From an uncultured Candidatus Saccharibacteria bacterium (GTDB taxonomy: Bacteria > Patescibacteriota > Doudnabacteria > UBA920): a DNA stretch of 64,000 nucleotides. The notes under the pieces were generated by a model. The model did no database searches and had not been told where the DNA came from. It saw only the letters and a list, made by a program, of their open reading frames with translations. Position numbers and translations under genes: made by a program. The stretch spans positions 201,481 to 265,480 of the forward strand of contig CAZHIA010000001.1 of assembly GCA_964532425.1 (NCBI GenBank), written 5' to 3'. Of this stretch, positions 1 through 64,000 are shown one piece after another. Numbering within the stretch: the first letter of the stretch is position 1; every line of letters begins with the position of its first letter.

Positions 1-159
1 ATACGTCGGGTTTTACGTTTTGAGTTCGTTAGCGTTCGTCTATCTCGCTTTTCATGCAGGACTGCTTGTGGAGCGCATGTTTAGTTTGCTCATGCATAGC
101 TTCAGCAAACTAAAACCGCCACAACTGTGGCGGAGGGGTATGGTAGCGGAACTGGAATC

Positions 160-702
160 TTAAATTTGGCGCTGCGTGTCTTGGCTGGTGATGCATATTG
201 CCTGCAGCGCGGAATTCCACTTGCGCAGGAAGGTCGGAAACGTAACGTAATCAGAATTACTGCCGCCGTAGTCGACGAGGTAATAACAGCCGGTGTTCTG
301 GATAAAATTTGACGGCTCAATGGCATGATGGTCCATGCCTTTCAGCTCCTGTTGGGCCTCCGCCGGAAGCTGTCCCATGAGGGTGTGCATAGTGCTTTCG
401 TCGGGCATAGAGCCCGGGATGCGCCGCTGGATATTGACGAGTCCGAGGCTGCACATAGTAGGAGCTAAAAACGGAGACCGAAGGCTGTTCCAGGTCTTCC
501 ATTCAGTCCGGTTTTCGTGAATGCCGCGCGTAAAGACTTTCCATCCCCACTTGAATTCTGGCGCAATAAAACGGCCGTCTCCTTTCCAGAGCATTCGGGG
601 AATATTGATAACGACCCCCCAAACACCCCTAAAACTGGGGAATTTGAGGACAATACCATCCAGCACAACGGTTGTCCGGCAGGAACCTTTTTTTATTTCC
701 AT
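160..702 (-). CDS. hypothetical protein (function not recognisable)
   Basis: 180-aa ORF in a short intergenic context. No diagnostic motif recognised. Confidence 0.4.
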   Translation of the reverse strand: MEIKKGSCRTTVVLDGIVLKFPSFRGVWGVVINIPRMLWKGDGRFIAPEFKWGWKVFTRGIHENRTEWKTWNSLRSPFLAPTMCSLGLVNIQRRIPGSMPDESTMHTLMGQLPAEAQQELKGMDHHAIEPSNFIQNTGCYYLVDYGGSNSDYVTFPTFLRKWNSALQAICITSQDTQRQI

Positions 703-785
703 GGCTTCGTAATTTCTAGTGGTAGTATTATACCATCCCAGGCCGGGTCTGACAATTTCTCACCTACGAACTCATAAAACTATTC

Positions 786-863
786 CTACGAACGTACGAA
801 CCGATCGAACTACGAAAAGCAGTCATTCGTAGTTCGCAATTTTCGTACGCTCGTAGGAAATGT
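786..863. repeat. nested inverted repeats built from TACGAAC units
   Basis: Outer 18-bp inverted repeat ttcctacgaacgtacgaa / ttcgtacgctcgtaggaa (1 mismatch). Inner 11-bp perfect inverted repeat cgaactacgaa / ttcgtagttcg. Confidence 0.8.
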
Positions 864-916
864 ATGTATTTGGATTGTTCGTGTGTTTCTTGTTGTGATT
901 TTTCAGGATGATCGCG

Positions 917-3289
917 TCAAAGGAATTTCAGGCTGGCGAGCGGGCTTGTCTGTATATCGTTCGCCATCAGGTAATAAATTTTTCCGTTATGAAGTATGGC
1001 CATGCCATGTTGCCCCGCTGCTGTCGAAAAGTTGATGGCCGGGTCGCTCTGAAAACTGCCCGCGGATGACGCGGTTACGCTCGGGCTGCCTGCTAGTTGG
1101 GTTGCGACTGTTTCAATAGTACCGTCCGGATAAGGGAATACTTCCACACTGGCCCGTTGGCCGGTGCGACTGGTCAGGACTACGGTGCTGCCTTGGCTGG
1201 AAGCCTGCCAGTCCGGAGACAGCAACAGCTCAAATCCGGCACTCGGATCCTGGTATACTTCGGCAGTTGACGGAGCAGTTGGAGACGCCGTTCGAGTGTC
1301 CGGTTGGGGACCTTGTTGTGGTGCCGCTTCAGGGATGGTCGCGGTAGAAGGGGTTGTGGTAGAAGTAACCGCGCCTGCCGGCGCCGGGTTGTCAGGGATA
1401 AGATTTACCTGGCTTTGCCCCGTGGGGGAGCCGGCGAGGGCTGTATTACTGAGGCCGGTGGCAATGGTGGCTTTTGAACTCTTCTGCAATAGGAGCACCG
1501 CTCCTGCAATGCCTATTGCGGCAAGCAGTGCCGAGGAGGCGATCTTCAGCCTGCTATGGGGAGCTGCGTCTAATTGTGGTTCCTGTTCGTGTCCGTGCGC
1601 ATGGATATCGGTGACCGGCAGGTAGAAGGATGCAATGAGCCCCAAAAAAATAAACAAAGCGGCGTAAATGAATCCGTCTTTGGCGGCGTTTGTTGAAGCT
1701 TGCTTGGCAAGTTCGCCGATCTCTTGTGATATAACGGGCGGCGTATTTTGCGGTGCGACCCCGCTGGAGCCGAACTCGACATTATTTTGAGGATCACTGA
1801 CGCTTTTGATAATCCCCGGTTTAGCCTGGTCAGGCAGCACCGGGCTATTTTGCACGCCCCGTGAAAGGCCACTCACCAGCGAGGTGAGGACGGCGGCGCC
1901 GATGATGGCAGCACCGAGGCTGGACCCGACCTGCCGGAGCGTATTGTTGACACCGCTGGCCTCACCGGCTTCGCGCGGTGGAACGGATGACAGAGTTAGG
2001 TTGGAGATGGGAGCCATGACCATGCCCATGCCAACGCCAAAAAGGATGAGGCCGGGAATGAGGTGGTTGGCCGTTGCATCGGTGCGAACCAGAGTACGCA
2101 GCAGAAAGAGCGCACAGACCTCAACCAGCAGGCCGGCCTGTATAAGGTACTTCGGAGAAATTTTGCGCTGCAGTACGCCGGTCAGCGGCGCCATGACCAG
2201 GATGGTGGCTGACATGGGCAGCAGGGCCAGGCCAGTATGGAAGGCATCCAGCTGGCGTACGGACTGCAACCACACCGGTAATGCAAAGACCAGTCCGGTC
2301 ATACCGAGCGTCATGATGGCAACGGTAATGGAACCGGAAGTGAATTGTGAGTTTTGGAATAAATGGAGGGAGACCAGTGGTGTTTTGCCGGCAGCCTCGC
2401 GCCGTTTTTGCCACCATACGAATAGTCCCAAAAAGAGAAAACCGAGAATCATGGCGAAGGGGACTATGGAAAGGCCGCCTAAATGCAACTGATGTCCAAA
2501 CAGAGAAAATGTGTCTTTTGCCTTCCACCAGCCATACGTTTCAGATTCAATAATCCCAAAGACAATGCCGAGCAGTCCGATGGCAGACAGGGCAACGCCG
2601 CCCCAGTCAATCTGTGGTTTGCGCTCATCTTTTGATTCGGCCAGGAGCAGGAGCGAACCGAGTATGAGTACGGCCGCCACGAAGACGTTAATGCGGAACC
2701 CCCATCGCCAGCTGTAATGAGTCGTGAGGTATCCTCCCAACAGCGGGCCGATTGCTGAGCTCGCCCCGGCCACCCCACCCCAGATGCCGAAAGCTTTGGC
2801 GCGGTCCGCGCCTTTGAAGTTTGCTACGACGAGCGAAGCAGTCGCAGGCATCATCAGTGCGGCGCCGATACCCTCAATGACGGATTCTCCGATGATCATG
2901 GTGCCGACACGGTTGCTGATGGAAGCCAAAAAAGAGCCTACAGCAAAAATTCCGGCGCCGACCATGAACATGCGCTTGCGGCCGAACAGGTCACCAAACC
3001 GCCCGCCGGTAATTGTGAAAGCGGCAAGAATGAGTGAATAAGCCGTAATGACCCACTGCAGACTTTGTAAGTCGGTATGCAAGTCTTGGATCAGGGTCGA
3101 TAATGATACGTTGAGCAGCGTGGAGTCAATGATGATAATGGCAAGACCTAAAGAAAGCACGACCAGACCACCCCATTTGCGGAAAAAGGACTGGTGCTGG
3201 AGGGGGGTGGATCCAGGCTGAGTTTGGGCTCCTTTAGCTTCGGCTTGTTCTTGGTCTTCTCTGGTGGTTGGAATCGCGATTTCTGACAT
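917..3289 (-). CDS. MFS transporter, DHA2/EmrB-like (14 TMS) with long Ser/Thr/Pro-rich C-terminal extracytoplasmic extension
   Basis: N-terminal motifs GxLxDRxGRKxxL-like (GGRFGDLFGRKRMF) and multiple TM helices. About 250 aa of low-complexity TTPSTAT linker plus a folded C-terminal domain follow the last TM. Confidence 0.85.
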   Translation of the reverse strand: MSEIAIPTTREDQEQAEAKGAQTQPGSTPLQHQSFFRKWGGLVVLSLGLAIIIIDSTLLNVSLSTLIQDLHTDLQSLQWVITAYSLILAAFTITGGRFGDLFGRKRMFMVGAGIFAVGSFLASISNRVGTMIIGESVIEGIGAALMMPATASLVVANFKGADRAKAFGIWGGVAGASSAIGPLLGGYLTTHYSWRWGFRINVFVAAVLILGSLLLLAESKDERKPQIDWGGVALSAIGLLGIVFGIIESETYGWWKAKDTFSLFGHQLHLGGLSIVPFAMILGFLFLGLFVWWQKRREAAGKTPLVSLHLFQNSQFTSGSITVAIMTLGMTGLVFALPVWLQSVRQLDAFHTGLALLPMSATILVMAPLTGVLQRKISPKYLIQAGLLVEVCALFLLRTLVRTDATANHLIPGLILFGVGMGMVMAPISNLTLSSVPPREAGEASGVNNTLRQVGSSLGAAIIGAAVLTSLVSGLSRGVQNSPVLPDQAKPGIIKSVSDPQNNVEFGSSGVAPQNTPPVISQEIGELAKQASTNAAKDGFIYAALFIFLGLIASFYLPVTDIHAHGHEQEPQLDAAPHSRLKIASSALLAAIGIAGAVLLLQKSSKATIATGLSNTALAGSPTGQSQVNLIPDNPAPAGAVTSTTTPSTATIPEAAPQQGPQPDTRTASPTAPSTAEVYQDPSAGFELLLSPDWQASSQGSTVVLTSRTGQRASVEVFPYPDGTIETVATQLAGSPSVTASSAGSFQSDPAINFSTAAGQHGMAILHNGKIYYLMANDIQTSPLASLKFL

Positions 3290-3519
3290 ACGTAAAGAAA
3301 TGGTTTAATTTGAAAATGGGCAGTTGCTGTGACTGTCTTTCGTAGAGAGGCGCGCAGCCTCTGGTCCATGAGGGGTTTCTAATGAAAAGGCTTGGCCGAG
3401 TCAGGCCGTCTCTTATTAAGACGGACTGGCGGAGTCAAGTCTTGCTCGCGGTACGCACAAAGTGTATTGATTGTATCAAAATCCTTGTCGGGTATCAAAT
3501 CGGCGCTTGGAAGCAGACC

Positions 3520-3690
3520 GCTTCTCAAATTCCAAATCACAAGCATCAAATACCAAATAAATTCCAATACCCAATATTCAAGGCCTGCAGGATTTAGAAT
3601 TTGAAATTTGAATTTTATTTGATTTTTGGGATTTGGAACTTGGTGCTTTAACGGGTGGGCGTCTCCTGCCTGCCGGCAGGCAGGGTCAGT
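3520..3690. repeat. AT-rich CCAAAT/ATTTGG inverted-repeat element ending in GC palindrome CCTGCCTGCCGGCAGGCAGG (copy A)
   Basis: Imperfect long inverted arms around a CCTGCAGG centre, plus a 20-bp GC palindrome at 3665-3684. A related element lies at 24730-24870. Confidence 0.7.
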
Positions 3691-3764
3691 GTTCCCTACA
3701 CTACATGGTGAATGGGTGAGTGAATCATCCCTCAACTGAATCTCATATGTTATACTACTAATGT

Positions 3765-4865
3765 ATGCCAAAACGATTTTTATTTTTTATAGCAATTGCC
3801 CAATTGCTTATTATTTTGTTCCACTGGTTATTTTACCAAGCGTTCCTGCTTTTGTTCCCGTCGTTGCAGCCTCATCACCTCGGGGTTGCGTGGGCACTGG
3901 GAGTGTTGTCGGTCAGCTTCTTGTATTTTTCGGTCGTTGATTTTAATTCTGAGAATATCGTGGCTCGGGTCGGTTATATTGTAGCCGCGGCTTGGATGCC
4001 CGTATTCTTTTATTTATTTTTAGCCTCCGTCCTCTCCCTCTGCATATACCTGTTTTCTCGCGAGGTGAGTCTGATAGCAGCCCCGATTTTGTACGCTGCT
4101 GCCGTGGTATTGTCTGTGTACGGATTGGTGAACGCGCGTATGATCCGGATCACGAAAGTCAGGGTGCCGCTGCCGAATCTGCCCGCCTACTGGCACGGCA
4201 AGACAGCCGTAATGCTGTCCGATCTGCACCTTGGCCATGTGCTGCGTGAGGGGTACGCGCGCAAACTGGTTGCCCGCGTCAACGCGCTGCACCCTGACAT
4301 CGTCTTCATCCCGGGAGATTTTTTTGACGGGGTTCATACGACATTCAAAGAGTTGGCGGAATTGTTTAAAGGCATCGCTGCGCCGCATGGCATCTATTAT
4401 GTCAGCGGTAATCACGAGCAGATCGCCGGCATGAGAGTTTGTGAGAATGCTTTGGAAGAGACCGGAATTCGGGTGCTCGACGATCAAAAGGTGGAGGTAG
4501 AGGGTCTGCAGATAGTCGGCACTGCGTATCATACGGGCGAAACTGCGGAGAGCTTGCGGCAGATTTTTTCTGCAATGGGAATTGCGCGGGAGAAGCCATC
4601 CGTGTACTTGAAACATATTCCCGACCATTTGGATGCGGCAGCTGACGCCGGCCTGGATTTGCAGCTGTCGGGACACACCCATTTGGGGCAGATTTGGCCA
4701 TTCCGTTTCGTAACCCGCCGCTTGTTCGGCCAATTCGATTATGGCCTGCATTATTTTAAAGACATGGCTGTGTATACCTCAAGCGGCGTCGGAACTTGGG
4801 GACCGCCGATGCGGGTCTTTACCCGCTCAGAGATAGTCTCACTCACATTTATCAACAGGTCATAA
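3765..4865 (+). CDS. membrane-anchored calcineurin-like metallophosphoesterase (YkuE-like)
   Basis: N-terminal TM helices followed by the motifs LSDLHLGH, GDFFDG, GNHE and GHTH. Confidence 0.85.
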   Translation: MPKRFLFFIAIAQLLIILFHWLFYQAFLLLFPSLQPHHLGVAWALGVLSVSFLYFSVVDFNSENIVARVGYIVAAAWMPVFFYLFLASVLSLCIYLFSREVSLIAAPILYAAAVVLSVYGLVNARMIRITKVRVPLPNLPAYWHGKTAVMLSDLHLGHVLREGYARKLVARVNALHPDIVFIPGDFFDGVHTTFKELAELFKGIAAPHGIYYVSGNHEQIAGMRVCENALEETGIRVLDDQKVEVEGLQIVGTAYHTGETAESLRQIFSAMGIAREKPSVYLKHIPDHLDAAADAGLDLQLSGHTHLGQIWPFRFVTRRLFGQFDYGLHYFKDMAVYTSSGVGTWGPPMRVFTRSEIVSLTFINRS

Positions 4866-5048
4866 TATATCGAAACTACGAATTCTGCCTCCGCCAGTTG
4901 GCGGATGGCAGGACGAATTTCCGAAGAACTACGAATGCAGGCATTAATAGATTCGATGTATTTAATCAGTTCAGCATTTATAAAATACCCATTCGGATGA
5001 ATGGGTATTAATTTTGGCTGGCTTTTCGGCATGGCCCTGTTTTGCGCA

Positions 5049-5366
5049 TTACGCAGCTGGAGGAAACTCTCTCCGGAGGCGTGATGGCAGTTTGGAGGCG
5101 CGCATGGCAGCGCGGATCGTTTCTCCGTCTGGCGTCAGACGCAGCTTGCCGCGGAGCAAGTTTCTGCGCGCCAGTTCAGGCTCAGGGTCTGCCGGGGGAT
5201 TCACCGCCGTGACAAGGCCGTGGTCGATCAGTTCTCCGAGGTACGAGATGAGCAGGGTACTGCTGAGTTCTTCGCCGCTTTCCTCTTCGATGCGCTCGAG
5301 CAGGCGAACGAGCGTCGTGTCGGCAGAGTGGGGGAAAAACGCAAGCAAGCGACGGGCATCGAGCAT
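5049..5366 (-). CDS. small hypothetical protein, possible wHTH regulator
   Basis: Good SD (AGGAGG, 9 nt from the ATG) and an extended -10 (TGgTATACT) upstream, with a palindrome at the promoter. Weak helix-turn-helix-like pattern. Confidence 0.45.
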   Translation of the reverse strand: MLDARRLLAFFPHSADTTLVRLLERIEEESGEELSSTLLISYLGELIDHGLVTAVNPPADPEPELARRNLLRGKLRLTPDGETIRAAMRASKLPSRLRREFPPAA

Positions 5367-5440
5367 ACTATAGAAACCTCCTGTGTGTACTACCCATAGT
5401 ATACCATTTTTATGGTTGGCGGTTTATCTACATTAAACAC

Positions 5441-5476
5441 ACTGTCCAACCAAACACAGGACAGTGTGTTTTTTGT
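5441..5476. promoter_or_regulatory. palindrome ACACACTGTCC-N13-GGACAGTGTGT at the promoter of 5049..5366 (operator or plus-strand terminator)
   Basis: Perfect 11-bp arms followed by a T-run on the plus strand. It overlaps the -35 region of the minus-strand gene. Confidence 0.55.
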
Positions 5477-5799
5477 AGCGTTAGCTACCCTGCGGACGGC
5501 CGCCGCCATGGGAGGCCCGGCCTCCAGCCTGGGCTACACGGCGCCTCGTTTCTTTGTCAGCCGAGGCGAGTCCGCGCTTGCTTTTTCCACGTGCCATAGT
5601 CTCCACCCCCTTCCTGAGCTCTGTTACCTAAGCTGAGCCGTATAACAGAATTAGTGCTTAAGTTACTGGATATTTTTTGCTCCGAATATGTAATATCGCA
5701 TATGAATCGATTAGTGAAGTCAACCGGCTGCAAAGCCGTATATAATAGCTAACGGCAGAAGCTCGCAATGGTTACAAGTATTCGATAATTAAAATCCCT

Positions 5800-5825
5800 C
5801 ACGCAAGAGGGATTTTTTGGTGAAA
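5800..5825. terminator. bidirectional terminator after the SdpI-like gene
   Basis: aaaatccctcacgcaagagggatttttt. Confidence 0.8.
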
Positions 5826-5840
5826 GACAGCAGCTGCGAT

Positions 5841-6491
5841 TTACGCTTTGGGAATCTTCCGGTAAATAAAGTATGAGTATGCGGTGGTTGCCAGGGCAAA
5901 GGCCAGCACGGCACCCATGGTGAGCAGGAAAGCGGCTTTACCCGGAATAAGCGGAGCTGCTAGCATGAGCAGGCCGCAGGCTACCATCAGATACCCACCC
6001 ATCCGGTGTGTCTTGTTCCAGACATCCTCCGATGACATAGTCCACGGCGTGCGGATGCCGATAAACCAGTTCCGTTTGATCTTACCCATAGAGTTCCCGA
6101 GAATAATGAACAGCAGGCCAATGAGCAGCGGGGTAAGGGTGGCAATGTTTACAGAAAAGCCTAGATTGTACATGCCGCTTGCAATAAAGAGCAGGAGTAA
6201 CATGCCCAGAATTGCAGCTTTGAATACATGATAGACGGACGCGAAGCTTTCATACCGCTGCCGTCGCGGGTCCACAAGAGGGAGGAGCAGGAACAATGCG
6301 TACATGCCGGACAGCAGCGCTGGCAGGAAGAATGCGCCACCTGCGCGGCCCATGTACCCATTCACGCGTCCGTTGGCATCCCAGTGCGTTGCCACCAGCG
6401 CGGGGAAGTGGCGGTAGAAGTAAAAACCGAGCGCCCAGGCAGCTGCCAGCAGCAGCAGGGGAAGCCATTCTGTTTTAAGCGAAAATTTCAT
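5841..6491 (-). CDS. SdpI/YhfL-family membrane protein (DUF1648 + SdpI domain)
   Basis: Six predicted TM helices and a conserved GIRTPWTMSSEDVWNKTH motif typical of the SdpI family. It lies in an operon arrangement with the ArsR gene. Confidence 0.7.
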   Translation of the reverse strand: MKFSLKTEWLPLLLLAAAWALGFYFYRHFPALVATHWDANGRVNGYMGRAGGAFFLPALLSGMYALFLLLPLVDPRRQRYESFASVYHVFKAAILGMLLLLFIASGMYNLGFSVNIATLTPLLIGLLFIILGNSMGKIKRNWFIGIRTPWTMSSEDVWNKTHRMGGYLMVACGLLMLAAPLIPGKAAFLLTMGAVLAFALATTAYSYFIYRKIPKA

Positions 6492-6506
6492 AGTTGTGCC
6501 TTTGAA

Positions 6507-6779
6507 TTATTTTTTAGGATGGATGAATTTTAATATCTGTTCTGCCAGTTCTTCCAACACGCTCAGATTGAGCGAATAAAGAATCTGTTGCCCTCGCCTT
6601 CTTCCGGAAACCAGGCCGGCCCGTTTGAGGATGTCCAGGTGGTGTGACAGGGTTGGCATGGTGACAGGCAAATGCCGGGCAATTTCCGAAACAGCCATCT
6701 CTTTCTTCTTGAGCAGGTCAAGGACTGTTCGGCGGTTCGGATCGGAAAGCGCGGCAAAGGTTTCTGACAGTGGAGCCAT
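6507..6779 (-). CDS. ArsR/SmtB-family transcriptional regulator (SdpR-like)
   Basis: HTH with ELxVxELA....Q.TVSHHL-like pattern (MAVSEIARHLPVTMPTLSHHLDILKRAGLV). It sits directly upstream of the SdpI-like gene. Confidence 0.85.
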   Translation of the reverse strand: MAPLSETFAALSDPNRRTVLDLLKKKEMAVSEIARHLPVTMPTLSHHLDILKRAGLVSGRRRGQQILYSLNLSVLEELAEQILKFIHPKK

Positions 6780-7407
6780 GGGATAAATTAGATAATTAGA
6801 TATGTATCTAAATAATAGGACAGGCTAGCAAAAGTGTCAAGCGCGAAATCCGTAACCTAACAGGGAATTAATTTTGTTTGGCTCATTAGTCTGGCCTTTA
6901 GAAATATTTCGCATAATTTAAGGAGCAAGATGTGGAAATAGTCTTGTTACTGCCAATGAGGAGGCTCGTCGATTATTTGGCGGCATCCAATGATGCGTGC
7001 ACAATGTAAATTCCCTTGAGAATGCAGGACTCTACGGGGTATTACCCCGGAGTCTGCAGTGCACAGTCACTATCAGTAATCGCCGGAAAGGAGGTGGATG
7101 GCCATGGCAGGAAATAAAGGTCAGGGAAGAGGCTGGCATGGAGATAGCGAAGGCCATGCGGAGGCTGGCAGCCAGTCGCACAAGAATGACTGACATATGC
7201 GCAGGCAGGCCGCTGTGAGTTTTTACAATTTGGCAGGCTCTTTGAGCCACGGCGGGAGATGTCCGCCTCTACTTTTTGAAATGAAAAGCTGGGGCGGATT
7301 TCGTTTTGCTTTCGCGCGCCGGGTCGGCATCGCGGCGATTGAGTACAGCGGGCTTTTTCGGCTATACTATGGTATGGGTGTATATAACTATTTGAACGCA
7401 TTACCGT

Positions 7408-7854
7408 ATGTCAACACAACAATCTTACAATTTTTCAGATCCCGAAATTGAACAGTTACAGCATTTGCGGACCGGTTTTTTGGTTTTGCACAAAGTTCTC
7501 CTTGAATACCAGCGCAAGCAGTATGAGCGGCAGGTTGGGCGCGTGCTCAGCAAAGGCGAGCTATTCAAGCTCGTGGTTGGTGATCCTGCGTTTGGGTGGC
7601 TGCATCCGCTTTCGGAGTTCCTTGTCAGCATAGATACCGTGCTTGACGGAAAATCCCAAGCATCAGACATGAGCCTGTCCGACCTGTTCGGTTATGCGCG
7701 CAAGTTGATCGAGCCGGCCCAGGGAGGCAGCGAATTCCAGCAGAAATATTTTCAAGCAATCCAGGCTGACCCTACCGTTGCGTTGGCCCATGCGAAAGTG
7801 AAAGCGATTGCGGGGGCAGATGAAAAGCATGAAGGGAGCCACGCGGCAGTGTGA
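7408..7854 (+). CDS. hypothetical protein
   Basis: 148-aa ORF with an upstream TATACT/TATATAACT promoter-like region. Confidence 0.5.
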   Translation: MSTQQSYNFSDPEIEQLQHLRTGFLVLHKVLLEYQRKQYERQVGRVLSKGELFKLVVGDPAFGWLHPLSEFLVSIDTVLDGKSQASDMSLSDLFGYARKLIEPAQGGSEFQQKYFQAIQADPTVALAHAKVKAIAGADEKHEGSHAAV

Positions 7855-8008
7855 CCGCCAGTCTTTCCATATACGGCTGCGGCCCCGGCAACTTTCAGAT
7901 TCGGTATCGTACTTTACTCCCGGCGTTTTATCTGCGAGTAGCTGGGGTAATACTGCCAATGTTTGTACGTCTACATACGTGTGCAGTAAGAAATCCTATA
8001 CAACACAC

Positions 8009-8275
8009 ATGCCAACATTGACTGATCATGAGCGGATACGCGCATGGGCCCAGGAGCGGGATGCTCATCCTGCCATAGTCGAGGGAACCGAATCGGCCAA
8101 AGGCGAAGGCGTATTGAGATTCGATTTCGGCGACCCGAATGACAACCTTCGCCGTATCGACTGGGATGAGTTTTTCCAAATTTTTGATGAGCATGGCCTG
8201 ACTCTGCTCTATGATGAGGATGCAGAAAGCCGGTTCCATAAGTTCGTCTATCCGGAGCATGCGCACCGTGCATAA
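8009..8275 (+). CDS. small conserved hypothetical protein
   Basis: Internal ATG (MPTLTDHERIRAW...) of the 7808..8275 frame. Compact acidic domain with a WDEFF motif. Confidence 0.5.
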   Translation: MPTLTDHERIRAWAQERDAHPAIVEGTESAKGEGVLRFDFGDPNDNLRRIDWDEFFQIFDEHGLTLLYDEDAESRFHKFVYPEHAHRA

Positions 8276-8362
8276 TGAGCAGGAATTGTTCCAGCCTTCC
8301 CTTGAAGGCTGGTTTGTCTTTAGAGAGGAACATGAGTCAATGCAGGATAAACAGGAGGAACT

Positions 8363-9340
8363 ATGACAAGATTTTCCATGGGAGCGGTGGAGTGGTTTCC
8401 TTTTGAGGACCGCACACATGTCGCTACCGTTCTCGATCTCATAAAAGAGGCCGGAATTCCCAGCCTGAGGACATGTATTTCCTGGGCCGATGCTACCCGC
8501 GCAGGCGCGGACCGCTGGTTCGATTTTCTTTTGAACGAATTGGACCGGGCTGATATCGAGGTTATCCCGAACTTCTTTTACACGCCGCCGAGCCTGGCGC
8601 GCACCGCGCCGGATATGCCGGAAGGGAAAACTTCCTTTCCACCAAAGCGGCTTGAGGCCTACGCGGATTTTGTCGGATCGGTTATCGAGCGGCATGGCCA
8701 CCGGTTCGAATGGGTCATGCTCTGGAACGAGCCGGATAACGATGCATACTGGAATTGGAAACTTGACCCTGACAAACGGTTGTTCGCACAAATGTTCAAT
8801 TGCGCCGCCGACCGTGCTGTTGCGCTTGGTAAACGCGTTGTCCTTTCGGCCTGGGGCATTAAGGACGCCCAATGGCTCCAGCTCATGCACCGGCACGGCT
8901 GCCTGCAGCGTTCGCAGGCCGTGGGCGTGCATTGTTTCCCCGGTACCTGGGAGGACATCTGGTACGATTGGCCTGCGGCCTTGGGTACGTTTCGGGCAAT
9001 CCTTAAAGGACTCGGCTCGCCTGCTCAACTGTGGGCTACAGAAATCGGTTTCAGCACATGGGGAAGCGACGGCGATCGTCAGGCGCGCGAGAACGAACAG
9101 GTTCGGGTCTTTGACGAAGCCAACCGCGCGCTGGCCGAGGGGTTGGCTGACCGCATGTATTGGTATTCGGTCATGGACCAGCATATGGACACATTGACCG
9201 ACAATGCCTTAAACCAGGAAGGGAAGACTGCCGACATTAAGGCTTACCACTTCGGATTGGTAGAACGTTCCGGCCGCCGTAAACCGCTGTTTCTCCATTG
9301 GAAAGACTTAAATACACGGCTGGCAGACAAAGCTGCATAA
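8363..9340 (+). CDS. glycoside hydrolase, clan GH-A TIM barrel (GH5/GH39-like)
   Basis: LWNEPD motif (acid/base Glu in NEP) and ATEIGF motif (nucleophile Glu), as in GH-A retaining glycosidases. Confidence 0.65.
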   Translation: MTRFSMGAVEWFPFEDRTHVATVLDLIKEAGIPSLRTCISWADATRAGADRWFDFLLNELDRADIEVIPNFFYTPPSLARTAPDMPEGKTSFPPKRLEAYADFVGSVIERHGHRFEWVMLWNEPDNDAYWNWKLDPDKRLFAQMFNCAADRAVALGKRVVLSAWGIKDAQWLQLMHRHGCLQRSQAVGVHCFPGTWEDIWYDWPAALGTFRAILKGLGSPAQLWATEIGFSTWGSDGDRQARENEQVRVFDEANRALAEGLADRMYWYSVMDQHMDTLTDNALNQEGKTADIKAYHFGLVERSGRRKPLFLHWKDLNTRLADKAA

Positions 9341-9488
9341 GTCAATAATACCGCCTCGATGCACATCGAGGCGGTCTTTTATGATGAGAGGTTTGACTTG
9401 AGCTTTGAGCTCAAGCGTTTCTCGGCCATACGAGTCAAAACCCCGGCTGTACAGCCGGGGTTTTGGTCTTGTGTACTCGTGATCAGTA

Positions 9489-11348
9489 TTATGAGCTTGT
9501 CATACTGGAAGTTGTGCCGAGGAAGTTGAACAGCGCCTGCAGCGTGTTGCGTGTCAGCGGGATCGCAACCCAGCCGGGTGCAAGCGAGGCATGGTTCATC
9601 ATTCCCATCATGTCCATGCCGCCGCCCATTGGCATATTGCCGGGCATGCCCATATTCATTCCGCCGGGCAAGAGGGGCGACCCGCCGGAGCAATTCTGGC
9701 CGATATGGTGCGCAGGGTCAGTATCGTTCGGGTTGGTCGTGTGGTGTGCGGGATCATTGTCGACATTGCCGGAACAGTCAATGTAGTTGCCGTTCATCAT
9801 GGGGTAGCCGTTCGAATATGTGTACGGCGAACCCGGCTGCGTGGAAGTGGATGTCCCTCCGCCAGTTCCCCAGGGAATCGTGCTTGAGCTAAATACGTTG
9901 GGGTACATGGTAAGGAAGCTGCTCGGGACCAGAATCCAGCCGAAGACCTGGTTGCTGCCGATAGATCCGGGTGTGCTGGTGCCGGTGCCGCCTGATTGAG
10001 TGGCAGGCAGGGTTGTGGCTGTCGTGGTGGCGGATTGCGGCGAAGTGTTGCCGTTCTGATCATTTGCGGTAACAAAGTAACTGTACGTTGTCCCCGGATT
10101 CAAGCCGGTGTCCGTAAATGATACGGTCTGCGGACTGCTCGTACTGCCGGAGCTGGTCGAAGCGGCGGTCGTGCTGCCAATTTCCGCGCTGTTGCGGAAC
10201 ACGCGGAATACTACGTTGGCCGGGGTGGTGGAGTCAGTGCTGAAATTCCAAGTCAGGGTAATGGTGGTCGGTGAGGTTGACGAAGCCGCCAAGTTAACCG
10301 GGGTGGGAAGCGTGCTTGTGCCGGTCGTACTTGTCGCTGTGCTACCGCCGGTTGAGGAAGCCATGGGTGTTATAGATACGGTATATGTTTGCACTGACAT
10401 ATTTCCTGCCGGATCCGACGCAGTCAAAGCGTATGAAAATGCCGAGCTGCTTGCAGTGGTGGATGCCGGCGGGGTATCCGTATAGGTAGTCGCTCCCGGC
10501 GAAGTGGTTGCGAGGTGGCTGCCATCGCGGGAGACGTGGTAGCTGAGGTCAGTGGAAGTGTTGTCTGGATCGGTCGAAGCAGTCCAGTTCAAAACTACTT
10601 GTGACGGTACGGTAGACGTAGCCCAAAAGCCGGTCGGTGCTGTCGGAGCCGTGGTGTCCAGAGTGCTCGATGAGGTCGAAGTGTTATTAGTTGCTGGGGT
10701 GTTACTTGTCGTATTGCCGGTTGTCGCTGCCGCGGTTACTGTCACAATCCCTGTCATACCAATACCGCTCTGCGTGCCGTGGTAGCGGCAATAGTATTGG
10801 TAAGTTCCAGCGGTCGGAAATGCATGACTGTACGAGCCGCCGGGCTGGATGTTGCCGCTGTCGAATGAACTATCATTCGCCGTAACGGTGTGTGTGTTCT
10901 GTCCCTGGTTGGTCCAGGTTACGGTAGTTCCTTCAGGTACCGTGATGTCCGCCGGGTTGAAGGTATTGTCAGTGATAGTCACTGTTGACTGCTGGGTGCC
11001 CGTCGCTGTCGTGCTCGTCGTCGTGCTTGAAGCAGTTCCGGTTCCTGCTTCATTGTTGGCCGTCGTGCTTCCAGAGGTGGAGCTGGTGGTCGACTGTTGC
11101 GTGCTCGAGCCGGTGCTGTTCCCGGTATCCGCAGTCGAAGTTGCGGTGCCGGTCAAATTTGAAGCATTGCCAGTGCCGGTAGTGCTTTCCGTTGTGGTGG
11201 TTGCCGTAGATTGCTGCGTGCTGGTCGACGTATCGCCCGAGGTCGTAGTTTGGGCAAACGCATTCGGACCTGCGGTAAGCATCATGAGCGCTGCCAGACC
11301 GGCAAAGCTACCGATTCGCATCAAGCGGTGCATAAGATCTCCTTTCAA
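9489..11348 (-). CDS. secreted multi-domain protein: cupredoxin (type-1 Cu) domain + fibronectin-III repeats + His/Met-rich C-terminal metal-binding tail
   Basis: Signal peptide present. Cupredoxin signature: H...YYCRYHGTQSGIGMTG (Cys-His-Met ligands). FN3-like LNWTAS.. repeats. C-terminal PAHH repeats and GGMNMGMPGNMPMGGGMDMMGMM Met-rich motif. Confidence 0.75.
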   Translation of the reverse strand: MKGDLMHRLMRIGSFAGLAALMMLTAGPNAFAQTTTSGDTSTSTQQSTATTTTESTTGTGNASNLTGTATSTADTGNSTGSSTQQSTTSSTSGSTTANNEAGTGTASSTTTSTTATGTQQSTVTITDNTFNPADITVPEGTTVTWTNQGQNTHTVTANDSSFDSGNIQPGGSYSHAFPTAGTYQYYCRYHGTQSGIGMTGIVTVTAAATTGNTTSNTPATNNTSTSSSTLDTTAPTAPTGFWATSTVPSQVVLNWTASTDPDNTSTDLSYHVSRDGSHLATTSPGATTYTDTPPASTTASSSAFSYALTASDPAGNMSVQTYTVSITPMASSTGGSTATSTTGTSTLPTPVNLAASSTSPTTITLTWNFSTDSTTPANVVFRVFRNSAEIGSTTAASTSSGSTSSPQTVSFTDTGLNPGTTYSYFVTANDQNGNTSPQSATTTATTLPATQSGGTGTSTPGSIGSNQVFGWILVPSSFLTMYPNVFSSSTIPWGTGGGTSTSTQPGSPYTYSNGYPMMNGNYIDCSGNVDNDPAHHTTNPNDTDPAHHIGQNCSGGSPLLPGGMNMGMPGNMPMGGGMDMMGMMNHASLAPGWVAIPLTRNTLQALFNFLGTTSSMTSS

Positions 11349-11530
11349 AATTAATGGTTAAAAAGAGTCTTCCGATGAAGGTACTATTTTTGACGTATTT
11401 TGCCATGCATATAATGGCTATGGTCTTGTTCATCAAGAGTATTTATAAATACCTTTTATCTTCGGTCTTTTTGGGAAGCGGTGCTTGGGAAAGAAAAACA
11501 CCCTCGGAATGAGGGTGTTAAAAAATTTCG

Positions 11531-12436
11531 TCAGTAGACTGCGGTCTGCGGTGCGGCCTGTGTCGGCACCGCGGCAGCAAGGATATTTTTTGCGTAATTG
11601 ATCGGTATGGAGAAGCTTACGTTCCGATAATTCGAGGCAATGGCGTCATTGATGCCGACAACTTTTCCATTTGTATCGAATGTCGGTCCGCCCGAATGTC
11701 CCGGGTAGAGCTGCATGCTGCTTTGGAATAAATCCTGCAAATGCTGTCCGGGAGTGTCGGCGTTGCTCGGTACAATCTCCTCATGGAGCGATGACACTGT
11801 TCCGCCCGACGTAAAGTTGCTGAACTGGCCAAATGCATTTCCCATGCCCAAAACGGTCTGGCCGACGCGGAGCCCGGCGGAATCTCCCAGTTCTACGGTC
11901 GGATAATTGCTGCCTGGAATTTTCATGACTGCAATATCCTGCTGGGCATCCCGGTATACGACTTCCGCGTCATGAGTGGAGCCGTCCGCTAAGACTACCT
12001 GGTAGGTGGCGCTTGGGTCGGATACGACATGTGCGCAAGTCAGTAGATAGCCGTCCGACCTGACCAGGAAGCCGCTGCCGGCGTCCACTTCCATTTCGCC
12101 GGTGTTAGGCACTGAAATGGTCAGGTTAAAGAAAGGCAGAGTGAATATCGTGGCGTCAGGGGAGGGGGTAGCGGTCTTGTACCCGTAAATAGAGACTACG
12201 GCGGGGGAGATTTTTCCGATCGCTGCCTGCGCCTGGGTGCTGTCAGTCAAGGCTCCACTGGTCGCGGCCGCCAGTGTTGCGCGGCTGTCTGAGGGTCGTC
12301 CGGACAAAGTCCAGGAACCCTGAGCGCCGTTCATGCGGCGGCCGAGCTGCAGGGCGTGGCTTTGCACGAAGGAAGGTGCGGAAGCGACTGCGAGCGCCAG
12401 TAGAAAAATGGCGATAAATTTTCTTGGTGTAATCAT
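11531..12436 (-). CDS. trypsin-like serine protease (S1/HtrA-like, no PDZ)
   Basis: Signal peptide. Catalytic-triad motifs TCAHVV (His) and GHSGGP (Ser). Confidence 0.8.
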   Translation of the reverse strand: MITPRKFIAIFLLALAVASAPSFVQSHALQLGRRMNGAQGSWTLSGRPSDSRATLAAATSGALTDSTQAQAAIGKISPAVVSIYGYKTATPSPDATIFTLPFFNLTISVPNTGEMEVDAGSGFLVRSDGYLLTCAHVVSDPSATYQVVLADGSTHDAEVVYRDAQQDIAVMKIPGSNYPTVELGDSAGLRVGQTVLGMGNAFGQFSNFTSGGTVSSLHEEIVPSNADTPGQHLQDLFQSSMQLYPGHSGGPTFDTNGKVVGINDAIASNYRNVSFSIPINYAKNILAAAVPTQAAPQTAVY

Positions 12437-12481
12437 AGGTGTAGGTAATCGTGGTTAACTGTGGGTGGTATCCGGTAATGT

Positions 12482-13114
12482 ATGATGGCCATTACAGCAA
12501 AAAATTACATGGCTTTGCGGGTTGGCCAGTTAAGAATTTTCATTATGGAACCAGACAGAATCCATGCTTTAATAGCGAAAGCGGTGACCGGTATTTCCGG
12601 CGCGTGGGCGGATTTCGGCTCCGGCGACGGCGTATTTACCCTGGCTTTGTACGCCCTGGCCGATCCTGATACCGTGATTTTTTCCATTGATCGCGATGAG
12701 GAATCTCTTCAGGTGCAGCGTTTGCGTTTTTTAGCAAGTTTCCCCGCTGCACGCATAAATTATTTGGTTCAGGATTTTACCCAGCCGCTTATATTACCGA
12801 AACTGGACGGCATTCTCATGGCCAACTCGCTCCATTATGTCAGGGACCAGGCGGCGTTTTTATCGCGCGCTGCCCGGTTGCTTAAGCCGGGGCCGCCGGT
12901 CGAACAGGATCACGCAAAAGCAGGCGGAAGGATCGTGGTTATTGAGTATGATGACCGTCAGCCGTCGCCATGGGTCCCGTATCCGGTAGGGTTTCAGCGC
13001 CTGTCCGAACTGGCCCGCAGTGCCGGCTTGCAACCCCCTAAATTTTCCGGCACCGTGCCGTCCCTGTACGAAGGTTCGCTCTATTCGGCGATTATTTCGC
13101 GGAGGAGCAGGTGA
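12482..13114 (+). CDS. class I SAM-dependent methyltransferase
   Basis: Motif I DFGSGDGVFT and an acidic motif II. Confidence 0.7.
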   Translation: MMAITAKNYMALRVGQLRIFIMEPDRIHALIAKAVTGISGAWADFGSGDGVFTLALYALADPDTVIFSIDRDEESLQVQRLRFLASFPAARINYLVQDFTQPLILPKLDGILMANSLHYVRDQAAFLSRAARLLKPGPPVEQDHAKAGGRIVVIEYDDRQPSPWVPYPVGFQRLSELARSAGLQPPKFSGTVPSLYEGSLYSAIISRRSR

Positions 13115-13119
13115 CTATT

Positions 13120-13168
13120 TTCTGGCAAAACAAAAACATCCAAGGACATATTGTCTTGGATGTTTTTT
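13120..13168. terminator. bidirectional terminator
   Basis: caaaaacatccaaggacatattgtcttggatgttttttg. Confidence 0.8.
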
Positions 13169-13176
13169 GAAGCCTG

Positions 13177-13407
13177 TTATGCATTTTGACGAGCCGGCTC
13201 CGGTTGCAGTTCCTGGAGAGCCTCATCAAGCTGCCGCAGGCGTGCTTCTAGAATTTTTTTGCGCTGCTCAAGCATTTCTTTCTGCTCTTGCTTGGATAAG
13301 TGCGCGTGGTATCCGTAGCACATAAAGAATTTCCCCTGTACGTGAATGGAATGTGTCGACCTTTCAAGTGCTGGCCTCTGTATATTATTACGGACCGGTC
13401 GGAACAT
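13177..13407 (-). CDS. small coiled-coil protein (hypothetical)
   Basis: Lys/Glu/Gln-rich helix. The true start may be the internal Met (MCYGYHAHLSK...), which has an AGGGGAA SD. Confidence 0.3.
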   Translation of the reverse strand: MFRPVRNNIQRPALERSTHSIHVQGKFFMCYGYHAHLSKQEQKEMLEQRKKILEARLRQLDEALQELQPEPARQNA

Positions 13408-13495
13408 CCTTAACAGAGCGGATGCTCGTGCAGTTCGTACAAGACGTGAAAAAGAAAATCCGCCACAGCATCGCGCTGTGGCGGGCAGGTGGCAG

Positions 13496-13711
13496 CTAGT
13501 TGTCGTATGCCGAAATTTCGGTACCGGTTTCCTTGCAGTTCTTGCGCCGGCATTTCACGCGCACGTGCCCTTTGCCGGGCTGGAACTGCACGTGGCGTTC
13601 GGAATCCTCATGCTTGACCAATTGTTCGAGCAGCTTAGCTGCCGAAATGTTGTCTTCGGCAGCGAGTTTAATAATGGTCATAGCTGTATCTTCGCTGATG
13701 GTAATATCCAT
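13496..13711 (-). CDS. small ribbon-helix-helix-like protein
   Basis: AAGGAGGG SD upstream. The N-terminus fits a beta-strand plus two helices of RHH proteins. An own terminator lies downstream. Confidence 0.4.
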   Translation of the reverse strand: MDITISEDTAMTIIKLAAEDNISAAKLLEQLVKHEDSERHVQFQPGKGHVRVKCRRKNCKETGTEISAYDN

Positions 13712-13837
13712 ATGAGAATGACCCTCCTTGGTATTCTTGTAACTATACTATGATTTACCTATTTTGTCAACCATCACTCCTTGCCATTCCGAGTGAGGAG
13801 CAGTATACTGGTATGATCTTTAGTAAAGGAGGGTGGT

Positions 13838-14185
13838 ATGGCGCATTTGTATCTCAATACGAGTGAGCTGCTGGGGCAAGACCTTGCCGGCTTTCACATC
13901 GAGGAGTGGTACAGGCTTGAGTATGATACGGATCCGGGTAAAGCCGGGTGCATCGAACACTACAAATCCCGCGATTTGGCACTGGCCATGGGTGAGCGAG
14001 CCGGGGATGACGGACGGGATCTAACGCCGAAAGTGGTGTATGTGCTGACCCGGGACGGCCAGAACGGCATTAGCGTCGGTATGGGCTCCATGATTCTGGT
14101 TGATCCTGAAAAGGCACTGGCCAGATTACGGAAGAAGTACCAGGTGTCGATACCGCCGAAGACCGCCAAAGTTCTGGGCAGATAG
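13838..14185 (+). CDS. hypothetical protein
   Basis: 115-aa ORF with a GGAGGG SD, followed by a strong bidirectional terminator. Confidence 0.5.
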   Translation: MAHLYLNTSELLGQDLAGFHIEEWYRLEYDTDPGKAGCIEHYKSRDLALAMGERAGDDGRDLTPKVVYVLTRDGQNGISVGMGSMILVDPEKALARLRKKYQVSIPPKTAKVLGR

Positions 14186-14204
14186 GGCCGGTTTAACCGG
14201 CAGC

Positions 14205-14232
14205 AAAAAAGCAGCCGCATGCGGCTGCTTTT
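14205..14232. terminator. bidirectional rho-independent terminator
   Basis: aaaaaagcagccgcatgcggctgcttttt, a perfect GC hairpin flanked by A/T runs between convergent genes. Confidence 0.85.
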
Positions 14233-14246
14233 TCCAGAGGCAGTTG

Positions 14247-15500
14247 TTACCCCACGTTCGCTTGAACGGGTGAAAGTTCGGCAGCTTGGCTGCGAATTTT
14301 TGCAGCCACGGCCAGGAACTGGACACCGCTGATGAAGACCAGCATGGTACACCATTCCAGGGCGGTCTGTAGACCATAGCGGTCGGAAATACGCCCGACC
14401 ACGGCCGGGGCCAGGGTATCGCCAAGGAGGTGAATGACCAGCAGATAGACGGCGAAAGCAGTGGCATACAGTTCCTTCGGGACAATGTCGTGCATGACCG
14501 CGGTGGAAGGTCCGTTGTAGAACGACAGCAGCATGGTACCGAGGAAGAAAAAGACAAAGAACATCCAACGGCCGGATTGCGCCTGAATACCCGTATACAT
14601 GACTGGTCCGGCCAGCATCAGCGAGACAGCGACGGTCAGGCTGCGACCCCAGGCGAATTTTTGCTGAAGGCGGTCGGCAATGATGCTGCCAAGGAATACG
14701 CCGATGACGCCGGCAACCATAAGCGTCAGGCCTAATATGATGCTGGTATCCCGCAGGGTGTAGCCTTTGTAGCGCATGACGAATTCGACACCCCAGGAAA
14801 CGAACGCACCGACTCCAAAGGTGGTAAATATGCCGCTGCCCACCAGCCAGAGATACGTTTGGTTCTTAAGCAGCGTGCCGATCCCCGCGGTTTTTTCCCG
14901 GCGGGAGAAAGCTTTGTCCGGTAGCCGCGTGCTCAGCCATCCCAGCAGCAAGCCGGGCAGGGAGACAATAAAGAAGGCCAGGCGCCAATTGCTATGCGCA
15001 TAGTAAGCGACAATACCGCCGAGCATGGCACCGATGGTGCCGCCGGCGAACATTCCCGCATTAAAGACACCCTGGGCCCGGGCGCGCGCGGATTCCGGAA
15101 CGTTGTCCGTTATCATGGCAGTCGCCGCCGGGGCGTAAGCCGCCTCGCCGACCCCAACCAGGGAACGAATGCCAAGCAGGGTTTTAAAATTTTTGGCCAA
15201 CCCGGAAGTGAAGCTGGCCAGGGTCCAGAAGATGACGCCGCCAGCGATGATATCGCGCCGGGAGCGTTTATCCGACAGGATCCCTAAGGGCACGCTGGCC
15301 AGCGAGTGGACAAGCATAAACACCGTGCCGAGCAGGCCAAGTTGGAAATCGGAAATTAAGAATTCTTTTTTAATCAAATCGAAGAGCGGGAAAATAACTT
15401 GGCGGTCAACATAATTGATGAAGTTGATCGCCGTGAGGGTTAGCAAGATGATTTTTTGCTCGCGCGTGAGCTGTTTGAACATGTGTTTTGAGGTATACAT
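14247..15500 (-). CDS. MFS transporter (12 TMS)
   Basis: 12 predicted TM helices and the MFS signature G-x-L-x-D-R/K (LGILSDKRSRRDII). Confidence 0.85.
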   Translation of the reverse strand: MYTSKHMFKQLTREQKIILLTLTAINFINYVDRQVIFPLFDLIKKEFLISDFQLGLLGTVFMLVHSLASVPLGILSDKRSRRDIIAGGVIFWTLASFTSGLAKNFKTLLGIRSLVGVGEAAYAPAATAMITDNVPESARARAQGVFNAGMFAGGTIGAMLGGIVAYYAHSNWRLAFFIVSLPGLLLGWLSTRLPDKAFSRREKTAGIGTLLKNQTYLWLVGSGIFTTFGVGAFVSWGVEFVMRYKGYTLRDTSIILGLTLMVAGVIGVFLGSIIADRLQQKFAWGRSLTVAVSLMLAGPVMYTGIQAQSGRWMFFVFFFLGTMLLSFYNGPSTAVMHDIVPKELYATAFAVYLLVIHLLGDTLAPAVVGRISDRYGLQTALEWCTMLVFISGVQFLAVAAKIRSQAAELSPVQANVG

Positions 15501-15651
15501 TTGTCAGTCTCTATAGTATAAACGAAAATTCCACTTTTAAAAAATAGACTAAAAAAATCTCCCATAACCATGGAAGAATCGGATTCCAGTTTTTATTTTT
15601 TTGCAAAAAGCGCTAATATGAAAAGGTGTCATTAAGATTCAAATCCCCGAT

Positions 15652-16473
15652 ATGGATACACCCGAACATTCTCCCCTCAGCGACGACGCTGTGAACGAAG
15701 CTCCGACGCCTCCGGTACCAAAGAATAACGGCGAAGGTTTTCGTACCCCGAAGATAACAAATCGGACAATCCCGCAGAACTCGTGGCTGACCGACGCCGA
15801 TGCCGTCAAGCCGCAGGATAGGAAACTCATTATGCCTGCCATCGCCAAACGAGCGGCGCGGAAAAGCCATCCGGTCCGAAACGGCATTGTATGGATCGTG
15901 ATCCTGGCGGTGCTGGGATATGCCTCTTACCGCGCGTATTTGATGTTCGGTCCGGAAGCAAAACAGCACATGCAAACATCCGTCGGTTATGGGTCGCGAC
16001 CCGTTGCCGCCGATAACTCCCCGACAGGTACATTGCCGGTGACAGCCCAATTTGGCGACTCCGGGCAAGCCTTAGGCGCGTCCACCGGAACGGAGTCTTC
16101 AGTATTGGTAAATGCAACCAGTTCTCCTGCGAGCACAACTGCCGTAACAGTGGCGACGGCGACTTCAACTTCTCCTGCGGCTATTGGCGCTGGCTCTGCA
16201 CTGTCTCAGGGAGTAAGTAATCCAGGTTCACCGGCAGGCAATCCTACTTCGACAGCAGGCCGGCCGGGGTCGAAGTCTATTAAGATAAACGACAACTCCC
16301 TTGGTTACCTTAATGTGCGGAGCGAGCCGTCTTCATCCGGCAAAGTGATTACCCAAGTTCATCCCGGCGAGCAATATGCCTATGGCGACGCCAAATACGG
16401 CTGGTATGAGATTACCTTGGGAGCCGGCAAAACAGGCTGGGTCAGCGGACAGTACGTGACAGTGATAAATTAA
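15652..16473 (+). CDS. single-pass membrane protein with C-terminal bacterial SH3 (SH3b) domain
   Basis: One TM (IVWIVILAVLGYASY), a Ser/Thr-rich linker, and C-terminal YLNVRS...G..Y....GW..I-type SH3_3 motifs. Confidence 0.65.
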   Translation: MDTPEHSPLSDDAVNEAPTPPVPKNNGEGFRTPKITNRTIPQNSWLTDADAVKPQDRKLIMPAIAKRAARKSHPVRNGIVWIVILAVLGYASYRAYLMFGPEAKQHMQTSVGYGSRPVAADNSPTGTLPVTAQFGDSGQALGASTGTESSVLVNATSSPASTTAVTVATATSTSPAAIGAGSALSQGVSNPGSPAGNPTSTAGRPGSKSIKINDNSLGYLNVRSEPSSSGKVITQVHPGEQYAYGDAKYGWYEITLGAGKTGWVSGQYVTVIN

Positions 16474-16552
16474 TATGATTTAAAAGATTTAAATGATTGA
16501 GCAAGATTGCCAGGATACACTCTTGGCAATCTTTTTAATCGTGTCATTCTTG

Positions 16553-17166
16553 TCAATGTTTGTGCATCCACACCGTAAAATCTCCGCTATCGTAGCCGGA
16601 GACGATTTTGATATTGTCAGATAATTCTCTGCAGACCTCTCTGACCTCGTACCAGTTGTAAGTCAGGTATCGGTCGTCCGAGGTGTGGACCGCGCTATCG
16701 AGCATGTTAAAAGCTACTCCGCGTCGGGCGCGCCGGAACATGGTACGGATCATATCATAGTAATAATCCTTGCCTCCCGCGACATTGAATGTCATGGCTC
16801 CGGAGGCCAGGTAATAATCGAATGTGCGGTCGGTTGAGAAGATGTCGCCCACCGCGAATTCGGCTTCCGGGTATTCGTTCCGGGCCGCATCGATCATGGC
16901 CGGCACAATGTCTAAGCCGAGATAGCGGAAACCGGTAAACCGCGTCAGCAGAAAATAATAAAGGTCGCCAACACCACAGCCTACGTCCGCAACACTGCAG
17001 CCTGAAAGGTCCCCGATGCCGGCCAGATTCCTGAATCGTTCCAGCTGGTCCCGGATAGTTATCCAATGGAAGGCTTTGGGATTGTTGGGGCCGTACGCGG
17101 CCAAGGCACTGGCATAGAATTGGATAAGCCGCTTGCGGTCTGTCTCGCTCAAAGAAGTCATTGTCA
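16553..17166 (-). CDS. class I SAM-dependent methyltransferase
   Basis: Motif I VADVGCGVGDL. The start was trimmed to an internal ATG (MTMTSLSE...), because the longer 16553..17389 frame overlaps the next gene by about 60 bp. Confidence 0.75.
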
Positions 17167-17330
17167 TACTTATACAAGACGGAGTACAAAGTATCTCGTG
17201 TTCGCATCCGTTGCTGCCATTTGGCCAAGGAGTGCGCTTTTTAGGCATTTCGTAGGATTTAGCGCTGCCGGCCGTCCTAAAAGATATTATCCTATCGTGG
17301 GAAAGGTGCGCCGTTTTAGCAGATGCTTTT

Positions 17331-19559
17331 ATGGATCCGAACAGGAAGATTACGACCCAGGTATACCGCAGTTTTTTTGAGCAGCTCACCGATGCATTCC
17401 CGGCTCTGCTCGTCGTTTTTAACTTGCAGACAGGAAAATTCGTGTTTGCGAACAGGAGTCTCGAGCAACTGACGGGGTATTCTTTTAAAGATCTGGAAGA
17501 CGGCGGTTTGATGCGGGCAACCTCCTTATTACATCAAGATGAATTGGGGCTATTAACGGAAAAATTCCAACAAGGGCTGGCCGGGTTGCAGGAGTCCGGC
17601 GGGACTGAGGGTGCTTTTTTGGATCTCGAACACCGGTTGCGGCGGAAACAGGGTTCATGGGCGCGGCTCAGGACACAAGCTACCATATTCACGCGCGATG
17701 CCCAGGGCCGGCCGGAGCTGGTCCTGTTGTTTTCAGTCAGCTGCGCAGCGCGCAAGAAAAGGGCTGTGGCGCCCGGAGCGGCGAGCGAAGAAGCGATTGA
17801 ATCCAAGGTTCGTGACCGCACTGGGGCTTTGCTGGCTGCCCAGCAGAAGGTGATCAATGACCTGAAAAACATCCAGTACGCCCTGGACCAGTCTTCCATC
17901 GTAGCTATTACCGACAAGAACGGGGTCATCCAGTTTGTTAACGATAAATTCACGGAAATTTCCAAATACTCCCGCCAGGAACTCCTCGGGAAAACCCACC
18001 GGATCATCAATTCCCGCTATCATTCAAAAGAATTTTTTAAAGATCTGTGGGATACGATCCTGTCCGGCAGGGTTTGGCGGGGAGAACTGAAAAATCGCGC
18101 CAAAGACGGGACGTACTACTGGGTGGATACGACCATTACGCCGCTGCTTGACGAGCAAGGCAAGCCGAACCAGTTCATTGCCATTCGTAATGATATTACC
18201 GAGCGGAAGCATGCCGAAGATATCGTGCGGTACCAGGCACAGCATGATGCCCTGACCGCCTTGCCGAATCGCAAGGCGCTGGAAGACAGGCTGGCGCTGA
18301 CCCTGGCTTCTGCCGGGATTGTCCAACGGCCGGTTGGATTGGTCTTTTTGGATTTGGACCGGTTCAAGAACGTTAATGATTCGCTCGGTCACAGCATCGG
18401 TGACATGGTTCTCAAGGAGGTCGCAAATCGTCTGCAGGTCGCCGTTCAGGGGGATGACTTGGTCGCCCGCCTGGGTGGTGATGAATTTGTCCTCCTGCTT
18501 ACTCATCCGCTGGGCCTGGATGAAGTGACAAATACAGCGCAAAAAGTCCTCACTCACGTCGCTGTACCGATGAAGATCGGCAAATATCATTTGCACGTGA
18601 CCGCGAGCGCAGGCGTGGCTATGTATCCCGAAGACGGCCAGGACCAGCAGACGCTCATGAAGAATGCCGACTCGGCCCTCTACCGGGCAAAAAAGGCGGG
18701 CAGGAACTGCTACCGTCTGTTCAATAAGGAAGAGAATGCCCAAGCTTCGGCTCGGTTTATTCTCGGCAATGATTTGCGGCAAGCACTCGGGTCTGACCAA
18801 TTGGAACTGCATTACCAGCCGGTGGTCGACACGGAAAGTGGCCAAACAATAGCAACGGAAGCTCTGGTCCGCTGGAACCATCCGGATCTTGGGCTGGTCT
18901 ATCCCGGCGAGTTTATTCCCATTGCCGAAGAGCAGGGGTTGATCGTCGAGCTTGGCGAATGGGTCATGCGCAACGCCTGCCGGCAAATGAAAGAATGGCG
19001 CGCCCAAGGCATGCCGCCCTTTCGAATTTCCATCAACCTTTCCGCACCGCAATTTTCCGATGCGCAGCTGATACCGCTGGTCAGCGATATCCTGCAGGAA
19101 TCAGGCCTGACCGGAGAGCACTTGGAGCTGGAGATCACGGAAAGCGTGGCTGTAGAGAATTTTGACCGGACCAGGCAAAAGCTGCAAGACCTTCGCGATA
19201 TGGGCATTCATCTGACCATGGATGATTTTGGGACCGGGTATTCGTCGCTCAACTATCTGCGGCGTTTTCCGCTGCAGAAGCTCAAGATCGACCGGTCGTT
19301 CGTCCGCCACAGCATCGTCAGTCAACAGGATTCCAGCATCATCCAGGCCATTATCGCTATTGCCAACAATTTGGGACTGAAGATCGTTGCCGAAGGGGTG
19401 GAAACCATGGAACAGTATGAGCTACTCTTAAAATTGGGCTGCTTCCGTATGCAGGGGTATTTGATTAGCAAGCCGCTGCCGGCTCTGGATTTTGCCGCCT
19501 GGGTGAACAATGGCAGCAGTTGGCCGTCGGTTAAACTCTCGCCGCGCCGCCGGATTTGA
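17331..19559 (+). CDS. PAS/PAC-PAS-GGDEF-EAL c-di-GMP signalling protein
   Basis: Two PAS-like segments, GGDEF motif (RLGGDEF), EAL motif with ELEITES and the Mg-binding DDFGTGYSS. Confidence 0.9.
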
Positions 19560-19631
19560 CAGACTGGTGCGGGCATATAATAATACCCATATCTTTTCAA
19601 AATCAAACAGCTTATTTGGGGAAGTCCGGTC

Positions 19632-19705
19632 AGGTAAAGTTTCAAGTTATAAAGTAGAAAGTTATCAAGTTTCTGCAGTCACTTTCTACTTGATAACTTT
19701 ATAAC
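19632..19705. repeat. cluster of direct/inverted AAGTTATCAAGT / ACTTGATAACTT and AGTAGAAAGT / ACTTTCTACT repeats
   Basis: Seen directly downstream of the GGDEF-EAL gene. Confidence 0.7.
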
Positions 19706-19955
19706 TTGATAACTTTGTCTTATCCCGGCACTGTGCCGCAACTGTAAGCCCTGCCCTTTGTTCCGCCAGCTGGCGGAAAAGAGCGGGGGAGTCAGGTCGC
19801 CAAATAAGTCATGTGTTGTTCTCCCGAGCAGGACTGTTCGTATTGTTTTAACATCGCCTCGGGAGAGGCGGTTTTTTATTCGCCCAGCAGGAAGCGAATA
19901 GCCCGGCGCAGCACTTCCCGGAAGGACGAAGGCGGGTACAACCATTGAGAATCAC

Positions 19956-22514
19956 TTGATTCATACTTGTATGGAAACAGAAACTTCCACAATTGAAGAA
20001 GGACAACCCGGACAGGAGCCATTCGAAGGCCGCTGGTCGGAAACCGGCGAGAGCCAGATCGATCACCTGCTCTTACAGGTTGATTTGCATGAGCTTTCCG
20101 ATCCGGGGTCGCTCGAAGCTGCTGAACTGTCTCTGTATCCCGAGAATGATGATGAGGGGTTGGGGATGTTGCCGGAGACGGAAGGCGAAGCCGAATTTCA
20201 GGAAAAGTTCGGTTCACTTCCCGAACTCGTTGCCGCTCTGGGTCCGCAGCAGGTTGGTTGGGAAAAAGTCGCAGCCAGTTCCGGTGGCGATGTCTTAAAA
20301 CGCGACGGGCACGAGTGGGTGTTCCGGGACAAAGATGGGCAAGAGACGTCCGTGACGCAGGCAGTGCAGGGTACGGCAATAGAAGCTCGTCATGCCGGCA
20401 TTCTGGAACAGTTGTATAACCAGGGGTTTGCCGTTTCTGAATTTGAGCGCGACCGCGAGACATTGGTGCGGGAAGTGTATTTTGCCGATGAAAAAGGCCG
20501 TATCAGTTTTGAAGTCTATGCCTTCAACAAAGAACAGGATGGATTTGAATTAGATGCAGAGAGAGAACTTGGAGAGGAGAGTGTGGCCAGCAGTGCGGAG
20601 CCGGCACTTCCGGACTCTACTGCTATTGACGATTTGGAAATTGAACCGCAACAACTGACCGTGCAACAGGGGGAAGTTCTATTCGAAACAGCCGTATTAG
20701 GAACAGATATGGAAGCGGAAAGTTCGGACAGTGAACTTTCCGCGGTTGCACTGGAGCTGGATGAAGCCGGAGTTGCGCCCGAATTTTTTGATGATGGAGT
20801 TGTTGAGATCAAAACTGAAGATTTGACCCAGGTCGAACCGGCTGCCGAAGAGATGGCTGTGGATGCGCCTCCGGAAAAGTATGCGGTTTTGCCGAGCAGT
20901 GTTCCGCTGAAAGAGACAGTGATGCAAGCGGCCATGAATGTCGCCGTTGATGGACAGGCTGTCCGGACAGTGGCGGAACATGTATTGCCCATAGAATCCA
21001 TAGGAGTGATGGAAGCAATTTCTTTTGAAGCGCAAGGGATTGGAATTCAGGAACCTGAAATTGAAGCTCACCAGGTCCCGGCAGAGAGTGAGAAGCCAGT
21101 CACTGAATCCGCCGACAGAAAACAAGAGGGTGCAGTGCCGTTTATGGGAATACCGGATGCGATAGTTGTGCGGCAAGAAATAGCTCCGACAGCGGAAGAG
21201 ACAGTACAGGCATTAGGTAATTCAGCCATTGAAACAAGCCGCACGTCCGAAGTACAGCCCAGAGCCGTGCAGCAGAACGCTCCCACTATCGAACTGGCAA
21301 TTATGCCAGAAGTTTTCAGGACTGAGGCACCCGTTCAGGATATCCTGGCGACTGAATCCGCTACCGCAGATATCGAATCGTTGCTGGTGTCGCCAGTGGT
21401 TGCCGAGACGGTTCAAGCGGTTTTGCCTTCGGAAGCGAGCAGCGGGATTGAACTCGACACTGAGTATTGGATTGATTCAGAAACGGACACAGTGAGTATT
21501 GAAACCGGCCCTATGCTCCGGCAAGAAAGAGCTGAGTTTACTGAAGGTACACCAACCGTTGCCCCGGTAGAAATCGGCGGTGAGAAGCCCGCAGAAGGAT
21601 TATTTGAATTTGGAAGTAAACCGGAAATTGTAGAGACGACAGTACAGGAAGATTCTCACGCCAGCCAGGCTATTGAAATCGCTGCCGTATCCGAAGAAGA
21701 GTCCGAGATTCAAATCCAGGAGGATCTCGAACCCGCTCAGGAGTCTAAGCCGCGTCAGATTCAGGCTGTGCCGGAAAGGGTTTACTATGAATTTGCAACT
21801 CTGGAATCATTAGGTATAGCCGTGCAGGACGGTGAAGAAGCACAGGACCGGAGTATGCCTGAAATTTTACTTAAAGGCAGTTTCAAATCAGAACAGCGCG
21901 AGCCGGAGGAGGGGCTTGTGGCCGAATTAGAGGATGCCTCGGTTCGGTACACCAAGACAGTAACCGTCGAAGTGCCAGAGAGGTCTCCCCAGCAGCGGTC
22001 TGGCGAACCTCACCAAACCAGCGCAATAAGTGAATCCCGTAAATCCTCCAATGAGGTATCCACGGAGAAGCTTGGTATTTCGCTCGAAACGGAAGTTGTT
22101 GTAACTGGACAGGAGAGCGCAGTTCTTGTCGCTGAAGAAGATGTTTGGGAAGATCCGCGGGTCGAAACCGGGCAACCTGCGGTTCGGATAGCGGACATGG
22201 GGAGGCTGGAAACGGAGTTCAAAACACCAGCCGCAGTCGAGCCACAACCTATAATGAAGGCCACCCTGCTTCAGGATGGAGCAGAAACCTCCCGTTTTGC
22301 AACGCAGCTTGGTATTGAGTTGAACGAGTCCGTATCCGATGTACGGCAATCCGAATTCGCCAGTCAGCAGCAGCCGGCCTTACGAACCGTTTCGCGGACA
22401 GAAACGCTCGGTAGTGCGGTTCAGGCAGCCCGTCCGGTCTTGGACGCGGATGATTACGAGATGCAAGTGCCGCCAAATTTGCCGCGAGGGAAACGTTTGC
22501 AATTTGCAACATAA
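19956..22514 (+). CDS. very acidic low-complexity protein (Glu/Asp/Ala/Val-rich), unknown function
   Basis: 852-aa ORF. An N-terminal roughly 180-aa globular region is followed by about 650 aa of degenerate acidic repeats. It is co-directional with and 40 bp upstream of the ClpB-like gene. Confidence 0.6.
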   Translation: MIHTCMETETSTIEEGQPGQEPFEGRWSETGESQIDHLLLQVDLHELSDPGSLEAAELSLYPENDDEGLGMLPETEGEAEFQEKFGSLPELVAALGPQQVGWEKVAASSGGDVLKRDGHEWVFRDKDGQETSVTQAVQGTAIEARHAGILEQLYNQGFAVSEFERDRETLVREVYFADEKGRISFEVYAFNKEQDGFELDAERELGEESVASSAEPALPDSTAIDDLEIEPQQLTVQQGEVLFETAVLGTDMEAESSDSELSAVALELDEAGVAPEFFDDGVVEIKTEDLTQVEPAAEEMAVDAPPEKYAVLPSSVPLKETVMQAAMNVAVDGQAVRTVAEHVLPIESIGVMEAISFEAQGIGIQEPEIEAHQVPAESEKPVTESADRKQEGAVPFMGIPDAIVVRQEIAPTAEETVQALGNSAIETSRTSEVQPRAVQQNAPTIELAIMPEVFRTEAPVQDILATESATADIESLLVSPVVAETVQAVLPSEASSGIELDTEYWIDSETDTVSIETGPMLRQERAEFTEGTPTVAPVEIGGEKPAEGLFEFGSKPEIVETTVQEDSHASQAIEIAAVSEEESEIQIQEDLEPAQESKPRQIQAVPERVYYEFATLESLGIAVQDGEEAQDRSMPEILLKGSFKSEQREPEEGLVAELEDASVRYTKTVTVEVPERSPQQRSGEPHQTSAISESRKSSNEVSTEKLGISLETEVVVTGQESAVLVAEEDVWEDPRVETGQPAVRIADMGRLETEFKTPAAVEPQPIMKATLLQDGAETSRFATQLGIELNESVSDVRQSEFASQQQPALRTVSRTETLGSAVQAARPVLDADDYEMQVPPNLPRGKRLQFAT

Positions 22515-22554
22515 ATTCAGATGTCTTACCCGCTTCGCAATGGCGTCCTAAGGT

Positions 22555-24243
22555 TTGAATATAACAATTGAGGTAGTCCGTATGGTCGATTTTAACAAAA
22601 TTTCATATTACGACCTGAAGCTGGAAGCAATGAAGGGCAGGCTTGCGGCTGTTGTGGGTAGACGCGATGAGTTCTCTCGAATCTCGCGTGTCATTGCGCG
22701 TCATATTCATAATAACTGCATTTTGGTCGGGAATAGCGGCGTGGGCAAGACTGCGCTTATTCACGGGTGGGCTCAATCGACACTGTTGGATGAAAACCGC
22801 TCCATGCTTCCTATTGTGCAGCTTGAAGCGGAAAGTTTTGCGTCTTTCGGTTCGGCGGGGACCATCCCACTGCAGCGTTATAAGGAGGCGTTCGAATCCC
22901 TGCCCCCCTGTGTGTTGGTTATCGACGATTTTGGGGGGATCGTTTACAATAAACCGTCAGCCGTGCATACGATGCTCCAGCTGCTCAGACCGGTGGCGGA
23001 GAGTGGCCAGGTGCAGCTTATGCTCGTCATGGAAACCAAAGAACATAAATGGTTGGAGAACGAGCAGCCGAATTTTTTGAATTTTTTTGAGACCATTCCG
23101 GTCAAGGAACAATCGCATGCTGAGCAGTTGGAAATTTTAAAAAATTCTCAGGAGTGGTTCCGCAGCAAGCAGGCCGCGGGCGCGGATGATGTTTTGCTCG
23201 AACTTATTCTGCAGCTGGTGCAGCGGTTTGCCATGCTCGGGCAATTACCGGCTTCGGCTGTGAAGATTTTGGATGAAGTTCTGGCGCTTGCCCAGGCAGA
23301 AGGAAGAATGCAGGCCGCTGAATCCGACGTGTACCGGGTCGTTTCGGACAAAGCCGGTATCCCGCTGTCGCAGCTGCAAGTTTCGGAAAAAGAACAGCTT
23401 AAGAATTTGGAGCGCAATTTGAATTCCCGGATCATTGGGCAGCCGGCCGCGCTGAGTCGGATCGCCTCGACGATCAAGCGTGCCAAACTGGGTTTAAAAA
23501 ATCCGGGACGTCCGCTGGGTTCGTTTCTGGTGCTCGGCCCATCCGGCGTTGGTAAAACCGAGACGGCAAAATTCTTGGCCGAGACCGTATTCGGAAAGTC
23601 CGACAGTTTCATCCGTATCGACATGTCCGAATTCGGGCAGGAGCACACGGTGGCCCGGCTGATCGGCTCTCCCGCCGGCTATGTGGGGTTCGATGCGGGC
23701 GGCGGCCTCACCAATGCGGTCAAGCAGGAGCCGTACAGCTTGGTGCTGCTCGACGAGATCGAAAAAGCACACCCGAAGATTTTTGATATATTTTTGCAGA
23801 TCCTGGACGACGGCCGCTTGACCAGCGGGCAGGGTGAGACCATCGATTTCACCCAGACTATTGTCATGGCCACTTCGAATATGGGTGTGGAAGAGATTAT
23901 CAGGGGCCACGAGACGGGAGAAGATGTACATAGCGACTCGTTCTTCCAACAGCGGCTTGTGCCAGTGCTCTCGAAATCTTTCCGCCTGGAATTTTTAAAC
24001 CGATTTGACGCGGTGCTGGTATTCAAGCCGCTGACCGAACCTGATCTGTTGGAGATCGCCAAACTGGAAATTAAGAAGGTTGAGGCTCGCGTGTCCCGGC
24101 ACAACATCAAGTTCAAGATTGACCCTTCCGTACTTGTCAGGCAGATCAGAAACCTTGCAGATCCGCGTTTTGGCGCCCGCCCGGTCAAGCGGTTCGTAGA
24201 GACGACGTGCGAAGATTTGATTAGTAAAAAATTGTTACAATAG
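22555..24243 (+). CDS. truncated Clp/Hsp100-family AAA+ ATPase (degenerate D1 + canonical ClpB-type D2)
   Basis: D1 has Walker A GNSGVGKTA but an aberrant Walker B (VLVIDDFGG). D2 has IIGQ...LGPSGVGKTE, Walker B LLDEIEKAH, sensor/arginine-finger context and a C-terminal small domain. It is only 562 aa and lacks the N-domain and long M-domain. Confidence 0.8.
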   Translation: MNITIEVVRMVDFNKISYYDLKLEAMKGRLAAVVGRRDEFSRISRVIARHIHNNCILVGNSGVGKTALIHGWAQSTLLDENRSMLPIVQLEAESFASFGSAGTIPLQRYKEAFESLPPCVLVIDDFGGIVYNKPSAVHTMLQLLRPVAESGQVQLMLVMETKEHKWLENEQPNFLNFFETIPVKEQSHAEQLEILKNSQEWFRSKQAAGADDVLLELILQLVQRFAMLGQLPASAVKILDEVLALAQAEGRMQAAESDVYRVVSDKAGIPLSQLQVSEKEQLKNLERNLNSRIIGQPAALSRIASTIKRAKLGLKNPGRPLGSFLVLGPSGVGKTETAKFLAETVFGKSDSFIRIDMSEFGQEHTVARLIGSPAGYVGFDAGGGLTNAVKQEPYSLVLLDEIEKAHPKIFDIFLQILDDGRLTSGQGETIDFTQTIVMATSNMGVEEIIRGHETGEDVHSDSFFQQRLVPVLSKSFRLEFLNRFDAVLVFKPLTEPDLLEIAKLEIKKVEARVSRHNIKFKIDPSVLVRQIRNLADPRFGARPVKRFVETTCEDLISKKLLQ

Positions 24244-24424
24244 TTATTAGTAGTAATCTCGAATATGGCGAATACAGCGCAAATATACCAATAGTTATTG
24301 GCCGTTCAAATTTCAAAAGGTGGTGTGCTGTATTCGTATATTTGTGCTTGATTCGTATATTAGAGAATACTATTTTGAGATTACTCCTCCTCGATTATTA
24401 TTAGGGAATACCCCTTAAACGTAT

Positions 24425-24739
24425 ATGAACAAGAACGAGTTGATTCCATCACGCGAGTTGTCGCCGTCTCAATCAGCGGAAACCGAGGCACCTTCAGGCA
24501 TGTTGACCAAGGATGATGCGGAACGGGTGTATGCCGGCAGGCAGCACGATCTGGAACAGGTTCGCCCGTTTATTTGCCTGAAGTTCTACCATGAGATCAG
24601 CGAAAAGCTCGAGCGGGAAAAGCGCCAGTTCGACCGGTTACTGCATATCGAGGATAAAAAGCAGGACATACTCTCGCGCTACACCTTCGTGCTGAACCCA
24701 TACTTTTTTGAACAGAGGTTTATCGATCAACGAGCCTAG
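24425..24739 (+). CDS. hypothetical protein
   Basis: 104-aa ORF followed by the GC palindrome/terminator at 24761. Confidence 0.45.
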   Translation: MNKNELIPSRELSPSQSAETEAPSGMLTKDDAERVYAGRQHDLEQVRPFICLKFYHEISEKLEREKRQFDRLLHIEDKKQDILSRYTFVLNPYFFEQRFIDQRA

Positions 24740-24870
24740 TTGCAAATTTCCAATATCCAATTTCCAACCTGCCTGCCGGCAGGCAGGTTTCCAATAAAAT
24801 GTCTAATGCTCGAATTTGGAAATTATTATATTTGAAATTTTGTTAGGAATTAGAAATTGGGAATTTGAAA
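24730..24870. repeat. AT-rich CCAAAT/ATTTGG inverted-repeat element centred on CCTGCCTGCCGGCAGGCAGG (copy B)
   Basis: The same 20-bp GC palindrome lies at 24761-24780, flanked by ttccaatatccaatttccaa / gaaattgggaatttgaaatttt arms. Confidence 0.7.
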
Positions 24871-24874
24871 TTTT

Positions 24875-26158
24875 ATGCCTACGTCTTCTATTATTCTTGG
24901 TGAAAACATTTACCGCAATGTGCATCGGCCAATCGTGTTCCAGGACCATGACCGGCTGCGCCATACGTACATGCTCGGCAAGACCGGAGTGGGGAAGTCC
25001 ACGGTCTTTCAGAATATGTGCTTGCAGGACATCCGCAACCGGCACGGCGCCTGTTTTATTGACCCGCACGGCGAATCTATTGCTTGGCTGCTGGAACGTA
25101 TCCCAGAAAACCGCCTGGAAGATGTCATTCTGTTTGAACCTGCGGACGAGGACTGCTCATTCGGGCTTAACCTGCTTGAGGCCAGCAGCGAGCGCGAGAA
25201 AGATTTTTTGGTCTCCCAGGTCATTGAAATTTTTTACAAGCTATTCGATCCCGGACGAACCGGCATTATCGGCCCGCAATTCGAACACTGGCTGCGCTGC
25301 GCTGCGCTGACGGTCATGGCGGGCCCGGAAGGCGGGAGTTTAATAGAGATCCCCCGGCTGTTCATTGATAAGGGGTTTGAAGCCAAAAAACGCAAGTACC
25401 TCAAAGACCCGGTGGTCCTGGATTTTTGGACCAAACAAATGGCCGGCACTTCGGATTTCCACAAGTCAGAAATGCTCAACTACTTCACCTCAAAGTTCGG
25501 CCATTTCATGAACAATTCGCAGATGCGCAACATTATCGGCCAGCGCGTTTCATCATTCAATTTTGACGAGGTACTGCGCCAGGAAAAGATTCTACTGGTC
25601 GATCTATCCAAGGGCAAGATTGGAGACATGAATGCGCAAATGCTCGGGCTCATTTTGGTAGCCAAGTTGCAGGGGGCGGTGCTCAGGCGTGCCGCCGTAC
25701 CGGAGCAGGAACGATACCCGTTCTACCTGTATGTCGACGAATTCCAGAATCTGGTCACAGACACGTTCGCGTCCATGCTGTCCGAGTCGCGCAAGTACGG
25801 CCTCGGGGTGCATTTAACCAACCAGTACTTCGCGCAGCTGCCGCCGGCTATGCAAAATGCCGTGCTGGGCAACGTCGGCACGCTGCTGGCGTTTGAAGTG
25901 GGCGTGGAAGATGCACAAATCTTAAGCCGCGAATTTGCCCCTATCGACAAGGAAGACTTTATAAACCTGCCGCGCTTCTCGTTTTATATCAAGCTGATGA
26001 TTGATGGCAAGACAAGTGAGGCATTTTCCGGAACCAGTCTGCCGCCGGACAGCAAGGTCATGGCAGGCAACGGCGATCGTATTCGTCAGATCAACCGTCT
26101 AGCTTATGCCGTCCCGCGCCTTCTCGCTGAGGAGCTGGTGAAGAGTTATATGAGATAG
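24875..26158 (+). CDS. TraD/VirD4/TrwB-like P-loop ATPase domain protein (T4SS coupling-protein-like, no TM anchor)
   Basis: Walker A GKTGVGKST and Walker B YLYVDEFQNL, followed by the SESRKYGLGVHLTNQ motif typical of the FtsK/TraD/HerA clade. Confidence 0.55.
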   Translation: MPTSSIILGENIYRNVHRPIVFQDHDRLRHTYMLGKTGVGKSTVFQNMCLQDIRNRHGACFIDPHGESIAWLLERIPENRLEDVILFEPADEDCSFGLNLLEASSEREKDFLVSQVIEIFYKLFDPGRTGIIGPQFEHWLRCAALTVMAGPEGGSLIEIPRLFIDKGFEAKKRKYLKDPVVLDFWTKQMAGTSDFHKSEMLNYFTSKFGHFMNNSQMRNIIGQRVSSFNFDEVLRQEKILLVDLSKGKIGDMNAQMLGLILVAKLQGAVLRRAAVPEQERYPFYLYVDEFQNLVTDTFASMLSESRKYGLGVHLTNQYFAQLPPAMQNAVLGNVGTLLAFEVGVEDAQILSREFAPIDKEDFINLPRFSFYIKLMIDGKTSEAFSGTSLPPDSKVMAGNGDRIRQINRLAYAVPRLLAEELVKSYMR

Positions 26159-26339
26159 ATCGAGCTTTGAATATCGGTGAGGGTAATAACCATAACCATA
26201 GGGGAACAGCAGCGCATTCCATTTCTTCACGACCGTCAAGAAATGGAATGTGTTGTTATATGAGTGTAATATGCTGTCGTCTATAATGATGGTTTTGAGA
26301 ACGGTCGTCGTTCTTGGAGGGCTGTGATACAATAAGTGT

Positions 26340-27965
26340 ATGGAGATTCTAAAAAAATATTTCCACCATTGGCATATCTCCAATGCTTTTTTGGCAGCAC
26401 TTTTGTTTGTTTGTGGTTTGGCGGTGTATGCCAATACGTTTGGTAACGGCATGTTCTGGGATGACAACGATTTTATCCTGAACAATCAGTACGTTCAGCA
26501 TTGGCAGTATGTACCTAACATGTTCCGGGAGAATGTTATAGCCGGCTCTGGCCTGAATAGTAATTACTGGCGGCCGGTGCTGCTTCTGGTCTTTTCTACA
26601 GAGTGGCACGCCTGGCAGGGGTGGACGCCCGGATACCATCTGGTCAATACTGCATTCCATTTGGCAAATGACGTGCTGCTGTTCTTCCTCTTATTAGCTG
26701 TATTTCGCAAGCGAGCACTGGCATTTTTGGCAGCCCTTATTTTCCTTGTCCATCCGCTGCAAACCGAAGCGGTATCGTATGCTAACAGCCTGGGAGATTC
26801 GCTGTCAGTCTTTTTCATGTTCTCAGGATTGTTGCTGTATGCCCGGGCGATAGCTCTGGGTCGGCCTGCCTGGCGCCAGTGGCAGCCGTATGCTGCGGCT
26901 ATGTTGTACGCACTCGCTCTCATGTCGAAAGAGACCGCGGTCGTCATGCCTGGCTTGCTAGTACTGATCGACATCTTCGGGCATCACCAGTCGCGGCCTG
27001 AGAGTTGGAAAGAATTCCTGCGCTCTCTGCTCGGTTCCGTGAGGCGGACGTGGCCGTATTTTCTTCTGGCTGCCGTGTATATTGGACTGCGGGCTACGGT
27101 ATTGAATTTGGGCAACACATTCAACCTCTATAACGAGACTACGGTTTTTACTGCCAGCGTATGGGTTCGGATTTTGACTTTTTTCCGGATCCTTCTCGAA
27201 TATTTCGGCCTGATGTTCTGGCCGCGCGTCTTGCATATGGAACGGAGCGTGGCCATTGCCACCAGCCTGCGTTCTATTGATGTCTGGCTCGGCGGATTGC
27301 TGGCTGCGGGTTTGCTGGCCTTGGCAATCTGGCGTCTGCCCCGGCGGTCGGCGGTGAGTTTCGGCATATTGTGGTTCTTCTGTGCCGTATCCGTGACTTC
27401 CAACATTGCCGCGCCGATCAATGGTTTGCTGTATGAGCACTGGATGTATGTCCCTCTGGTTGGTATTTTTCTCGCTTTAAGTTCGCTCGGGATGCAGTTG
27501 TGGGGGCTGAAAAGCGCAGCGCTCAAGCCAGTGAGGGTTTTGCTGTTATTTTTTGCGGTCGTGATCCCGATCGGTTTTGCGGTCCGAGCCATAGCACGGA
27601 ATGTGGAGTGGCGCGACCCCGTCACTTTTTATACGCAAACGCTGCGGTATGCCCCGACCAGTTATCGTATTATCAATAACCTCGGTATGGAGTATGCCGG
27701 GCGCCAAATGTACCAGCCGGCGCAGCAACAGTACGAACGGGCGGTGCAGCTTGATATGACAAACCCGGTAGCTCACCACAATCTCGGCAATCTGTACGTT
27801 GCGGAGGGCAGGTACCGTGAAGCGGTTACCGAATATGAGACCGCTCTGAACAATGATCCAAAATTCCTTTTCTCGTATCGCAATCTCATCGGGCTTTATT
27901 TGCAGCTGGGCGATAAGCAGGCAGCCGAACGCTGGTACCTGCAGTTTCTGCAATACATAAAGTGA
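26340..27965 (+). CDS. GT-C fold glycosyltransferase (PMT/ArnT-like, DUF2723-type) with C-terminal TPR repeats
   Basis: N-terminal polytopic domain with a first-loop FWDD acidic motif. The C-terminal roughly 120 aa carry 3 TPR units (AHHNLGNLYVAEGRYREAVTEYETAL...). Confidence 0.7.
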   Translation: MEILKKYFHHWHISNAFLAALLFVCGLAVYANTFGNGMFWDDNDFILNNQYVQHWQYVPNMFRENVIAGSGLNSNYWRPVLLLVFSTEWHAWQGWTPGYHLVNTAFHLANDVLLFFLLLAVFRKRALAFLAALIFLVHPLQTEAVSYANSLGDSLSVFFMFSGLLLYARAIALGRPAWRQWQPYAAAMLYALALMSKETAVVMPGLLVLIDIFGHHQSRPESWKEFLRSLLGSVRRTWPYFLLAAVYIGLRATVLNLGNTFNLYNETTVFTASVWVRILTFFRILLEYFGLMFWPRVLHMERSVAIATSLRSIDVWLGGLLAAGLLALAIWRLPRRSAVSFGILWFFCAVSVTSNIAAPINGLLYEHWMYVPLVGIFLALSSLGMQLWGLKSAALKPVRVLLLFFAVVIPIGFAVRAIARNVEWRDPVTFYTQTLRYAPTSYRIINNLGMEYAGRQMYQPAQQQYERAVQLDMTNPVAHHNLGNLYVAEGRYREAVTEYETALNNDPKFLFSYRNLIGLYLQLGDKQAAERWYLQFLQYIK

Positions 27966-28037
27966 GCCGTTTATACTTTTTGACTTTTATATCCTGAAGG
28001 CGTATAGTGCAGGCACTTCAACCCAAAGGAGAAAAGT

Positions 28038-28496
28038 ATGGAAGCACCCAAAAAGTCAGGCATGGCCCTGGTGCCGGTTCGTACTGTGCATGGCTTTCCG
28101 GTCTTTTTCGAGAAAAAGCCTTCGGAAGAGTTCCTTGAGTCTGTCATTCATTGCGGCTCGACCGACATTAGCTGCGAATTTTGCGGTCGTTACCACTTCA
28201 CCCCGGACTTTCAGAATCAGGAAGGCGGGGAGAAATACGAAGAGTATTCCAAGAAAGCCGAGCTGAAACCGGGCGGCGAATTTGTCGAGCATGACGAGGA
28301 CATGGTTTCGTGGGGCATGCTTGACGGCAAACAGTACGTGGTCGACTGTCCATGCCATGCCGGCGTCGCGTATGAGCAGCTGTTCTGGAAACATCTGGAA
28401 CTGATTTCTGGCTACTCGATCAAACGGGCCGTACAAATGAAACAACATGCCGAACGGGTGCTCGAACGCGCTCAGGCGATTGTGGTTCCAAAATAG
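28038..28496 (+). CDS. hypothetical Cys/His-rich protein
   Basis: 152-aa ORF with CxxC...CPCH motifs and a strong terminator downstream. Confidence 0.5.
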   Translation: MEAPKKSGMALVPVRTVHGFPVFFEKKPSEEFLESVIHCGSTDISCEFCGRYHFTPDFQNQEGGEKYEEYSKKAELKPGGEFVEHDEDMVSWGMLDGKQYVVDCPCHAGVAYEQLFWKHLELISGYSIKRAVQMKQHAERVLERAQAIVVPK

Positions 28497-28504
28497 CGGG
28501 ACAA

Positions 28505-28540
28505 GCAAACAGGCCGCTCTCATTAAAGAGCGGCCTGTTT
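28505..28540 (+). terminator. rho-independent terminator
   Basis: aaacaggccgctct..agagcggcctgtttt hairpin plus U-run. Confidence 0.8.
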
Positions 28541-28663
28541 TATATAATCTGATCGATTCAGAAATACCAAATAATATGTCCGAAAAATGTCATGGTTTCC
28601 GTAGGGGCCGGTCGCGACCGGCCCGTACACAGGAACGTAGCTTCCTGCACGACATTGATCTGA

Positions 28664-29575
28664 TCAAAAGACGTACAGGAAGATGGAAATGCTGATCAGG
28701 GAAATTATGGTGGAAAGAATGATGCAATTGGCAACAAATTCCTTGTCCAACCCGTACTTTTCCGAAATGACGAACGCGGTGACAGCTGTGGGCATGGCAG
28801 CCATGAGGCCGGAGACCCTGGTTTGCGGCTGGTCTAAACCGCAAAGCGCGGCAGCCACAGCCAGGAGTAGGGGGAAAATGGCCAGCTTGAGCACGACACT
28901 CAACGCTGCCAGTTGGGCATGGCGCGGGTGGAACTTACCATGAAGGAAGCCGCCCAGGGCAAATAAGGCAACTGGGGAGGCAGTGGCGCCGAGCATGGCC
29001 AGCGTCTTATTTACAAAGCCGTCAATGGCCGGGATGCGGACAAAGCTCAATGCGATGCCGACTGCCAGGGAAACAATGAGCGGATGGCGGACAAAATCCA
29101 ATATGTATGTTTTGACATTTTTAGTCCGCAGTACGAAGAATTCCACGGCTAGAATAGAGAACGCCAGCCCTATGGCAAAATGCGCCGTACCTGCTACGAT
29201 GGCATCGGAGTATTGCTTTTGTTCGACTGCGCCCGTAACCAAGGGGAAGCCCATATAAATGGTGTTGCCGACCAGGGCGGTCAAATAGATGGCAGCCTTG
29301 AGTTTGCGCTCCATCCGGAGAAAGCTCAGCAGGAGGACGAGCAGGACGCTGAAACCGATGAGTCCGAGCACATTAAAGCCAAGCAGCCCGAGCAAGTGCG
29401 AGTTGGACCAGACCGTCTGCCGAAAGCTGCTCACAATCAGCGCGGGCAGGGAAATATAATATACGAACGTGTTGAGCACGTGTACCCACTCGTCAGTGAC
29501 CACATGCCTGCGGCGCAGCAAAAAGCCGAGGCCAATAATGGCGAATATGGGGAGTACTACCTGGATGATTTCCAT
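28664..29575 (-). CDS. AEC-family (auxin efflux carrier / MdcF-like) transporter
   Basis: 10 predicted TM helices. The N-terminus MEIIQVVLPIFAIIGLGFLLRR is typical of Mem_trans family proteins. Confidence 0.85.
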   Translation of the reverse strand: MEIIQVVLPIFAIIGLGFLLRRRHVVTDEWVHVLNTFVYYISLPALIVSSFRQTVWSNSHLLGLLGFNVLGLIGFSVLLVLLLSFLRMERKLKAAIYLTALVGNTIYMGFPLVTGAVEQKQYSDAIVAGTAHFAIGLAFSILAVEFFVLRTKNVKTYILDFVRHPLIVSLAVGIALSFVRIPAIDGFVNKTLAMLGATASPVALFALGGFLHGKFHPRHAQLAALSVVLKLAIFPLLLAVAAALCGLDQPQTRVSGLMAAMPTAVTAFVISEKYGLDKEFVANCIILSTIISLISISIFLYVF

Positions 29576-29585
29576 GTGTTTGTTT

Positions 29586-29775
29586 CTGAAGTTTTCTGTC
29601 TCAGAGACTGTCTGAAAAGAGATTTTTATGGCGATAATTCAGATTTTCGAGCGAAAGGCTTGAAGAAAAACGAGGTGTCCCGATGTCCTTCGGGACGGTG
29701 AAGTTTTGATGAAAGCCTTGCAGCCGAAAATCTGAATCTGCAGACAAAAAGAACTTTTCAGACAGTCTCTCATAA
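29586..29775 (-). ncRNA. highly structured ~190-nt 5' leader of the AEC transporter gene (candidate cis-regulatory RNA/riboswitch)
   Basis: Three nested perfect stems: outer 17 bp (agagactgtctgaaaag / cttttcagacagtctct), a middle two-part stem (cagattcagattttcgg / ccgaaaatctgaatctg), and an inner hairpin gtcccga..tcgggac followed by a U-run. An extended -10 TGTATAAT lies just upstream on the minus strand. Confidence 0.45.
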
Positions 29776-29796
29776 TATTATACACTATTTGTTCGA

Positions 29797-29819
29797 CAAA
29801 AAAGCTCCGGAAGCGGAGC
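29797..29819 (-). terminator. rho-independent terminator of 29834..30595
   Basis: Minus-strand ggctccgcttccggagcc hairpin plus tttttt. Confidence 0.8.
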
Positions 29820-29833
29820 CGTAATGCTGGCGG

Positions 29834-30595
29834 CTATTGTTCTTTAATCCCGAGCGCAGCGCTTGAATTGTTGAAATCAAGCTTGATCGCATTTTTAAAA
29901 TATCCAAGCGGGCCAAGGTTAAACGGCGGGTTGGTGGTAGATTTCTCTTGGGGCGCGTAGGCCAGGTACGCAGTGGCCTGGGTGCTGGGTATCCAAAAAC
30001 TTAAGTCAACAATCCTGTCCTCCCTGTACCCTATAGTGTAGCTCGTGAAGTCAATGTCCTGTTGGGCAAACTGCATAGAAGCGGGATCCGGCAAATATAC
30101 CAGTTTGAACAGATCCCCCTGAATGATTGCGTCGCTATTATTAATAACATGCAACCGGATTCCAATAAGCGAATACGAAATGTTGGGGTCAAAGACAGAC
30201 GAGTTGGAGCAGTTCGCTCCGAGCTTAACGAGCCGGGCAACTTCTTTTGGCTGGTTGGCGCTGCAGCTTCCAGCTTTGAGGCCGTCGATCCGGGTTATCG
30301 AAAGGAGTGTAAACGTGGCTTTGGGGTATTGGGTAATATGGAAGGGGATGGCGGCATCCGGGATCTGAGTCACGGTGTAGGGACGGGTTTGCGTGTCCCC
30401 GGCAGTTTGCGCGGCTGTTTGGTGGGTGGCTATCTCCGGGTTGGCGGGTTGGGGTTCGTTCAGGATGTAACGGACCAAAACACCCGTGCCAAGCAGCACA
30501 GCCAAAAGAATCGCTCCCAGCATAGCGGGATGCAAGGCGTGTGTGGACTTGTCTGGTGCTGGAACCGGAAGGCCCGGCGCGTTTTCAGTTCCCAT
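29834..30595 (-). CDS. membrane-anchored extracytoplasmic protein (DUF4352-like beta-sandwich?), hypothetical
   Basis: N-terminal single TM with an exposed body. SD and terminator are present. Confidence 0.5.
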   Translation of the reverse strand: MGTENAPGLPVPAPDKSTHALHPAMLGAILLAVLLGTGVLVRYILNEPQPANPEIATHQTAAQTAGDTQTRPYTVTQIPDAAIPFHITQYPKATFTLLSITRIDGLKAGSCSANQPKEVARLVKLGANCSNSSVFDPNISYSLIGIRLHVINNSDAIIQGDLFKLVYLPDPASMQFAQQDIDFTSYTIGYREDRIVDLSFWIPSTQATAYLAYAPQEKSTTNPPFNLGPLGYFKNAIKLDFNNSSAALGIKEQ

Positions 30596-30723
30596 TTTGT
30601 TTCGAAAGATTGCTTTCTGTCATTATACACAAAAAATCCTTTATATAAAAGCGGTTACCACAAGTCTATAGATTTAAAAAACCCTCCTGAATTTCAGGAG
30701 GGGAAGTCGTCTTGCTCGCGGGC

Positions 30724-31209
30724 TTACCGGCAGCAGATGGCTGCCTGCAGGTCTTCGTCATAGCGGCGATACTTGCAGGCCACGGCTGACTGGCACATGA
30801 GCACGTTCAGCTCGGGCGCGGACCGCTGCATCTGGCATTCCTGCTTGGTCGCTTTGATGCGGCTGACGTGGTCCCGGAGGCGCTCAGCTTCCTTGTCCAT
30901 GTCGATCTCAGGAAAAAGTTCCTGGATCGTCGGTTTCAGGTCAGCTAGGTCCTCGGCCAGGAATGGTACGGTTTCGGCTTCCGCCCATCCGTCTTCGTTG
31001 CGGGCCAGGAGCGTCGTTTCATACGACTCAGGATCGTACTGGACCCGCAGGGAGAAAACTGCCGGGTGGTACACGGCGCCAACCGTCCTGCCTTCGAGAC
31101 TTTTGACAAAGCGTTCGCGATGCAGGTGGATCTTTGCCGGATCGCTCTGGTGCGTGCGACTGCGTTCCTTGCGTTTCCACTTATGCCGCGTGTTTCTTGA
31201 GCGTGACAT
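30724..31209 (-). CDS. hypothetical basic protein
   Basis: Start placed at the internal ATG (MSRSRNTRHKWKRK..), which has a CAGGAGG SD. Confidence 0.4.
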   Translation of the reverse strand: MSRSRNTRHKWKRKERSRTHQSDPAKIHLHRERFVKSLEGRTVGAVYHPAVFSLRVQYDPESYETTLLARNEDGWAEAETVPFLAEDLADLKPTIQELFPEIDMDKEAERLRDHVSRIKATKQECQMQRSAPELNVLMCQSAVACKYRRYDEDLQAAICCR

Positions 31210-31497
31210 CGGGTTCCTCCTGAAATACTTGTTATTATACATTATTTTATCTTGTTTGTCAAGATTTACACCCGTGAGCCCAGAAACACGAATTGCTTAG
31301 GAAATATGGTGGTTTCTGTAACGTGCCGATTTATCGGCCACTGTAAGCCCCCTCAGCCCATCAATGGGCACGCTACAAAACCGATGAAACCCCTAACATT
31401 TTTGAGTTCTTTGATTCAGGTTTGCATAGCCGCTGGGAAAAGTTCCTTGTCATGAGCATCAAACTGCCTCGTCGCACAGACTAATTAATTTTTCTAT

Positions 31498-32664
31498 ATG
31501 CGAGCACTGGTATTTCATGGTTCAAAGAATGTGAGCGTCGAGCGGGTGCCGGATCCCACAATCCTGCAGCCCGCCGACGCTATCTTGAAAGTAACGCTAT
31601 GCGCCATCTGCGGCAGTGATCTTCATTTATACGACGGGTATGTCCCGACCGTGGAGGATGGCGACATATTAGGCCATGAGTTCATGGGCGAGATCGTCGA
31701 AGTCGGCAGCAAGGTCAAAAAGGTTAAGGTGGGCGATCGTGTCGTAGTGCCGTTCAATATCGGCTGCGGCCAGTGTTGGTTCTGTCAGAATGGACTGTGG
31801 TCGCTGTGCGATAACAGTAATCCCAACAAGGAGCTGGCTGCCAAGGTATTCGGTTATTCGCCCTCAGGGCTGTTCGGTTACTCTCATATTTTTGGAGGCA
31901 TTCCCGGTGGGCAGGCCGAGTTCGTGCGCGTGCCGTATGCGGACGTGGGGACCTTCAAGATGCCGGAGCGATTAAGTGATGAACAGGTGTTGTTCTTGGG
32001 TGATATTTTTTCTACCGGATACATGGCGGCCGAGAATGCGAACATTCAGAAAGGGGATACAGTGGCTGTGTGGGGCGCCGGGCCGGTCGGTCAGTTTACC
32101 GTTAAGGCTGCCTTAATGATGGGCGCGGGCAAGGTGATTGCGATCGATCGATTCGCGGAACGCTTGGAGCTGGCCAGGGCTTCCGGGGCTGAGGTTATTA
32201 ATTACGAGATTGACAATGACGTGGTGGGACAGCTGAAAGAAAAGACGGGCGGGCGTGGCCCGGATTCCGTGGTGGATGCGGTCGGCATGGAAGCGCATGG
32301 TATTGTGACCGGCCTGTATGACAAAATCAAGCAATCGGTTATGCTTGAGAGCGACCGGCCGACCGCGCTGCGCGAGGCCATCCAAGGCTGCCGTAAAGGA
32401 GGTACGGTTTCCATTCCCGGAGTCTACGCGGGACTGGTGGACAAAATCCCCATGGGAGCTGCCTTTAACAAAGGATTAACGTTCAAGATGGGACAGACGC
32501 ACACTCACCGGTACGTCGAGCCACTGCTTCAGATGATCGTTGAAGGCAAGATTGATCCCACATTCGTTATTACCCACCGGCTAAACTTGGACGAGGCGCC
32601 GGCCGGGTATAAGATGTTCCGTGACAAGGAAGACGGCTGCATCAAGGTGGTGCTGAGGCCTTAG
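31498..32664 (+). CDS. Zn-dependent medium-chain dehydrogenase (glutathione-independent formaldehyde dehydrogenase-like)
   Basis: Motifs [23 protein letters not shown], a structural-Zn Cys cluster ([15 protein letters not shown]) and a GxGxxG Rossmann motif (GAGPVG). Length 388 aa matches the FdhA-like subfamily. Confidence 0.85.
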
Positions 32665-32779
32665 TTTTGGCCTGATCGCGATGTATGGACGTTAGGATAT
32701 AAAAACGCCACGATACCGCATAGTTCGTGGCGGTGATGCCAGGTGAGGCGAGAATATCGCCGGACTTGGGAATGAGTCT

Positions 32780-33163
32780 CTAGTCGCAGCGTGAGATAGA
32801 AAGAAAGTCGCAGGGCTTATAATCCGAGTCCTCAGTTGTTTTGTATACGGGGGTATCTTCAGACACGATTTTGAATTGTTTTTCCTGGTTGCGGATGTCC
32901 TTGAGTGTCGAAAAGTTTTTATGGGTGGCGCGAAAATAGATATGTTGGCATCCTTTTCCAGGTGAATGGAAGATCCCTACAATTCCCTGTGATGGTCCTT
33001 TATACGTTGAGCAGAGGACCCATGTTCCGTGGTATCCCAGAGCTTCCCCTCTGGCGGCGGCAATGCGGTTAGCCTTGTCCTGGGCATCCCTCTGGCCACT
33101 ATTCATAATGAATAAGATGAAGGCCAGAAGCATGCCAATTACGACCATCGTTGAAAAATCCAT
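32780..33163 (-). CDS. small membrane-anchored hypothetical protein
   Basis: N-terminal TM helix. 127 aa. Confidence 0.45.
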   Translation of the reverse strand: MDFSTMVVIGMLLAFILFIMNSGQRDAQDKANRIAAARGEALGYHGTWVLCSTYKGPSQGIVGIFHSPGKGCQHIYFRATHKNFSTLKDIRNQEKQFKIVSEDTPVYKTTEDSDYKPCDFLSISRCD

Positions 33164-33307
33164 ACCTCCTCCTCAGGAGAATTGTATTCCTAAAAACAGA
33201 AAACGAAAAGAGTAGTCACAATGTCCGATTCTTCCTGTCTGGCATTGAAAATTTTAAAAGAAAGACCGCAGTGGAAATTTCCGCCGCGGTTGTTCGTTAT
33301 ACGCAGG

Positions 33308-33733
33308 TCACTTCTTCTTGTTTTTCTTCTTCCCGCTTTTCGATCGCTCGTTCTTCGACGGCGGGAAGACCAGGCAGGTATATTGGCCGGCCTTGAAGTA
33401 AATGCAGTCCTCAGAAATGGCCTCGGCGATCTTGGCTAGCTTTTTAAGAAGCAGGGGAATCTTTTCCTTGCCGAGGAAAGAGACTTCGTACTGGCGGCAC
33501 TCGTCGTACACCACCTGCTTGCCGTCGCTGCGCCAGAATCCGGCGGTCGGCAGGGTGGAGGTGTTGAACGCGCCAAAATGCCTGACCAGGAATTCGTGCA
33601 AGTCGTTTTCGATGGTGGATCCCTTGGCTTTGGTTCTCAACTTGTGTGAAGGGAGCAGGAAGTTGGCCGGACGGCCGAGATCGACCAGACGGTAGGAGCG
33701 TTCGTCTACCAGTTTGGCCCATTTGCTGCGCAT
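33308..33733 (-). CDS. hypothetical protein with Lys-rich tail
   Basis: 141-aa ORF. Confidence 0.45.
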   Translation of the reverse strand: MRSKWAKLVDERSYRLVDLGRPANFLLPSHKLRTKAKGSTIENDLHEFLVRHFGAFNTSTLPTAGFWRSDGKQVVYDECRQYEVSFLGKEKIPLLLKKLAKIAEAISEDCIYFKAGQYTCLVFPPSKNERSKSGKKKNKKK

Positions 33734-33883
33734 GGTGTATTCCTCCTCATGTAGGGTGTTTGCTTACTATACCTCAGTAATTTTGGCTTGTCAAAGCGCA
33801 AAACCAGACAATGCGCACTGTAAGGTACATTCTACCCGCGCGTCCGTATATTCATCTTATTTCCTAAAACAATCCGCACATTT

Positions 33884-34573
33884 ATGGCTACTACGCTGCA
33901 GTCCACAACCAATTCAGTGACGGCTTCGTTCCAGAATTTTTATCAAATTCTGATAAATTTTCTGCCGTCACTCATCGCTGCCATTGTCATCTTTATTATC
34001 GGCTGGATCATTGCCTCGGCCCTGGGATCTGCCGTAACGAGCATAGTCCGCACTATTCATGTTGACCGGCTTGCTGAGCGGTTTGGCCTGACGCAAATGG
34101 GCCAGCGCATTGGCAGGCCTATTTCTATTTCAGGCGTCTTGGGATGGCTGGTGAAGTGGTTTATTTTGGTCATCACCTTCGTAGCCGCGGCTAATGCCTT
34201 GAACTTGCAGCAGGTCAGTAACTTCCTGTATACGCAGGCTATTCCGTACTTCGGCAATGTCGTGCTGGCGGCTATTATTCTGATCATTGGCATCCTCGCT
34301 GCAAATTTCCTGTACGAGATCGTGCGCGACGCGCTCAAAGCCAGCCGCTTTTCCGCAGCAGATACCGTGGCCAGCATTAGCCGTTGGGCCATCCTTATTT
34401 TTTCCGGCATCGCGGCGCTGTCACAGCTGAAGATTGCCACCTTCTTTATGCAATACCTGTTTGTGGCCATTGTCTTCATGATCGCCCTAGCCGGAGGCCT
34501 GGCCTTCGGTCTCGGCGGCCGCGACCAAGCCCGTGACTTGCTCGGCAGCATGCGCAAGCCAAAACAGCCATAA
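33884..34573 (+). CDS. membrane protein with repeated 'conserved TM helix' (MscS-N-terminal-like TM_helix) segments
   Basis: Four TM helices in a repeated IxxAxxIFIIGWIIA pattern. A terminator follows. Confidence 0.55.
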   Translation: MATTLQSTTNSVTASFQNFYQILINFLPSLIAAIVIFIIGWIIASALGSAVTSIVRTIHVDRLAERFGLTQMGQRIGRPISISGVLGWLVKWFILVITFVAAANALNLQQVSNFLYTQAIPYFGNVVLAAIILIIGILAANFLYEIVRDALKASRFSAADTVASISRWAILIFSGIAALSQLKIATFFMQYLFVAIVFMIALAGGLAFGLGGRDQARDLLGSMRKPKQP

Positions 34574-34614
34574 ATAAAAGCGCCGAATAAGTCGGCGCAT
34601 GCGGCTGGTGGCGG

Positions 34615-34917
34615 TCATCGGTATAGCAGAGGTGTAATGAAGGGTATTTTGACTTCCGGGATCCAGATGTTGAACACGCAGAGAGCGATGAAAGTCGAGA
34701 CACAAAAGACTCCGAACGCTTTACTGAATTCCCAGAGCGTTGTTTCTTCTTCTGCCGGCCGGTGCACAAAACAGCTCTTGAACTCTCCCCAGAGCCAGAC
34801 AGGGAAATAGACAATCATGCCGAAACTGACTATGCCTGCCACGAATCCTATGGCGGTGATGATCAGTATGATTAACATGCCGAGCATTCCCAGTAGCAAA
34901 GAGATTAATCCACCCAT
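34615..34917 (-). CDS. small membrane protein, hypothetical
   Basis: Three hydrophobic helices. Terminators flank both sides. Confidence 0.4.
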   Translation of the reverse strand: MGGLISLLLGMLGMLIILIITAIGFVAGIVSFGMIVYFPVWLWGEFKSCFVHRPAEEETTLWEFSKAFGVFCVSTFIALCVFNIWIPEVKIPFITPLLYR

Positions 34918-35183
34918 AGTTCTCCTCCTGCTTGAGACATCTCCAGTATAGCACTGGCGAGACCGGAGTAAAGACCTTGCTGTAAGACGGCTGGTGGGGC
35001 GCAGTGTGTTAATAAAAAAAGCGACGGCGTGCCGTCGCGATTGTGAAGTGATGCTGTTGTCTAAGTGGTCATCTCACGTAGACCGCGTACCACGGAAGGC
35101 CGTCACCGGCATTAGTTGATTCGTTTCTAAATATTAAATCCGCCTGAACCTCTCGGGTCAGGCGGATGTTGGTGTGAGTTCGA

Positions 35184-35396
35184 TCACTTCTTTTCGCTGA
35201 TTTCCCAAACGTAATCCTCCTGGTTCCAACGGGCTTCGGACCGGTCAGGGAATCGGAGGGTGGTTGCATCCATCTTGATGCCCCGGTATTTTTTGACGAG
35301 CACATTGAACGATTCCTGGTCGCGACCTTCGCCTTGCTGGAAATCCAGGGCAAAGTTTATGGCATCAGAGAGCGGCGGAACGGTGTCTTGTGGCAT
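35184..35396 (-). CDS. small hypothetical protein
   Basis: 70-aa ORF with a terminator hairpin downstream at 35140-35170. Confidence 0.35.
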   Translation of the reverse strand: MPQDTVPPLSDAINFALDFQQGEGRDQESFNVLVKKYRGIKMDATTLRFPDRSEARWNQEDYVWEISEKK

Positions 35397-35418
35397 GGCA
35401 TTTGCTCCGGGTATTAGT

Positions 35419-35757
35419 TCAGGCTTGCACAGTTTCCTGTGCGGGCGCTGCTGATGTCATGCGGGCCGGGTTGATCTGGAGCAGGATGCTCGGATGGGCA
35501 ATGCGCCCATTGGAGAGCAGACACCGCGTCCGGTTGAGCCGGTAGAGAGGGGTGCCCGTAGTTGGGCGGATGAAGCCCAATATCTCGAGACGGTACACTG
35601 TCCTGGTCTTTTTGTAGTCTACCGTACTGCCGATGCGGAAATCTCCGCCAAAGCCGTCTGGAACGAAACTCGAGGGTTCCGTATCCAGTCTTTCGTCCGG
35701 TCTCAGCCGCGAAAGCGTTTTTTCGATAATCTGTTCCGATGTGAAATTCAAACTCAT
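35419..35757 (-). CDS. hypothetical protein
   Basis: 112-aa ORF. Confidence 0.4.
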   Translation of the reverse strand: MSLNFTSEQIIEKTLSRLRPDERLDTEPSSFVPDGFGGDFRIGSTVDYKKTRTVYRLEILGFIRPTTGTPLYRLNRTRCLLSNGRIAHPSILLQINPARMTSAAPAQETVQA

Positions 35758-35856
35758 AATTAATTCCTCCTGAACTTTTACTCACTGGTGAGAGACCAGA
35801 AAGTAATCTGGCTATTATACAATCTATAACTAATTATAGCAAGGGGTATTGAAAAT

Positions 35857-35881
35857 CCCCTCCATGGGGACCATGGAGGGG
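35857..35881. repeat. 25-bp perfect palindrome CCCCTCCATGGGGACCATGGAGGGG (copy 1)
   Basis: An identical copy lies at 37808..37832. The two copies bracket the genes 35953..37750. Confidence 0.9.
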
Positions 35882-35952
35882 AAATGAAAACGGCGGCACG
35901 CGCAATGGTGCCGCCGTTTGTTTTGACTTAGTGAATTGTGGTCGCTCGGGGG

Positions 35953-37116
35953 TTAGTCAGGAGAGCCGGCCGAAAGACCGAACTCTTCCAGATGACCGGG
36001 ACGATAGTTGAGCCGGAAGTATCGTTCCTCTTCCCGTTGTGGGGTTTCGCTGATGTAGTCAGGTAATCGCGAGACGATGAACTGCAACACCGGGAAGGTG
36101 CACAACTCGTCATTTACGGTCAGGCCGTTTTCCGCGCAGAATTTCCGCGCGACATCCCTGGCCGCGTCGCCGTAGTCATAGAGTAGCTGTGACCCGAAGC
36201 CTGAGGCAGGCAAGGTATAGTTGTGCCTGCGGTGAGCTTCATCAAGATACATTTCCAGAACAAAGGTGTGCTGGTAGAGGTGGTTGTCGCCGCGGATTTC
36301 CAGCGGACCGTAGCACAGGTGTACGCTGGACTTCCTGCCTTGCACGTTGAGGGGAACTTCGGTGCGGTGCGTTACGGATCGCATCCGGAACCCTTCGCGA
36401 TAGACCCCAACACCTCGCAGCTTCTTCGTCGATGCAATCTCGGTGGCGTTGTCTGCCACTACGATCTTGTCGCCGCCGTTAACCGGTACGTTCGCTTCGG
36501 CTCCGCCTACGGCAATCATCTTACCATTGACGAAACATGACGAGCCCGCCGGGATCTGAAGCTTGAACACTGCCAGTACGTCCGCAACCGAAGGGTTACT
36601 GAGCTGCGCGAACGGAATTTTGTGCTTCCGCCCGGAGGGGTTTTCGGTCACCGTGACCGAATACTTGCCCTTCGTCCCGAATTGGCGCTGGAGCTTGTTG
36701 TACGCTTTGCGATACGGCTCCTCGTAGATTGGATTGTAAGCGTACGCTGTGCGGGTGTCCCGAGGTTGTCCATGAATATATTGGGCACGGCTCGGAGAGC
36801 CAGAGCACACCATCTTGCCGTTCTTATAGACGGGTAGCAGGTGCCGCGCCATCGCAAAGATGGCTGACAGATCGTGTAAGAGGATCATGTCAAACACCGC
36901 AGCGTCATTGTGTGGCGGGCAGGGAAGTCCGCAGCGATCGCAGCACAGGCTATTGCTGGCTGCGCCGCCCCGCGCCATCCGGAGCGCCCTAATCGGGTTC
37001 CGTTCTCCCTGGTAGGAGACGGATGGCTTGCGGCCGCGCGACCTTTGATAGGCGGCGTGCATGATCACGTACTTTTGGCTACCCTGGGGGTAGCAATTCA
37101 CATCACTCTTTTTCAT
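35953..37116 (-). CDS. hypothetical protein (Cys-cluster CCDRCGLPCPPH), unknown function
   Basis: 387-aa ORF flanked by identical palindromes and a terminator. Confidence 0.5.
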   Translation of the reverse strand: MKKSDVNCYPQGSQKYVIMHAAYQRSRGRKPSVSYQGERNPIRALRMARGGAASNSLCCDRCGLPCPPHNDAAVFDMILLHDLSAIFAMARHLLPVYKNGKMVCSGSPSRAQYIHGQPRDTRTAYAYNPIYEEPYRKAYNKLQRQFGTKGKYSVTVTENPSGRKHKIPFAQLSNPSVADVLAVFKLQIPAGSSCFVNGKMIAVGGAEANVPVNGGDKIVVADNATEIASTKKLRGVGVYREGFRMRSVTHRTEVPLNVQGRKSSVHLCYGPLEIRGDNHLYQHTFVLEMYLDEAHRRHNYTLPASGFGSQLLYDYGDAARDVARKFCAENGLTVNDELCTFPVLQFIVSRLPDYISETPQREEERYFRLNYRPGHLEEFGLSAGSPD

Positions 37117-37342
37117 TAGGAATCCTCCTGATTTTTCGAAACATTTCTCAGCCCTTGAAAGTTGCTGAGAGGGGAATGCTCACTTAAAACAATGGGCATT
37201 TCTCTCTCAACTACTGACTCTTAATTATATAGTATTTTAGGCATTTTGTCAAGGATTTTGGCTTAATTATGAGTTATACCCCTATATTTATTGACCAAAT
37301 TCAACTCTTCTGCTATCATTCCCGGTTAACGGAGGAACTTAT

Positions 37343-37750
37343 ATGGTTAAACTGATTGCCATGCTACTGATGGTCGCGGTTGTATTCTCTGCCCTCGTCT
37401 ATGGCTGGGTGCTCATCACGTACGCGCCGGCCAAGCCATTCACGATCTTCGAAAAATGCGGGTTAGTGGTCGGTATTGTCTTTTCCGCGTACCTGTACAC
37501 CGTGTTAGCGGGGTTGGTTCGGTACGGTCCTGCACTCCGTTACAGCTTCATTTCGTTTCTGGTGGTCACGGTGCTGATTGCCTGGAACCCTGTGATCTTG
37601 CATTTAATAGGACGCGGCGCGATTAAAGAGATGCCGACCGTGATCTGGGCAGAGATGTTGCTCCGATTCTTGGTACCATTCCTGACCGCTTGCTTGCTAC
37701 TGCTGAACCGGTACTGCCAGCCGCACCAAGACCCCTTAGGCTCCCGGTGA
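37343..37750 (+). CDS. small polytopic membrane protein, hypothetical
   Basis: Four TM helices with GGAGGAAC SD. A terminator hairpin follows. Confidence 0.45.
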   Translation: MVKLIAMLLMVAVVFSALVYGWVLITYAPAKPFTIFEKCGLVVGIVFSAYLYTVLAGLVRYGPALRYSFISFLVVTVLIAWNPVILHLIGRGAIKEMPTVIWAEMLLRFLVPFLTACLLLLNRYCQPHQDPLGSR

Positions 37751-37807
37751 ACGGAGTTCGCCGAACTATAAAGACCTGAATCACTTCCGGGTCTTCTTTT
37801 TATTAAA

Positions 37808-37832
37808 CCCCTCCATGGGGACCATGGAGGGG
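37808..37832. repeat. 25-bp perfect palindrome CCCCTCCATGGGGACCATGGAGGGG (copy 2)
   Basis: Identical to 35857..35881. It also acts as a terminator for the CDF gene, being followed by a T-run on the minus strand. Confidence 0.9.
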
Positions 37833-37840
37833 TTTTGTCG

Positions 37841-38713
37841 TTAGTGGTCGTGCTTCAATTCTTCAAGGCCGACTTCTATGGTGGCGTGGCCGATGCCGTG
37901 CTGCTCAAGCAAGGTGGACTTGATTCGGTCGACGGTCTGGACTATCTCTTGCTTGGTTTCTTCTTCAAGGAGCACATGGCAGCTTAAGGCAATTTCATGG
38001 GAAGACAGTGACCAAATATGGAGGTCGTTGACGGAGATGACGGAAGGGATGCTGCCAATGGTCAACCTGACTTTGACTGGATCCAAACCTTTGGGCACGC
38101 CTTCCAGAAGAATATGGAGTGCGTCTTTGACCACAGAGACCGCACTTACTATAAGCATGCCCCCAATAATAATGCTGATAATCGGATCGAACACTGTCTT
38201 GCCGGTGAGCATGATCAGGAAGCCGGCTATGAGCGCCCCGACCGAGGCGAGAGTGTCGAACGCCATGTTCAGGTAGGCGCTCTTCATGTTCAGGTCTTTG
38301 GTGCTGTTCCGGAACAGGTAGGCGATGCTGCCGTTGACGAAAATGCCTGCCAGAGCCACGAGCACAATGGCTTTGCCCGCAACCGGGGAGGGCTTTAAAA
38401 TTCTCAGGTACGCTTCGTAAAAAATGAACAGCGCCAGGCCGAGCAGAATGAGGGCGTTGAGTAGGCCGGTCAAAATGCCGGCCCTGCCGTGGCCATAGCT
38501 ATGTTCCGTGTCAGATTTAGTGGCAGAGATCTTATTGCCAAAAAAAGAAATGACCAGGCTCAAGGAATCGGTGAGATTGTGGGCAGCGTCCGATATCAAA
38601 GCCAAGCTGCCGGACATAAACCCGACAACAAATTCAAAAATCGTAAAACCGGTGTTAATAGCTATACCGTACTTGAGTCGTTTGGCAATGGAGCCGTTGT
38701 TTTCGTTGTTCAT
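37841..38713 (-). CDS. cation diffusion facilitator (CzcD/ZitB-like) metal efflux transporter
   Basis: Six TM helices, motifs SLALISDAAHNLTD and HSYGHGR, and a C-terminal cytoplasmic domain. Confidence 0.85.
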   Translation of the reverse strand: MNNENNGSIAKRLKYGIAINTGFTIFEFVVGFMSGSLALISDAAHNLTDSLSLVISFFGNKISATKSDTEHSYGHGRAGILTGLLNALILLGLALFIFYEAYLRILKPSPVAGKAIVLVALAGIFVNGSIAYLFRNSTKDLNMKSAYLNMAFDTLASVGALIAGFLIMLTGKTVFDPIISIIIGGMLIVSAVSVVKDALHILLEGVPKGLDPVKVRLTIGSIPSVISVNDLHIWSLSSHEIALSCHVLLEEETKQEIVQTVDRIKSTLLEQHGIGHATIEVGLEELKHDH

Positions 38714-38997
38714 AAGTAAGAATAATTCTGCTTTATTATAGCAAAAAACCGCCTCAACCCGAAGGTGTGTTGGCGGTTTGTCGATTGCGCAAGTTGCGCG
38801 TTACACGCTGGTAGTCGATTGTGGTGCGTTCACAATTTGGTGCAAGCGGTCTGCGCATGGGTCGCAGAGAAAGACCCAGTGGCGGCCTTTCTTCCAGGTC
38901 TTATCCGTCCGGGTTTCCCATTTGGAGTCATTGTGGTATGGGCAACCGCGCAGGTCTGGCCCGGTACACTTGATGTTCTGCGGCTTAGACATGGGTT

Positions 38998-39564
38998 TCA
39001 ACCGATTCCGATGGATATCGTCGGGTCGAGTGGTCGCACGGGATGTGCTGTGTGCGTGTGTGGTGGTTCTTTGTGCTTGCGCCGAGCCTCGTCCCGGTAG
39101 CAGTAAAACTCGCTGCCGTCGCAAAGGACCGCGACATGGACCAGCTCGCGCCTGCGGGCGAGGTGCATGCAGTGGCGGTAATTCCAGTTCGTGTAAACGA
39201 ACCGGATGCCATCGTTTGGCCTGTTCCAGAACGGTGTGTCTTCCGCACCGTCGAACACGACATAGGCCGCTCCGCCCTTTTCGTTCGGTGTATAAAATTC
39301 GTGGCGGTTGACCTTTGTGCCTGTTCGGGGCCGGGGATAGGGCGGGCGCATCCAGATGCCGCCGATACCCACTATATCGTCGATCGGTCCGCGCTGGTAG
39401 ACGCCGGACAGAGCCCTGAGCTGTTTGGCTTTTTCTTGATCCAACTGGTCGACGTGGATTTCCGGAGGAACCCAGAAATATCCGAACTCGTCCCTGCGGA
39501 CCTGGTCCATTGTAATTCCCGTCAGCTCGGTAAAGAGACGCTCAAACTTTTTGCGCTTTGTCAT
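38998..39564 (-). CDS. hypothetical protein, possibly frameshifted with 38801..39124
   Basis: The 188-aa ORF ends inside an overlapping downstream frame whose product looks protein-like (HWVFLCDPCADRLHQIV). Confidence 0.4.
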   Translation of the reverse strand: MTKRKKFERLFTELTGITMDQVRRDEFGYFWVPPEIHVDQLDQEKAKQLRALSGVYQRGPIDDIVGIGGIWMRPPYPRPRTGTKVNRHEFYTPNEKGGAAYVVFDGAEDTPFWNRPNDGIRFVYTNWNYRHCMHLARRRELVHVAVLCDGSEFYCYRDEARRKHKEPPHTHTAHPVRPLDPTISIGIG

Positions 39565-39759
39565 AAGCCTCCTTGTAAAATGACTTACATTTATAGCAGA
39601 TTTTATCTTGTTTTGTCAATAGTAAAATAAAACCGCACATCCATGTTTGCACAAAGGTGGCCTTTGCGCATGGTATGCTTATTTTCCAAGTCCGTCTTTG
39701 TTCAATAAAAAGAGCGGCACTCCGGACCGAAGTCCGGCAATGCCGCCCAGGTGGCGAAC

Positions 39760-40218
39760 TTACGTGAAGTACTCTTCGAGGCGCTGGTTCAGTTCGGGTG
39801 TGACAGCGAACGTTCTGGTTGCCCCCATGCTGACATTCATTGAGGCACCGATCATTCGAACGAGGTCTTGCATTCTGGGGTTTCCGTTACTGTTTCTTGT
39901 CTGCGGGTGGTAGTAAAAGTCGACAGCAAACAGTGCGACAGTTTCGAAGAAGAATCCATAGAGGTCATCAGGGATCGGAACTTCGGTCCCGTCAGCTTTA
40001 AAAAGCTGGATGGGGAACACGCGGCGGACGGCTTCCGGGCTGGCCAGTTCGGATTCTGAGGCGTTGTTTAGTTCCGGGATGGGGATAGTGAAGCGGATGG
40101 TGTACCGCAGTTCTTTCCCGTTCCGTTTCAGGTACCCTTTGTATTCGCAGCCGTTGACTACCTGCTGGACATACAACTCAAATGAAAAGGGGATGCTCGG
40201 CGCTTGCACTTGTTCCAT
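39760..40218 (-). CDS. hypothetical protein
   Basis: 152-aa ORF. Confidence 0.45.
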   Translation of the reverse strand: MEQVQAPSIPFSFELYVQQVVNGCEYKGYLKRNGKELRYTIRFTIPIPELNNASESELASPEAVRRVFPIQLFKADGTEVPIPDDLYGFFFETVALFAVDFYYHPQTRNSNGNPRMQDLVRMIGASMNVSMGATRTFAVTPELNQRLEEYFT

Positions 40219-40301
40219 TGTTATACCCTCCTATGGGTGTAGATTGGCGGGTCCAAGAATTTTTCCTGATGGTGCGGTATACCGCGGTGACAGTCAAGCT
40301 G

Positions 40302-40610
40302 TTAGAGCACGGTGTAGCCGACGATCAGGGAGATGTGGGTGAAAAACGAGCTGTTTAACTTTTCCTTTGTAGACAGCTCGATGAGGCCGCTGTCAGTGAC
40401 AGAAAAGAGTGTTCCGGCAACTTCTTGGCCGGTAGCCATCATGAGCTTTATGGGCAGCTTGTGTTCTTCTCGCTCGCGTGCGAGCATCTGAAAATAGTTG
40501 ATGGTGACTTTTCTCCATGCATCGCTCTTGGTCAGGGCGCTGTTCGGCAGGTGGTCTAAAACCCATACTACGAATCCTCCGAAAAGAGCACATAAAACTG
40601 CTAATAGCAT
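40302..40610 (-). CDS. small membrane protein, hypothetical
   Basis: N-terminal TM helix. Confidence 0.35.
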   Translation of the reverse strand: MLLAVLCALFGGFVVWVLDHLPNSALTKSDAWRKVTINYFQMLAREREEHKLPIKLMMATGQEVAGTLFSVTDSGLIELSTKEKLNSSFFTHISLIVGYTVL

Positions 40611-40692
40611 AGATTCCTCCGTCCAAGTTGGATATACAACAGCAAAGGCCGCCTTTGTGTATGCTGGTCCGAGCGCAATGCGTATAATCTAC

Positions 40693-40941
40693 CTACCATT
40701 CGCCAAGCTGTCTTACCAGGTCCTGGACGCTGAAGTTGGGAATGGAGGCGGGGCCGATAACTTGCATACGTCCGCGCTTGGCGTTTGCTTGCATGAGTGC
40801 CAGGACGAGTCTGCCGCGGCTCGCTGCGTCAGCGCAGTTACCGAAGACTGGCGTGTCGTCTTTGATGGTAGCGGGATCAACCTTCAGAAATCCTGCTAAC
40901 GTATCGACCACCATTTGTCTTGTGGAAGTCGTGCTTGTCAT
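40693..40941 (-). CDS. small hypothetical protein (carrier-protein-like helical bundle?)
   Basis: 82-aa ORF with a GGAGGAAC SD. Weak resemblance to ACP spacing, but the phosphopantetheinyl Ser is absent. Confidence 0.35.
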   Translation of the reverse strand: MTSTTSTRQMVVDTLAGFLKVDPATIKDDTPVFGNCADAASRGRLVLALMQANAKRGRMQVIGPASIPNFSVQDLVRQLGEW

Positions 40942-41118
40942 TCTTGTTCCTCCTAAAACCTTTAGCCCTTGCTGCTGTCGTTTAGCTAAAGGACTTCCTA
41001 GTATACATTTAATAGTGCGCTCGTGTCCAGGATGGGTTGCAAGACAGCGGCACGGGCAGTGTTATAGAGGTGATCAAAAAGCGTACGCGGCTGCCGGGGC
41101 AGCGCGTACGCGTAGGGT

Positions 41119-41904
41119 TCATTCGAGGTCTGGGAGTGCGTTGGCATCGGCGAACATCTTGGAAGCGGCAGTCCTGTAGCGGATGGCTTCGTGGATATCG
41201 AGGTGGTCCGATTCGGTCCTAAGTTTTCCTTCCGCGTCAATGCTGATGTTGGGAAATTCCCGAACGATCGGTTCTACGAGGTACAAGGTATCGGCGGAAA
41301 GTCCGCCAGCTACCCCAAGTCCCACACCGGCATCTACGCTCGCGAGCGCCCGCAGGTAATCCAACATTTCTTCCGGGTCCAAAGGTTTTCCGGTGCCCCC
41401 GCTTGGGTCGAGCAGTACGTAGTCGACCAAGCCGCTGTACCCGTTCTTCACCTGGAACGCCAGTTCGACCGGGTTGTGATCGATCTTTTCGAATGCCGTG
41501 TGACCGATTTGGAGAACGATTGTCGGCCAACTGCCGAATTGCTCGCGGAATAGGTACAGGTTGCCGGGATTCGGCCAGGTCATGTTGAGCTGGAAGCCGT
41601 CAAAGTTCGGTCCGGCCAGTTCGATAATTTGCCCCAATTCGCTGACCAGGTTTCCTTCGTTCTTCGTTGTATAGTGGACCAGATTCAAAGTGTTCTTCTT
41701 GTCTACGAACAACTCCTTGATCCATTCCATTGCGGGGTAGCGGTTGGGCCATTTGTTCACGGCTCGTTGCAGCGTTTTGGAGCTTGCCAGGACCCCCACC
41801 ATAATTTGGCGGGCGGCTCGCATGGGGACTCGGGGAACGTTGCTTAACACGGTGTATACTTCGACGTCGCTCATGAAGCCGGTAATGCCTATGTAAGGCC
41901 TCAT
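41119..41904 (-). CDS. TIM-barrel protein resembling phosphoribosylanthranilate isomerase (TrpF-like)
   Basis: C-terminal half VLLDPSGGTGKPLD...GVGLGVAGGLSADTL...ISIDAEGKLR parallels TrpF phosphate-binding motifs. The N-terminal 100 aa are atypical. Confidence 0.45.
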   Translation of the reverse strand: MRPYIGITGFMSDVEVYTVLSNVPRVPMRAARQIMVGVLASSKTLQRAVNKWPNRYPAMEWIKELFVDKKNTLNLVHYTTKNEGNLVSELGQIIELAGPNFDGFQLNMTWPNPGNLYLFREQFGSWPTIVLQIGHTAFEKIDHNPVELAFQVKNGYSGLVDYVLLDPSGGTGKPLDPEEMLDYLRALASVDAGVGLGVAGGLSADTLYLVEPIVREFPNISIDAEGKLRTESDHLDIHEAIRYRTAASKMFADANALPDLE

Positions 41905-42056
41905 TGTCTTTCCTCCTTGGAAGTTCTTTGAAGACTTTGAATGGTATCAAGAAAGACTGTGATTGTCCAGGGATGCTATTTCAGGCGGTTGCAATATAAA
42001 GGGAGCTCTACGCATTATAAAAAACCGTCTCCGCGCTGGGAGACGGCAGTGCACTC

Positions 42057-42605
42057 TTAATGGACGTGTCCCTTCTTTTTCGGGGGAGGCGTTTCCCCGG
42101 TCGTTTCCGACCCGTTGTGCCTGAGGACAGCCGCGGCGTGGGCAATATCGTCATAGTCGACATCGAGCATTCCTTCGTGGTTCGCTGTGTGTAGCGTAAC
42201 ATGCGTCGGTCCGATGGCGGTGACTTTGCCGACTATGGTGGTACCGTCATTGAGCTGAAGCCTGACAATATGCCGGATGAATTTCAGGAACGGTGTAGCC
42301 GACGGATGGATGATCGTGCCAGGCTCTTTGAAGGAGACATTATGGGAGCCGAAATATTTCCGGCAAAATTTTACGAGGCGGATTTCTTCGGTGTCGTGTA
42401 CCGTGACGGTTATGTACCAACCGTTTGGGTGTTCGAAATAGCTGCTGATTGGCCGAAGGAAACTCCGGCCGCTGGAGGAGTCTGTCAGACGGAATGCCTC
42501 GCCGAAGGCTTTCATGAAATCCCATTCAAGCCCGAGCGGGACGATTATTTCCCACACGATGTTGCGCATAGTAACACGTGACTCGGCAGTGGGTGCTGGG
42601 TCCAT
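42057..42605 (-). CDS. hypothetical protein
   Basis: 182-aa ORF. Confidence 0.45.
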   Translation of the reverse strand: MDPAPTAESRVTMRNIVWEIIVPLGLEWDFMKAFGEAFRLTDSSSGRSFLRPISSYFEHPNGWYITVTVHDTEEIRLVKFCRKYFGSHNVSFKEPGTIIHPSATPFLKFIRHIVRLQLNDGTTIVGKVTAIGPTHVTLHTANHEGMLDVDYDDIAHAAAVLRHNGSETTGETPPPKKKGHVH

Positions 42606-42750
42606 CTATAACCTCCTTTACCGCCTCCTGTCGGCAATACTGCCCGATATGAGAGGCACTCATAGTATACCAATTCTCCTCTTAAATAAGAAATATTTTT
42701 TTTGCTGCCCACAATCGAAGTTGCTGCATCCCAATCCTAAAAAAAGTTTA

Positions 42751-42776
42751 CATTTTACTGCATATGCAGTAAAATG
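42751..42776. promoter_or_regulatory. 26-bp perfect palindrome CATTTTACTGCATATGCAGTAAAATG overlapping the start codon of 42774..43511
   Basis: Shares the CTGCATATGCAG core with the 44-bp palindrome family. Confidence 0.8.
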
Positions 42777-43511
42777 TTGAATATATTAACCGTTTGGAGA
42801 GATGGAGGAAATTCAAACGGGAACGCAGCGAGTGTTATGAGACAAAAAGATAAAAAAATCAGCATTAAGTATGTAGTCAAAAAACATTTACCTGAAAAGA
42901 AATCGAATACGCCACCTCTGTTTACGCCGGAGGAAGTGGCGAAACTGAAGACCGCAGGTAGTGTTGTACTTGGTATTGTCGTAGCGGCCGGAGCACTGAC
43001 GATTGCGGCCATGGCTCCAAATGCTCTGCAGCTCATCAAATTTCTGCCAGGGTTGAACAAGCGAAATAAGCGTTATTCTGAGAGCGAAGAAATTGCCAAG
43101 GCGGTGTACTATTTACGGGACAGGGGATATGTGGAATTGTTACCTCGTGGCAATGATTATGAAATACGGGTTACAAAAAAAGGACACAAGAGAATTTTAA
43201 AATTTGACCTTCAGAAGCTGGAAGTCCCGCGACCCGAAAAATGGGATGGCAAGTGGTGGATTATTATTGCGGATGTACCGATTAATGAGCGCGTGCATGC
43301 AGGCTATTTGAGGGACAAGTTCAAAGCCATGTGCTTTTTCCCGCTCCAAAAAACCGTATGGGTCTATCCGTACGATCCGCGCGACCAGGTGGATTTTGTC
43401 TCCTCGTACTTTAGCTTGGAACGGTTTCTCACCATATTGCGGGCAGACAAGCTGGATCCAGAAGATGAAAAAGAACTCACTTCTTTCTTTAAGGAACACA
43501 GTATACTCTAA
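42774..43511 (+). CDS. PaaX-like protein: N-terminal TM segment + winged-HTH + PaaX-C/Cas2-like domain
   Basis: The wHTH region EIAKAVYYLRDRGYVELL... is followed by KWDGKWWIIIADVP...LRDKF....FPLQKTVWVYPYD, which matches the PaaX C-terminal pattern. Confidence 0.5.
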   Translation: MLNILTVWRDGGNSNGNAASVMRQKDKKISIKYVVKKHLPEKKSNTPPLFTPEEVAKLKTAGSVVLGIVVAAGALTIAAMAPNALQLIKFLPGLNKRNKRYSESEEIAKAVYYLRDRGYVELLPRGNDYEIRVTKKGHKRILKFDLQKLEVPRPEKWDGKWWIIIADVPINERVHAGYLRDKFKAMCFFPLQKTVWVYPYDPRDQVDFVSSYFSLERFLTILRADKLDPEDEKELTSFFKEHSIL

Positions 43512-43541
43512 GTATATCTAGAAAGTAATCCATATCCTGTA

Positions 43542-43585
43542 GTCATTCTACAAAAAGCTGCATATGCAGCTTTTTGTAGAATGAC
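43542..43585. repeat. 44-bp perfect palindrome GTCATTCTACAAAAAGCTGCATATGCAGCTTTTTGTAGAATGAC (family copy 1)
   Basis: Seen directly. It doubles as a bidirectional A-run/hairpin/T-run terminator. Confidence 0.9.
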
Positions 43586-43784
43586 TTTCATTAGGTAAAT
43601 TTAATGAGGGCATAATCAATTTCTCAAGCTTGACGCTTATGGTGATATGGTGTTTAAATAGAGAGTCCGCACGGACTTACCTGATCCGAATAAAACCTAA
43701 CTTGCTAACCACATGTTGGGTTCGGAAAGGGACAACTGTTGCGCTAGACACGCAATGGTACTTCAATTTGAAAGAGGATTATAA

Positions 43785-44495
43785 ATGTCTGCTAAGCACA
43801 GACCTGCAGAAGTTTTTCGTCCTGTTGACCGGCTCACAGACCTCTTCACCCGGGTATACCAGGAAATGAAGAAGGGTCAGCGCAGCCCGGAGATGGATAA
43901 GGCACTGCTGGATTCGCTCCAGTGGTATCACGAAAACCGTTTGGGGATTGTCATACGTACCGAACCGAAGAAGGCCGCTGTCACCCCTGAAGAAACTCAG
44001 AGGCTTCTTTCCATTCCGATATTTGATTCGACGATTGATTGGAGGATTCAGCGCTACTGCAAGCCGCTGGGCATTCACTACGTCGGCGAACTTTATCTTA
44101 TTGAATGGAAGTACCCCAGAGACCAGAAGCACTCGCAATCCGTGGCGCGGGCAATGGTGGAAGACTTTCTGATCGGCCTTGGCTTTCCTCCTGCGGCGAC
44201 GCTCGAAGAGCTCGACTGGAAACCGCCGTACGACAACGACGAGTTTCGTCGTCTGCTCGATCAGCCCATCGAAACCATAACAACCCAGCACTTTAGTTAC
44301 CAGAGGATATTTCTCGGGTGGAAATACGACAAGATGAGAGAAGTATTTATCGGAGATGCCTTTGGTAAATCCAAACGGGACAACGACTACTTCCGTTCTT
44401 TCCGGGAACACGGCAAGAAAGACAAAGGGCTGCACGCAGGGATGTGGGCAAGAGGCTGGAAGCGGCCCGTTGCATTGGAGGTGGCCAATGGTTAA
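43785..44495 (+). CDS. hypothetical protein
   Basis: 236-aa ORF, overlapping by 8 nt (ATGgtTAA) with the next gene. Confidence 0.5.
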   Translation: MSAKHRPAEVFRPVDRLTDLFTRVYQEMKKGQRSPEMDKALLDSLQWYHENRLGIVIRTEPKKAAVTPEETQRLLSIPIFDSTIDWRIQRYCKPLGIHYVGELYLIEWKYPRDQKHSQSVARAMVEDFLIGLGFPPAATLEELDWKPPYDNDEFRRLLDQPIETITTQHFSYQRIFLGWKYDKMREVFIGDAFGKSKRDNDYFRSFREHGKKDKGLHAGMWARGWKRPVALEVANG

Positions 44496-44736
44496 CTGCG
44501 GCAAGTGCGAGAAAGCGGCGCGGTGGCGGTTAATAACCAAGACCGAAGGTTTTGGGAATTCGGATGCTGGCGGTGCAGCCCATATCCGTTACGCCTGCGA
44601 TGGCCACAGGGACGAGGTGAAGGGGGAGATGGAAGTTACCATCGCTGACGGCGAACGAGCGTGCGGCAATCCGCTGTATCCGCAGTTCTCCAAACTCGGA
44701 TTCGGCCCCGTTCAAACCGTTCCGTTCCGGCAGTAG
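44488..44736 (+). CDS. small zinc-ribbon protein, hypothetical
   Basis: CGKC...C.GH motif. Translationally coupled to the upstream gene. Confidence 0.4.
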   Translation: MVNCGKCEKAARWRLITKTEGFGNSDAGGAAHIRYACDGHRDEVKGEMEVTIADGERACGNPLYPQFSKLGFGPVQTVPFRQ

Positions 44737-44855
44737 CAAGACATGTATTTACACAACCAGCATACGTGCTGGCACGCAGCGCGCGTCTCGGATTCTATCC
44801 GGACGCGCGCTTTCTAATTGTTCCCACAAAGGTCACCTTCGTTTATTCAAAATAT

Positions 44856-44886
44856 AAAACCACCCTTCGACAAGCTCAGGGTGGTT
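44856..44886. terminator. conserved bidirectional terminator hairpin AAAACCACCCttcgacaagctcaGGGTGGTT (family copy 1)
   Basis: Sits between convergent genes. Near-identical copies lie at 46025 and 56218. Confidence 0.8.
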
Positions 44887-44918
44887 ATGGAGACGAAAAG
44901 CACATGGCGCCGTTTTGC

Positions 44919-45128
44919 CTATTTTGGTTCATCGTGCCCGGGGTCGTCCAATCCAGCGGCGATGTTGACTGCCTCTATGGATCGCTGCATTGCTTCGTTG
45001 TCGACAACCTCCGCAACCTGGTCGTACGTTAGCATGGCTACCATAATTGTGGCTTCCTTCAGTTCCCTGTCAGTCATGAAAAGGTTAGCCCGCAACTTCT
45101 GCTCGAAGAATGCTCTTTTTTCTCTCAT
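44919..45128 (-). CDS. small hypothetical protein
   Basis: 69-aa ORF with a strong GGAGGAAAGT SD. Confidence 0.4.
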   Translation of the reverse strand: MREKRAFFEQKLRANLFMTDRELKEATIMVAMLTYDQVAEVVDNEAMQRSIEAVNIAAGLDDPGHDEPK

Positions 45129-45287
45129 ACTTTCCTCCGGTCGTAAGATAGCTTAGGATAGCATGGCGTACGTACGCTGTCCAGAATGGGCAAACCCGGC
45201 ACCTTTACAAATAGTCCCTGCATTGCTATTCTGAATTTTCCATGATCCGGCCTGCGGGCAGGGGATTGGATGGAGAGGAGGAAGTGA

Positions 45288-45629
45288 GTGATTAAGTCGA
45301 ATGAGCGGGAAAAAGGGGATGTGACGATCGTGGACATTAGCGGGCGAATATCGCTCGGGCAGGGTGCAGACAGTTTGAGGGAAATAACCATTGACCTGGT
45401 TCGCAGAGGTCGGAAGAAGGTTATTCTCAACCTGGCCGAAACTTCTTACATCGACTCCAGTGGTATAGGGGAACTCGTGAGCGGTTTTACCCGTCTGGCC
45501 AATCACGGCGCTGAGCTTAAGCTGCTGGTTATTGGAAAGCGGCTTAAGGACTTGCTCAAAATGATAGGACTTTATACAGTCTTCGACATGTTCGAGGACG
45601 AAAACGAAGCTGTCCGAAGTTTCCAGTAG
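45288..45629 (+). CDS. STAS-domain anti-sigma-factor antagonist (SpoIIAA-like)
   Basis: YIDSSGIGEL phosphorylatable-Ser motif. 113 aa, with a GTG start and a GGAGAGGAGG SD. Confidence 0.8.
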   Translation: MIKSNEREKGDVTIVDISGRISLGQGADSLREITIDLVRRGRKKVILNLAETSYIDSSGIGELVSGFTRLANHGAELKLLVIGKRLKDLLKMIGLYTVFDMFEDENEAVRSFQ

Positions 45630-45641
45630 TAGGGAGGGAGA

Positions 45642-45992
45642 ATGGTAAAATTCAACATCACGGAAATTCAGGATGTCACCGTCCTTGATGCGTCGGGCAG
45701 GATCACACTCGGCGAAGGCTCGGTAATGCTACGGGACACATTCCGCGCGCTGGTTGCCGAAGGGAAACGCAAATTCGTTCTGTGTGTCGGTGATGTCAGC
45801 TACATCGACTCTTCCGGCATCGGCGAAATGGTCTCCGGACAGCATGTGGTAACCAAGAGCGGCGGAGAAATCAAACTCGCCGCGCTCACCAAACGCGTGA
45901 AGGACCTGCTTCAGATCACCAAGCTTTATACCGATTTCAGCGTCTACGACACTTCCGAAGACGCCGTCGAGGCGTTTCTGAAGGCGAAATAA
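45642..45992 (+). CDS. STAS-domain anti-sigma-factor antagonist, tandem paralogue
   Basis: YIDSSGIGEM motif. About 40% identical to the upstream gene. Confidence 0.8.
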   Translation: MVKFNITEIQDVTVLDASGRITLGEGSVMLRDTFRALVAEGKRKFVLCVGDVSYIDSSGIGEMVSGQHVVTKSGGEIKLAALTKRVKDLLQITKLYTDFSVYDTSEDAVEAFLKAK

Positions 45993-46024
45993 TAAGCACA
46001 AACAAATGGGGCACGTCCCTACAC

Positions 46025-46058
46025 AAAACCACCCTAGCTAGAACAAAGGGTGGTTTTT
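46025..46058. terminator. conserved terminator hairpin AAAACCACCCtagctagaacaaaGGGTGGTTTTT (family copy 2)
   Basis: Seen directly after the STAS pair. Confidence 0.8.
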
Positions 46059-46176
46059 ATATATCTTTGATGGACAAAATCGTTTACGAAGATTACGAAG
46101 GTGACCTTTGTAAATTCAAATTAAAAAGGCGGCACTGCGTGAGTGCCGCCGTTCTGTTTTGACGGTCTATAAATAT

Positions 46177-46362
46177 TTAGCCTCCTCCTGGCTCTAGTTT
46201 TTCTCCACAGTAGGGACAACACCATACGCGGTTGAGTTGGGGCTCTTGCAGGGTGAAGTAAAATACACCCCAGAAAACAGCGCCGAGGTCTTGGAACTGC
46301 TTTACATGCATTCCGTATGGCCTGCCCACCCCTTTGGGGCACTTATGCTCCTTCAAAGACAA
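46177..46362 (-). CDS. small Cys-rich protein (CPYCGEK zinc ribbon), hypothetical
   Basis: The ORF starts with TTG. An own terminator lies at 46125-46165. The start is uncertain, and an internal ATG is possible. Confidence 0.3.
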   Translation of the reverse strand: MSLKEHKCPKGVGRPYGMHVKQFQDLGAVFWGVFYFTLQEPQLNRVWCCPYCGEKLEPGGG

Positions 46363-46474
46363 CCTCCTTCCCTTCGTTCTTGGCTTATATCTCCCCGTTT
46401 GATAATTCCCAAAAGACGCTTTATTTTACCAAAAACTTTCGCAAAAGCAAAGGCATATTTAATGTATCTAATGT

Positions 46475-46518
46475 ATTATTCTACAAAAAGCTGCATATGC
46501 AGTTTTTTGTAGAATAAT
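46475..46518. repeat. 44-bp palindrome ATTATTCTACAAAAAGCTGCATATGCAGTTTTTTGTAGAATAAT (family copy 2, 1 mismatch)
   Basis: Seen directly. Confidence 0.9.
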
Positions 46519-46638
46519 CATGATTGAGTATGGGAATATACGAAGATGACCATTGTATGGGGACCTTTGTAACACAAAACCACCGCATGAGCGGCGGTTT
46601 AAAGTTTTTTTGTGGGGATACCTGGCCTACTTCGCTTT

Positions 46639-46953
46639 TCAGGCTACGCTGATCTCTGTGAAAAAACCTTTAAGCATTTCTTTCAGAACTGTTTTTCCTT
46701 TGGTTGTTTTAAAATACCTTTCCCTTTTTAGTGCATCAAATTTGTTCGGAAAAGCTTCATAAAAAATTAATTCAAGCGGTCTGCGATTTCGGGTGGAGAT
46801 ATTTTTTCCAGAATTATGATCTTTAACTCTTGTTTTTAAATCTTCAGAGTACCCAATATAAAACAGTCTATCTTTCAGGCTGCGGAGAATATAAACATAG
46901 TAAAATTTTACTGGCATATGTTTGTTTATACTATTTTGGTTATAGTATATCAC
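46639..46953 (-). CDS. GIY-YIG nuclease-family protein (small, URI-domain only)
   Basis: FYYVYILRS..DRLFYIGYSEDLKTRVKDHNSGK....RP..LIFYE motifs. The start is probably the internal Met (MPVKFYYVY). Confidence 0.75.
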   Translation of the reverse strand: MIYYNQNSINKHMPVKFYYVYILRSLKDRLFYIGYSEDLKTRVKDHNSGKNISTRNRRPLELIFYEAFPNKFDALKRERYFKTTKGKTVLKEMLKGFFTEISVA

Positions 46954-46963
46954 TAATTAAAAC

Positions 46964-47100
46964 AGCCCTGAACCACTCGGCCTGAAGGCCTTGGGTACAG
47001 GGCATGTATCAGTCGCTCATGGCTGCACTAGCCCTGAACCAGTCATCCGCCCAAAGCGGATTCCGGTACAGGGCATATACCACTCGCACTTTCATGTATA
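46964..47100. repeat. two tandem ~66-71-nt hairpin-containing repeats (AGCCCTGAACC...GGTACAGGGCAT...ATGGCTGC)
   Basis: Seen directly, immediately 3' of the tmRNA gene on its strand. Confidence 0.7.
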
Positions 47101-47137
47101 TGGCTGCGCCATATACCCGAGCAAAGCGAGTGGTATA

Positions 47138-47526
47138 TGGTGGAGATGCCGGGAGTTAAACCCGGGTCCAAAACGTATCGATCTTCCCATTATTCACAAG
47201 ATTAGTCGGTTATTGTACCTCTATGATATCCAACCGACAACGAATCATAAAGGCTGATATACAAGTCTTGTTCCCGGCAGGTATATCGGCCACCGGGCTA
47301 GCAACCTCTAATGAACCCACTAACCCCGAGCGGAGGTGCGCGCGGGAGTGAGGTAACAACCTAAAGTTAGGCCATTACAGGTGCGAGGTCGGCGTTTTGA
47401 AACGCGGCCACTACCTTTTGCCAGGAATTGGCATTTGTTGGTTGATCGCAGGATTTTCGAGGTCAGCAATCGTGCTCGTCTTGCATATGAAAAGATGTCA
47501 AAGTTCTGTCAAAAACCGTCATCCCC
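47138..47526 (-). ncRNA. ssrA: tmRNA (SsrA), one-piece
   Basis: On the minus strand the 5' end is GGGGAUGACGG and the 3' end is GGACCCGGGUUUAACUCCCGGCAUCUCCACCA. The 7-bp acceptor stem has a G3-U pair (alanine identity). A T-arm with a 7-nt loop is followed by ACCA. An internal tag-like frame follows a UAGUG context, analogous to E. coli UAGUC-GCA: GCC GCG UUU CAA AAC GCC GAC CUC GCA CCU GUA AUG GCC UAA (AAFQNADLAPVMA*). Confidence 0.7.
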
Positions 47527-47823
47527 ATAAAAAACTTCCAGAGGATAGTCCTGTACCCGACTCAAAGGAGTGGTATCAGGGCATCCCCGTGGATAATACT
47601 GTAGCATAAATTTTCCGTCAGGTCAATAAATTGGGTAAAAGACGACTTTTATATGCGCTAATTTATGGCTTATATAAGCCATAAATATATATTAATATTG
47701 ACAATATGACTAAAATGTTATATAATATACGGATACTTTCCAAGTATCAAAAAGGCTTTGCTGTGTGCCTTAACCAAACACTTCACGGCTCTTTATTGAG
47801 CTTTCAAAGGAGGTTCATTCCCA

Positions 47824-48413
47824 TGAATGAACAGATTTTTGACACCATCACGGTCGAATTTGATATCCTGTATCATGCATCGATCGAGCTGAGTGAGAAT
47901 GGAACATTTTCCATCACTCAGAAGTGCCAAGACGACCACGCCACGGCCAAAATCGCTAACAAGGACATCGAAGCTCTTGAGGCAGCTCTTCGGGAGGGTT
48001 TTAGAAACCCTAAAAACCGGCATGCGATTCACAGCATCTCGATCACGTTCAACAAGATGCGGCTCCCTCGGATGCAGATGTATGTCCCGGACAGTCAGGA
48101 CGAAAACGGTTTTCGGCAAGGGCTCGGGGTGCATGGCTTCGATGGGTTTACATTCATTTCTGATTGTGACCCGAAGTCAAAGCTGGTCACGATTATGATC
48201 CATCCGCACCAGATCACCGACGCCGACAAGACCTACGAGCAAGTTTTTAAGGCCTTCGTTGGCTTTGCGAGAAAGACTGTGCAGTTTGCGCGGAGTGGCG
48301 ACGCGATTACTAACCTTATTCGCGCGCTGCGCAAGCAGCCGACGGATGAAGGCTACATCTCCCGGGCCATTCACACGGCCTACGGCGAGATGAGCAAGCA
48401 GGCTCGCTACTAG
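47824..48413 (+). CDS. hypothetical protein
   Basis: Start at the internal ATG with an AAGGAGG SD (MNEQIFDTITVEF...). Confidence 0.5.
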
Positions 48414-48462
48414 TCGCGCAGAAGTGTACTAAGGGAATTTGGACCACACCGGGAGGGTGTAA

Positions 48463-48645
48463 ATGAAGCTATTTCTGCTCGTTTTTGAAGACAACCAGCT
48501 GGAGCTGGTTGACGCCGGGTGCATTTACACTTCTCCGGAAGTCGCGGAGGGTGTGAGAGTTGTCCGTCAGGGAATGTGGCCGGATCGGACGCTTGTCGTC
48601 CGGCCTATGGATGCCGACACGCGGAAGAGTTTCGCCGCGGTTTAG
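48463..48645 (+). CDS. small hypothetical protein
   Basis: 60-aa ORF with a GGGAGGG SD. Confidence 0.4.
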   Translation: MKLFLLVFEDNQLELVDAGCIYTSPEVAEGVRVVRQGMWPDRTLVVRPMDADTRKSFAAV

Positions 48646-48701
48646 TCGGCCAAACCAAAAAGAGGGAAGATGAATCGAGCGTTGTCCTGTGACGACGCGC
48701 A

Positions 48702-48744
48702 CTGCCGCCAAGACATCTTCGGATGTTGAGGCGGCTTTGTTTTG
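48702..48744. terminator. repeated terminator hairpin CTGCCGCCAAGACATCTTCGGATGTTGAGGCGGCTTTGTTTT (copy 1)
   Basis: An identical 40-nt copy lies at 49645..49688. Confidence 0.85.
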
Positions 48745-48824
48745 TCCGCTTACAATATAAAAACCGCCACAACACCCAAGACTTCGGGTGCGGGCGGTGT
48801 TTGATGAGCGACCAGGCTGCTCGG

Positions 48825-49142
48825 CTACTTCCGTTCCCAAACAACGGAATTCCAACCGGGCTTCCAGTTCGGTTTGTTGGGCACGAACTTTTTGACCGGC
48901 AGATCCCGCAAGCAGGGGAACTGATTGGTATCTGCCAGCGTTTCGGGATTGGCTTCGATGAATACCCGGATGAGCTTGATGTCGTTGGTGGATACGCCGT
49001 TCGACCAGGATCCTTTCGCGGCGATGGCTGCCGCCATCTGTTCCACATCCCTCCAGTCTAACGGCGGGGCGAGATTGATTTGGGCAAGCTGGACGCTGTC
49101 TTGCTTACCCACCGAGCCTTCGAGGCTCATTAAGCAGTACAT
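48825..49142 (-). CDS. hypothetical protein
   Basis: Start at the internal ATG (MYCLMSLEG..) with a GGGAGGAAG SD. A terminator lies at 48762-48806. Confidence 0.45.
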   Translation of the reverse strand: MYCLMSLEGSVGKQDSVQLAQINLAPPLDWRDVEQMAAAIAAKGSWSNGVSTNDIKLIRVFIEANPETLADTNQFPCLRDLPVKKFVPNKPNWKPGWNSVVWERK

Positions 49143-49294
49143 TCTAACTTCCTCCCTACTTGTGATGTTGGAACACACATAAAGATGCCATGTTTATGGG
49201 GTATTGTCAATTCAGCGTAGGCTGCATGCAATTGACAAATACCATAGAAGAGTGGTATTTTTGTTTGTTAGTGAACAACCCAAAGGAGACCAAA

Positions 49295-49603
49295 ATGAAA
49301 GTGCAAGTAGTTTCGTGGAGAGGCTATGCCAGCACCATGGATTTCATTCATGGTATGAGGCAAACTTTTACAGGGTTGCTTGTGTCAGGTGACACAACAC
49401 TCTTAATCACTTCAGTCGACGGGCTGGGACTTCAAGCCGCACGCCTCAACGAGAAAGAATTAGAGTACAAAGTTGAAGGTGAGGTGGAAGTTTCCGAAGA
49501 ATTTGTCCGGCGAGCGGAGGCCTTTGCGGCAGCCAAAGACGAACTGGGCACGCACGCACAAGAATTTAAGGCACTCGTCCCCAAAGGGGCCGGAACACTC
49601 TGA
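49295..49603 (+). CDS. hypothetical protein
   Basis: Start at the internal ATG (MKVQVVSWRG..) with an AAAGGAGA SD. Confidence 0.45.
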   Translation: MKVQVVSWRGYASTMDFIHGMRQTFTGLLVSGDTTLLITSVDGLGLQAARLNEKELEYKVEGEVEVSEEFVRRAEAFAAAKDELGTHAQEFKALVPKGAGTL

Positions 49604-49644
49604 AACGTTTGCACAATCTGAGTGCAGAACGGTCATCTTCTATA

Positions 49645-49688
49645 CTGCCGCCAAGACATCTTCGGATGTTGAGGCGGCTTTGTTTTTG
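49645..49688. terminator. repeated terminator hairpin (copy 2, identical to 48702..48744)
   Basis: Seen directly. Confidence 0.85.
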
Positions 49689-49769
49689 CTTATGTAATGA
49701 GACGTACTGAATACAATAGAGTAACTTTAAGCCGAAATGGTATAATACCATTGCTTAATTATAGTAAAG

Positions 49770-50657
49770 ATGCAACACGAACTTAGGACCTATTCTCCAT
49801 TTGAAAGCGAAAAGGGCAATAGCGGGAGATATAACCCCTTATACGAGTCTGTCCAAATTTCATCGTATGAAGGGTATATTGCAAACCCCGACCGCCAAGT
49901 GGCTTGTTTTTCCCTGGAAGCGGAAATGCAGGCAAAAGGGTTTGAAACCACGGCCATCGGCAATCAAACCGGAATTTTCAGGGTATTTAAAAATAAGAGA
50001 CTTTTTGGGTTGGCCCAAATGACTTTTGACAATACGGCCAAGTCCCATGGTGTGTACTTGCGTTTTATCGATCCGGACGGAACGTTCCATAAGCAGTCGG
50101 TAATCTTAAACCCCAAAGAGTATGACAAGGACGACTTTGAAAACATCCCGCTCGCAGATGCCATAGAGGGCATGACCCAATATTCCGAAGCTCGGCAAAA
50201 AGCATTCGAAGCTTACAAGGCGTCTTTAATAGAAGCGGTCAATAAGGGAAAGCGAAGCGAAAAATATGAAAGCTGGTTCAAAGTTGAACAATATATAACA
50301 AATGAGAACCTAATTTTTTACCGGCTTATAGATTCCATAGGAGGGGAGCTGAGAGATTTTCCTCACTGCACCAATCGGGTCAACCATGACCGTTTGAATA
50401 CGTTAATCGCACATTGGATGGACTTGGACATAGACGATACTCAGTTTGCGCGATCGCTCTTGAAGGACCCAAAGAGCGGGGACTTCCTGTACCCGGAAGA
50501 CTACGAAAAAGTCATACTCAATGACCTTGCGAAAGACGGCGATGACGAAACCGTGAGAGACTTACGCGCCTTCCTGGGCCATGCTTTCCAATACAGACAC
50601 ATTGGACGAATAATCCATACAATTGAGCATAGCCCATACTTTCAAAAATCAACATAG
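49770..50657 (+). CDS. hypothetical protein
   Basis: 295-aa ORF with a terminator hairpin at 50668-50700. Confidence 0.5.
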   Translation: MQHELRTYSPFESEKGNSGRYNPLYESVQISSYEGYIANPDRQVACFSLEAEMQAKGFETTAIGNQTGIFRVFKNKRLFGLAQMTFDNTAKSHGVYLRFIDPDGTFHKQSVILNPKEYDKDDFENIPLADAIEGMTQYSEARQKAFEAYKASLIEAVNKGKRSEKYESWFKVEQYITNENLIFYRLIDSIGGELRDFPHCTNRVNHDRLNTLIAHWMDLDIDDTQFARSLLKDPKSGDFLYPEDYEKVILNDLAKDGDDETVRDLRAFLGHAFQYRHIGRIIHTIEHSPYFQKST

Positions 50658-50812
50658 AAACCATTCGAAAACCGCTAGCCCTCCGCCAGCGGTTATATGT
50701 AAAAGAGGAACTGACACCTTGTTTGTTTATTAGAATATAGTACCGGAGGCTTCTGCTGGTGAATACATAGTCCTTTGTAGAATATCAAAATTTACAAAGA
50801 TTATCTTTGTGT

Positions 50813-50851
50813 ATGGGGGACTGAAGGAGTAAGTTTGAGATTTCTGCTATT
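50813..50851. repeat. direct repeat ATGGGGGACTGAAGGAGTAAGTTTGAGATTTCTGCTATT (left copy)
   Basis: Its partner lies at 57705..57747, with a 17-nt identical core GGACTGAAGGAGTAAG plus extended similarity. The pair brackets the low-GC island. Confidence 0.7.
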
Positions 50852-51074
50852 TTTGAAACCGCGCTCTAGGGCGACTTTGTTTTGCAAAGGTCCCCACGCA
50901 ATGGTCACCTTGGTATACCTTGGTATATGATTTGGTCGTTCGGAAAAGAAATAATAAACTATTTCAATAATTTCAATAGCAATAAATAAGTCTTCATGCG
51001 CCTTATTTATTTATACTTGTTAAATAAGCCAAAAAATGGCATACTATCTGTGTAAATTACTATAGCCAACAATA

Positions 51075-53498
51075 ATGTTGAAGATCTATCTAAAACAAGA
51101 CTGGGATTATCCATCCAATTACGATCCCAATACTAACCCCGGACACTTCGCTGGAAGAGATAAAGAGAAGAAAGAATTAGTCGATGAATTCCTGCGTAAA
51201 GATAACGGTAGTATTTTAATTAGCGGCGCAAGAGGTGTCGGTAAAACCTCTTTAGTTTACTACGCATTAAAAGAGTCTCAAGTAAGAAATACAAATATTA
51301 TTCCTATTGTCCTTAATGCATCTCAATTAGAGCTCCATACTTACCAGGTAACTACTAAGGATAAGGATTTGCCTTATGTTATTATAGAAAACCTGATCAG
51401 AAGACTATACGGGTATTTTCAGACAGATGGTACTAAAGTAGAAATTAGTAACAAAAATTATCAAAAGTTAGGCAACCTTTACAAGAAAGCCACGGCTAAA
51501 GAATATAGTCACTCTGAGCGATATGGAAACAAGGATGAATCTGTTGACGAAAATACCGTTGAAGAAACAAATACAGCTGAATCTACTTTCGATAAAAAAT
51601 CTCTTATTAACCTATTTTACTTAATAGGCATTTATACTCTATTTGCTGATCAATATTTTAATATAGAATATTGGAACAAAATAATTGGCATAACCTTTTT
51701 ATTTATACCCACATTTAGTTATAAATATCTATTTAAATCTGTTAAAAAGAACTTAAGTAAACTTAGCAAATCTAATTCCGCAGAAGATTTATACAAGGAA
51801 GATAATTCTTTGGGCAATCTTGAATATGAACTGAATTCTCTACTAAAAGAGTTATGCAAAGAAGGCAAAAAAGTCATTTTTGTCATTGACGAACTGGATA
51901 AGTTGGAAGATTCTCAAGAGTCAGAATCTAAAAAAGTATTTGAAATTATTAAAACTTTTAAGAATCTTTTTACTTTATCTTCTGCTTTGTTTGTTTTTAT
52001 TACTAGTGATATTTCATATAATACTGTAATGGCAACGAGAGCAGAACGTAGAATGTATTACACTTTATTTACTAATCGAATCTTTTTAAATCGGCCAGCG
52101 TATACTGACTTGGTTAAATATCTTAAAGGTATTGTAGATTATGTTGACAATAGTTTAACCAAAGATCGACCAGAGTTTACAGCCTTAGAGCAAAAGGATA
52201 GAGAGAAATTAAATGGTCTCTTCAATCATTTATGTTATGAAGCAAAAGGAGACTATTTTGAGCTATCTTTTGTTATTAGAGACTACATTAATGATTACAG
52301 TACAGAAGGCGAAAAACAACCAATAATCAATCTTGAGGACGATAAATACTTCGGCTTTGATGATAGGCTGAAAGCTAAACTACAAATAGTAGTAGCTCAA
52401 ATATACGATATAAATAAAAATCCAGTCCAATCACGTTGGCATGAGAATGATGGAATACTATCACAGCTTTATGGTTTCTTTGAGCGTAATCTCGCCAAAG
52501 GAACTTTTAGAATTAACCAGAAAACTGAAAATCAGTTAATAAAAGATGATTTAATCACTTACCTAAAAAGATTAGAAATTATTAAACTTCTAAAAAAAGA
52601 ACCGGAACAAGAAAATTCGGAACCAGACGTTGTCCATGTTTATCAATGGACAAATAACATTCCTGGAGAAAAAAGCATTCCAGATATTCCCGAAGCTCCA
52701 AATACTTTATTTAATGAAGAGCAAGCTTTTATTAATATCGCTAAGAAATACGTTCAATTAATTAACGATATTGATGACTTGGAAACCGATGCTAAAAATG
52801 TTGCTGAAGGAAAGTTTGAAAGAGGATCCTATGATTTTGAAACTGGAATAATTCAAACCCGTGATGCCAGCTCCATAACTGGTATTAATGCCTTTAACTT
52901 TTTTGAAAAATACGATGACTATATTTCCGGATTACTTGATTCTAAGCCCGAACATATTAATAAAGCAGATTTAAAGAATTTCACTAAGGAATTTGAAGAA
53001 GAGTTAAACAAGATTAAAGAGGCTACACTAAATATATTTAAAAATCTACTAATTAAAGTATTTAACTCTACAGGTTTTCAACATGGATTTGCCACTTTAC
53101 CCGAAGACGGCTCATTATTCACAAGCCTGAATGACTTAAGGACCGAAGTTGTTAATAAAGGAGTTCCACATTTTGTAGTATATAACTTAGACCCTGAGAA
53201 ATCTAAGCAGCTTTTAGTTACTCAAAATATAGACCTGAATATTTTGAGTAATGAAACTATAAAGTTACTGGATAAAAATTTATCGTATAGAATACTCAAC
53301 ATTCAAACTAATTCAGCACTAGACTACTCAAATAAAAATAAGTACAAAGATCAAAAGACTGAAACTACTAAAGGCAAAAGTAGAGTAACCGAGTTTACAA
53401 AAACGTCCGATTCATTTATTAACCTTGTAGCTAATAATGATTTATCAGTTTATCCTGAAATGCTAAAATCTGTTCATGATTGGTTTAATAGTAAGTAA
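51075..53498 (+). CDS. KAP-family P-loop NTPase (STAND-like, PifA-like) with membrane hairpin inserted between Walker A and B, plus large unknown C-terminal region
   Basis: FAGRDKEKKEL..x..ILISGARGVGKTSL Walker A, then two hydrophobic helices (LINLFYLIGIYTLFADQYF, IIGITFLFIPTFSYKYLF), then Walker B VIFVIDELDKLED. About 30% GC, against about 55% for the window. Confidence 0.65.
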   Translation: MLKIYLKQDWDYPSNYDPNTNPGHFAGRDKEKKELVDEFLRKDNGSILISGARGVGKTSLVYYALKESQVRNTNIIPIVLNASQLELHTYQVTTKDKDLPYVIIENLIRRLYGYFQTDGTKVEISNKNYQKLGNLYKKATAKEYSHSERYGNKDESVDENTVEETNTAESTFDKKSLINLFYLIGIYTLFADQYFNIEYWNKIIGITFLFIPTFSYKYLFKSVKKNLSKLSKSNSAEDLYKEDNSLGNLEYELNSLLKELCKEGKKVIFVIDELDKLEDSQESESKKVFEIIKTFKNLFTLSSALFVFITSDISYNTVMATRAERRMYYTLFTNRIFLNRPAYTDLVKYLKGIVDYVDNSLTKDRPEFTALEQKDREKLNGLFNHLCYEAKGDYFELSFVIRDYINDYSTEGEKQPIINLEDDKYFGFDDRLKAKLQIVVAQIYDINKNPVQSRWHENDGILSQLYGFFERNLAKGTFRINQKTENQLIKDDLITYLKRLEIIKLLKKEPEQENSEPDVVHVYQWTNNIPGEKSIPDIPEAPNTLFNEEQAFINIAKKYVQLINDIDDLETDAKNVAEGKFERGSYDFETGIIQTRDASSITGINAFNFFEKYDDYISGLLDSKPEHINKADLKNFTKEFEEELNKIKEATLNIFKNLLIKVFNSTGFQHGFATLPEDGSLFTSLNDLRTEVVNKGVPHFVVYNLDPEKSKQLLVTQNIDLNILSNETIKLLDKNLSYRILNIQTNSALDYSNKNKYKDQKTETTKGKSRVTEFTKTSDSFINLVANNDLSVYPEMLKSVHDWFNSK

Positions 53499-53585
53499 AG
53501 TTTACCGAATGCGTGGTACTAGAGGCTTTGAATTTGGCAAACTATTTTGCTCTAAATAAGGCATTTTTGGGCAAATAATATCAAT

Positions 53586-54245
53586 ATGACCACTAAGGAA
53601 CAAGTGCTTACTTTAATTTTCCAAGCTGTTCCGTCTTTCCAAAATTCAAAGATTTGGAAAGAGCATTTAGAATTTTGGGGAGATACAGAAGAACGAGGCT
53701 TGTACAATGATACGGCTGAATTGGCTAGATATATGGCGGAACAATATAAGGCTGGGGAAACTAAGGAACTTCCAGCATTATTCACATTGATTGAAAAGTT
53801 GTACCTCGAGGGAGATCATTACGTCAAAGAATTGGCAACAATTGGATTCTTAGAAGATCTTCAAGGCCAATTTGGTAATGCTGAAATAAAATCTGAGGTA
53901 TTAGAAAAGTATCTTGGACCTGAATCACAAAAATGGTGGAACTATTTAAATAACATTTGGTCAGGCAAGCTAAAGGAAAAATATCAATGGTTCCATGAGC
54001 GTGTTACTGAAATCGTCAATGCGCTTGACCCCTGGTATTTAATTTCAGGAGGTGCCCCCAAAGATGAATATAGCCAGGAAGTTACCCGAATTATAGCTGG
54101 TCTGAAGGATTGCGAAACGGAAGAGGATGCAAGGCAGCTTGTACTTAAACATTTAGGTGGCGAAAACAGTAGCAAAGAAGCTTGCGCCAAGATTGCCCAG
54201 CAGGTTTTCAAAATTTGGGAACAAATATTATTTTCCAAGGAATAA
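53586..54245 (+). CDS. hypothetical protein (island gene 2)
   Basis: 219-aa ORF, low GC. Confidence 0.5.
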   Translation: MTTKEQVLTLIFQAVPSFQNSKIWKEHLEFWGDTEERGLYNDTAELARYMAEQYKAGETKELPALFTLIEKLYLEGDHYVKELATIGFLEDLQGQFGNAEIKSEVLEKYLGPESQKWWNYLNNIWSGKLKEKYQWFHERVTEIVNALDPWYLISGGAPKDEYSQEVTRIIAGLKDCETEEDARQLVLKHLGGENSSKEACAKIAQQVFKIWEQILFSKE

Positions 54246-54249
54246 TTGT

Positions 54250-55176
54250 ATGTGGCCATTTAAGAAAGAAAATAAAAAATTCATGCTGCTTCAATCGGAA
54301 AAAGAAGGCAGGCCGGTTTGGATAACTGTCGATGGCAGCTTGAAAAATTTAGCAAAAAAAGATGAAACTCCCTGGTGTCTTTGGCTTGGAATACAAATTG
54401 AATCCCAAAAAGGATTACCGGACGAAAAGGAAGCAAAAGAGTTGAATGATTTTGAGGATGAAATTCAGAATAAATTATCAAAAATTGGTAAAATTCATTT
54501 TGTTCTTAGAACTACCTGGAACGGCCATCGGGACTTGTATTTTTACTTAAGTAAGGCAAAAGAATCCCATGAACTCCTATTGGGTATTACAAATTTACCA
54601 AAACCGCCGAAACAATTTCAATATGAAATTTCAAAAGACCCAAATTGGCAATCTGTTAATTGGGTATTTGAGCAACTAGATAAACAGCCTAAATCAGACA
54701 ATCCGAAAGATGAGAATAGTGTGACTTTGTTTGCTTTCAACAGCAATGAGAAACTGAAATCTCTTGCATATAGGGCTTTGAATGATGCAATAGAATTTAT
54801 GAAGAAAGATGGAAAATTTAACCCTTTCTGTTTAACAGAAAAAGAACTTTGGCGTCCAAAGTCCATTGGCGTTAATGAAAATATTCAAGAAATAGAAAAA
54901 CACATTGGTGTCTTACAAGACGAAACCATTGCTGTTTACTGCCATAGTGGTACAATCGGCATTCCGCCTTTTGGTAAAGAGGTAAACTGGCCGACACAGT
55001 TTGCAATATTTGTAAAAGCTTATGATAAAAACGAAGATAAAGGGTACTTGATTTTTCAGATGTATCGTCCAAGGACTGAAGCGGAAGGATTTGCTATATT
55101 AGGAAATACCACAATAGCACCAACTCCTAATATTTTTATTCATAGCTGTTTTCACGAAGGTGGCCTTTGCAAGTAA
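54250..55176 (+). CDS. hypothetical protein (island gene 3)
   Basis: Start at the ATG of MWPFKKENKK... 308 aa, low GC. Confidence 0.5.
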   Translation: MWPFKKENKKFMLLQSEKEGRPVWITVDGSLKNLAKKDETPWCLWLGIQIESQKGLPDEKEAKELNDFEDEIQNKLSKIGKIHFVLRTTWNGHRDLYFYLSKAKESHELLLGITNLPKPPKQFQYEISKDPNWQSVNWVFEQLDKQPKSDNPKDENSVTLFAFNSNEKLKSLAYRALNDAIEFMKKDGKFNPFCLTEKELWRPKSIGVNENIQEIEKHIGVLQDETIAVYCHSGTIGIPPFGKEVNWPTQFAIFVKAYDKNEDKGYLIFQMYRPRTEAEGFAILGNTTIAPTPNIFIHSCFHEGGLCK

Positions 55177-55747
55177 TTTGGAAAAACGAATGAAAAGAAG
55201 AGGGCATCTGTGGTTGCGGATTTCAGAAGAATCTAATGCCTTAGATAATCTCCAAAAAGCATATTCATTTATCATTCAAACCCATTCTGATGAGAATGCT
55301 TGGAAATGGGTTATATTAAGTATCCACTCCGCTTTATTCAGTTTTGCTATATGCGCTTTAAAAGGTACAAGTACTATAAATGTAACTATTCAGACAAAAA
55401 AAGGTGAGAGATTGATTAGTTTTCCTGAAGCGATCGAAATGGTACAGGACGAGAATCGGATGAGAATGACCGTGATGAGTAAGCATCTCCAGTTAACAGA
55501 TGACGAAAAGCGCTCGATAGATAGGCTGCATACAGAATTTCGAAATGAATTAGAACATTACATACCTAAATTATGGGTAATTGAAGTTCCCATGCTGCCG
55601 AAGATGGTTACTCACTGCTTGGATGTAATTAGATTTTTAGCTATTGAGTCAGGTAATTACGATCATTTTAGTGGCTACCAAAAACGAAAAATCAAATCAC
55701 TGATTTTCCAAAGTAAGAAATTTCTTACAAAGATGACCTTCGTTTAA
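55160..55747 (+). CDS. hypothetical protein (island gene 4)
   Basis: 195-aa ORF overlapping the previous stop. The true start may be the internal Met (MKRRGHLWL). Confidence 0.4.
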   Translation: MAFASNLEKRMKRRGHLWLRISEESNALDNLQKAYSFIIQTHSDENAWKWVILSIHSALFSFAICALKGTSTINVTIQTKKGERLISFPEAIEMVQDENRMRMTVMSKHLQLTDDEKRSIDRLHTEFRNELEHYIPKLWVIEVPMLPKMVTHCLDVIRFLAIESGNYDHFSGYQKRKIKSLIFQSKKFLTKMTFV

Positions 55748-55826
55748 ATACCTGTTTCTACAGGTATTTTCATTTAGCATGGTATTATTATAGGAGGAGT
55801 GCTACCTATAATTTGGTAATAGATAC

Positions 55827-56150
55827 ATGCTCAGGTTTTTAAAAACTCTCCATACTGTTATCTGGGTAATAATGGCCTCTGCCAATTTTTTGGCTTTTTA
55901 TTTTGCCTACATCGGCAGATTTGATGCCTGGTTTTGGGTACCCTGCTTACTCATAGTGGGTGAGAGCATAATAGTAGCCATGAACGGATGGCACTGCCCC
56001 ATAACCCCGATTGCGGCGAAGTACACGAAAGACCGAAATCCAAACTTTGATATTTATTTGCCTCAATGGTTAGCCGAATACAATGTCCGAATCTTTGGCA
56101 TACTCATAGTCTTGGAAATCATTATTGTTCTGGCCAAAAGATATAGGTAA
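55827..56150 (+). CDS. small membrane protein (DUF2784-like), island gene 5
   Basis: Two to three TM helices and a GWHCPITP motif. Confidence 0.5.
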   Translation: MLRFLKTLHTVIWVIMASANFLAFYFAYIGRFDAWFWVPCLLIVGESIIVAMNGWHCPITPIAAKYTKDRNPNFDIYLPQWLAEYNVRIFGILIVLEIIIVLAKRYR

Positions 56151-56180
56151 AAAGTACAAAAAGGTACCTGACACCATTTT

Positions 56181-56212
56181 GTTCCCGGATTTAACTCCCG
56201 GCATCTCAACCG
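56181..56212 (+). repeat. partial copy of the tmRNA 3' end (T-arm + acceptor 3' strand), inverted relative to ssrA
   Basis: gttcccggatttaactcccggcatctcaaccg matches ggacccgggtttaactcccggcatctccacca (the ssrA 3' end) at 27 of 32 positions. Confidence 0.75.
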
Positions 56213-56217
56213 TATAT

Positions 56218-56252
56218 GAAAACCACCCTTCGACTAGTTCAGGGTGGTTTTG
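56218..56252. terminator. conserved terminator hairpin AAAACCACCCttcgactagttcaGGGTGGTTTT (family copy 3)
   Basis: Differs from copy 1 at only 3 loop positions. Confidence 0.8.
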
Positions 56253-56255
56253 TGT

Positions 56256-56864
56256 TTACAAGGCACCGGGTACCTTTTCTGTTCCTTGCTTGGCAACTGC
56301 GAGGAAGACGTATTTGCGGGCCTCCCACTTCTTGCGGTCAGAAATCTCGCGGCTGTCTAAATACTTAAGACATGGACCTCCTAAACTCATTAATTCGGGC
56401 TGCCAGCGGGTGGACATGTAATACATCATCGGCGCTATCACGATTGGGGACTGAGATTTCTTTTTACGAACAAGCAGCTTATTACCTTGGTCTTCGTAGC
56501 CGCCACCCAAAGCCCAAACGAAGACTCCTGGATATTCTTTCAAGATCTCGGGGCAAATGGCGGAAAAAGCCAACCAGTGAATGATGGAAGCCGGGGCCAT
56601 ACCAAAGGCGTCCAGCTCCCTGAGGACCGTTGTGGTAATCATTTCGCGTTCGTTCAAAAATCCTCGAATCTCTACGGTTTCGGTTACATGTCTGCGGTAA
56701 CTATCGTACTTGTCTCTGACCGTTTGGGAAATACAAGTCATCCGTTCCTGGGCATGCGGAGTTTTCCGGTGGGCCGCCCGAAACATTTCTTCAAATGTTT
56801 TGGAGCGGTCAATGTTCACCGTAACCGGCAGATGTATGCCAAAAACTTCCTGTGCCTCAATCAT
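56256..56864 (-). CDS. hypothetical protein
   Basis: 202-aa ORF with normal GC. Confidence 0.5.
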   Translation of the reverse strand: MIEAQEVFGIHLPVTVNIDRSKTFEEMFRAAHRKTPHAQERMTCISQTVRDKYDSYRRHVTETVEIRGFLNEREMITTTVLRELDAFGMAPASIIHWLAFSAICPEILKEYPGVFVWALGGGYEDQGNKLLVRKKKSQSPIVIAPMMYYMSTRWQPELMSLGGPCLKYLDSREISDRKKWEARKYVFLAVAKQGTEKVPGAL

Positions 56865-56977
56865 AAACCCTCCTTAATATGGTTGACTCGAAATCGCTCT
56901 TGCTCCTAAACGGACTCAGCAGGAGTAGGGGTTGCAATAAGGTGTCGTGTGCCTTTTTTGTCCCACACCCATTGCTC

Positions 56978-57019
56978 ATTATTCTAAAAAAGCTGCATAT
57001 GCAGCTTTTTGTAGAATGA
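56978..57019. repeat. 44-bp palindrome family copy 3 (CATTATTCTAAAAAAGCTGCATATGCAGCTTTTTGTAGAATGAT)
   Basis: Seen directly. A TTGACA-N17-TAGACT promoter-like sequence lies about 45 bp downstream. Confidence 0.9.
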
Positions 57020-57121
57020 TAAGATTTTCAATGATTACCTTTGCGTGTCTGTCTTGACAAATTATAGTAGTCATAGTAGACTTTGTAGTCTTATAAAGAT
57101 ATGGAAGTAGGGGGGATTAAA

Positions 57122-57571
57122 GTGGAGGATATTGAAAGAAAGATTGTCCGTCCGGCAACTCGCCGTGACTGGCCGCGATTCGCATATGGTTTGGACAAGG
57201 CTCGAAAACTATTTGTGGCAGACGGAACGGAAGTGTATTTCCGTCATCTGCAAGTGGTGGAAGTCCACCGTCCGGTAACCCGTACTTTCACTAAATGGTG
57301 GGGTCTCAGAAAGTACCAAGAATCGTTCGATGAAATCGAAGAGGCGATATACTTCCAACCATCCGGTAGTGAGACGGCGTCGGACTACTTCTATTTCCGC
57401 TTCTATGAAGAAAAAGTGCTCTTGAAGGACTTGCCGGACGAAACTCTGTTCATTGCGACGGATAAGTTTGTGCGGAGGGGTGGTCGCATTGTAAGGAAGA
57501 AGAAGTCTTGGCTGAAGAAACTTATTTCAGCCCTCACACCCGCACCTGAGCCGGAGATTGTTCCTGCCTAG
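57122..57571 (+). CDS. hypothetical protein
   Basis: GTG start after an AGGGGGG SD. The longer frame starts at 57101. Confidence 0.45.
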   Translation: MEDIERKIVRPATRRDWPRFAYGLDKARKLFVADGTEVYFRHLQVVEVHRPVTRTFTKWWGLRKYQESFDEIEEAIYFQPSGSETASDYFYFRFYEEKVLLKDLPDETLFIATDKFVRRGGRIVRKKKSWLKKLISALTPAPEPEIVPA

Positions 57572-57704
57572 GCCATCAAACACGAATCGTTTAAAGTCTT
57601 TCAAGGCCGGGGGAGTTAGTGGCCTGTTAACCCCTTTCTCATTCGCAAGCGCCCCGCTTGCGAATTTTTATTTGTCAAACAACTGTGGTACCTTTTCCGT
57701 TCAT

Positions 57705-57747
57705 ATGGATGGTGGACTGAAGGAGTAAGGTGGAAATCTCTGTCATT
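57705..57747. repeat. direct repeat ATGGATGGTGGACTGAAGGAGTAAGGTGGAAATCTCTGTCATT (right copy)
   Basis: Partner of 50813..50851. Confidence 0.7.
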
Positions 57748-57796
57748 GACGAATACCAGTTAGTGTGGTATTTTTGACTGTCTAAGGAGGACACAG

Positions 57797-58423
57797 ATGG
57801 AACTGCATTACGATTTGTCTCTCACGCGGATAGCGGATCCCGGCATGTATCAAAGGACTTCCAATTACGATACATTCTTTAATGAGCATTCGCACCCCTC
57901 TCTTCAGGAGATCGACGATTTTCTGGCCGCGGCGTTTGGCTACCGGATGACCGAGGAACATGATTTCGAGAACCGGCTCATGCCGACATCCGCAGCTGCC
58001 GCTGCGCCGAATAATCCCATCGAGCAATACTTCGTGCGAACAGCCATTTTGGCGAGGAATGCGCAACGCAGCGCCCGTCAAGGATTTCAGGCTCCGGCAA
58101 CGGACGAAGCCCGATTGCTCATCGACTATGAAGAGGCGCAAGACCGGAAGTTGAGCGTCTTCGTCGCCATCGGTATCGGGATCAAAAGAGCCGCGGCACT
58201 TATTGAAACCGAAGACCGCTTGCACAAAATGGTCCTCGAGCATCCTGACGGCGGCTTTGCTCTCCTCAAAGAAGTTTGGCAGGAGAACAGAGACGGCATC
58301 CAACAGGAGATCAACGAGCGTGCTGAGCAACTCACCGAGGATGAGGCCAAAACGCTGCTGGCAAAGGCGTTCGGTCTCGACTTCGAGCAGTACAACGAAA
58401 TCTTTTACGAACAGCCGTCTTAG
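57797..58423 (+). CDS. hypothetical protein
   Basis: 208-aa ORF with an AAGGAGG SD. Confidence 0.5.
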   Translation: MELHYDLSLTRIADPGMYQRTSNYDTFFNEHSHPSLQEIDDFLAAAFGYRMTEEHDFENRLMPTSAAAAAPNNPIEQYFVRTAILARNAQRSARQGFQAPATDEARLLIDYEEAQDRKLSVFVAIGIGIKRAAALIETEDRLHKMVLEHPDGGFALLKEVWQENRDGIQQEINERAEQLTEDEAKTLLAKAFGLDFEQYNEIFYEQPS

Positions 58424-58519
58424 GGGCGGCCTGCTGCCAATCGCAGAGCACACAGAACAAAGTGTGCTCTTATTTTATTGCAATTATGTTTGGCCACTTG
58501 AATGACCTTTGAAAATTTA

Positions 58520-58558
58520 AACGCTCGTCCAAGAATTCCAATCTTGGACGAGCGTTTG
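58520..58558. terminator. bidirectional terminator
   Basis: aaacgctcgtccaagaattccaatcttggacgagcgttt, a perfect 14-bp stem. Confidence 0.85.
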
Positions 58559-58572
58559 CGTGTGGTGGCGGG

Positions 58573-58965
58573 TTAGGCCACCTTGAAGTTCCACTGGCCG
58601 TTGTTGTGGACGTGGAGGTAGGAGGGGACGCCGGACTTGCTCGGGACTTGGAATACGATTACGGCGTCGGTCCCTGGGTAGTACTCCACGTTCGAGATGT
58701 AGTGGAAGTCTCCACCGCAGATGAGGTGGTGAGACTCGGCTTGGCGCCTGGACCGCGGACAGTCGTGGGTTACGGTATCGATCCGCACGTGGACTTCACC
58801 GCCATTGTAGTTTACGGCGACGATCGTCCGTGTTCCGCTTGCGGTATTCGGAATATCGAACGACGCAAATTCCAGTCCGCCGGGAAGACTCTCGAGCACA
58901 GTGGCTCGCCTGAGCACTTCTCGCGCTCTGGCAACATCGAAAGAAACGGTTGTGTTTGTGGACAC
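58573..58965 (-). CDS. hypothetical protein
   Basis: 130-aa ORF. Confidence 0.45.
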   Translation of the reverse strand: MSTNTTVSFDVARAREVLRRATVLESLPGGLEFASFDIPNTASGTRTIVAVNYNGGEVHVRIDTVTHDCPRSRRQAESHHLICGGDFHYISNVEYYPGTDAVIVFQVPSKSGVPSYLHVHNNGQWNFKVA

Positions 58966-59451
58966 TTTAGTGCCTCCTTAGAATCCCTCATCCTGTTAGG
59001 GACTGCTTAGTCTATAATAAACAGGGTAGTTTGTCAATGGCTTTTTTAATAAGTTAAGGTCGTTCCAGGACTGGAAAATAACAAATTTCTTAGATAAATA
59101 TAAAGACGCTCTCATTTCGAGAGCGTCTCAATTGCGAGCCATAGCGTTGGGATTCCGACGACGAGCATGGAAGCCGCTATGTGTCTGTTGACTGAACGGG
59201 GTGCGGTGCGGAAAACCATACAGCCTCCGCAGAGAACAAGGAATAATCCGAGCAGCAAAAGAAGCATCTGTCCCTCCTTAACTGATAATGGTAATAAAGT
59301 AGGGAGTTGGCGTCAATAGTTGGATTTTTTTCTTTTGATCGAATTCATTACTAAATACCCCCGAAAAAGTGGTATTTTTGTATATCTTGACATATGCTTA
59401 AAAATATGCTAGAATAATTGTTAAAATCAATTCCAAGTTTAAGGGGGTAGT

Positions 59452-59907
59452 ATGGAAGTCCTCGATTTAACTTTCTGCAAAACGACTCAAGGTGGCAAGT
59501 ACCACCTTGGCCGCGTCGATCTCAATTCGATCGCCGACGAGCAAGTTCGCAGATTCGTCGAAACCCTGGTCCGCACTAAGCAAATCGTGTTCGACTGGGG
59601 GATGGATGTCTTCTGGGTCCACCCTACGCCGTTTGCGATAAACTACGAAACCGGCGCGATTCGCCGGACCGACACCAACGCCGAGATCGGCAACGATGGC
59701 TGGATCCCGTGCGATCCGCTGGACCTGCATTCGGCCCTCTCCTCGGTATTCGAAGGGGAGTGGGGACCGAGTTCGGTGGACAGCATCCTGAGCATGGAAT
59801 GTTCGGGGGTGCGTGTTGACCTCTGCGGCACAAAGACGTACGGCCCAGAGGATCCCAAGGGGTTTATGGAAAGCCTCAGGCGCGAGCTGGTTTCGCAACA
59901 GGGATAG
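59452..59907 (+). CDS. hypothetical protein
   Basis: 151-aa ORF with an AAGGGGG SD. Confidence 0.5.
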   Translation: MEVLDLTFCKTTQGGKYHLGRVDLNSIADEQVRRFVETLVRTKQIVFDWGMDVFWVHPTPFAINYETGAIRRTDTNAEIGNDGWIPCDPLDLHSALSSVFEGEWGPSSVDSILSMECSGVRVDLCGTKTYGPEDPKGFMESLRRELVSQQG

Positions 59908-59916
59908 GAGGGTGTC

Positions 59917-60138
59917 GTGAAATTGTTCGTCTACTGCTTTACTGGCCAAGAGAGCTCCCTCATCTTTACATCGCCGCTCGACTCAGAAGCGATGTGGGCC
60001 TACTTGGCCTCTCAAGACGGGGTGAGCGTCGAAGACGCCAAAGAGCAGTATCGCATGCAGGTCAGGGAGGTAAACCCTGCCGAGACTACTCAGGTAGTGA
60101 ACTTCTACTGCACTGACGGTCTTATTACTCTGAGGTGA
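59917..60138 (+). CDS. small hypothetical protein
   Basis: GTG start with a GGAGGG SD, coupled to the upstream gene. A terminator lies at 60160-60200. Confidence 0.4.
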   Translation: MKLFVYCFTGQESSLIFTSPLDSEAMWAYLASQDGVSVEDAKEQYRMQVREVNPAETTQVVNFYCTDGLITLR

Positions 60139-60261
60139 GGCGGGTGCACGGAAATAGCCTGGAATTCCAGGCAACAACGGTGGCCGTTAACTCGTGCCAC
60201 CGTTCTTTTTATTTATAGGTAAACCGTATAAGATCACAAACATCGTTTTAACCCCACGTCT

Positions 60262-60305
60262 ATTATTCTACAAAAAACTGCATATGCAGTTTTTTGTAGA
60301 ATAAT
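60262..60305. repeat. 44-bp perfect palindrome TATTATTCTACAAAAAACTGCATATGCAGTTTTTTGTAGAATAATGA (family copy 4)
   Basis: Seen directly. Confidence 0.9.
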
Positions 60306-60362
60306 GAACTGATAAATAATAACCGCTCCGAGAAGCTCGGAGCGGTTTTGTGTTTGGCGTGA

Positions 60363-60944
60363 CTACTTGGTGTTTAAGGGTGAGGCGCGGAAGGCGCGGG
60401 ACCTGCTGGCGATATAATAAATCTCATCCGCAGCATCGATGCAGAACATGGCGATGAGCTCGGCAACCATCATTACTACGACGCCCAGTACAGCCGCGAA
60501 CAGTCCTGCACCTATGGTAGCGAACCAGTCCGTTTTGGACATGTAGCAAAGGACAGCCGGAACCCCAGCCCATATACCGCCGATGGTAAGTGAACCGTAA
60601 TAGACGAGCCTATCCGCATTGTAATCGCCGCCGCACAAGGAATAAATCAGGCCCATGAGTTCATCCCGTTCCGAGATGTAAAGGGAAACAGCTATGAACC
60701 ACAGACCCCACAAGAAAGAGCGCGACAGCCAGACGGCAACCGGCCAGGGGACATGGGAGGAAACCCATAACCCAGCAGACAAAGCCACCAGCCCGGCAAT
60801 GCCCATCACGACCAACAGCCTGAATACCTCAAGAGCACACTCCTTTTTAGTCACAAAGCCTCCTATGGTTTGAGTGTGGTGAGTATACCAAAAGCCGATG
60901 TCTGGAGCAATCCCCAGAAGGCTGCCTTCTGGGGTACAATGCAT
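60363..60944 (-). CDS. polytopic membrane protein, hypothetical
   Basis: Five to six TM helices. Confidence 0.45.
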   Translation of the reverse strand: MHCTPEGSLLGIAPDIGFWYTHHTQTIGGFVTKKECALEVFRLLVVMGIAGLVALSAGLWVSSHVPWPVAVWLSRSFLWGLWFIAVSLYISERDELMGLIYSLCGGDYNADRLVYYGSLTIGGIWAGVPAVLCYMSKTDWFATIGAGLFAAVLGVVVMMVAELIAMFCIDAADEIYYIASRSRAFRASPLNTK

Positions 60945-61177
60945 GTACCTAGAGCAATATCGTAAAGGGGTGAGTAACCATTATATAAGCCTTGACGTCA
61001 TAAGGTTTTTCTGTTACTATGCGAGGTCTTTTCCGCGAGGAAGAGACGGGGCAAACCTTCCCTTGCAAAGCAAAAAAGGATGCAGGAGGAAATCGTAGTA
61101 AAAAGGACGCACAATCCTTGCAGTGCCAAAGAAGTGCATATACCGCTCGACTTTTCTAGAAGAAAGGAAGAAAACAA

Positions 61178-61938
61178 TGTCTTTGGATATCAGCAAACTC
61201 CCGGAAAAAACCACGCCCGAGAAGGCAATCTTCTGGCGTGGAGACGAAGGATTCCTGTTCGGCACGCTGTACGTTTGCCCGCAAGCAGACGGCATGCTGG
61301 TCCGAAAGGAATTCACCGAGACTCACAAGGACGTGACTTCCACTGTCATGGCCCACGGGGAAGGCTTAACTCTCCCTAAGGGCTGGGAAGTGGACACGAT
61401 GTGGTATGACGATGAGTATCGGGTTGCCAACTGGGTGAGTTACACCATTCGAGTGAGGCACCAACTGCGCCAGCTGCAACGCGGTGGCGGCATTCCAAAA
61501 GAGGTGGGCTACCTGGTTGCTGGAAATCTGCAGCTCGGTGAAGCCTTCAACTTCCGTAACTTCCGCAATTACGTCTACGGCCAGGATCTTAAGTACCTGC
61601 CGTTCGTCATTGGACCCGAGCACTTCCGGTTCAACATCTTCAATCCAACGCCGGAGCGGGTGCAAAAGGGCCTGGAGGATTTCAAAACTCTCTTGGACAA
61701 ACTTGAGGGGTTGATTTTCTTCCTTCCCGAAGTGCTTGCTGACGTGTATGCGGTGGTGCGGCTGGATGAGGTGAAAAACGCGAGTCCGCTTATCCCGCAC
61801 GCGAAGTCCGAAGTCGAGTTGCGTCTGAAAGACTCGCTCCAGCCTTACAGTAAGGAGTTCGGATACCTCTACAAGGACCTGCCGGGACCGCAAGACGTGA
61901 AGGTGTTTGACTACGATATGTTTGCAGCAAAAAAGTAG
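61178..61938 (+). CDS. hypothetical protein
   Basis: Start at the ATG with an AAGGAAG SD (MSLDISKLPE..). A GC-rich terminator lies at 61955-61985. Confidence 0.5.
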
Positions 61939-62103
61939 CTGCAACTAACGACCCCGCCCGGGCGCACGTCTGGGCGGGGATTTATTAATGAGTGTGCAAA
62001 TAAGGTAGCTCATTCTATTGACGGTCTATTTTAAATATGCTTTAATACGAGGTCGTTGGTTGTAGAAACTGTAATTCCAGAACATCAATTTAAAGGAGTG
62101 AAT

Positions 62104-62385
62104 ATGGGTTCCATAACCTATACACCGCCTCCGGCCACGCTTTCATGGTGGCGCTGGCTGCTGGCCCGCTTGCCGCGGTTTTGCAAGTACTGCGGAAAAC
62201 ACTACGTACGAATCAGCGGCGGTCCCGAACGCTTTAACCCGTTCGTGCCGCTCGGCGAAAACGGACGCGGCTGTCCGGACGGCCACGAAGGCTACTTGGA
62301 CGCTTTCCACGGCTACTTCATAGAGCGAACACACGTGGACAACGTCAAATCGCAATCTGTGTCGACACTCACAGACACTGCCTAA
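62104..62385 (+). CDS. small Cys/His-rich protein (CKYCGK...CPDGH), hypothetical
   Basis: AAAGGAG SD with an internal ATG start. Confidence 0.4.
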   Translation: MGSITYTPPPATLSWWRWLLARLPRFCKYCGKHYVRISGGPERFNPFVPLGENGRGCPDGHEGYLDAFHGYFIERTHVDNVKSQSVSTLTDTA

Positions 62386-62516
62386 CAAAGCGAACTCGCA
62401 CCAAGACCCAGCGAGTCTAAACAAGGGTCTTAATTTTTTTTATGAACACTCCACCCGGGAAGTGTTATAATGCATTTACAGCATGTACGTGCGGAATTTA
62501 AGGCTAACATTTAAAT

Positions 62517-62912
62517 ATGGGTAATCAACTTCCTGAAAATGTAATCATAGGAACCATCGGTGAGATTTTAGTGCAACTTCGCCTATTGGAATACGGAATC
62601 CAGGCGGCTCCGCCCATTAAAGATTCTGGAAATGATCTTATCGCAATCAAAGGCGAGGTTGCAAGATATCTTCAAGTAAAAACTACCACTATAGAACGGT
62701 TTACAAATTTGCACTTCCCTGAAATCTATCATATAGCTGCTTTTGTGAACTTGAAACTAGACGAGCAACAAAGGGTTTTGCTCGACCAATCAACAATCTA
62801 TCTGCTCACCAAGAGTGAAATTGCAAGCAGATCCTCTTACACAGTAAGTGATTTGGAGCTTAATCAGTACCAACTCAACGCACAGAATCTTGACAGACTG
62901 TTTTCAAATTAA
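62517..62912 (+). CDS. hypothetical protein (possible PD-(D/E)xK-like small nuclease fold)
   Basis: A GNDLIAIKGEVARYLQVK segment resembles the D...E.K core. This is weak. Confidence 0.4.
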   Translation: MGNQLPENVIIGTIGEILVQLRLLEYGIQAAPPIKDSGNDLIAIKGEVARYLQVKTTTIERFTNLHFPEIYHIAAFVNLKLDEQQRVLLDQSTIYLLTKSEIASRSSYTVSDLELNQYQLNAQNLDRLFSN

Positions 62913-62995
62913 ATGAAGCAATCTGTAAGATCAAAACGTAGATTATCTTTATATACTTATTGCCCTTGGGGTTTTTATGAGTCTTAACACAATTT

Positions 62996-63694
62996 ATGAA
63001 CAGAGATCATTTTGAAAGGCGACCCGAACAAGAACTTCCTGGGAAGCACATGGATGACATTCTTGCGGAATTGGCTGCTACGGATTTTCGAGGTCGGAAT
63101 TTTGCCGAGTATCAAATCCAGAGACCGGTACAAGCGGATCATGTAAAGGCAGCCTTACATTTACCTTTCGAGATCGCGATAACCGAACTGGATAACGAGC
63201 TCATCCTGACGACTCATTCTTCCGAGGTTCGGTCAACCGGTTCGGATTACATCAATAGGCAATTGAATTCAAGGCTGTCATTCCACACCCACAACGATAG
63301 GCGCGACGGTATAATTGTTGACACACCTTCATTTCAGGATATTGTCGTGGCCACCGCTACGAGTAACCGGACGAAACAACTCGTAGCCCACGCGACTGGC
63401 ATTACGTACTTTGGTCACATGACGAAGCATCCGGTTACGGGCGAAGACTTGTCCAGATTACAGAAAAGCGTAGGTGAAATATTTAATGAGTATCAAAGAT
63501 ATATTGGAGCGGTACTTCATAGGAACTGGGTAACAAAAGCACGGCCATTCATAACAGAAAAATATTCCTTAGCGGAAAGAACTCAACTTGCAAAAGATTT
63601 CATTAAAAAATCAGGTATGTTAATAGCCGAGGCTGCTTGGGAGGATGTAGAGAATATAAATAAATTCATGAGAATTATAAATCTTGAAGAATAA
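62996..63694 (+). CDS. hypothetical protein
   Basis: 232-aa ORF. Confidence 0.5.
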   Translation: MNRDHFERRPEQELPGKHMDDILAELAATDFRGRNFAEYQIQRPVQADHVKAALHLPFEIAITELDNELILTTHSSEVRSTGSDYINRQLNSRLSFHTHNDRRDGIIVDTPSFQDIVVATATSNRTKQLVAHATGITYFGHMTKHPVTGEDLSRLQKSVGEIFNEYQRYIGAVLHRNWVTKARPFITEKYSLAERTQLAKDFIKKSGMLIAEAAWEDVENINKFMRIINLEE

Positions 63695-63699
63695 ATTAT

Positions 63700-64000
63700 A
63701 TGAAGAATTTTAGCGAAGGTGCGGAGCGCCACGAGGAGGTGCGCGATTATATTCAAACGTTCGACGAATTGCGCGCCCTGGGAAAAGTGGGATTTGAGGG
63801 CGGGGAGCGGGTAACGTTCCAGCCGTACGGGCGATACGAAGAGGGCAGACAGGAAGGCGTAGTGCGGTTGTGGGAAGAAGCCCCGGATGTTATTCAAATA
63901 AAATTTATGGGCAGCAAGGCCGGAGTGCCGTATCCGGACGATGAGCGGGTAACGCGGGAGCAGTTCGAGGCCAGGAAAGACATTTGGAAAATCCGGAAAG
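63700..64000 (+). CDS. hypothetical protein (3' truncated by window end)
   Basis: The ORF runs off the end of the window. Confidence 0.45.
   Translation, partial: MKNFSEGAERHEEVRDYIQTFDELRALGKVGFEGGERVTFQPYGRYEEGRQEGVVRLWEEAPDVIQIKFMGSKAGVPYPDDERVTREQFEARKDIWKIRK

What the first reader, a model, noticed from the sequence alone, without database searches (positions are those of the whole stretch)
42751..60305. Family of near-identical 44-bp perfect palindromes (core CTGCATATGCAG) punctuating an accessory gene region
Four copies of ATTATTCTACAAAAAGCTGCATATGCAGCTTTTTGTAGAATAAT lie at 43542, 46475, 56978 and 60262 with 0-1 mismatches. A shorter variant, CATTTTACTGCATATGCAGTAAAATG (42751), overlaps the start codon of a PaaX-like wHTH protein. 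All occur in intergenic spacers of the roughly 18-kb region full of small unknown ORFs. Each can form a 20-bp hairpin flanked by A- and T-runs, giving bidirectional terminators. Each is also followed within about 50 bp by a sigma70-like promoter. This level of conservation, far beyond what termination needs, suggests a protein recognition site. Candidates are an operator for the adjacent PaaX-like regulator, a recombination or cassette-boundary site, or an uptake-type signal. A degenerate half-site copy (ctttgtagaat..atttacaaag) sits at 50779-50810, next to the island's left repeat.
Basis: seen in the sequence. Interest (0 to 1): 0.75.

Follow-up and report, generated by a model that had tools for sequence, protein, structure and literature searches.

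The report
Palindromic sites of a PaaX-like protein
Five long DNA palindromes in this accessory region are most likely the binding sites of the small PaaX-like DNA-binding protein encoded between the first two, because relatives of that gene in eight other, very distant, bacteria are each bracketed by their own matched pair of palindromes.

Summary
The repeat family is real. The core CTGCATATGCAG occurs exactly five times (chance 0.12), and four copies are 42-46 bp near-perfect palindromes.

The main new result is comparative. The gene between P1 and P2 (true start 42837, 224 aa) has a winged helix plus a Cas2-like domain, and its best structural match is E. coli PaaX. In 8 of 8 homologous loci I could fetch (24-55% identity, three named by their source as Patescibacteria), the gene is bracketed by two direct copies of a locus-specific 32-46 bp dyad. 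One copy overlaps a sigma70-like promoter just before the ATG. The other starts 0-5 nt after the stop. No neighbouring genes are shared.

P1 is itself a promoter (TTTACA-17-TAAAAT) with the core in its spacer, as in two homologues. PaaX is reported to bind TGATTC-N27-GAATCA, a site of the same size.

Best reading, at 0.6: these are cognate operators of an autoregulated PaaX-like protein, here spread to three more spacers. Termination is not the conserved function. Cassette, uptake-signal and REP-like readings lack support. Binding itself, and the role of the extra copies, are untested.

The parts
42747..42780 (.). P1: the short, imperfect upstream-type dyad TTTACATTTTACTGCATATGCAGTAAAATGTTGA. 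It contains two overlapping divergent sigma70-like promoters: plus strand TTTACA-17-TAAAAT (42747-42775, 10/12) and minus strand TCAACA-17-TAAAAT (42780-42752, 9/12). The conserved core lies in the spacer.
   Evidence: The same -35/core/-10 layout is seen in L023 (TTTACA-17-TAAAAT) and L019 (TTTACT-17-TAAAAT).
42837..43511 (+). Gene for the PaaX-like protein (224 aa): a winged helix plus a Cas2-like (PaaX_M) domain, with no PaaX_C domain.
   Evidence: Pfam PaaX_M, E 1.7e-13. P0001 is 100% identical and 224 aa. Alignment A1. AlphaFold model, pLDDT 76.7. Foldseek top hit is PaaX 8A39, E 5.7e-4, followed by Cas2 structures.
43541..43586 (.). P2: a perfect 46-bp palindrome starting 30 nt after the stop codon. 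This is the downstream-type copy that completes the bracket around the gene.
   Evidence: I9; -33.7 kcal/mol.
46475..46518 (.). P3: a 44-bp palindrome with one G.T asymmetry. It lies between the 3' end of a GIY-YIG gene (46639-46953, minus strand) and the 5' region of a 73-aa minus-strand ORF (46121-46342).
56978..57021 (.). P4: a palindrome with a 1-nt deletion in the left arm and one T.G asymmetry. It lies between the divergent genes 56256-56864 (minus) and 57101-57571 (plus).
60262..60305 (.). P5: a perfect 44-bp palindrome (dyad symmetry extends with 2 mismatches to 60258-60309). It lies in a convergent spacer, 12 nt upstream of the stem of a canonical bidirectional terminator (60321-60347).
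   Evidence: (I11).
50760..50784 (+). Degenerate right arm TGAATACATAGTCCTTTGTAGAATA. Its right flank (to 50812) is 79% identical to the stretch formed by the right arm and right flank of P4, so it is a remnant of a segmental duplication.
   Evidence: (families D2 and D5).

Best explanation
The palindromes are the cognate double-stranded DNA sites (operators) of the small PaaX-like protein encoded at 42837-43511.

Proposed mechanism:
- A homodimer is held together by the Cas2-like domain and places its two winged helices about three helical turns apart.
- The winged helices read the outer blocks ATT(C/T)TAC...GTA(G/A)AAT, which lie about 31 bp apart.
- The A/T tracts and the CATATG centre provide shape and flexibility.
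- P1 embeds the gene's own -35 and -10 elements, and those of a divergent promoter, so binding there would repress the gene (autoregulation) and probably the divergent operon.
- P2, just beyond the stop codon, is the second, stronger site of the bracket. Its most likely role is looping with P1, or a roadblock and insulator at the 3' end.
- P3, P4 and P5 are further P2-type sites in this accessory region. They would put neighbouring transcription units under the same protein, or they are simply dispersed copies.

Shown: the repeat family, the protein architecture, the conserved gene-plus-two-dyads module, and the promoter overlap.
Inferred: binding itself, repression, looping or roadblock, and any role of P3 to P5.
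For: 1. Module conservation.
- In all 8 independent homologue loci fetched (L018, L019, L020, L023, L024, L027, L029, L031; 24-55% protein identity in alignment A1), the gene is flanked by two copies of one locus-specific dyad of 32-46 bp.
- Where the dyad is asymmetric enough to orient (L024, L027, L029), the two copies are in direct orientation.
- Each 10-20 kb locus has exactly two copies.
- An unbiased repeat search recovers the bracket in five of the six loci it was run on.
- Only this gene is shared between the window and those loci; the neighbours are not.

2. Co-variation with the protein.
- Outer arms differ between species and protein subfamilies, but the two copies within a locus match.
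- On 12 sites of the close subfamily, 87.8% of dyad cells pair against 69.5% in shuffles, 15 of 22 pairs change on both sides, and the covariation score is 0.479 against 0.174 (0 of 500 shuffles).

3. Promoter overlap.
- A top-scoring sigma70-like promoter candidate overlaps the upstream copy in each locus.
- Its -10 element ends 6-10 nt before the ATG in 7 of 8 homologue loci, which suggests leaderless or near-leaderless mRNA.
- L029 has a perfect TTGACA-18-TATAAT.
- The window's P1 is TTTACA-17-TAAAAT.

4. Protein architecture.
- PaaX_M domain.
- The model shows a helix-wing unit plus a ferredoxin-like domain.
- Best structural match is PaaX 8A39, then Rv0674, then Cas2 structures.
- P0077 matches the PaaX model TIGR02277 at E 6e-10.

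5. Site size.
- E. coli PaaX is reported to bind TGATTC(N27)GAATCA, 39 bp in all (PMC9493321, read). That is the same scale as these 32-46 bp dyads.

6. Orientation of the centre.
- The asymmetric centre is ACGACCGT in L024 but ACGGTCGT in L027 and L031 relative to the gene. This fits a symmetric DNA reader better than a strand-specific RNA loop.

7. Placement.
- The upstream copy lies at or before the predicted transcription start, so it is not in the gene's own mRNA.
Against: - No binding data exist, and the protein family has no characterised member.
- P5 in the window, and the downstream copies of L027, L029 and L031, lie in convergent spacers with no promoter to control.
- P2 to P5 are conserved over all 38 inner positions, more than a typical operator needs.
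- Non-Watson-Crick dyad cells are G.T on the coding strand 8 times and A.C only 2 times. This hints at a sense-strand hairpin.
- The dyad centre is conserved within protein subfamilies although the winged helices would contact the outer blocks. That is not explained.
- The conserved hydrophobic A-P-N segment might be a membrane anchor, which would be unusual for a repressor.
- The sample is 9 loci out of a family of 1100 clusters at E 1e-30 or better.
Confidence: 0.6

Rival explanations
1. The palindromes act mainly as nucleic-acid hairpins (RNA 3' hairpins that terminate or stabilise transcripts, or insulators between transcription units), independently of the PaaX-like protein. The link with the gene would only reflect how that gene is insulated from its neighbours.
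For: - Very stable predicted hairpins: -22 to -34 kcal/mol for P2 to P5.
- In the window the inner part reads A5-GCTGCATATGCAGC-T5, which resembles a terminator, and P2 passes the terminator scan.
- Downstream copies start 0-5 nt after the stop codon in the other loci.
- Asymmetric dyad cells are G.T on the sense strand 8 times against A.C 2 times, and 4 against 0 in downstream-type copies.
- The two copies in L031 differ by a compensated C-G to T-A change.
Against: - In L018, L020 and L023 the polarity is T-run, stem, A-run. L031 and L024 have no U-tract. So intrinsic termination is not conserved.
- Upstream copies overlap the promoter and lie before the transcription start.
- P1 and P4 lie between divergent genes.
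- P5 and P3 have canonical terminators beside them.
- In L027 and L029 the central 14-16 nt do not pair.
- A generic hairpin would not need the same sequence at both ends of one gene, nor arms that change with the protein.
- The 8-to-2 bias is not significant (about p = 0.05 one-sided).
Confidence: 0.17
2. Gene plus palindromes form a selfish or mobile unit. The Cas2-like domain would be a nuclease or recombination factor acting on extruded hairpins or cruciforms at the dyads, in analogy to RAYT and REP, or to IS200/IS605 ends. P3 to P5 would then be dispersed solo copies or cassette boundaries.
For: - The gene is tightly bracketed by matched hairpin-forming repeats in 9 of 9 loci, as RAYT genes are by REPs.
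- The module appears with unrelated neighbours in a distant, unplaced bacterium.
- P3 to P5 are discrete 44-46 bp units with unrelated flanks.
- The Asp on strand 1 of the Cas2-like fold is invariant (D146).
- Perfect dyad symmetry is kept at positions that vary between copies.
Against: - There is no HUH/Y1, integrase or transposase domain in the protein or anywhere in 38-64 kb.
- No target-site duplications are visible.
- Synteny is stable in related genomes (L020 with L023; L024 with L025 and L026), which argues for vertical inheritance.
- Other loci have only two copies each.
- No copies in phage, plasmid or viral collections.
- No family-like matches in genome or metagenome scans.
- One extra copy (50760) arose by segmental duplication, not insertion.
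Confidence: 0.13
3. The sites belong to a different, unlinked host factor (a nucleoid protein, a restriction-type enzyme recognising CATATG, or a DNA-uptake machinery), or they are a chance or generic terminator consensus.
For: - The centres are 6-bp palindromes typical of restriction sites (CATATG, GATATC, CGGCCG).
- Several homologue genes sit beside type IV pilus genes.
Against: - Chance is excluded.
- Hits to the inner 22-mer in 185,579 genomes are 12 isolated terminator-like sequences; the two I read lack the outer arms.
- There are 0 copies in the other 46 kb of the window.
- Uptake signals are short and occur in hundreds to thousands of copies (established knowledge).
- An unlinked factor does not explain why arms co-vary with this protein and always bracket its gene.
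Confidence: 0.05

Closest known systems
PaaX repressor of phenylacetate catabolism (E. coli, Pseudomonas) and its operator TGATTC-N27-GAATCA
   Same: - An N-terminal winged helix followed by a Cas2-like dimerisation domain (Pfam PaaX_M; best Foldseek hit 8A39).
- An unusually long operator made of inverted outer blocks about three turns apart.
- The gene is autoregulated by promoter occlusion (PaaX at Px, per PMC9493321).
   Different: - No PaaX_C effector domain (224 aa against about 305).
- The score is far below the PaaX equivalog cut-off.
- No paa genes nearby.
- Different half-site sequence.
- The centre and A/T tracts are also conserved.
- A second copy of the site immediately follows the stop codon, which I do not know to be described for PaaX (my own knowledge, not searched).
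- An invariant hydrophobic A-P-N segment.
REP sequences and their RAYT transposases (REPINs)
   Same: A gene bracketed by hairpin-forming palindromic repeats of about 30-45 bp. Further copies of the same repeat lie in intergenic spacers.
   Different: - The protein is not a Y1 HUH transposase.
- The bracket copies are direct rather than inverted.
- No GTAG-type 5' tetranucleotide outside the stem.
- Five copies, not hundreds.
- Only two copies in each other locus.
Global repressors of mobile elements with dispersed palindromic operators (for example KorB with the OB sites of IncP plasmids)
   Same: One short palindromic sequence is repeated almost identically in several intergenic regions of an accessory DNA segment. 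Some copies are at promoters and some are far from any promoter.
   Different: - Different protein fold (ParB-like against winged helix plus Cas2-like).
- Sites of 13 bp against 42-46 bp.
- No plasmid or ICE functions are linked to this region.
- This comparison rests on my own knowledge and was not tested.
Intrinsic bidirectional terminators
   Same: In this genome the inner part is an A-run, a GC-containing stem and a T-run that reads the same on both strands.
   Different: - The outer 12-15 bp of each arm are conserved too.
- The polarity of the A/T runs is reversed in homologous loci.
- Two copies lie between divergent genes.
- Canonical terminators lie beside P3 and P5.

Membership tests
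PaaX-type transcriptional repressor and operator | N-terminal winged helix followed by a Cas2-like middle (dimerisation) domain | tested here: met
   Pfam PaaX_M, E 1.7e-13. The model has helix 82-95, wing 99-112 and a beta-alpha-beta-beta-alpha-beta domain at pLDDT above 90. Foldseek: 8A39 PaaX E 5.7e-4 with probability 1.0, then Cas2 structures at probability 0.96-1.0.
PaaX-type transcriptional repressor and operator | C-terminal PaaX_C helical domain that binds phenylacetyl-CoA; score above the TIGR02277 cut-off | tested here: not met
   The protein ends right after the Cas2-like domain (224 aa). There is no PaaX_C or PaaX_N hit. P0001 has no NCBIfam hit. P0077 scores 39 bits against a cut-off of 264.55.
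PaaX-type transcriptional repressor and operator | Operator of two inverted blocks separated by about 27 bp (TGATTC-N27-GAATCA) | tested here: inconclusive
   The layout and size are similar: T(C/T)ATTC-N30-GAAT(G/A)A in P2 to P5, and dyads of 32-46 bp in 8 other loci. The sequence differs and binding is untested. The PaaX site is taken from PMC9493321.
PaaX-type transcriptional repressor and operator | Linked paa catabolic genes | tested here: not met
   No paa-type domains among the ORFs scanned in 38-64 kb.
Intrinsic (Rho-independent) terminator | GC-rich stem-loop followed directly by a U-tract, placed at the 3' ends of transcription units | tested here: not met
   Only P2 (plus strand) and P1 (minus strand) pass the scan. 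P1 and P4 lie between divergent genes. In L018, L020 and L023 the T-run precedes the stem, and L024 and L031 lack a U-tract.
REP/RAYT (REPIN) system | Associated gene encodes a Y1 HUH transposase (Y1_Tnp) | tested here: not met
   The only domain found is PaaX_M. No HUH motif is among the invariant columns.
REP/RAYT (REPIN) system | Tens to hundreds of copies dispersed genome-wide | not testable with these tools
   Only 64 kb of this genome is available. It has 5 copies in 17.5 kb and 0 in the other 46 kb. The genome scan gave no hit from this organism, but I cannot tell whether its genome is in that collection.
Integron cassette array (attC sites) | Adjacent IntI tyrosine recombinase; imperfect attC hairpins with extrahelical bases; co-oriented promoterless cassettes | tested here: not met
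   No integrase domain in the ORFs scanned. The sites are perfect palindromes. Genes between them lie on both strands, and several have their own promoter-like sites.
DNA uptake sequence (DUS/USS) | Short motif (about 10-12 bp) over-represented throughout the genome | tested here: not met
   No copy in window 1-42700 or 60310-64000. The conserved unit is 38-46 bp.
MITE or Correia-like miniature element | Terminal inverted repeats with target-site duplication; presence/absence polymorphism | tested here: inconclusive
   No duplicated bases flank P2 to P5 by my reading, and flanks are unrelated. No related genomes were available to test polymorphism.

The most novel reading that the evidence does not exclude
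The small PaaX-like proteins (winged helix plus Cas2-like domain; 1100 clusters at E 1e-30 or better, with all four source-named relatives from Patescibacteria) together with their two gene-bracketing dyads form a previously undescribed self-contained module. In it the protein recognises, and perhaps cuts or remodels, extruded hairpin or cruciform DNA at its own boundaries. That would be a non-HUH analogue of the REP/RAYT relationship. This genome would have caught it in the act of dispersing solo palindromes into an accessory region next to ssrA.
Probability: 0.12. Interest if true: 0.85.

Novelty: new variant of a known kind. Interest (0 to 1): 0.58.

Why it matters
If the reading is right, three things follow.

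1. A large, uncharacterised protein family gets a concrete, testable function: a sequence-specific DNA binder with a readable recognition code. In each genome the target can be read directly from the two dyads that bracket the gene. The family has 1100 clusters at 50% identity with E 1e-30 or better, and all four relatives that carry an organism name are Patescibacteria. Patescibacteria are organisms for which, to my knowledge, little is known about transcriptional regulation.

2. It explains why an operator can be 40-46 bp long. The PaaX-type dimer separates its two DNA-reading heads by about three helical turns.

3. The conserved operator-gene-operator bracket and the apparently leaderless promoters are features that, to my knowledge, have not been described for PaaX-type proteins. 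They can be tested with simple in vitro binding and reporter assays.

For this particular genome, it marks five spacers of an ssrA-linked accessory region as probably controlled by, or visited by, one protein.

Tried and rejected
1. Looking for the element elsewhere.
- Scan of 185,579 representative genomes with AAAARCTGCATATGCAGYTTTT: 12 isolated hits; the two I read are plain terminators without the outer arms, and the organisms are unrelated.
- JGI metagenome scan with CTGCATATGCAG-N5-TGTNGAAT: 3 chance hits, none palindromic.
- IMG/VR scans with both patterns: 0 hits.

2. Retrieving the rest of this genome.
- The exact-protein look-ups returned only two short Logan contigs from run SRR11567520. 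One breaks at P2; the other runs from a duplicated terminator to P4.

3. Mobile-element origin of the protein. No homologue in plasmids, phages or IMG/VR. A profile scan of IMG/VR found only one truncated relative without a dyad bracket.

4. Prophage or defence island. PHROGs and PADLOC found nothing for 20 proteins of the region.

5. Paralogous cassettes between palindromes. An all-against-all BLASTP found only the two STAS proteins and one weak ORF pair as paralogues.

6. Alternative sigma-factor promoters within P2 to P5 (sigma-H, sigma-F/G, sigma-E/K consensus recalled from memory). Spacings did not fit, so I dropped the idea.

7. Mirror-image positions of the variable bases in P2 to P5 as proof of hairpin selection. 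I rejected this as a discriminator, because a symmetric dimer predicts mirrored free positions too.

8. Placing the organism. The best alcohol dehydrogenase hits are only 70% identical and are spread over Bacteroidota, Chloroflexota and Cyanobacteria.

9. Literature. No paper links PaaX-like or PaaX_M proteins with Cas2-like or Patescibacteria, and none of the ten papers found for PaaX-like, PaaX family, PF20803 or PaaX_M appears from its title or abstract to deal with this family.

Full report
**1. What is in the sequence**

The 12-mer CTGCATATGCAG occurs exactly five times, at 42758, 43558, 46491, 56993 and 60278. Dinucleotide shuffles give 0.12 on average. The longer half-pattern CTGCATATGCAG-N5-TGTNGAAT matches nine arms against an expectation of 0.00.

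Four copies are long zero-loop palindromes:
- P2, 43541-43586: perfect, with 23-bp arms.
- P3, 46475-46518: one G.T asymmetry.
- P4, 56978-57021: a 1-nt deletion in the left arm and one T.G asymmetry.
- P5, 60262-60305: perfect, and extendable with 2 mismatches to 60258-60309.

P1 (42747-42780) is shorter and shares only the core and part of the right arm.

By my reading, P2 differs at four outer positions and P4 carries an indel. The inner 38 bp are 95-97% identical in the pairwise comparisons reported. The sequence outside the palindromes is unrelated. Predicted hairpins are very stable, at -16 to -34 kcal/mol.

There are no copies in the remaining 46 kb of the window.

**2. Gene context**

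A codon-usage score and ORF map, together with Pfam, give this order:

| Coordinates | Strand | Feature |
|---|---|---|
| 41119-42605 | minus | two genes of unknown function |
| 42747-42780 | | P1 |
| 42837-43511 | plus | PaaX_M-domain gene |
| 43541-43586 | | P2 |
| 43785-44495 | plus | gene of unknown function |
| 45288-45992 | plus | two STAS genes |
| 46121-46342 | minus | 73-aa ORF |
| 46475-46518 | | P3 |
| 46639-46953 | minus | GIY-YIG gene |
| 47138-47526 | minus | tmRNA gene (Rfam, 124 bits) |
| about 50-56 kb | | several genes of unknown function, then a low-GC island with a STAND-like NTPase, DUF7674 and DUF695 |
| 56256-56864 | minus | gene of unknown function |
| 56978-57021 | | P4 |
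| 57101-60138 | plus (mostly) | genes of unknown function |
| 60262-60305 | | P5 |
| 60321-60347 | | canonical bidirectional terminator |
| 60363-60944 | minus | gene of unknown function |

So P1 and P4 lie between divergent genes. P2 lies between tandem genes. P3 lies between two minus-strand units. P5 lies between convergent genes.

No recombinase, transposase, phage or known defence family was found.

The promoter and terminator scan finds a 10/12 promoter inside P1 (TTTACA-17-TAAAAT) and a 9/12 one on the other strand. One promoter lies 33 nt after P4. There is no promoter-like site (9/12 or better) on the plus strand within about 60 nt after P2, P3 or P5; a 9/12 minus-strand site lies just right of P2.

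**3. The protein**

The alignment of 30 homologues shows that the family starts there. The start is therefore 42837, and P1 lies 56 nt upstream of it rather than on it.

- The protein has a PaaX_M (Cas2-like) domain.
- The AlphaFold model is very confident (pLDDT above 90) for most of the C-terminal ferredoxin-like domain. It is moderately confident for a helix-wing unit.
- Foldseek puts E. coli PaaX (8A39) first, Rv0674 second and many Cas2 structures after that.
- A distant member (P0077) hits the PaaX model TIGR02277 at E 6e-10, far below the cut-off.
- There is no PaaX_C domain.
- An invariant hydrophobic segment with an A-P-N motif precedes the recognition helix and is modelled poorly. 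It could be helices 1-2 of the winged helix or a membrane anchor.
- The family is large. A profile search finds 1100 clusters at E 1e-30 or better. The four relatives that carry an organism name are Patescibacteria (Doudnabacteria, Zambryskibacteria, Patescibacteria group).
- No homologue is in plasmid or phage collections. IMG/VR holds only one truncated relative.

**4. The decisive comparison**

One look-up returned no DNA. The other eight gave independent loci with 24-55% identity to the window protein.

In all eight the gene is bracketed by two copies of one locus-specific sequence with dyad symmetry:

| Locus | Bracketing dyad |
|---|---|
| L018 | CATTATCATTTTTGGTGGATATCCACCAAAAGTGATAATG |
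| L020 | CATTTTACATTTTGGTGGATATACACCAAAATGTAAAATG |
| L023 | CATTTTACCTTTTTACGCATATGCGTAAAAAGGTAAAATG |
| L019 | ACATTTTAATGCATATACATTAAAATGT |
| L024 | TACACTCTTCTTACGACCGTAAAGACAGTGTA (twice, identical) |
| L027 | TGTTGTTTATA-N16-TATAAACAACA |
| L029 | TGTCTAATTTAA-N14-TTAAATTAGACA |
| L031 | CCCCTAT(C/T)TCTCACGG(C/T)CGTGAGA(G/A)ATAGGGG |

- The upstream copy ends within 23 nt of the ATG or overlaps it. For L029 this holds after correcting a start that was called too early (30 nt).
- The downstream copy starts 0-5 nt after the stop.
- Where the dyad is asymmetric enough to orient (L024, L027, L029), the two copies are in direct orientation. The downstream copy is the more perfect dyad in the close subfamily.
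- Each 10-20 kb locus has exactly two copies.
- An unbiased repeat search recovers the bracket in five of the six loci it was run on.
- BLASTP of all ORFs shows that only this gene is shared between the window and those loci.

The conserved unit is therefore dyad, gene, dyad. P1 and P2 are that unit in the window.

**5. What the dyads look like across the family**

In the close subfamily, the conserved parts are the outer block ATT(T/C)TAC, its mirror image, and the centre G-N-ATAT-N-C. The segment between them is always A/T-rich but differs between species and stays self-complementary.

On 12 sites, 87.8% of dyad cells pair against 69.5% in shuffles. Fifteen of 22 pairs change on both sides. 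The covariation score is 0.479 against 0.174, reached by 0 of 500 shuffles.

In three of the four distant-subfamily loci (L024, L027, L031) the centre is ACGRYCGT, and the arms are species-specific.

Mirror covariation is expected both for a hairpin and for a symmetric dimer site that co-evolves with its protein. It therefore does not separate the two models.

**6. Evidence for a DNA operator**

- A top-scoring sigma70-like promoter candidate in each upstream region overlaps the upstream dyad.
- Its -10 element ends 6-10 nt before the ATG in seven of eight homologue loci. L029 has a perfect TTGACA-18-TATAAT ending 6 nt before the ATG. This suggests leaderless mRNAs, with the dyad covering the -35 element and the spacer.
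- The window's P1 has the same layout as L023 and L019 (-35, core in a 17-nt spacer, -10 TAAAAT), though with a 61-nt leader.
- The upstream copy is thus not part of the gene's own transcript, yet it has the same sequence as the downstream copy.
- The asymmetric centre is inverted in L024 relative to L027 and L031. This is unimportant to a symmetric DNA reader but not to an RNA loop.
- Published work gives the PaaX operator as TGATTC(N27)GAATCA (PMC9493321). So a PaaX-type dimer binding two blocks about three turns apart accounts for the unusual 40-46 bp length. In P2 to P5 the blocks read T(C/T)ATTC-N30-GAAT(G/A)A.

**7. Evidence against termination as the conserved function**

- In L018, L020 and L023 the T-run is 5' and the A-run 3' of the stem on both strands.
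- L024 and L031 have no U-tract.
- In L027 and L029 the central 14-16 nt do not pair.
- In the window, P1 and P4 lie between divergent genes.
- P3 and P5 have ordinary terminators next to them.

**8. What remains unexplained**

- Downstream copies lie in convergent spacers in L027, L029 and L031, as P5 does here. They therefore do not control a downstream promoter. Looping with the upstream site, or a roadblock at the 3' end, are inferences only.
- P2 to P5 are conserved at essentially all 38 inner positions.
- Asymmetric cells are G.T on the sense strand 8 times and A.C 2 times, and 4 to 0 in downstream-type copies. This hints at an additional sense-strand hairpin role but is not significant.
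- I cannot say why this genome has three extra copies. They have no shared flanks and no target duplications. One further degenerate right arm at 50760 arose with its flank by segmental duplication of the P4 locus.
- Genome-wide counts could not be obtained.
- The genome and metagenome scans found nothing related, and the organism has no close relative in the databases.

**9. Verdict**

The interpretation 'operator of the adjacent PaaX-like regulator' is the best supported. I put it at about 0.6. It is now backed by a family-wide rule seen in nine of nine loci.

The rivals are:
- a protein-independent hairpin or insulator (0.17);
- a selfish hairpin-ended module with the Cas2-like domain as its enzyme (0.13);
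- an unlinked factor or a generic motif (0.05).

The kind of thing (a repressor with palindromic operators) is known. Three features are, as far as my searches show, undescribed: the small PaaX-like family, its gene-bracketing pair of operators, and the leaderless promoter layout.

Noticed in passing
window 47138-47526 (minus strand) and 56177-56216 (plus strand): A complete tmRNA gene (Rfam, 124 bits) lies inside the region. A 40-nt copy of its 3' end (88% identical) lies 9 kb away in inverted orientation. The two flank a stretch of genes of unknown function that includes the low-GC island. The inverted, not direct, orientation suggests a rearranged or inverted ssrA-targeted island. No integrase was found.
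   Followed up: partly
window 39651-55743 (nine sites: 39651, 40642, 44826, 46095, 46540, 50794, 50898, 55154, 55727): A second dyad motif, ACAAAGGTSACCTTTGT, has 9 matches at 3 mismatches or fewer against 0.07 expected. All lie in the same accessory stretch. Three lie 10-22 nt to the right of P3, of P4 (a weaker match at about 57030) and of the degenerate copy. It may be the site of a second regulator or a small hairpin.
   Followed up: partly
window about 50900-55750: A low-GC island (33-37% against about 52%) encodes an 807-aa STAND/AAA-like NTPase, a DUF7674 protein, a DUF695 protein and a 185-aa protein of unknown function, all co-oriented. PADLOC and PHROGS found nothing. It could be an undescribed defence-type module.
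   Followed up: partly
window 48701-48743 and 49644-49686; 44856-44889, 46025-46058 and 56219-56252: Two 43-nt terminator-like hairpins are 100% identical to each other. Three terminators share the stem AAAACCACCCT...AGGGTGGTTTT. So whole regulatory elements, not only the palindromes, are reused across this region.
   Followed up: no
window 46537-46578 and 50876-50917: A 42-nt inverted repeat (86% complementary) flanks the 4.3-kb segment that holds the GIY-YIG gene, the tmRNA gene and four ORFs. The left arm lies just right of P3 and the right arm about 90 nt right of the degenerate palindrome arm. It is a possible inversion or recombination footprint.
   Followed up: no
L018-L031 (homologue loci), upstream of each PaaX_M gene: In seven of eight loci the best -10 hexamer ends 6-10 nt before the ATG and no Shine-Dalgarno sequence is visible. 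This implies leaderless or near-leaderless mRNAs for this gene family.
   Followed up: partly
L020, L023, L024-L026: In several of these loci the PaaX_M gene sits directly downstream of type IV pilus genes (pseudopilins with N_methyl, PilM, PilN). In L024-L026 it also lies about 1.3 kb from a diversity-generating retroelement (bAvd plus reverse transcriptase). A functional link to pili or DNA uptake was not examined.
   Followed up: no
window 19956-27965: A block upstream of the finding encodes an 852-aa protein of unknown function, a ClpB-like double AAA protein (562 aa), a protein with TrwB/TraG coupling-protein domains (427 aa) and a TPR protein. It may be a remnant of a conjugative or defence system.
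   Followed up: no
Logan contigs L013 and L014 (run SRR11567520): Independent assemblies of the same organism break exactly at the repeats. One contig ends in P2. Another starts in the duplicated terminator at 49657 and ends in P4. Perfect palindromes longer than the k-mer size fragment de Bruijn assemblies, so such elements will be under-sampled in metagenomes.
   Followed up: partly

Follow-up and report, generated by a model that had tools for sequence, protein, structure and literature searches.

A minimal PaaX-like protein with a Cas2-like domain in a Doudnabacteria genome, and the perfect palindromes flanking its gene as its candidate operators

The locus analyzed here raises the question of what kind of protein is encoded by a gene that lies between long perfect palindromes, and whether these palindromes are the sites at which the protein controls its own expression. 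A large part of the diversity of bacteria belongs to the CPR (Patescibacteria), and to our knowledge almost nothing is known about gene regulation in them. The DNA analyzed was a stretch of 64,000 nt, hereafter the window, and an earlier note on it had described the product of this gene as a PaaX-like regulator with an N-terminal transmembrane helix, and had suggested autoregulation from a start codon placed within a palindrome.

The limits of the gene were established by comparison with public gene calls and homologues. The open reading frame given in the earlier note, at 42774-43511 of the plus strand and encoding 245 amino acids, was present in the list of open reading frames, and the frame runs 5' as far as the ATG at 42774. 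The most likely coding sequence is a shorter one, at 42837-43511 (plus strand), which encodes 224 amino acids and is 100% identical to the public gene call P0001, beginning at ATG 42837. The N-termini of the ten closest homologues aligned within a few residues of the Met at 42837, and the gene call on an independent Logan contig (L001) also backed the 224-residue form. The ATG at 42774, moreover, shares bases with the −10 hexamer of the top-scoring sigma-70-like site of the region. Because of the public call, the N-termini of the homologues and this overlap, we doubt that translation begins at 42774, and the start is most likely at 42837. In P0003, a 51%-identical homologue (locus L046), the called ATG stands in the same register to its palindrome as the ATG at 42774 does here (ATGCATATGCATtaaaATG versus CTGCATATGCAGtaaaATG), and for this reason the upstream start is rated as unlikely and nothing stronger. 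The claim of a start codon embedded in a palindrome is probably wrong: the ATG at 42774-42776 is indeed inside a perfect palindrome, in its right arm (TAAAATG) and not in its CTGCATATGCAG core, but as a start codon it is not favored.

Next, the protein was compared with domain profiles and solved structures. Pfam PaaX_M (PF20803), a Cas2-like domain, was matched with an E-value of 1.7e-13 and 50.9 bits (cut-off 24), over residues 155-235 of the open reading frame and positions 2-82 of the 83 in the profile. PF07848, the N-terminal PaaX-type winged helix, and PF09827, the Cas2 profile, gave no match to this protein at E-values up to 1, and there was no match to PF08223 (PaaX_C), the protein ending about 10 residues past the Cas2-like domain. 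The comparison with PaaX (PF07848/PF08223) and Cas2 that the earlier note had proposed thus returned PaaX similarity, through PaaX_M, and left all three named profiles unmatched; a precomputed PF09827 match was found in only 5 of 117 homologues, and searches of NCBIfam, PADLOC and PHROGs with the protein gave no match. By both profile and fold, the best solved relative was PaaX (8a39), and the family profile aligned to its recognition helix and wing with an E-value of 2.9e-5. AlphaFold2 modelled a winged helix followed by a ferredoxin fold, with a mean pLDDT of 85.8. The predicted DNA-binding domain, at 42954-43217 (plus strand; residues 40-127 of P0001), is composed of a helix (40-51), a strand (53-55), a second helix (56-67), a basic loop (68-81), the recognition helix (82-95), a wing (99-112) and a last helix (114-127); a basic loop of 14 residues ahead of the recognition helix is unusual in a helix-turn-helix, and in P0024, a typical family member, the winged-helix part was modelled at a pLDDT of only 60-66.

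The Cas2-like domain, at 43236-43478 (plus strand), has the order beta-alpha-beta-beta-alpha-beta over residues 140-203, modelled at a pLDDT of 92-97. In an alignment of 117 family sequences, W136, D137 and D146 (codon 43272-43274; D167 in the numbering of the open reading frame) are invariant, D146 being placed where strand 1 ends, and the motifs WDGKW, RR and QxSVWVYPY are nearly invariant. We take the D146 position to be that of the catalytic Asp of Cas2, and E. coli PaaX has a Ser there in the alignment. Conservation of this Cas2-type Asp hints at a role beyond dimerisation.

The family to which the protein belongs is large, comprising no fewer than 6,745 clusters when grouped at 50% identity, mostly in CPR bacteria, and some of its members are labelled Cas2 or PaaX in some sources, including homologues annotated as Cas2. 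The literature was searched for PaaX in connection with Cas2 or Patescibacteria, and for palindromes and winged helices in CPR bacteria, and no paper describing the family was found. Among homologues of about 50% identity on Doudnabacteria-like contigs, the gene lies between a 409-residue gene and a glycerate kinase gene, and this synteny is limited to that close clade. When three open reading frames on each side were clustered over more than 80 loci, only scattered housekeeping genes were found (YqgF/RuvX-like in six loci, methionine aminopeptidase, adenylate kinase and others), and conserved functional neighbors were rejected. Pfam domains related to paa functions were found neither in 29 open reading frames scanned between 37.8 and 63.7 kb nor in ten large ones between 0.9 and 28 kb, and paa neighbors were likewise absent around 80 homologues, whose surroundings were unrelated housekeeping genes. 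No regularly spaced direct repeats of a CRISPR array were detected in the window, and neither cas1 nor other cas domains were found in the scanned neighbors; the PADLOC search with the protein likewise gave no match. Proteins of the PAS-GGDEF-EAL, MFS and cupredoxin types are encoded in the window, whose G+C content is 52%, and because of these features horizontal transfer of CPR genes to a host outside the CPR was suspected; it was rejected when all named homologues of the ClpC-like ATPase of the window were found to come from CPR bacteria.

A rival to the reading as a soluble DNA-binding protein concerns the hydrophobic segment SVVLGIVVAAGALTIAAMAP, at 42990-43049 (plus strand; residues 73-92 of the open reading frame, 42-61 of the 224-residue form), which the earlier note had read as a transmembrane helix and which ends in the family-invariant APNAL. 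The segment is real and conserved: its 19-residue Kyte-Doolittle mean is 2.31, and 113 of 117 homologues reach 1.6 or more, G52 is kept in 105 of 117, S or T is found at 55, and A60-P61-N62-A63-L64 are kept in at least 111 of 117. In columns 50-61 every charged residue is at or below about 1% of the 117 sequences, and in column 49 at about 4%. Such a segment could be a membrane anchor, either a span or a re-entrant hairpin, by which the protein would tether palindrome DNA or be regulated from the membrane, and besides its hydrophobicity and near-absence of charge this is favored by a conserved face of small residues (A49, G52, S55, A57, A60, A63), by a basic linker of variable length that resembles a juxtamembrane region, and by the low AlphaFold2 confidence in the typical member mentioned above. 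In the AlphaFold2 model, the segment is instead broken at the conserved Gly and packed into a complete winged helix, of which it forms helix 1, strand 1 and helix 2 and which without it would keep one of its three helices. In addition, both flanks were basic in 174 family members (mean K+R of 4.4 and net charge of +2.4 on the N-terminal side, 5.4 and +4.25 on the C-terminal side), and the charge asymmetry of the positive-inside rule was not found in them. The segment is therefore doubtful as a membrane span, and an anchor of either kind is a possibility that we rate as rather unlikely; in the structural model, the segment more likely represents helices 1 and 2, buried within the winged helix.

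We then examined the palindromes. The one upstream of the gene, ACATTTTACTGCATATGCAGTAAAATGT, is perfect and without spacer, and occupies 42750-42777; its length is 28 bp, not the 26 bp given before, and its relation to a family of 44-bp palindromes held, since its 12-bp core CTGCATATGCAG is common to four longer palindromes in the window. We propose that it is an operator. The best sigma-70-like site lies at 42747-42775 (plus strand), with TTTACA at 42747-42752, a 17-nt spacer and TAAAAT at 42770-42775; with 10 of 12 matches it was the top match in a promoter scan of 42400-47200, and its spacer encloses the palindrome core. The same layout, TTTACA-N17-TAAAAT with the core in the spacer, was also seen by direct reading of the homologous locus L005, and in many distant homologues a TATAAT-like box immediately follows the upstream palindrome. 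On the minus strand, a weaker mirror-image site (TCAACA-17-TAAAAT, 9 of 12 matches) faces the divergent open reading frame 42057-42605, and the minus-strand reading of the 28-bp palindrome passed a simple terminator scan. In L046, a palindrome nearly identical to that at 42750-42777, ACATTTTAATGCATATACATTAAAATGT, is located after the stop codon of P0003.

Within the 64-kb window, to which the count refers, there are five exact copies of the CTGCATATGCAG core, against 0.01 expected, and none of 100 shuffled sequences reached five. The second copy, at 43541-43586, is a perfect zero-spacer palindrome of 46 bp that starts 29 nt 3' of the stop codon and has TTCTAC and GTAGAA as outer arms; it is proposed as a second operator, and possibly it is also the terminator hairpin of the gene. 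Its RNA fold has −41.8 kcal/mol (z −6.9), and it passed the terminator scan, with the tail TTTCATTAGG but a poor T-run, being the only hairpin found 3' of the gene; a long palindrome is found at the equivalent downstream place in all four closest homologues, and the independent assembly L001 ends just past the gene. The remaining three copies are at 46475-46518 (44 bp with one mismatch, between STAS genes and a GIY-YIG gene plus tmRNA), at 56980-57016 (imperfect, its left arm having an indel of one base, and perfect over 56987-57010) and at 60262-60305 (44 bp, perfect). The 56980-57016 copy lies in the divergent intergenic region between the open reading frames 56256-56864 (minus strand) and 57101-57571 (plus strand), 38 nt from a promoter-like TTGACA-17-TAGACT site at 57054-57082. 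None of the three was flagged by the terminator scan, and the promoter scan gave them no clear placement on promoters. The 44-bp palindromes were rejected as promoters themselves, as their outward TAGAAT boxes had no acceptable −35 partner and none was found in the scan.

A larger mobile element around the palindromes was also rejected: the 200-bp contexts are homologous only inside the palindrome, and their alignment revealed no target duplications or terminal repeats in the flanks. An hmmsearch of all open reading frames of the window found this gene as the only family member, and weak tblastn matches beside the extra palindromes (44635-44715 and 58723-58893) were discarded as gene remnants at a profile-comparison probability below 1%. 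A REP- or MITE-like nature is not supported: the copies number five in the 64 kb, their flanks are non-homologous, and no transposase domain was found in the flanked gene. A scan of a genome collection, which does not include the source genome, for the short motif AAAANCTGCATATGCAGNTTTT gave only single, unrelated matches on 39 contigs of diverse bacteria, and a metagenome scan with a 32-nt palindrome gave no match.

The association of palindromes with the gene was then analyzed over the family, in 80 metagenomic loci, with the other open reading frames of the same contigs as controls. Related palindromes on both sides of the gene were present in all four close homologues. Zero-spacer palindromes with arms of at least 8 were found downstream of 29 of 79 family genes versus 26 of 374 other open reading frames, and with arms of at least 15 downstream of 13 of 79 versus 6 of 374 (Fisher p about 6e-7). 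On the upstream side, the figures were 16 of 73 versus 9 of 268 for arms of at least 8, and 11 of 73 versus 1 of 268 for arms of at least 15. The association is frequent, not universal, as about 38% of distant family loci had a flanking palindrome at the threshold used. In the six loci with palindromes on both sides, the central 8-mers upstream and downstream were identical in every case (permutation p = 0.006), and the cores differed between loci (GCATATGC, GCTATAGC, GCCATGGC, ACGGCCGT). Of the 17 family-associated hairpins whose arms reach 12 or more, 14 had a self-complementary center, versus 4 of 18 hairpins downstream of control open reading frames far from a family gene, a difference that favors symmetric recognition of the DNA over a plain RNA hairpin. 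From these comparisons, the flanking palindromes are most likely the binding sites of the protein itself. The earlier suggestion of autoregulation through palindromes was thus supported by family enrichment, matched cores and a core within the promoter spacer; the start codon in the palindrome, from which it had been derived, is probably not real.

Collectively, we consider it moderately probable that the product of the gene represses its own expression as a minimal PaaX-like protein acting on cognate operators. In the mechanism proposed, the protein, a predicted winged helix followed by the Cas2-like domain and lacking the effector-binding C-terminal domain of PaaX, would bind as a dimer or higher oligomer to perfect palindromes with the CTGCATATGCAG core. 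Because the site at 42750-42777 takes up the spacer that separates the −35 and −10 boxes of the promoter of this gene, its occupancy would block RNA polymerase, giving negative autoregulation. The longer copy 29 nt past the stop codon would serve as a second site and probably also as the terminal hairpin of the transcript, and the other three copies, located over the following 17 kb in an ORFan-rich region adjoining the tmRNA gene, would be additional targets. There is precedent for such a scheme in PaaX, which recognizes a long dyad, TGATTC-N27-GAATCA, and acts as a repressor of its own promoter by sterically hindering RNA polymerase, its Cas2-like domain having been described as a dimerisation motif (PMC9493321); here, the outer arms form TTCTAC-N24-GTAGAA. 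Against a plain repressor stands the symmetry over 44-48 bp, which exceeds the need of a dimeric operator, and so do the arms outside the core, whose differences between the self-symmetric copies of one locus are left unexplained by simple sequence-specific binding. The atypical basic loop, the low-confidence winged helix of P0024, the invariant Cas2-type Asp, the distant loci with no flanking palindrome and the unclear promoter placement of the three extra copies also weigh against the autorepressor reading.

A quite unlikely alternative is that the palindromes are structural elements of RNA or DNA, such as bidirectional terminators, mRNA-stabilising hairpins or REP-like repeats, whose location beside the gene is incidental, and that the protein regulates something else. 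Every copy folds into a very stable hairpin (z from −4.1 to −7.9), three of the four longer palindromes are located 29-121 nt past the 3' end of a gene, and that at 43541 is terminator-like and the sole hairpin 3' of its gene; other perfect palindromes in the genome, e.g., AAAAAGCAGCCGCATGCGGCTGCTTTTT at 14206, resemble bidirectional terminators, and AAAANCTGCATATGCAGNTTTT occurs sporadically in unrelated genomes. However, the enrichment is specific to the family gene when the other genes on its contigs serve as the reference, which holds for the 5' as well as the 3' end, and the upstream copies, being within promoter spacers, would not be transcribed. Cores that match inside a locus and differ between loci also speak against incidental hairpins, as does the excess of self-complementary centers over ordinary hairpins. 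The long palindromes have no proper T-run, and conventional terminator hairpins are found near two of the extra copies: one at 60321-60347 (12-bp stem, 3-nt loop and T-run) is 16 nt from the 60262-60305 copy, so that this palindrome is not needed as the terminator of the open reading frame 60363-60944, and a separate one at 46128-46150 lies upstream of the 46475 copy.

Similarly improbable, in our judgment, is an enzymatic or structural action, in which a winged-helix-guided Cas2-like nuclease, or a binder of hairpins or cruciforms, would cut, resolve or maintain the palindromes, the palindrome-gene-palindrome unit being possibly a selfish or once-mobile cassette. What gives this reading its appeal is the invariant Cas2-type Asp, replaced by Ser in E. 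coli PaaX, together with the nearly invariant WDGKW, RR and QxSVWVYPY motifs, and the arms of the palindromes: outside the core they differ between the upstream and downstream copies of a locus, and each copy is still self-symmetric, with arms of up to 24 bp, which suggests selection or generation of a hairpin or cruciform. The gene also stands alone among housekeeping genes without conserved neighbors, the palindrome family occupies three extra sites in the window, and assemblies end at palindromes. The synteny among homologues of about 50% identity speaks against recent mobility. The reading is also disfavored by the non-homologous flanks of the window copies, with no target duplications or terminal repeats seen, and by the lack of gene remnants beside the extra palindromes; neither PADLOC nor PHROGs gave a match, and the Cas2-like domain has been described as a dimerisation motif in PaaX (PMC9493321). 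A related proposal, to which we assign a low probability, is that the CPR family is a palindrome-specific protein of DNA processing or architecture that recognizes the cognate core and nicks, resolves or maintains the hairpin or cruciform, perhaps held at the membrane through the helix-Gly-helix segment. It would explain the perfect self-symmetry of the arms despite their differences between copies of the same locus and, if true, would make palindrome-gene-palindrome a new kind of self-contained genetic module.

Returning to the autorepressor with cognate operators, if each family member binds its own flanking palindrome, the family would offer many natural protein-operator pairs with diverged specificity, useful to obtain the recognition code of a minimal PaaX-type fold, to predict regulons in unculturable organisms and to correct database annotation. 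With an invariant Cas2-type Asp and long perfect palindromes in one system, a DNA-directed role of the Cas2 fold outside CRISPR also becomes directly testable.

When compared with known systems, the closest likeness is to PaaX of E. coli and Pseudomonas (PDB 8a39, 3l09), a phenylacetyl-CoA-responsive repressor with the same order of winged helix and PF20803 middle domain, whose long dyad and repression of its own promoter (PMC9493321) are paralleled here by TTCTAC-N24-GTAGAA and by the operator-in-promoter layout. PaaX has 305-316 residues, whereas the protein described here, with 224, is about 90 residues shorter and has no PaaX_C, the part said to bind phenylacetyl-CoA; identity in structural alignments is 12%, and both the PF07848 match and the paa genes are absent here. 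The protein also differs in keeping the Cas2-type Asp where PaaX has Ser, in its strongly hydrophobic helix 1-helix 2 region, in the invariant APNAL and in the long basic loop before the recognition helix, and its candidate sites are perfect through the center and lie on both sides of the gene. With Cas2 and VapD it shares the ferredoxin-like beta-alpha-beta-beta-alpha-beta fold and an invariant Asp where strand 1 ends, followed by a basic motif. Unlike Cas2, it has no PF09827 match and is fused to a winged helix; neither a CRISPR array nor cas genes, cas1 included, were found in the window, and the family has no conserved cas neighbors. AspA of pNOB8, TubR and the MarR/PadR repressors are small autoregulatory winged-helix proteins that bind palindromes beside their own genes. 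Compared with these, the gene described here has neither a partition ATPase or GTPase partner nor a plasmid context, its product contains an additional Cas2-like domain, and the palindromes are much longer (28-48 bp) and also found 3' of the stop codon. Finally, REP elements with their RAYT transposases are alike in that a gene is flanked by a family of short palindromes that are also scattered in nearby intergenic regions; here there is no HUH/Y1 transposase domain, only five copies are found in 64 kb, the gene is syntenic among relatives, and in place of the imperfect hairpins of REP elements the palindromes are perfect and without spacer.

The open reading frame at 42774-43511 on the forward strand was confirmed, and it encodes 245 amino acids. 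Its product matched the Pfam family PaaX_M, 'PaaX protein central Cas2-like domain' (E 1.7e-13; 50.9 bits, cut-off 24), and gave a weak Pfam match to a winged helix. With a profile of 117 homologues, the best solved relative was E. coli PaaX (8a39; E 2.9e-5), in an alignment spanning the recognition helix, the wing and the WDGKW start of the Cas2-like domain; the protein therefore corresponds to the first two of the three PaaX domains. No match to PaaX_C or PF07848 was obtained with Pfam, nor any in NCBIfam, PADLOC or PHROGs. A Pfam scan of the window neighbours found no paa genes, and neither cas genes among the neighbouring domains nor a CRISPR array among repeats across the window were detected. 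The protein is PaaX-like in its domains, as the earlier note had it, and is neither a PaaX orthologue nor a Cas2.

A word-indexed search recovered the 117 relatives, some carrying a PaaX or Cas2 annotation, and those with a named source were almost all Patescibacteria/CPR (Doudnabacteria, Zambryskibacteria). An exhaustive profile search extended the family to at least 6,745 representatives at E ≤1e-3 (1,103 at E ≤1e-30), and a metagenome scan to at least 530 loci. Members have 180-225 amino acids and a common architecture, and our literature search found no paper on this family. Residues W136, D137, D146, W175 and P178 (numbering of P0001, the public protein call) were invariant among the 117 homologues, and R155, R159 and a QxSVWVYPY motif were nearly so; D146 is placed at the end of strand 1, which we take to be the site of the Cas2 catalytic Asp. 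The window also codes for PAS-GGDEF-EAL, MFS and cupredoxin proteins at a G+C content of 52%; despite this, it belongs to a CPR genome, judging from its ClpC-like ATPase, because every named homologue of the latter came from Doudna-, Falkow-, Pace- or Wolfebacteria.

The hydrophobic segment in which a transmembrane helix had been proposed is real and conserved, with a mean Kyte-Doolittle value of 2.31 here and of at least 1.6 in 113 of 117 homologues. At columns 50-61, charged residues were present in at most about 1% of sequences, column 49 reached about 4%, and a basic linker of variable length followed, features that would suit a membrane span. However, conservation within the segment is precise (G52 in 105/117, S/T55, A57, and a nearly invariant A60-P61-N62-A63-L64), and the stretch ahead of the Gly is amphipathic (polar at columns 41, 42 and 46). 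Two independent AlphaFold2 models interrupt the segment at this Gly and fold it as the first helix, first strand and second helix of a canonical winged helix, with confidence near 80 in the first model but only 60-66 in the other; without the segment, the DNA-binding domain would be short of two of its three helices. Moreover, both flanks were basic in 174 family members, K+R averaging 4.4 on the N-terminal side and 5.4 on the C-terminal side, which leaves no single-span orientation in accord with the positive-inside rule. We regard membrane insertion, as a full span or as a re-entrant anchor, as rather unlikely.

Directly 5' of the frame lies a perfect palindrome, ACATTTTACTGCATATGCAGTAAAATGT, at 42750-42777, which measured 28 bp and not 26 bp as first described. 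The ATG at 42774-42776 does lie inside it, as the earlier note had claimed, and sits in the right arm; its role as the true start is another matter. The public call P0001 begins at ATG 42837, as does the call from an independent Logan assembly, the aligned N-termini of the ten closest homologues fall within a few residues of this Met, and the 21 additional residues of the longer frame had no match in the homologue alignment. In addition, the top sigma-70-like site of 42400-47200, TTTACA-N17-TAAAAT at 42747-42775 (10/12 matches), has a -10 hexamer that overlaps ATG 42774, which would precede the transcript start. The gene calls, homologue N-termini and this overlap place the start most likely at 42837. 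As cautions, no good Shine-Dalgarno sequence was found before 42837, and in the homologue P0003 (51% identity) the called ATG is positioned against its own palindrome exactly as 42774 is here; initiation at 42774 is nonetheless unlikely. An upstream frame of 12 codons at 42802-42840 (MEEIQTGTQRVL), preceded by GGAGAG, ends in a TGA that overlaps ATG 42837 (ATGA); translational coupling to the main gene is conceivable, as is a chance origin.

Five instances of the 12-bp palindrome core, CTGCATATGCAG, were counted in the 64-kb window, where 0.01 would be expected, and none of 100 shuffles reached this number. The remaining four cores are the centres of palindromes longer than the 28-bp one: a perfect 46-bp copy at 43541-43586, 29 nt past the stop codon of the PaaX-like gene; a 44-bp copy with one mismatch at 46475-46518; a copy at 56980-57016 that is perfect across 56987-57010 and whose left arm carries a one-base indel; and a perfect 44-bp copy at 60262-60305. 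When the contexts of the copies were aligned, similarity ended at the palindrome borders. All five are confined to 42.7-60.3 kb, where most ORFs had no Pfam or PHROG match and where a tmRNA gene and a low-G+C block are also found. The 56980-57016 copy lies between divergent ORFs, and a TTGACA-17-TAGACT site is found 38 nt away. A conventional terminator lies 16 nt from the 60262 copy, so this copy is probably not just a terminator; another conventional terminator, at 46128-46150, precedes the 46475 copy by about 325 nt.

The four closest homologues (P0002-P0005; 50-55% identity; loci L045, L046, L002 and L005) all had a long palindrome directly past the stop and a shorter, related one immediately ahead of the start. 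In L005, these were TTTCATTTTACCTTTTTACGCATATGCGTAAAAAGGTAAAATGAAA downstream and ...ACGCATATGCGT... upstream, and the downstream palindrome of L046, ACATTTTAATGCATATACATTAAAATGT, was near-identical to the upstream one of the window. In both the window and L005, the core occupies the 17-nt spacer of TTTACA-N17-TAAAAT. In 80 distant metagenomic loci, palindromes perfect through the centre were counted up to 120 nt past the stop and up to 150 nt ahead of the start, and other ORFs from those loci served as controls. Downstream, arms of at least 8 accompanied 29/79 family genes versus 26/374 other ORFs, and arms of at least 15 accompanied 13/79 versus 6/374 (Fisher p ~6e-7); the upstream values were 16/73 versus 9/268 and 11/73 versus 1/268, respectively. 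About 60% of distant loci had no flanking palindrome at the threshold used. Cores varied between loci (GCATATGC, GCTATAGC, GCCATGGC, ACGGCCGT), and where both flanks carried palindromes the central 8-mers were identical in six of six (permutation p = 0.006), a fuller listing giving matching cores for L098 and L104 too. When hairpins with arms of 12 or more were compared, a self-complementary centre was present in 14 of 17 associated with the family, versus 4 of 18 downstream of control ORFs remote from the family gene, where loops of 2-8 nt prevailed. Since a plain RNA hairpin needs no self-complementary loop, this symmetry points to recognition in DNA. The upstream copies are located at expected promoter positions, and many distant loci had a TATAAT-like box 0-10 nt after the palindrome and an ATG some 6-7 nt further, which suggests leaderless transcripts. 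Neighbour clustering over 80+ loci found no conserved neighbour gene, and no clustering of paralogues was found; the gene and its palindromes therefore form a self-contained unit.

The outer-arm motif of the 44-bp window palindromes, ATTCTAC...GTAGAAT or CTACAAAAAA...TTTTTTGTAG, was also present around different cores at distant family loci (L124 9632-9669, L098 6678-6717, L002 upstream of 10001), and recognition may thus involve a conserved portion of the arm. Independent short-read assemblies broke exactly at palindromes in L001 and L046 (contig ends) and L104 (contig start), and CPR metagenome assemblies probably lack or truncate a share of the long perfect palindromes of this family. In close relatives (Doudnabacteria-like L002/L003/L004/L005, L045 and L046), the gene ends a run that encodes a conserved protein of 402-409 aa as well as prepilin-type (N_methyl) proteins, and is followed by a glycerate kinase gene (DUF4147/MOFRL); the window copy has lost this synteny.

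Around the tmRNA gene (47138-47526, reverse strand; Rfam 124 bits; unusual tag ANSWQKVVAAFQNADLAPVMA), ORFs at 38.7-64 kb mostly had no Pfam or PHROG match. The 3' ends of tmRNA genes are classic island integration sites; just past this one lie a small GIY-YIG nuclease gene (46639-46953, reverse strand) and then a 44-bp palindrome. Between the tmRNA 5' end and ORF 47706-48413 is a 26-bp perfect palindrome, ATTTATGGCTTATATAAGCCATAAAT (47661-47686), with a core unlike that of the main family. The low-G+C block at 50000-56000 (33-37% versus ~52%) encodes an 807-aa AAA/STAND-like ATPase (weak PADLOC mad8 match, E 0.0015) and a DUF695 protein, and looks like a recently acquired island, possibly defence-related. 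Hairpins of the type AAAACCACCCT...AGGGTGGTTTT at 44856-44889, 46025-46058, 56219-56252 and, weakly, 60317-60350 share the region of the palindromes and look like reused terminator modules; another terminator-like hairpin, ACTGCCGCCAAGACATCTTCGGATGTTGAGGCGGCTTTGTTTT, had two identical 43-nt copies 943 bp apart (48701-48743 and 49644-49686). Across the ORFan region, the intergenic motif TGTTTnCACAAAGGTGGCCTTTGC (39644-39667, 44819-44845, 55147-55170; weaker at 50893 and 55722) and a 42-nt block with 81% identity between its two copies (50810-50851 and 57706-57747) are repeated and may provide paralogous modules with common promoters or leaders. Elsewhere in the window, two copies of another palindrome that is perfect through the centre, CCTGCCTGCCGGCAGGCAGG (core ACCTGCCGGCAGGT), were found at 3665-3684 and 24766-24789; it also occurred in unrelated CPR metagenome contigs (L077 1682-1701, L053 7975-7998), suggesting another conserved binding site or an element common to several genomes.

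PaaX is reported to recognise TGATTC-N27-GAATCA and, by sterically hindering RNA polymerase, to repress its own Px promoter (PMC9493321). By analogy, the protein is predicted to be an autoregulated winged-helix repressor of PaaX type, which would dimerise via its Cas2-like domain and then bind the palindromes. Occupancy of 42750-42777 would shut off its own promoter and possibly a mirror-image promoter facing ORF 42057-42605; the 46-bp copy past the stop would be a second binding site, and probably the 3' hairpin of the transcript, while the three other window copies would be further targets. We infer binding, repression and stoichiometry, and we lean slightly towards the mechanism as a whole. 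A perfect symmetry of 44-48 bp is more extensive than a dimeric operator requires, the arms beyond the core differed between the two copies of one locus yet each copy was self-symmetric, and the invariant Cas2-type Asp suggests a chemical function beyond dimerisation alone. This excess symmetry, the Asp and the palindrome-free loci keep alive a hairpin- or cruciform-directed nuclease or maintenance function, which we consider improbable, and marginally more so in its fuller version. The same observations leave a similarly small chance that the palindromes have nothing to do with the protein and represent terminator- or REP-like elements, an explanation weakened by gene-specific enrichment at both gene ends, matching cores within a locus and canonical terminators nearby.

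Collectively, the membrane helix and the start codon within the palindrome are the weaker parts of the initial finding, and palindrome autoregulation is the part that gained comparative support, and it reaches across a CPR family of very large size. Among known systems, PaaX comes closest. In contrast to it, the protein described here has no effector domain, so it would be constitutive or controlled in another way; it keeps the Cas2-type Asp where E. coli PaaX has Ser (profile alignment to 8a39); its helix 1-helix 2 region is hydrophobic and carries an APNAL motif; and its gene is bracketed by cognate perfect palindromes.

Follow-up and report, generated by a model that had tools for sequence, protein, structure and literature searches.

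Five co-directional genes on the plus strand (51075..53498 to 55827..56150 in the ORF list) share a block of low GC content in the 64,000-nucleotide stretch of DNA that was analysed, hereafter called the window. The first encodes an 807-residue P-loop NTPase. An earlier note had rightly recognised the run of five genes and had proposed that they form one defence system with undescribed partners. The question raised by this locus is whether this is so, or whether an anti-phage role belongs to the NTPase by itself.

Composition and borders of the low-GC block

The block extends over 50930..56176, with no strand assigned. Its GC content is 0.340, to be compared with a mean of 0.517, a standard deviation of 0.017 and a minimum of 0.467 for the other segments of the same length (5.2 kb, n = 194). 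These values and the composition profiles support horizontal acquisition, as had been suggested. The low-GC island was therefore recovered, in a context of about 52% GC and not 55% as first stated. The GC3 is 0.25 in the NTPase gene, 0.30–0.35 in ORF2–4 and 0.49 in ORF5, and this spread suggests a mosaic. The block is regarded as a horizontally acquired mosaic within a repeat-rich variable region near ssrA. The adjoining genes are ORFans, and no recognisable defence gene was found in this neighbourhood. The gaps separating ORF1 (the NTPase gene), ORF2, ORF3 and ORF4 are 87, 4 and 13 nt, and no terminator is predicted between ORF1 and ORF4. With such close spacing, functional coupling in this one genome is possible.

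On its right side, the block abuts a degraded copy of the 3' end of the tmRNA and a repeated terminator hairpin, both of which had been correctly noticed. The copy (56177..56216, plus strand) comprises the T-arm and acceptor strand, and 35 of its 40 bases equal those at the end of the tmRNA gene (47134..47173; 88% over 40 nt, inverted pair I3). The reference tmRNA (ssrA) gene lies on the minus strand at 47138..47526, as located by ARAGORN and Rfam RF00023 (124 bits). The terminator-like hairpin (56219..56252, plus strand) belongs to the dispersed family D2, with four copies at 44856, 46025, 56219 and 60317.

Direct repeats of about 38 bp were said to bracket the island. The pair exists (D6, plus strand), with a left copy of 42 nt at 50810..50851 and a right copy at 57706..57747 that are identical at 34 of 42 positions (81%) and share an exact core of 16 nt occurring only twice in the window. 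The bracketing does not hold, as the low-GC block ends 1.5 kb before the right copy, and the limits of the island are thus not marked by D6. Relative to the tmRNA gene, the tmRNA fragment has the opposite orientation and is situated 5' of it, which is incompatible with an attL/attR pair. Att-like borders were rejected on account of the displaced D6 copy and the inverted fragment. No integrase was found.

An 807-residue NTPase with invariant Walker motifs

The first gene (51075..53498, plus strand) encodes a KAP-like/AAA_16 P-loop NTPase, taken as a stand-alone defence candidate from its Pfam match, its relatives, their genomic contexts and its AlphaFold model. The FxGR(D/E)...GxxGxGK(T/S) start announced in the earlier note reads FAGRD...GARGVGKTS, and Pfam AAA_16 matches the protein with 35.8 bits, above the gathering score of 32.6. 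More than 135 full-length relatives were found, and the family, with proteins of about 750–890 residues, is widespread in Bacteria and Archaea. Its members have hydrophobic helices inserted between Walker A and Walker B, both of which are invariant, and end in a conserved region of about 450 residues. Across 45 relatives, no variation was observed at the Walker residues, namely R53, G54, V55, G56, K57 and T58 of Walker A (GARGVGKT, residues 51–58, 51225..51248, plus strand), and D272, E273, D275 and K276 of the Walker B strand and motif (VIFVIDELDKL with the motif DELDK, residues 266–276, 51870..51902, plus strand). The core is an ORC/Cdc6-like AAA+/STAND-like ATPase.

Pfam AAA_16 matches 44 of 45 family members. 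The KAP-family assignment, examined with HMMs, applies to 31 of 45 relatives (Pfam KAP_NTPase, best 5e-14), whereas the window protein matches AAA_16 and gives no KAP_NTPase match at E ≤ 0.1. The PADLOC PifA model yields weak matches in 21 of the 45 (best 6e-8). The window NTPase matches neither the PifA nor the Tmn models, and no family member matches the PADLOC Tmn models or Pfam YobI.

Between the Walker motifs, the earlier note had placed two TM helices. In the AlphaFold model (pLDDT 83.8), helices 174–190 and 198–213 do form a hairpin at this position (residues 174–213, 51594..51713, plus strand), which is a putative membrane anchor. By hydropathy, the insert contains at least one clear hydrophobic segment in 44 of 45 relatives, and two in 31. 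In the window NTPase, the helices reach only a marginal hydrophobicity (19-residue Kyte-Doolittle mean of at most 1.23) and are modelled with only moderate confidence (pLDDT 65–79), so that membrane insertion of this copy is uncertain. The KAP/STAND-like, membrane-inserted character is supported for the family.

The conserved C-terminal region of about 450 residues (356–807, 52140..53495, plus strand) is confidently folded. It consists of a helical/winged-helix-like part followed by an alpha/beta domain (about residues 670–790) with a weak restriction-endonuclease-like fold, in which no conserved catalytic nuclease site was found. ORC/Cdc6-type AAA+ and STAND NTPases, including Avs/NLR-like proteins, BrxC and RADAR RdrA, have in common with the window NTPase the FxGR[DE]...GxxGxGKT start, the AAA_16 match, and an ATPase core continued by helical and winged-helix-like elements. 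Unlike these proteins, the window NTPase contains an insert of about 200 residues with a hydrophobic hairpin between Walker A and B, and is devoid of repeat-type sensor domains (TPR, WD40, LRR) and of a recognisable fused effector domain (nuclease, TIR, protease).

The downstream genes

No motif had initially been assigned to the four ORFs downstream, three of which can now be placed. ORF2 (219 residues, 53586..54245, plus strand) is a DUF7674 protein (Pfam PF24722, E = 3.7e-24). ORF3 (308 residues, 54250..55176, plus strand) has an N-terminal DUF695 domain (Pfam PF05117, E = 2.4e-16) and an unassigned C-terminal half. Homology searches with ORF2 and ORF3 each returned the query itself only. 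ORF4 (185 residues, 55190..55747, plus strand; the start may be at 55160 or 55190) is a stand-alone gene from a large unannotated family, of which the homology search retrieved 914 representatives at E ≤ 1e-3. It has no match in Pfam or the PDB. Its LRNxFEH motif is of the Rx4H, HEPN-like type, with R118 invariant and H123 kept in at least 90% of the sequences. ORF5 (107 residues, 55827..56150, plus strand) has three hydrophobic segments and is doubtful as a gene: it is not called on the identical contig L073, it is absent from a collection of 15 billion proteins, and its single tblastn match falls on a Nostoc plasmid, where nothing is annotated at that place (E = 1e-6). Its GC3 is close to host values, and it is probably not part of the low-GC acquisition.

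The five genes could be read as one multi-component defence or abortive-infection system (51075..56150), with the NTPase as sensor or motor and ORF2–5 as effectors or partners. This reading draws on the common orientation and short gaps from ORF1 to ORF4 with no predicted terminator, on the single low-GC block that holds all five, and on the Rx4H motif of ORF4, of a kind known from HEPN RNase effectors. However, tblastn detected relatives of ORF2–5 at 0 of 72 loci of NTPase relatives, and ORF1, 2, 3 or 5 at 0 of 80 loci of the ORF4 family, the searches being run with single divergent queries that very remote DUF695 or DUF7674 relatives would escape. Neither DUF was ever met in the annotated neighbourhoods of NTPase relatives, and neither occurs twice or more among 122 neighbours scanned with Pfam. 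At the closest homologue (81% amino acid identity), nucleotide similarity spans 51016..53488 only and stops at the borders of the NTPase gene. The heterogeneous GC3 and the doubtful ORF5 also speak against a common system. Absence of co-occurrence elsewhere had been named in the earlier note as the outcome that would overturn its proposal; this outcome was obtained, and the five-gene reading is thus extremely improbable.

That ORF2–4 make up a separate small module, merely lying beside the NTPase, is very unlikely. ORF4 could be a Rx4H/HEPN-like toxin, for example, and the DUF7674 and/or DUF695 proteins its antidote or immunity. The three genes are just 4 and 13 nt apart and alike in GC3, the Rx4H motif is conserved, and a DUF7674 relative on a Rhizobium plasmid is encoded directly downstream of a Fic-family protein, with TA genes around. 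Against this, no conserved neighbour of the ORF4 family was found among 80 loci, where the best neighbour cluster reaches 5 of 80 and relatives of ORF2 or ORF3 are never present. Since close relatives of ORF2 and of ORF3 could not be detected anywhere, the three genes occur together in this genome alone. ORF2, ORF3, ORF4 and ORF5 are considered independent passengers, perhaps co-transcribed, and not conserved partners.

Genomic contexts and proposed role of the NTPase

Among the genes of the block, a defence signature is confined to the NTPase. A HEPN_AbiU2 gene lies directly downstream of its relatives at loci L001–L003. GmrSD and a rolling-circle Rep are on the flanks in L004, and ThsB_TIR and an AlwI R-M system adjoin the gene in L008–L012. 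The order HsdR-NTPase-HsdS-HsdM, within type I R-M operons, is found in L013/L014 and independently in L020. In a Pfam scan of the 122 neighbours at 17 named-genome loci, the commonest families were N6_Mtase, AAA_21, Methylase_S, HSDR_N, ResIII, AAA_15, SMC_N, HepT, Resolvase, TIR_2 and RmuC. The neighbours differ at every locus. Recurrent adjacency to R-M, TIR, Abi and GmrSD genes is a classical signature of defence genes.

The NTPase might instead be a modular sensor with swappable neighbours, guarding or amplifying the effector or system that adjoins it, be it the surrounding type I R-M, the HEPN_AbiU2 of the closest homologue or, in the window, the Rx4H protein ORF4. In two unrelated genomes, it is preceded by hsdR and followed by hsdS-hsdM; it lies directly upstream of HEPN_AbiU2 in the 81% homologue, and three genes upstream of the Rx4H protein in the window. 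PrrC, within the prrI R-M operon, is a precedent for such a guard or amplifier. For Tmn, synergy with Gabija, Septu and PrrC has been published, with ATP depletion as the link (PMC13001434). This arrangement is nevertheless unlikely, as a HEPN or R-M neighbour is absent from most relatives, neighbour sets vary without pattern, ORF4-family genes are independent of the NTPase across 80 loci, and the HEPN nature of ORF4 is putative.

There is a somewhat greater, still small chance that the NTPase is not immune in function. It would then be a membrane-associated ATPase of mobile-element biology or signalling, hitch-hiking with accessory genes in variable regions, and involved for example in exclusion or maintenance of an integrated element or in regulated assembly of a membrane complex. 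According to later papers, the role first suggested for KAP NTPases was the regulation of membrane-associated complexes. A rolling-circle Rep protein adjoins the relative in L004, resolvases and recombinases occur among the neighbours, and the window NTPase itself lies near ssrA among repeats and ORFans, where no defence gene was recognised. On the other hand, R-M, TIR, Abi and GmrSD neighbours recur irrespective of phylum, the gene even being inserted in type I R-M operons, and the family was found neither on the 2.9 million viral contigs scanned nor in the plasmid collection.

The most probable reading is that the 807-residue NTPase works by itself, as an anti-phage system made of one protein from the KAP P-loop NTPase class. 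The anti-phage role envisaged in the earlier note is thus retained for this protein alone, because of defence-island contexts in many phyla and the likeness to published single-gene KAP NTPases with unknown C-terminal regions, which protect against phage (PLoS Biol 2026, PMC13552941). Neither Walker B nor the C-terminal region is dispensable for that defence (PMC13552941). Counting against a defence role here are the missing KAP_NTPase, PifA and Tmn matches of the window protein, the weak hydrophobicity of its inserted helices, its ORFan surroundings, and the absence of the family from the viral contigs and plasmids that were scanned. Like the window NTPase, EF_KAP and its metagenomic relatives (PMC13552941) are single polypeptides with a C-terminal region of several hundred residues without known domain, situated in defence or mobile contexts. 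They are set apart by their descriptions: EF_KAP has one N-terminal TM helix and one in the NTPase domain, whereas the window NTPase has both of its helices between the Walker motifs, and the tails measure 322 and about 450 residues, respectively. Enterococcus KAP genes met in the search (L055, L056) match only residues 32–333 of the NTPase, with 26% identity, and the C-terminal regions are therefore unrelated.

Tmn, reportedly a YobI-family transmembrane NTPase described by Gao et al. in 2020, is likewise a single-gene system with an AAA+-like core, two helices that interrupt the P-loop domain after Walker A and before Walker B, and a large cytosolic region for sensing at the C-terminus, sensing by the window NTPase being proposed by analogy. 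Its arms are ARM/HEAT solenoids, in contrast to the helical/winged-helix-like and restriction-endonuclease-like parts of the window NTPase, and it is plasmid-borne in E. coli, whereas no member of the present family was met on plasmids. Tmn senses the phage protein RIIB and couples ATP turnover to Mg2+ export (PMC13001434). It offers a plausible mechanistic template, in which binding of a trigger sets off ATP turnover, followed by a membrane or ion effect.

PifA, the F-plasmid protein that excludes phage T7, belongs likewise to the KAP-class P-loop NTPases, is comparable in length (741 residues) and acts alone, as is proposed here. The likeness does not extend beyond the surroundings of the two Walker motifs (hhalign probability 21%; BLASTP E = 8e-4 over 88 residues). 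PifA is reported to be without TM helices (PMC13001434), and no counterpart of its pifC repressor gene is present at the window NTPase.

By analogy with Tmn, PifA and the EF_KAP-type proteins of 2026, the NTPase is presumed to be oligomeric and to be held at the membrane by the hairpin. Its C-terminal module, with the lid/winged-helix-like helices and degenerate restriction-endonuclease-like domain, would recognise a phage component and thereby switch on ATP turnover. This turnover may arrest infection through a membrane or ion-homeostasis effect and not through nucleolysis, since no catalytic nuclease site is conserved. The NTPase gene travels as a single-gene cassette, landing in defence islands across Bacteria and Archaea.

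Composition of the low-GC block and co-occurrence of its genes

The low-GC block (50930..56176) has a GC content of 0.340, against a mean of 0.517 (sd 0.017, minimum 0.467) in 194 other windows of equal length. This compositional anomaly is real and strong, and the island proposed in the earlier note stands in this respect. The block contains five co-directional ORFs on the + strand: ORF1, which encodes the NTPase (51075..53498, 807 aa), ORF2 (53586..54245, 219 aa), ORF3 (54250..55176, 308 aa), ORF4 (55190..55747, 185 aa from the ATG or 195 aa from an upstream GTG) and ORF5 (55827..56150, 107 aa). Elsewhere the window consists of ordinary chromosomal sequence, with genes for MFS transporters, a PAS-GGDEF-EAL protein, a ClpB-like ATPase and a CDF transporter. 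A phage origin of the window was rejected, given the presence of such chromosomal genes (MFS, GGDEF-EAL, CDF transporter) and the lack of any megablast match to 50,697 phage records.

The block is surrounded by a lineage-specific ORFan region. Segments 47706-50657 and 56256-64000 comprise about 11 kb of ORFs of near-host GC without Pfam or PHROG matches, of which 49770-50657 and 56256-56864 (-) were checked and proved to be singletons in a collection of 15 billion proteins. The window proteins tested are all singletons at 90% identity, the sole other copy lying on a 100%-identical public contig (L073) from the same organism, and no close relative was found among the GTDB representatives scanned. 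It is therefore impossible to define the borders by comparison with an island-free relative. Further away, region 19956-27965 encodes an 852-aa protein without Pfam match, a ClpB-like protein with additional AAA_16 and nSTAND3 matches at its N-terminus, a fragment of a TrwB/TraG-like coupling protein and a TPR protein. This region could be what remains of a conjugative element, or a further conflict locus.

The five ORFs had been read as a single novel defence system, and a check of their co-occurrence in other genomes had been called for. It was run, and none was found. A tblastn search with ORF2–5 and nine other window neighbours gave zero matches in 72 NTPase loci (≤10 kb of flank each), and the 80 metagenomic loci of the ORF4 family contain no relative of ORF1, 2, 3 or 5; as single divergent queries were used in the tblastn co-occurrence searches, very remote homologues could escape. 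DUF7674 and DUF695 are absent from the annotated neighbourhoods of NTPase relatives, and each is present at most once in a Pfam census of 122 neighbours. As none of the 72 NTPase loci and none of the 80 ORF4-family loci has a co-occurring partner, the five genes are not supported as one system. Genes that share a direction and a low-GC block do not make a system unless their co-occurrence has been tested, and the result here is clearly negative.

The neighbourhoods of the NTPase relatives differ between all lineages. The sets encountered include HEPN_AbiU2; GmrSD with a rolling-circle Rep; radical SAM with NUDIX; ThsB_TIR with an AlwI restriction-modification (R-M) system; and the arrangement HsdR-NTPase-HsdS-HsdM. 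The only DNA similarity to the closest homologue (81% aa identity) extends from 51016 to 53488 of the window, which corresponds to the gene with 59 nt upstream. The NTPase gene behaves as a single-gene cassette. The GC content at third codon positions is 0.25 in the NTPase gene, 0.30–0.35 in ORF2–4 and 0.49 in ORF5, and it ranges from 0.51 to 0.69 in five measured genes outside the block. These differences suggest that the block is a mosaic.

That the downstream ORFs carry no assignable motif proved true only in part, as ORF2 is a divergent DUF7674 protein, ORF3 has a DUF695 domain in its N-terminal half and ORF4 belongs to a family with an Rx4H motif. The C-terminal half of ORF3 has no family match. 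A distant relative of ORF2 is encoded directly 3' of a Fic-family gene amid toxin-antitoxin loci on a Rhizobium plasmid. Word-index homology searches with ORF2 and ORF3 returned only the proteins themselves; tblastn against plasmids yielded two weak DUF7674 matches and none for DUF695. A literature search on DUF695, DUF7674, PF05117 and PF24722 found no papers. ORF5 is not called on contig L073, and its sequence is missing from the protein collection.

The ORF4 family has at least 914 representatives at 50% identity, 180–200 aa in length, and no Pfam model. Its motifs are WKW and LRNxFEHFxPxxW, with R118 invariant and H123 present in at least 90% of 60 members, and the block LRNxFEH fits the Rx4-6H motif of HEPN proteins. 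ORF4 itself has no Pfam match; among the 60 members, a lone HEPN_Apea match (E = 0.043) is not significant. A profile search of the PDB gave nothing relevant, and hhalign against a HEPN_AbiU2 protein returned a probability of 0.1%. ORF4 was therefore not accepted as a proven HEPN protein, the Rx4H motif alone being in favour and the profile tests negative. Judging from the motif, the family may be an undescribed HEPN-like one. No neighbour is conserved in its 80 metagenomic loci. Elsewhere, defence-type neighbours (TIR_2 three times, ThaI, ApeA_NTD1) are mixed with housekeeping genes, all genes in the annotated plasmid contexts are labelled 'hypothetical', and distant relatives occur on 11 IMG/VR contigs. 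The ORF4 relatives are stand-alone genes in variable contexts (loci L076-L155 and L159-L169). ORF2–ORF4 look like independent accessory genes.

Repeats and borders

The region from 43 to 60 kb is rich in dispersed repeat families, which places the low-GC block in a recombination-prone variable region. A near-perfect palindrome of 44 nt, with halves ATTATTCTACAAAAARCTGCAT and ATGCAGYTTTTTGTAGAATAAT, is found at 43542-43585, 46475-46518, 56978-57020 and 60262-60305, and as a partial half-copy at 50760-50784. These four copies lie within 17 kb, whereas chance alone would yield 0.25 half-sites. The sequence at the end of each half, TGTAGAAT, resembles an extended -10 promoter element. The palindromes could be shared operators, divergent promoters, or recombination sites delimiting gene cassettes.

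A second family is a composite dispersed intergenic element made of the motif ACAAAGRTSACCTTCGT and a hairpin. It is found at 44826-44889 (+), 46025-46111 (-) and 55727-55771 (+), with further occurrences at 46540 and 55154; the motif has seven strand-matches at five sites, where chance would give 0.06. The hairpin AAAACCACCC...GGGTGGTTTT follows it at 44826 and 46111, and a different hairpin follows the copy at 55727. One copy of the element overlaps the last codons of ORF4. The third repeat, a perfect 43-nt direct repeat of the terminator-like hairpin ACTGCCGCCAAGACATCTTCGGATGTTGAGGCGGCTTTGTTTT, occupies 48701-48743 and 49644-49686, at a distance of 943 nt. Exactly two repeats of this region coincide with breaks of the public short-read contig: one break point is a copy of the 44-nt palindrome, and contig L073 starts inside the second ACTGCCGCCAAGACATCTTCGGATGTTGAGGCGGCTTTGTTTT copy.

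A one-piece tmRNA gene, 47138..47526 (-), precedes the left edge of the block by 3.5 kb (ARAGORN; Rfam 124 bits). The tmRNA 3'-end fragment described in the earlier note was recovered at the right edge as a 35/40 copy (56177..56216), followed by a hairpin of the four-copy family D2. The orientation of this copy is opposite to that of ssrA, and it is placed on the 5' side of the gene; hence the pair does not constitute attL and attR. An island integrated at ssrA is accordingly not supported, a direct repeat of the ssrA 3' end being absent and the copy inverted. An inversion between the two ssrA ends does not explain the orientation either, as flipping the DNA between inverted repeats keeps them inverted. 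An apparent second ssrA remnant at 46025..46070 was discarded, since the alignment reflects the generic element of motif and hairpin that recurs at 44826..44889.

The direct repeats thought to bracket the island do exist: the D6 pair (50810..50851 and 57706..57747) is identical at 34 of 42 positions, with an exact 16-nt core found at these two places only. Its right copy, however, lies 1.5 kb beyond the block. The D6 repeats were rejected as att sites on account of this position and because a recombinase was not found. No recombinase domain was detected in the ORFs scanned within 47.7-58.4 kb, the Pfam scan having covered only part of the window ORFs, and two tyrosine recombinases used as phmmer queries on 204 ORFs of the window, a weak test, gave no match.

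Two features of the ssrA locus were noted in passing. The tmRNA tag is unusual, with 21 residues (ANSWQKVVAAFQNADLAPVMA) ending in VMA, where LAA or VAA is common. A small low-GC ORF, 46639-46953 (-), lies downstream of the tmRNA 3' end and encodes a GIY-YIG nuclease-like protein (YVYILRS...YIGYSEDLKTRVKDHN) with weak PHROG matches, including a homing endonuclease (E = 0.004). This ORF may represent a small insertion of its own at ssrA.

Family and architecture of the NTPase

More than 135 relatives of the NTPase were retrieved by homology search, mostly full-length (89–100% coverage) and 740–895 aa long, from metagenome-assembled genomes of many bacterial and archaeal phyla; their best annotation is 'P-loop NTPase fold protein'. 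The window NTPase starts with FAGRD...GARGVGKTS and has VIFVIDELDK as Walker B, and it thereby displays the GxxxxGK[ST] and hhhhDE motifs of the KAP family (PF07693). In an alignment of 45 relatives, Walker A R53-T58 and Walker B D272, E273, D275 and K276 are invariant, and D393, L397, W455, N458, R499, E549 and Q712 are conserved in the C-terminal region.

The protein scores above the Pfam gathering threshold for AAA_16, with weaker AAA, AAA_22, ATPase_2 and nSTAND matches, and its core has an ORC/Cdc6/STAND-like fold, as in STAND/AAA_16 proteins. When the 45 members were scanned singly, AAA_16 was matched by 44, KAP_NTPase by 31 of those full-length relatives (best E = 5e-14) and the PADLOC PifA model by 21 (best 6e-8). 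The window NTPase has no match to the KAP_NTPase profile at E ≤ 0.1, and its membership of the KAP family would be by transitive homology only.

An AlphaFold model computed from the alignment of relatives (pLDDT 83.8, pTM 0.73) shows helices 174–190 and 198–213 within an insert of about 200 residues between Walker A and Walker B. By hydropathy, at least one hydrophobic insert segment is present in 44 of the 45 relatives, and two or more in 31. The insert of the window copy is the least hydrophobic of all (maximum 19-residue mean 1.23). The putative transmembrane hairpin inside the P-loop domain is thus a trait of the family that is marginal in the window member. Of the membrane-inserted KAP/STAND NTPase that had been proposed, the Walker motifs, the AAA_16 assignment and the modelled hairpin are borne out, whereas the protein lacks a KAP_NTPase match of its own and its hydropathy is marginal.

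Modelled alone, residues 356–807 fold confidently (pLDDT 90.6, pTM 0.82). The model comprises one part that is helical and winged-helix-like, a bundle of helices and, at the end (about 670–790), an alpha/beta domain. In the family alignment, residues 660–807 contain no D/E column at ≥70% conservation; the conserved positions are L681, F682, R689, S710, K/R711 and Q712. As no acidic residue is conserved there, a canonical nuclease active site is unsupported, and a C-terminal PD-(D/E)xK nuclease was rejected, the lead of a weak restriction-endonuclease-like fold lacking conserved catalytic D...(D/E)xK residues. The terminal domain may be a degenerate endonuclease-like binding module, a structural lead and not a finding.

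The NTPase differs from PifA of the F plasmid. Full-length homology was not observed: BLASTP similarity is limited to the Walker B region, and hhalign of the family profile with F PifA gave a probability of 21% over 48 columns around Walker A. Nor does the window protein match the PADLOC PifA or Tmn models, its sole PADLOC match being mad8 (E = 0.0015). Tmn (PADLOC) and YobI (Pfam) are likewise absent from the profile matches of all 45 members, which distinguishes the family from Tmn at the profile level. The architecture nevertheless appears analogous, given the modelled two-helix insert in the P-loop domain and the single-gene cassette. Tmn is a transmembrane NTPase with two helices inside its P-loop domain, which detects phage RIIB and whose ATP turnover is coupled to Mg2+ export and plasmolysis (PMC13001434); it synergises with ATP-sensing systems (bioRxiv 10.1101/2022.08.21.504612). 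This published work supports the antiphage class of which the NTPase is a candidate member.

Genomic context and putative defence role

The genomic-context evidence for a defence role is strong. At 17 named-genome loci from different phyla, the commonest neighbours within 5 kb are type I R-M subunits, namely N6_Mtase (5), Methylase_S (4), HSDR_N (3) and HsdM_N (3), together with AbiEii/OLD-type ATPases (AAA_21, 5; AAA_15, 3); SMC_N, HepT, resolvases, TIR_2, RmuC and YhcG are also frequent. In two unrelated genomes, type I R-M operons carry an NTPase relative inserted after hsdR and before hsdS-hsdM (L013, 8001-10280, and L014, 7290-9569, in one case; L020, 10001-12223, in the other), a placement that resembles that of PrrC within the prrI operon. 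A 491-aa HEPN_AbiU2 gene directly follows the closest homologue at three loci (L001 6647-8122, also L002 and L003). The GC content of the L001 contig is low along most of its length (0.29–0.40) and about 0.45 at the right end.

Against a defence role, the function would be assigned by context and analogy, the family was not found in the plasmid or viral collections searched, and the window NTPase's own neighbours are ORFans without defence signatures. On balance, the best reading is that the NTPase is a stand-alone KAP-like defence candidate beside unrelated passenger genes, a further member of an already known kind with a putative defence function.

A bolder proposal, which we consider rather unlikely, is that the NTPase belongs to a family of immune sensors, each a single protein, that spans Bacteria and Archaea and is as yet undescribed. 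In this family an ORC/Cdc6-like ATPase, held in the membrane by the inserted hairpin and joined to a catalytically degenerate restriction-endonuclease-like module sensing DNA or protein, would guard restriction systems. The guard role would follow from the repeated insertion in HsdR-X-HsdS-HsdM in two unrelated lineages. Such a guard would fire once a phage disables restriction, much like PrrC.

Should the NTPase prove to be a stand-alone defence protein, a widespread family, whose range includes Chloroflexota, Omnitrophota, Actinomycetes, Patescibacteria, Archaeoglobus, Asgard archaea and Nitrososphaeria, would join the newly recognised membrane-anchored KAP-type antiphage NTPases. Its well-folded and conserved C-terminal module could then be dissected as a sensor or an effector.
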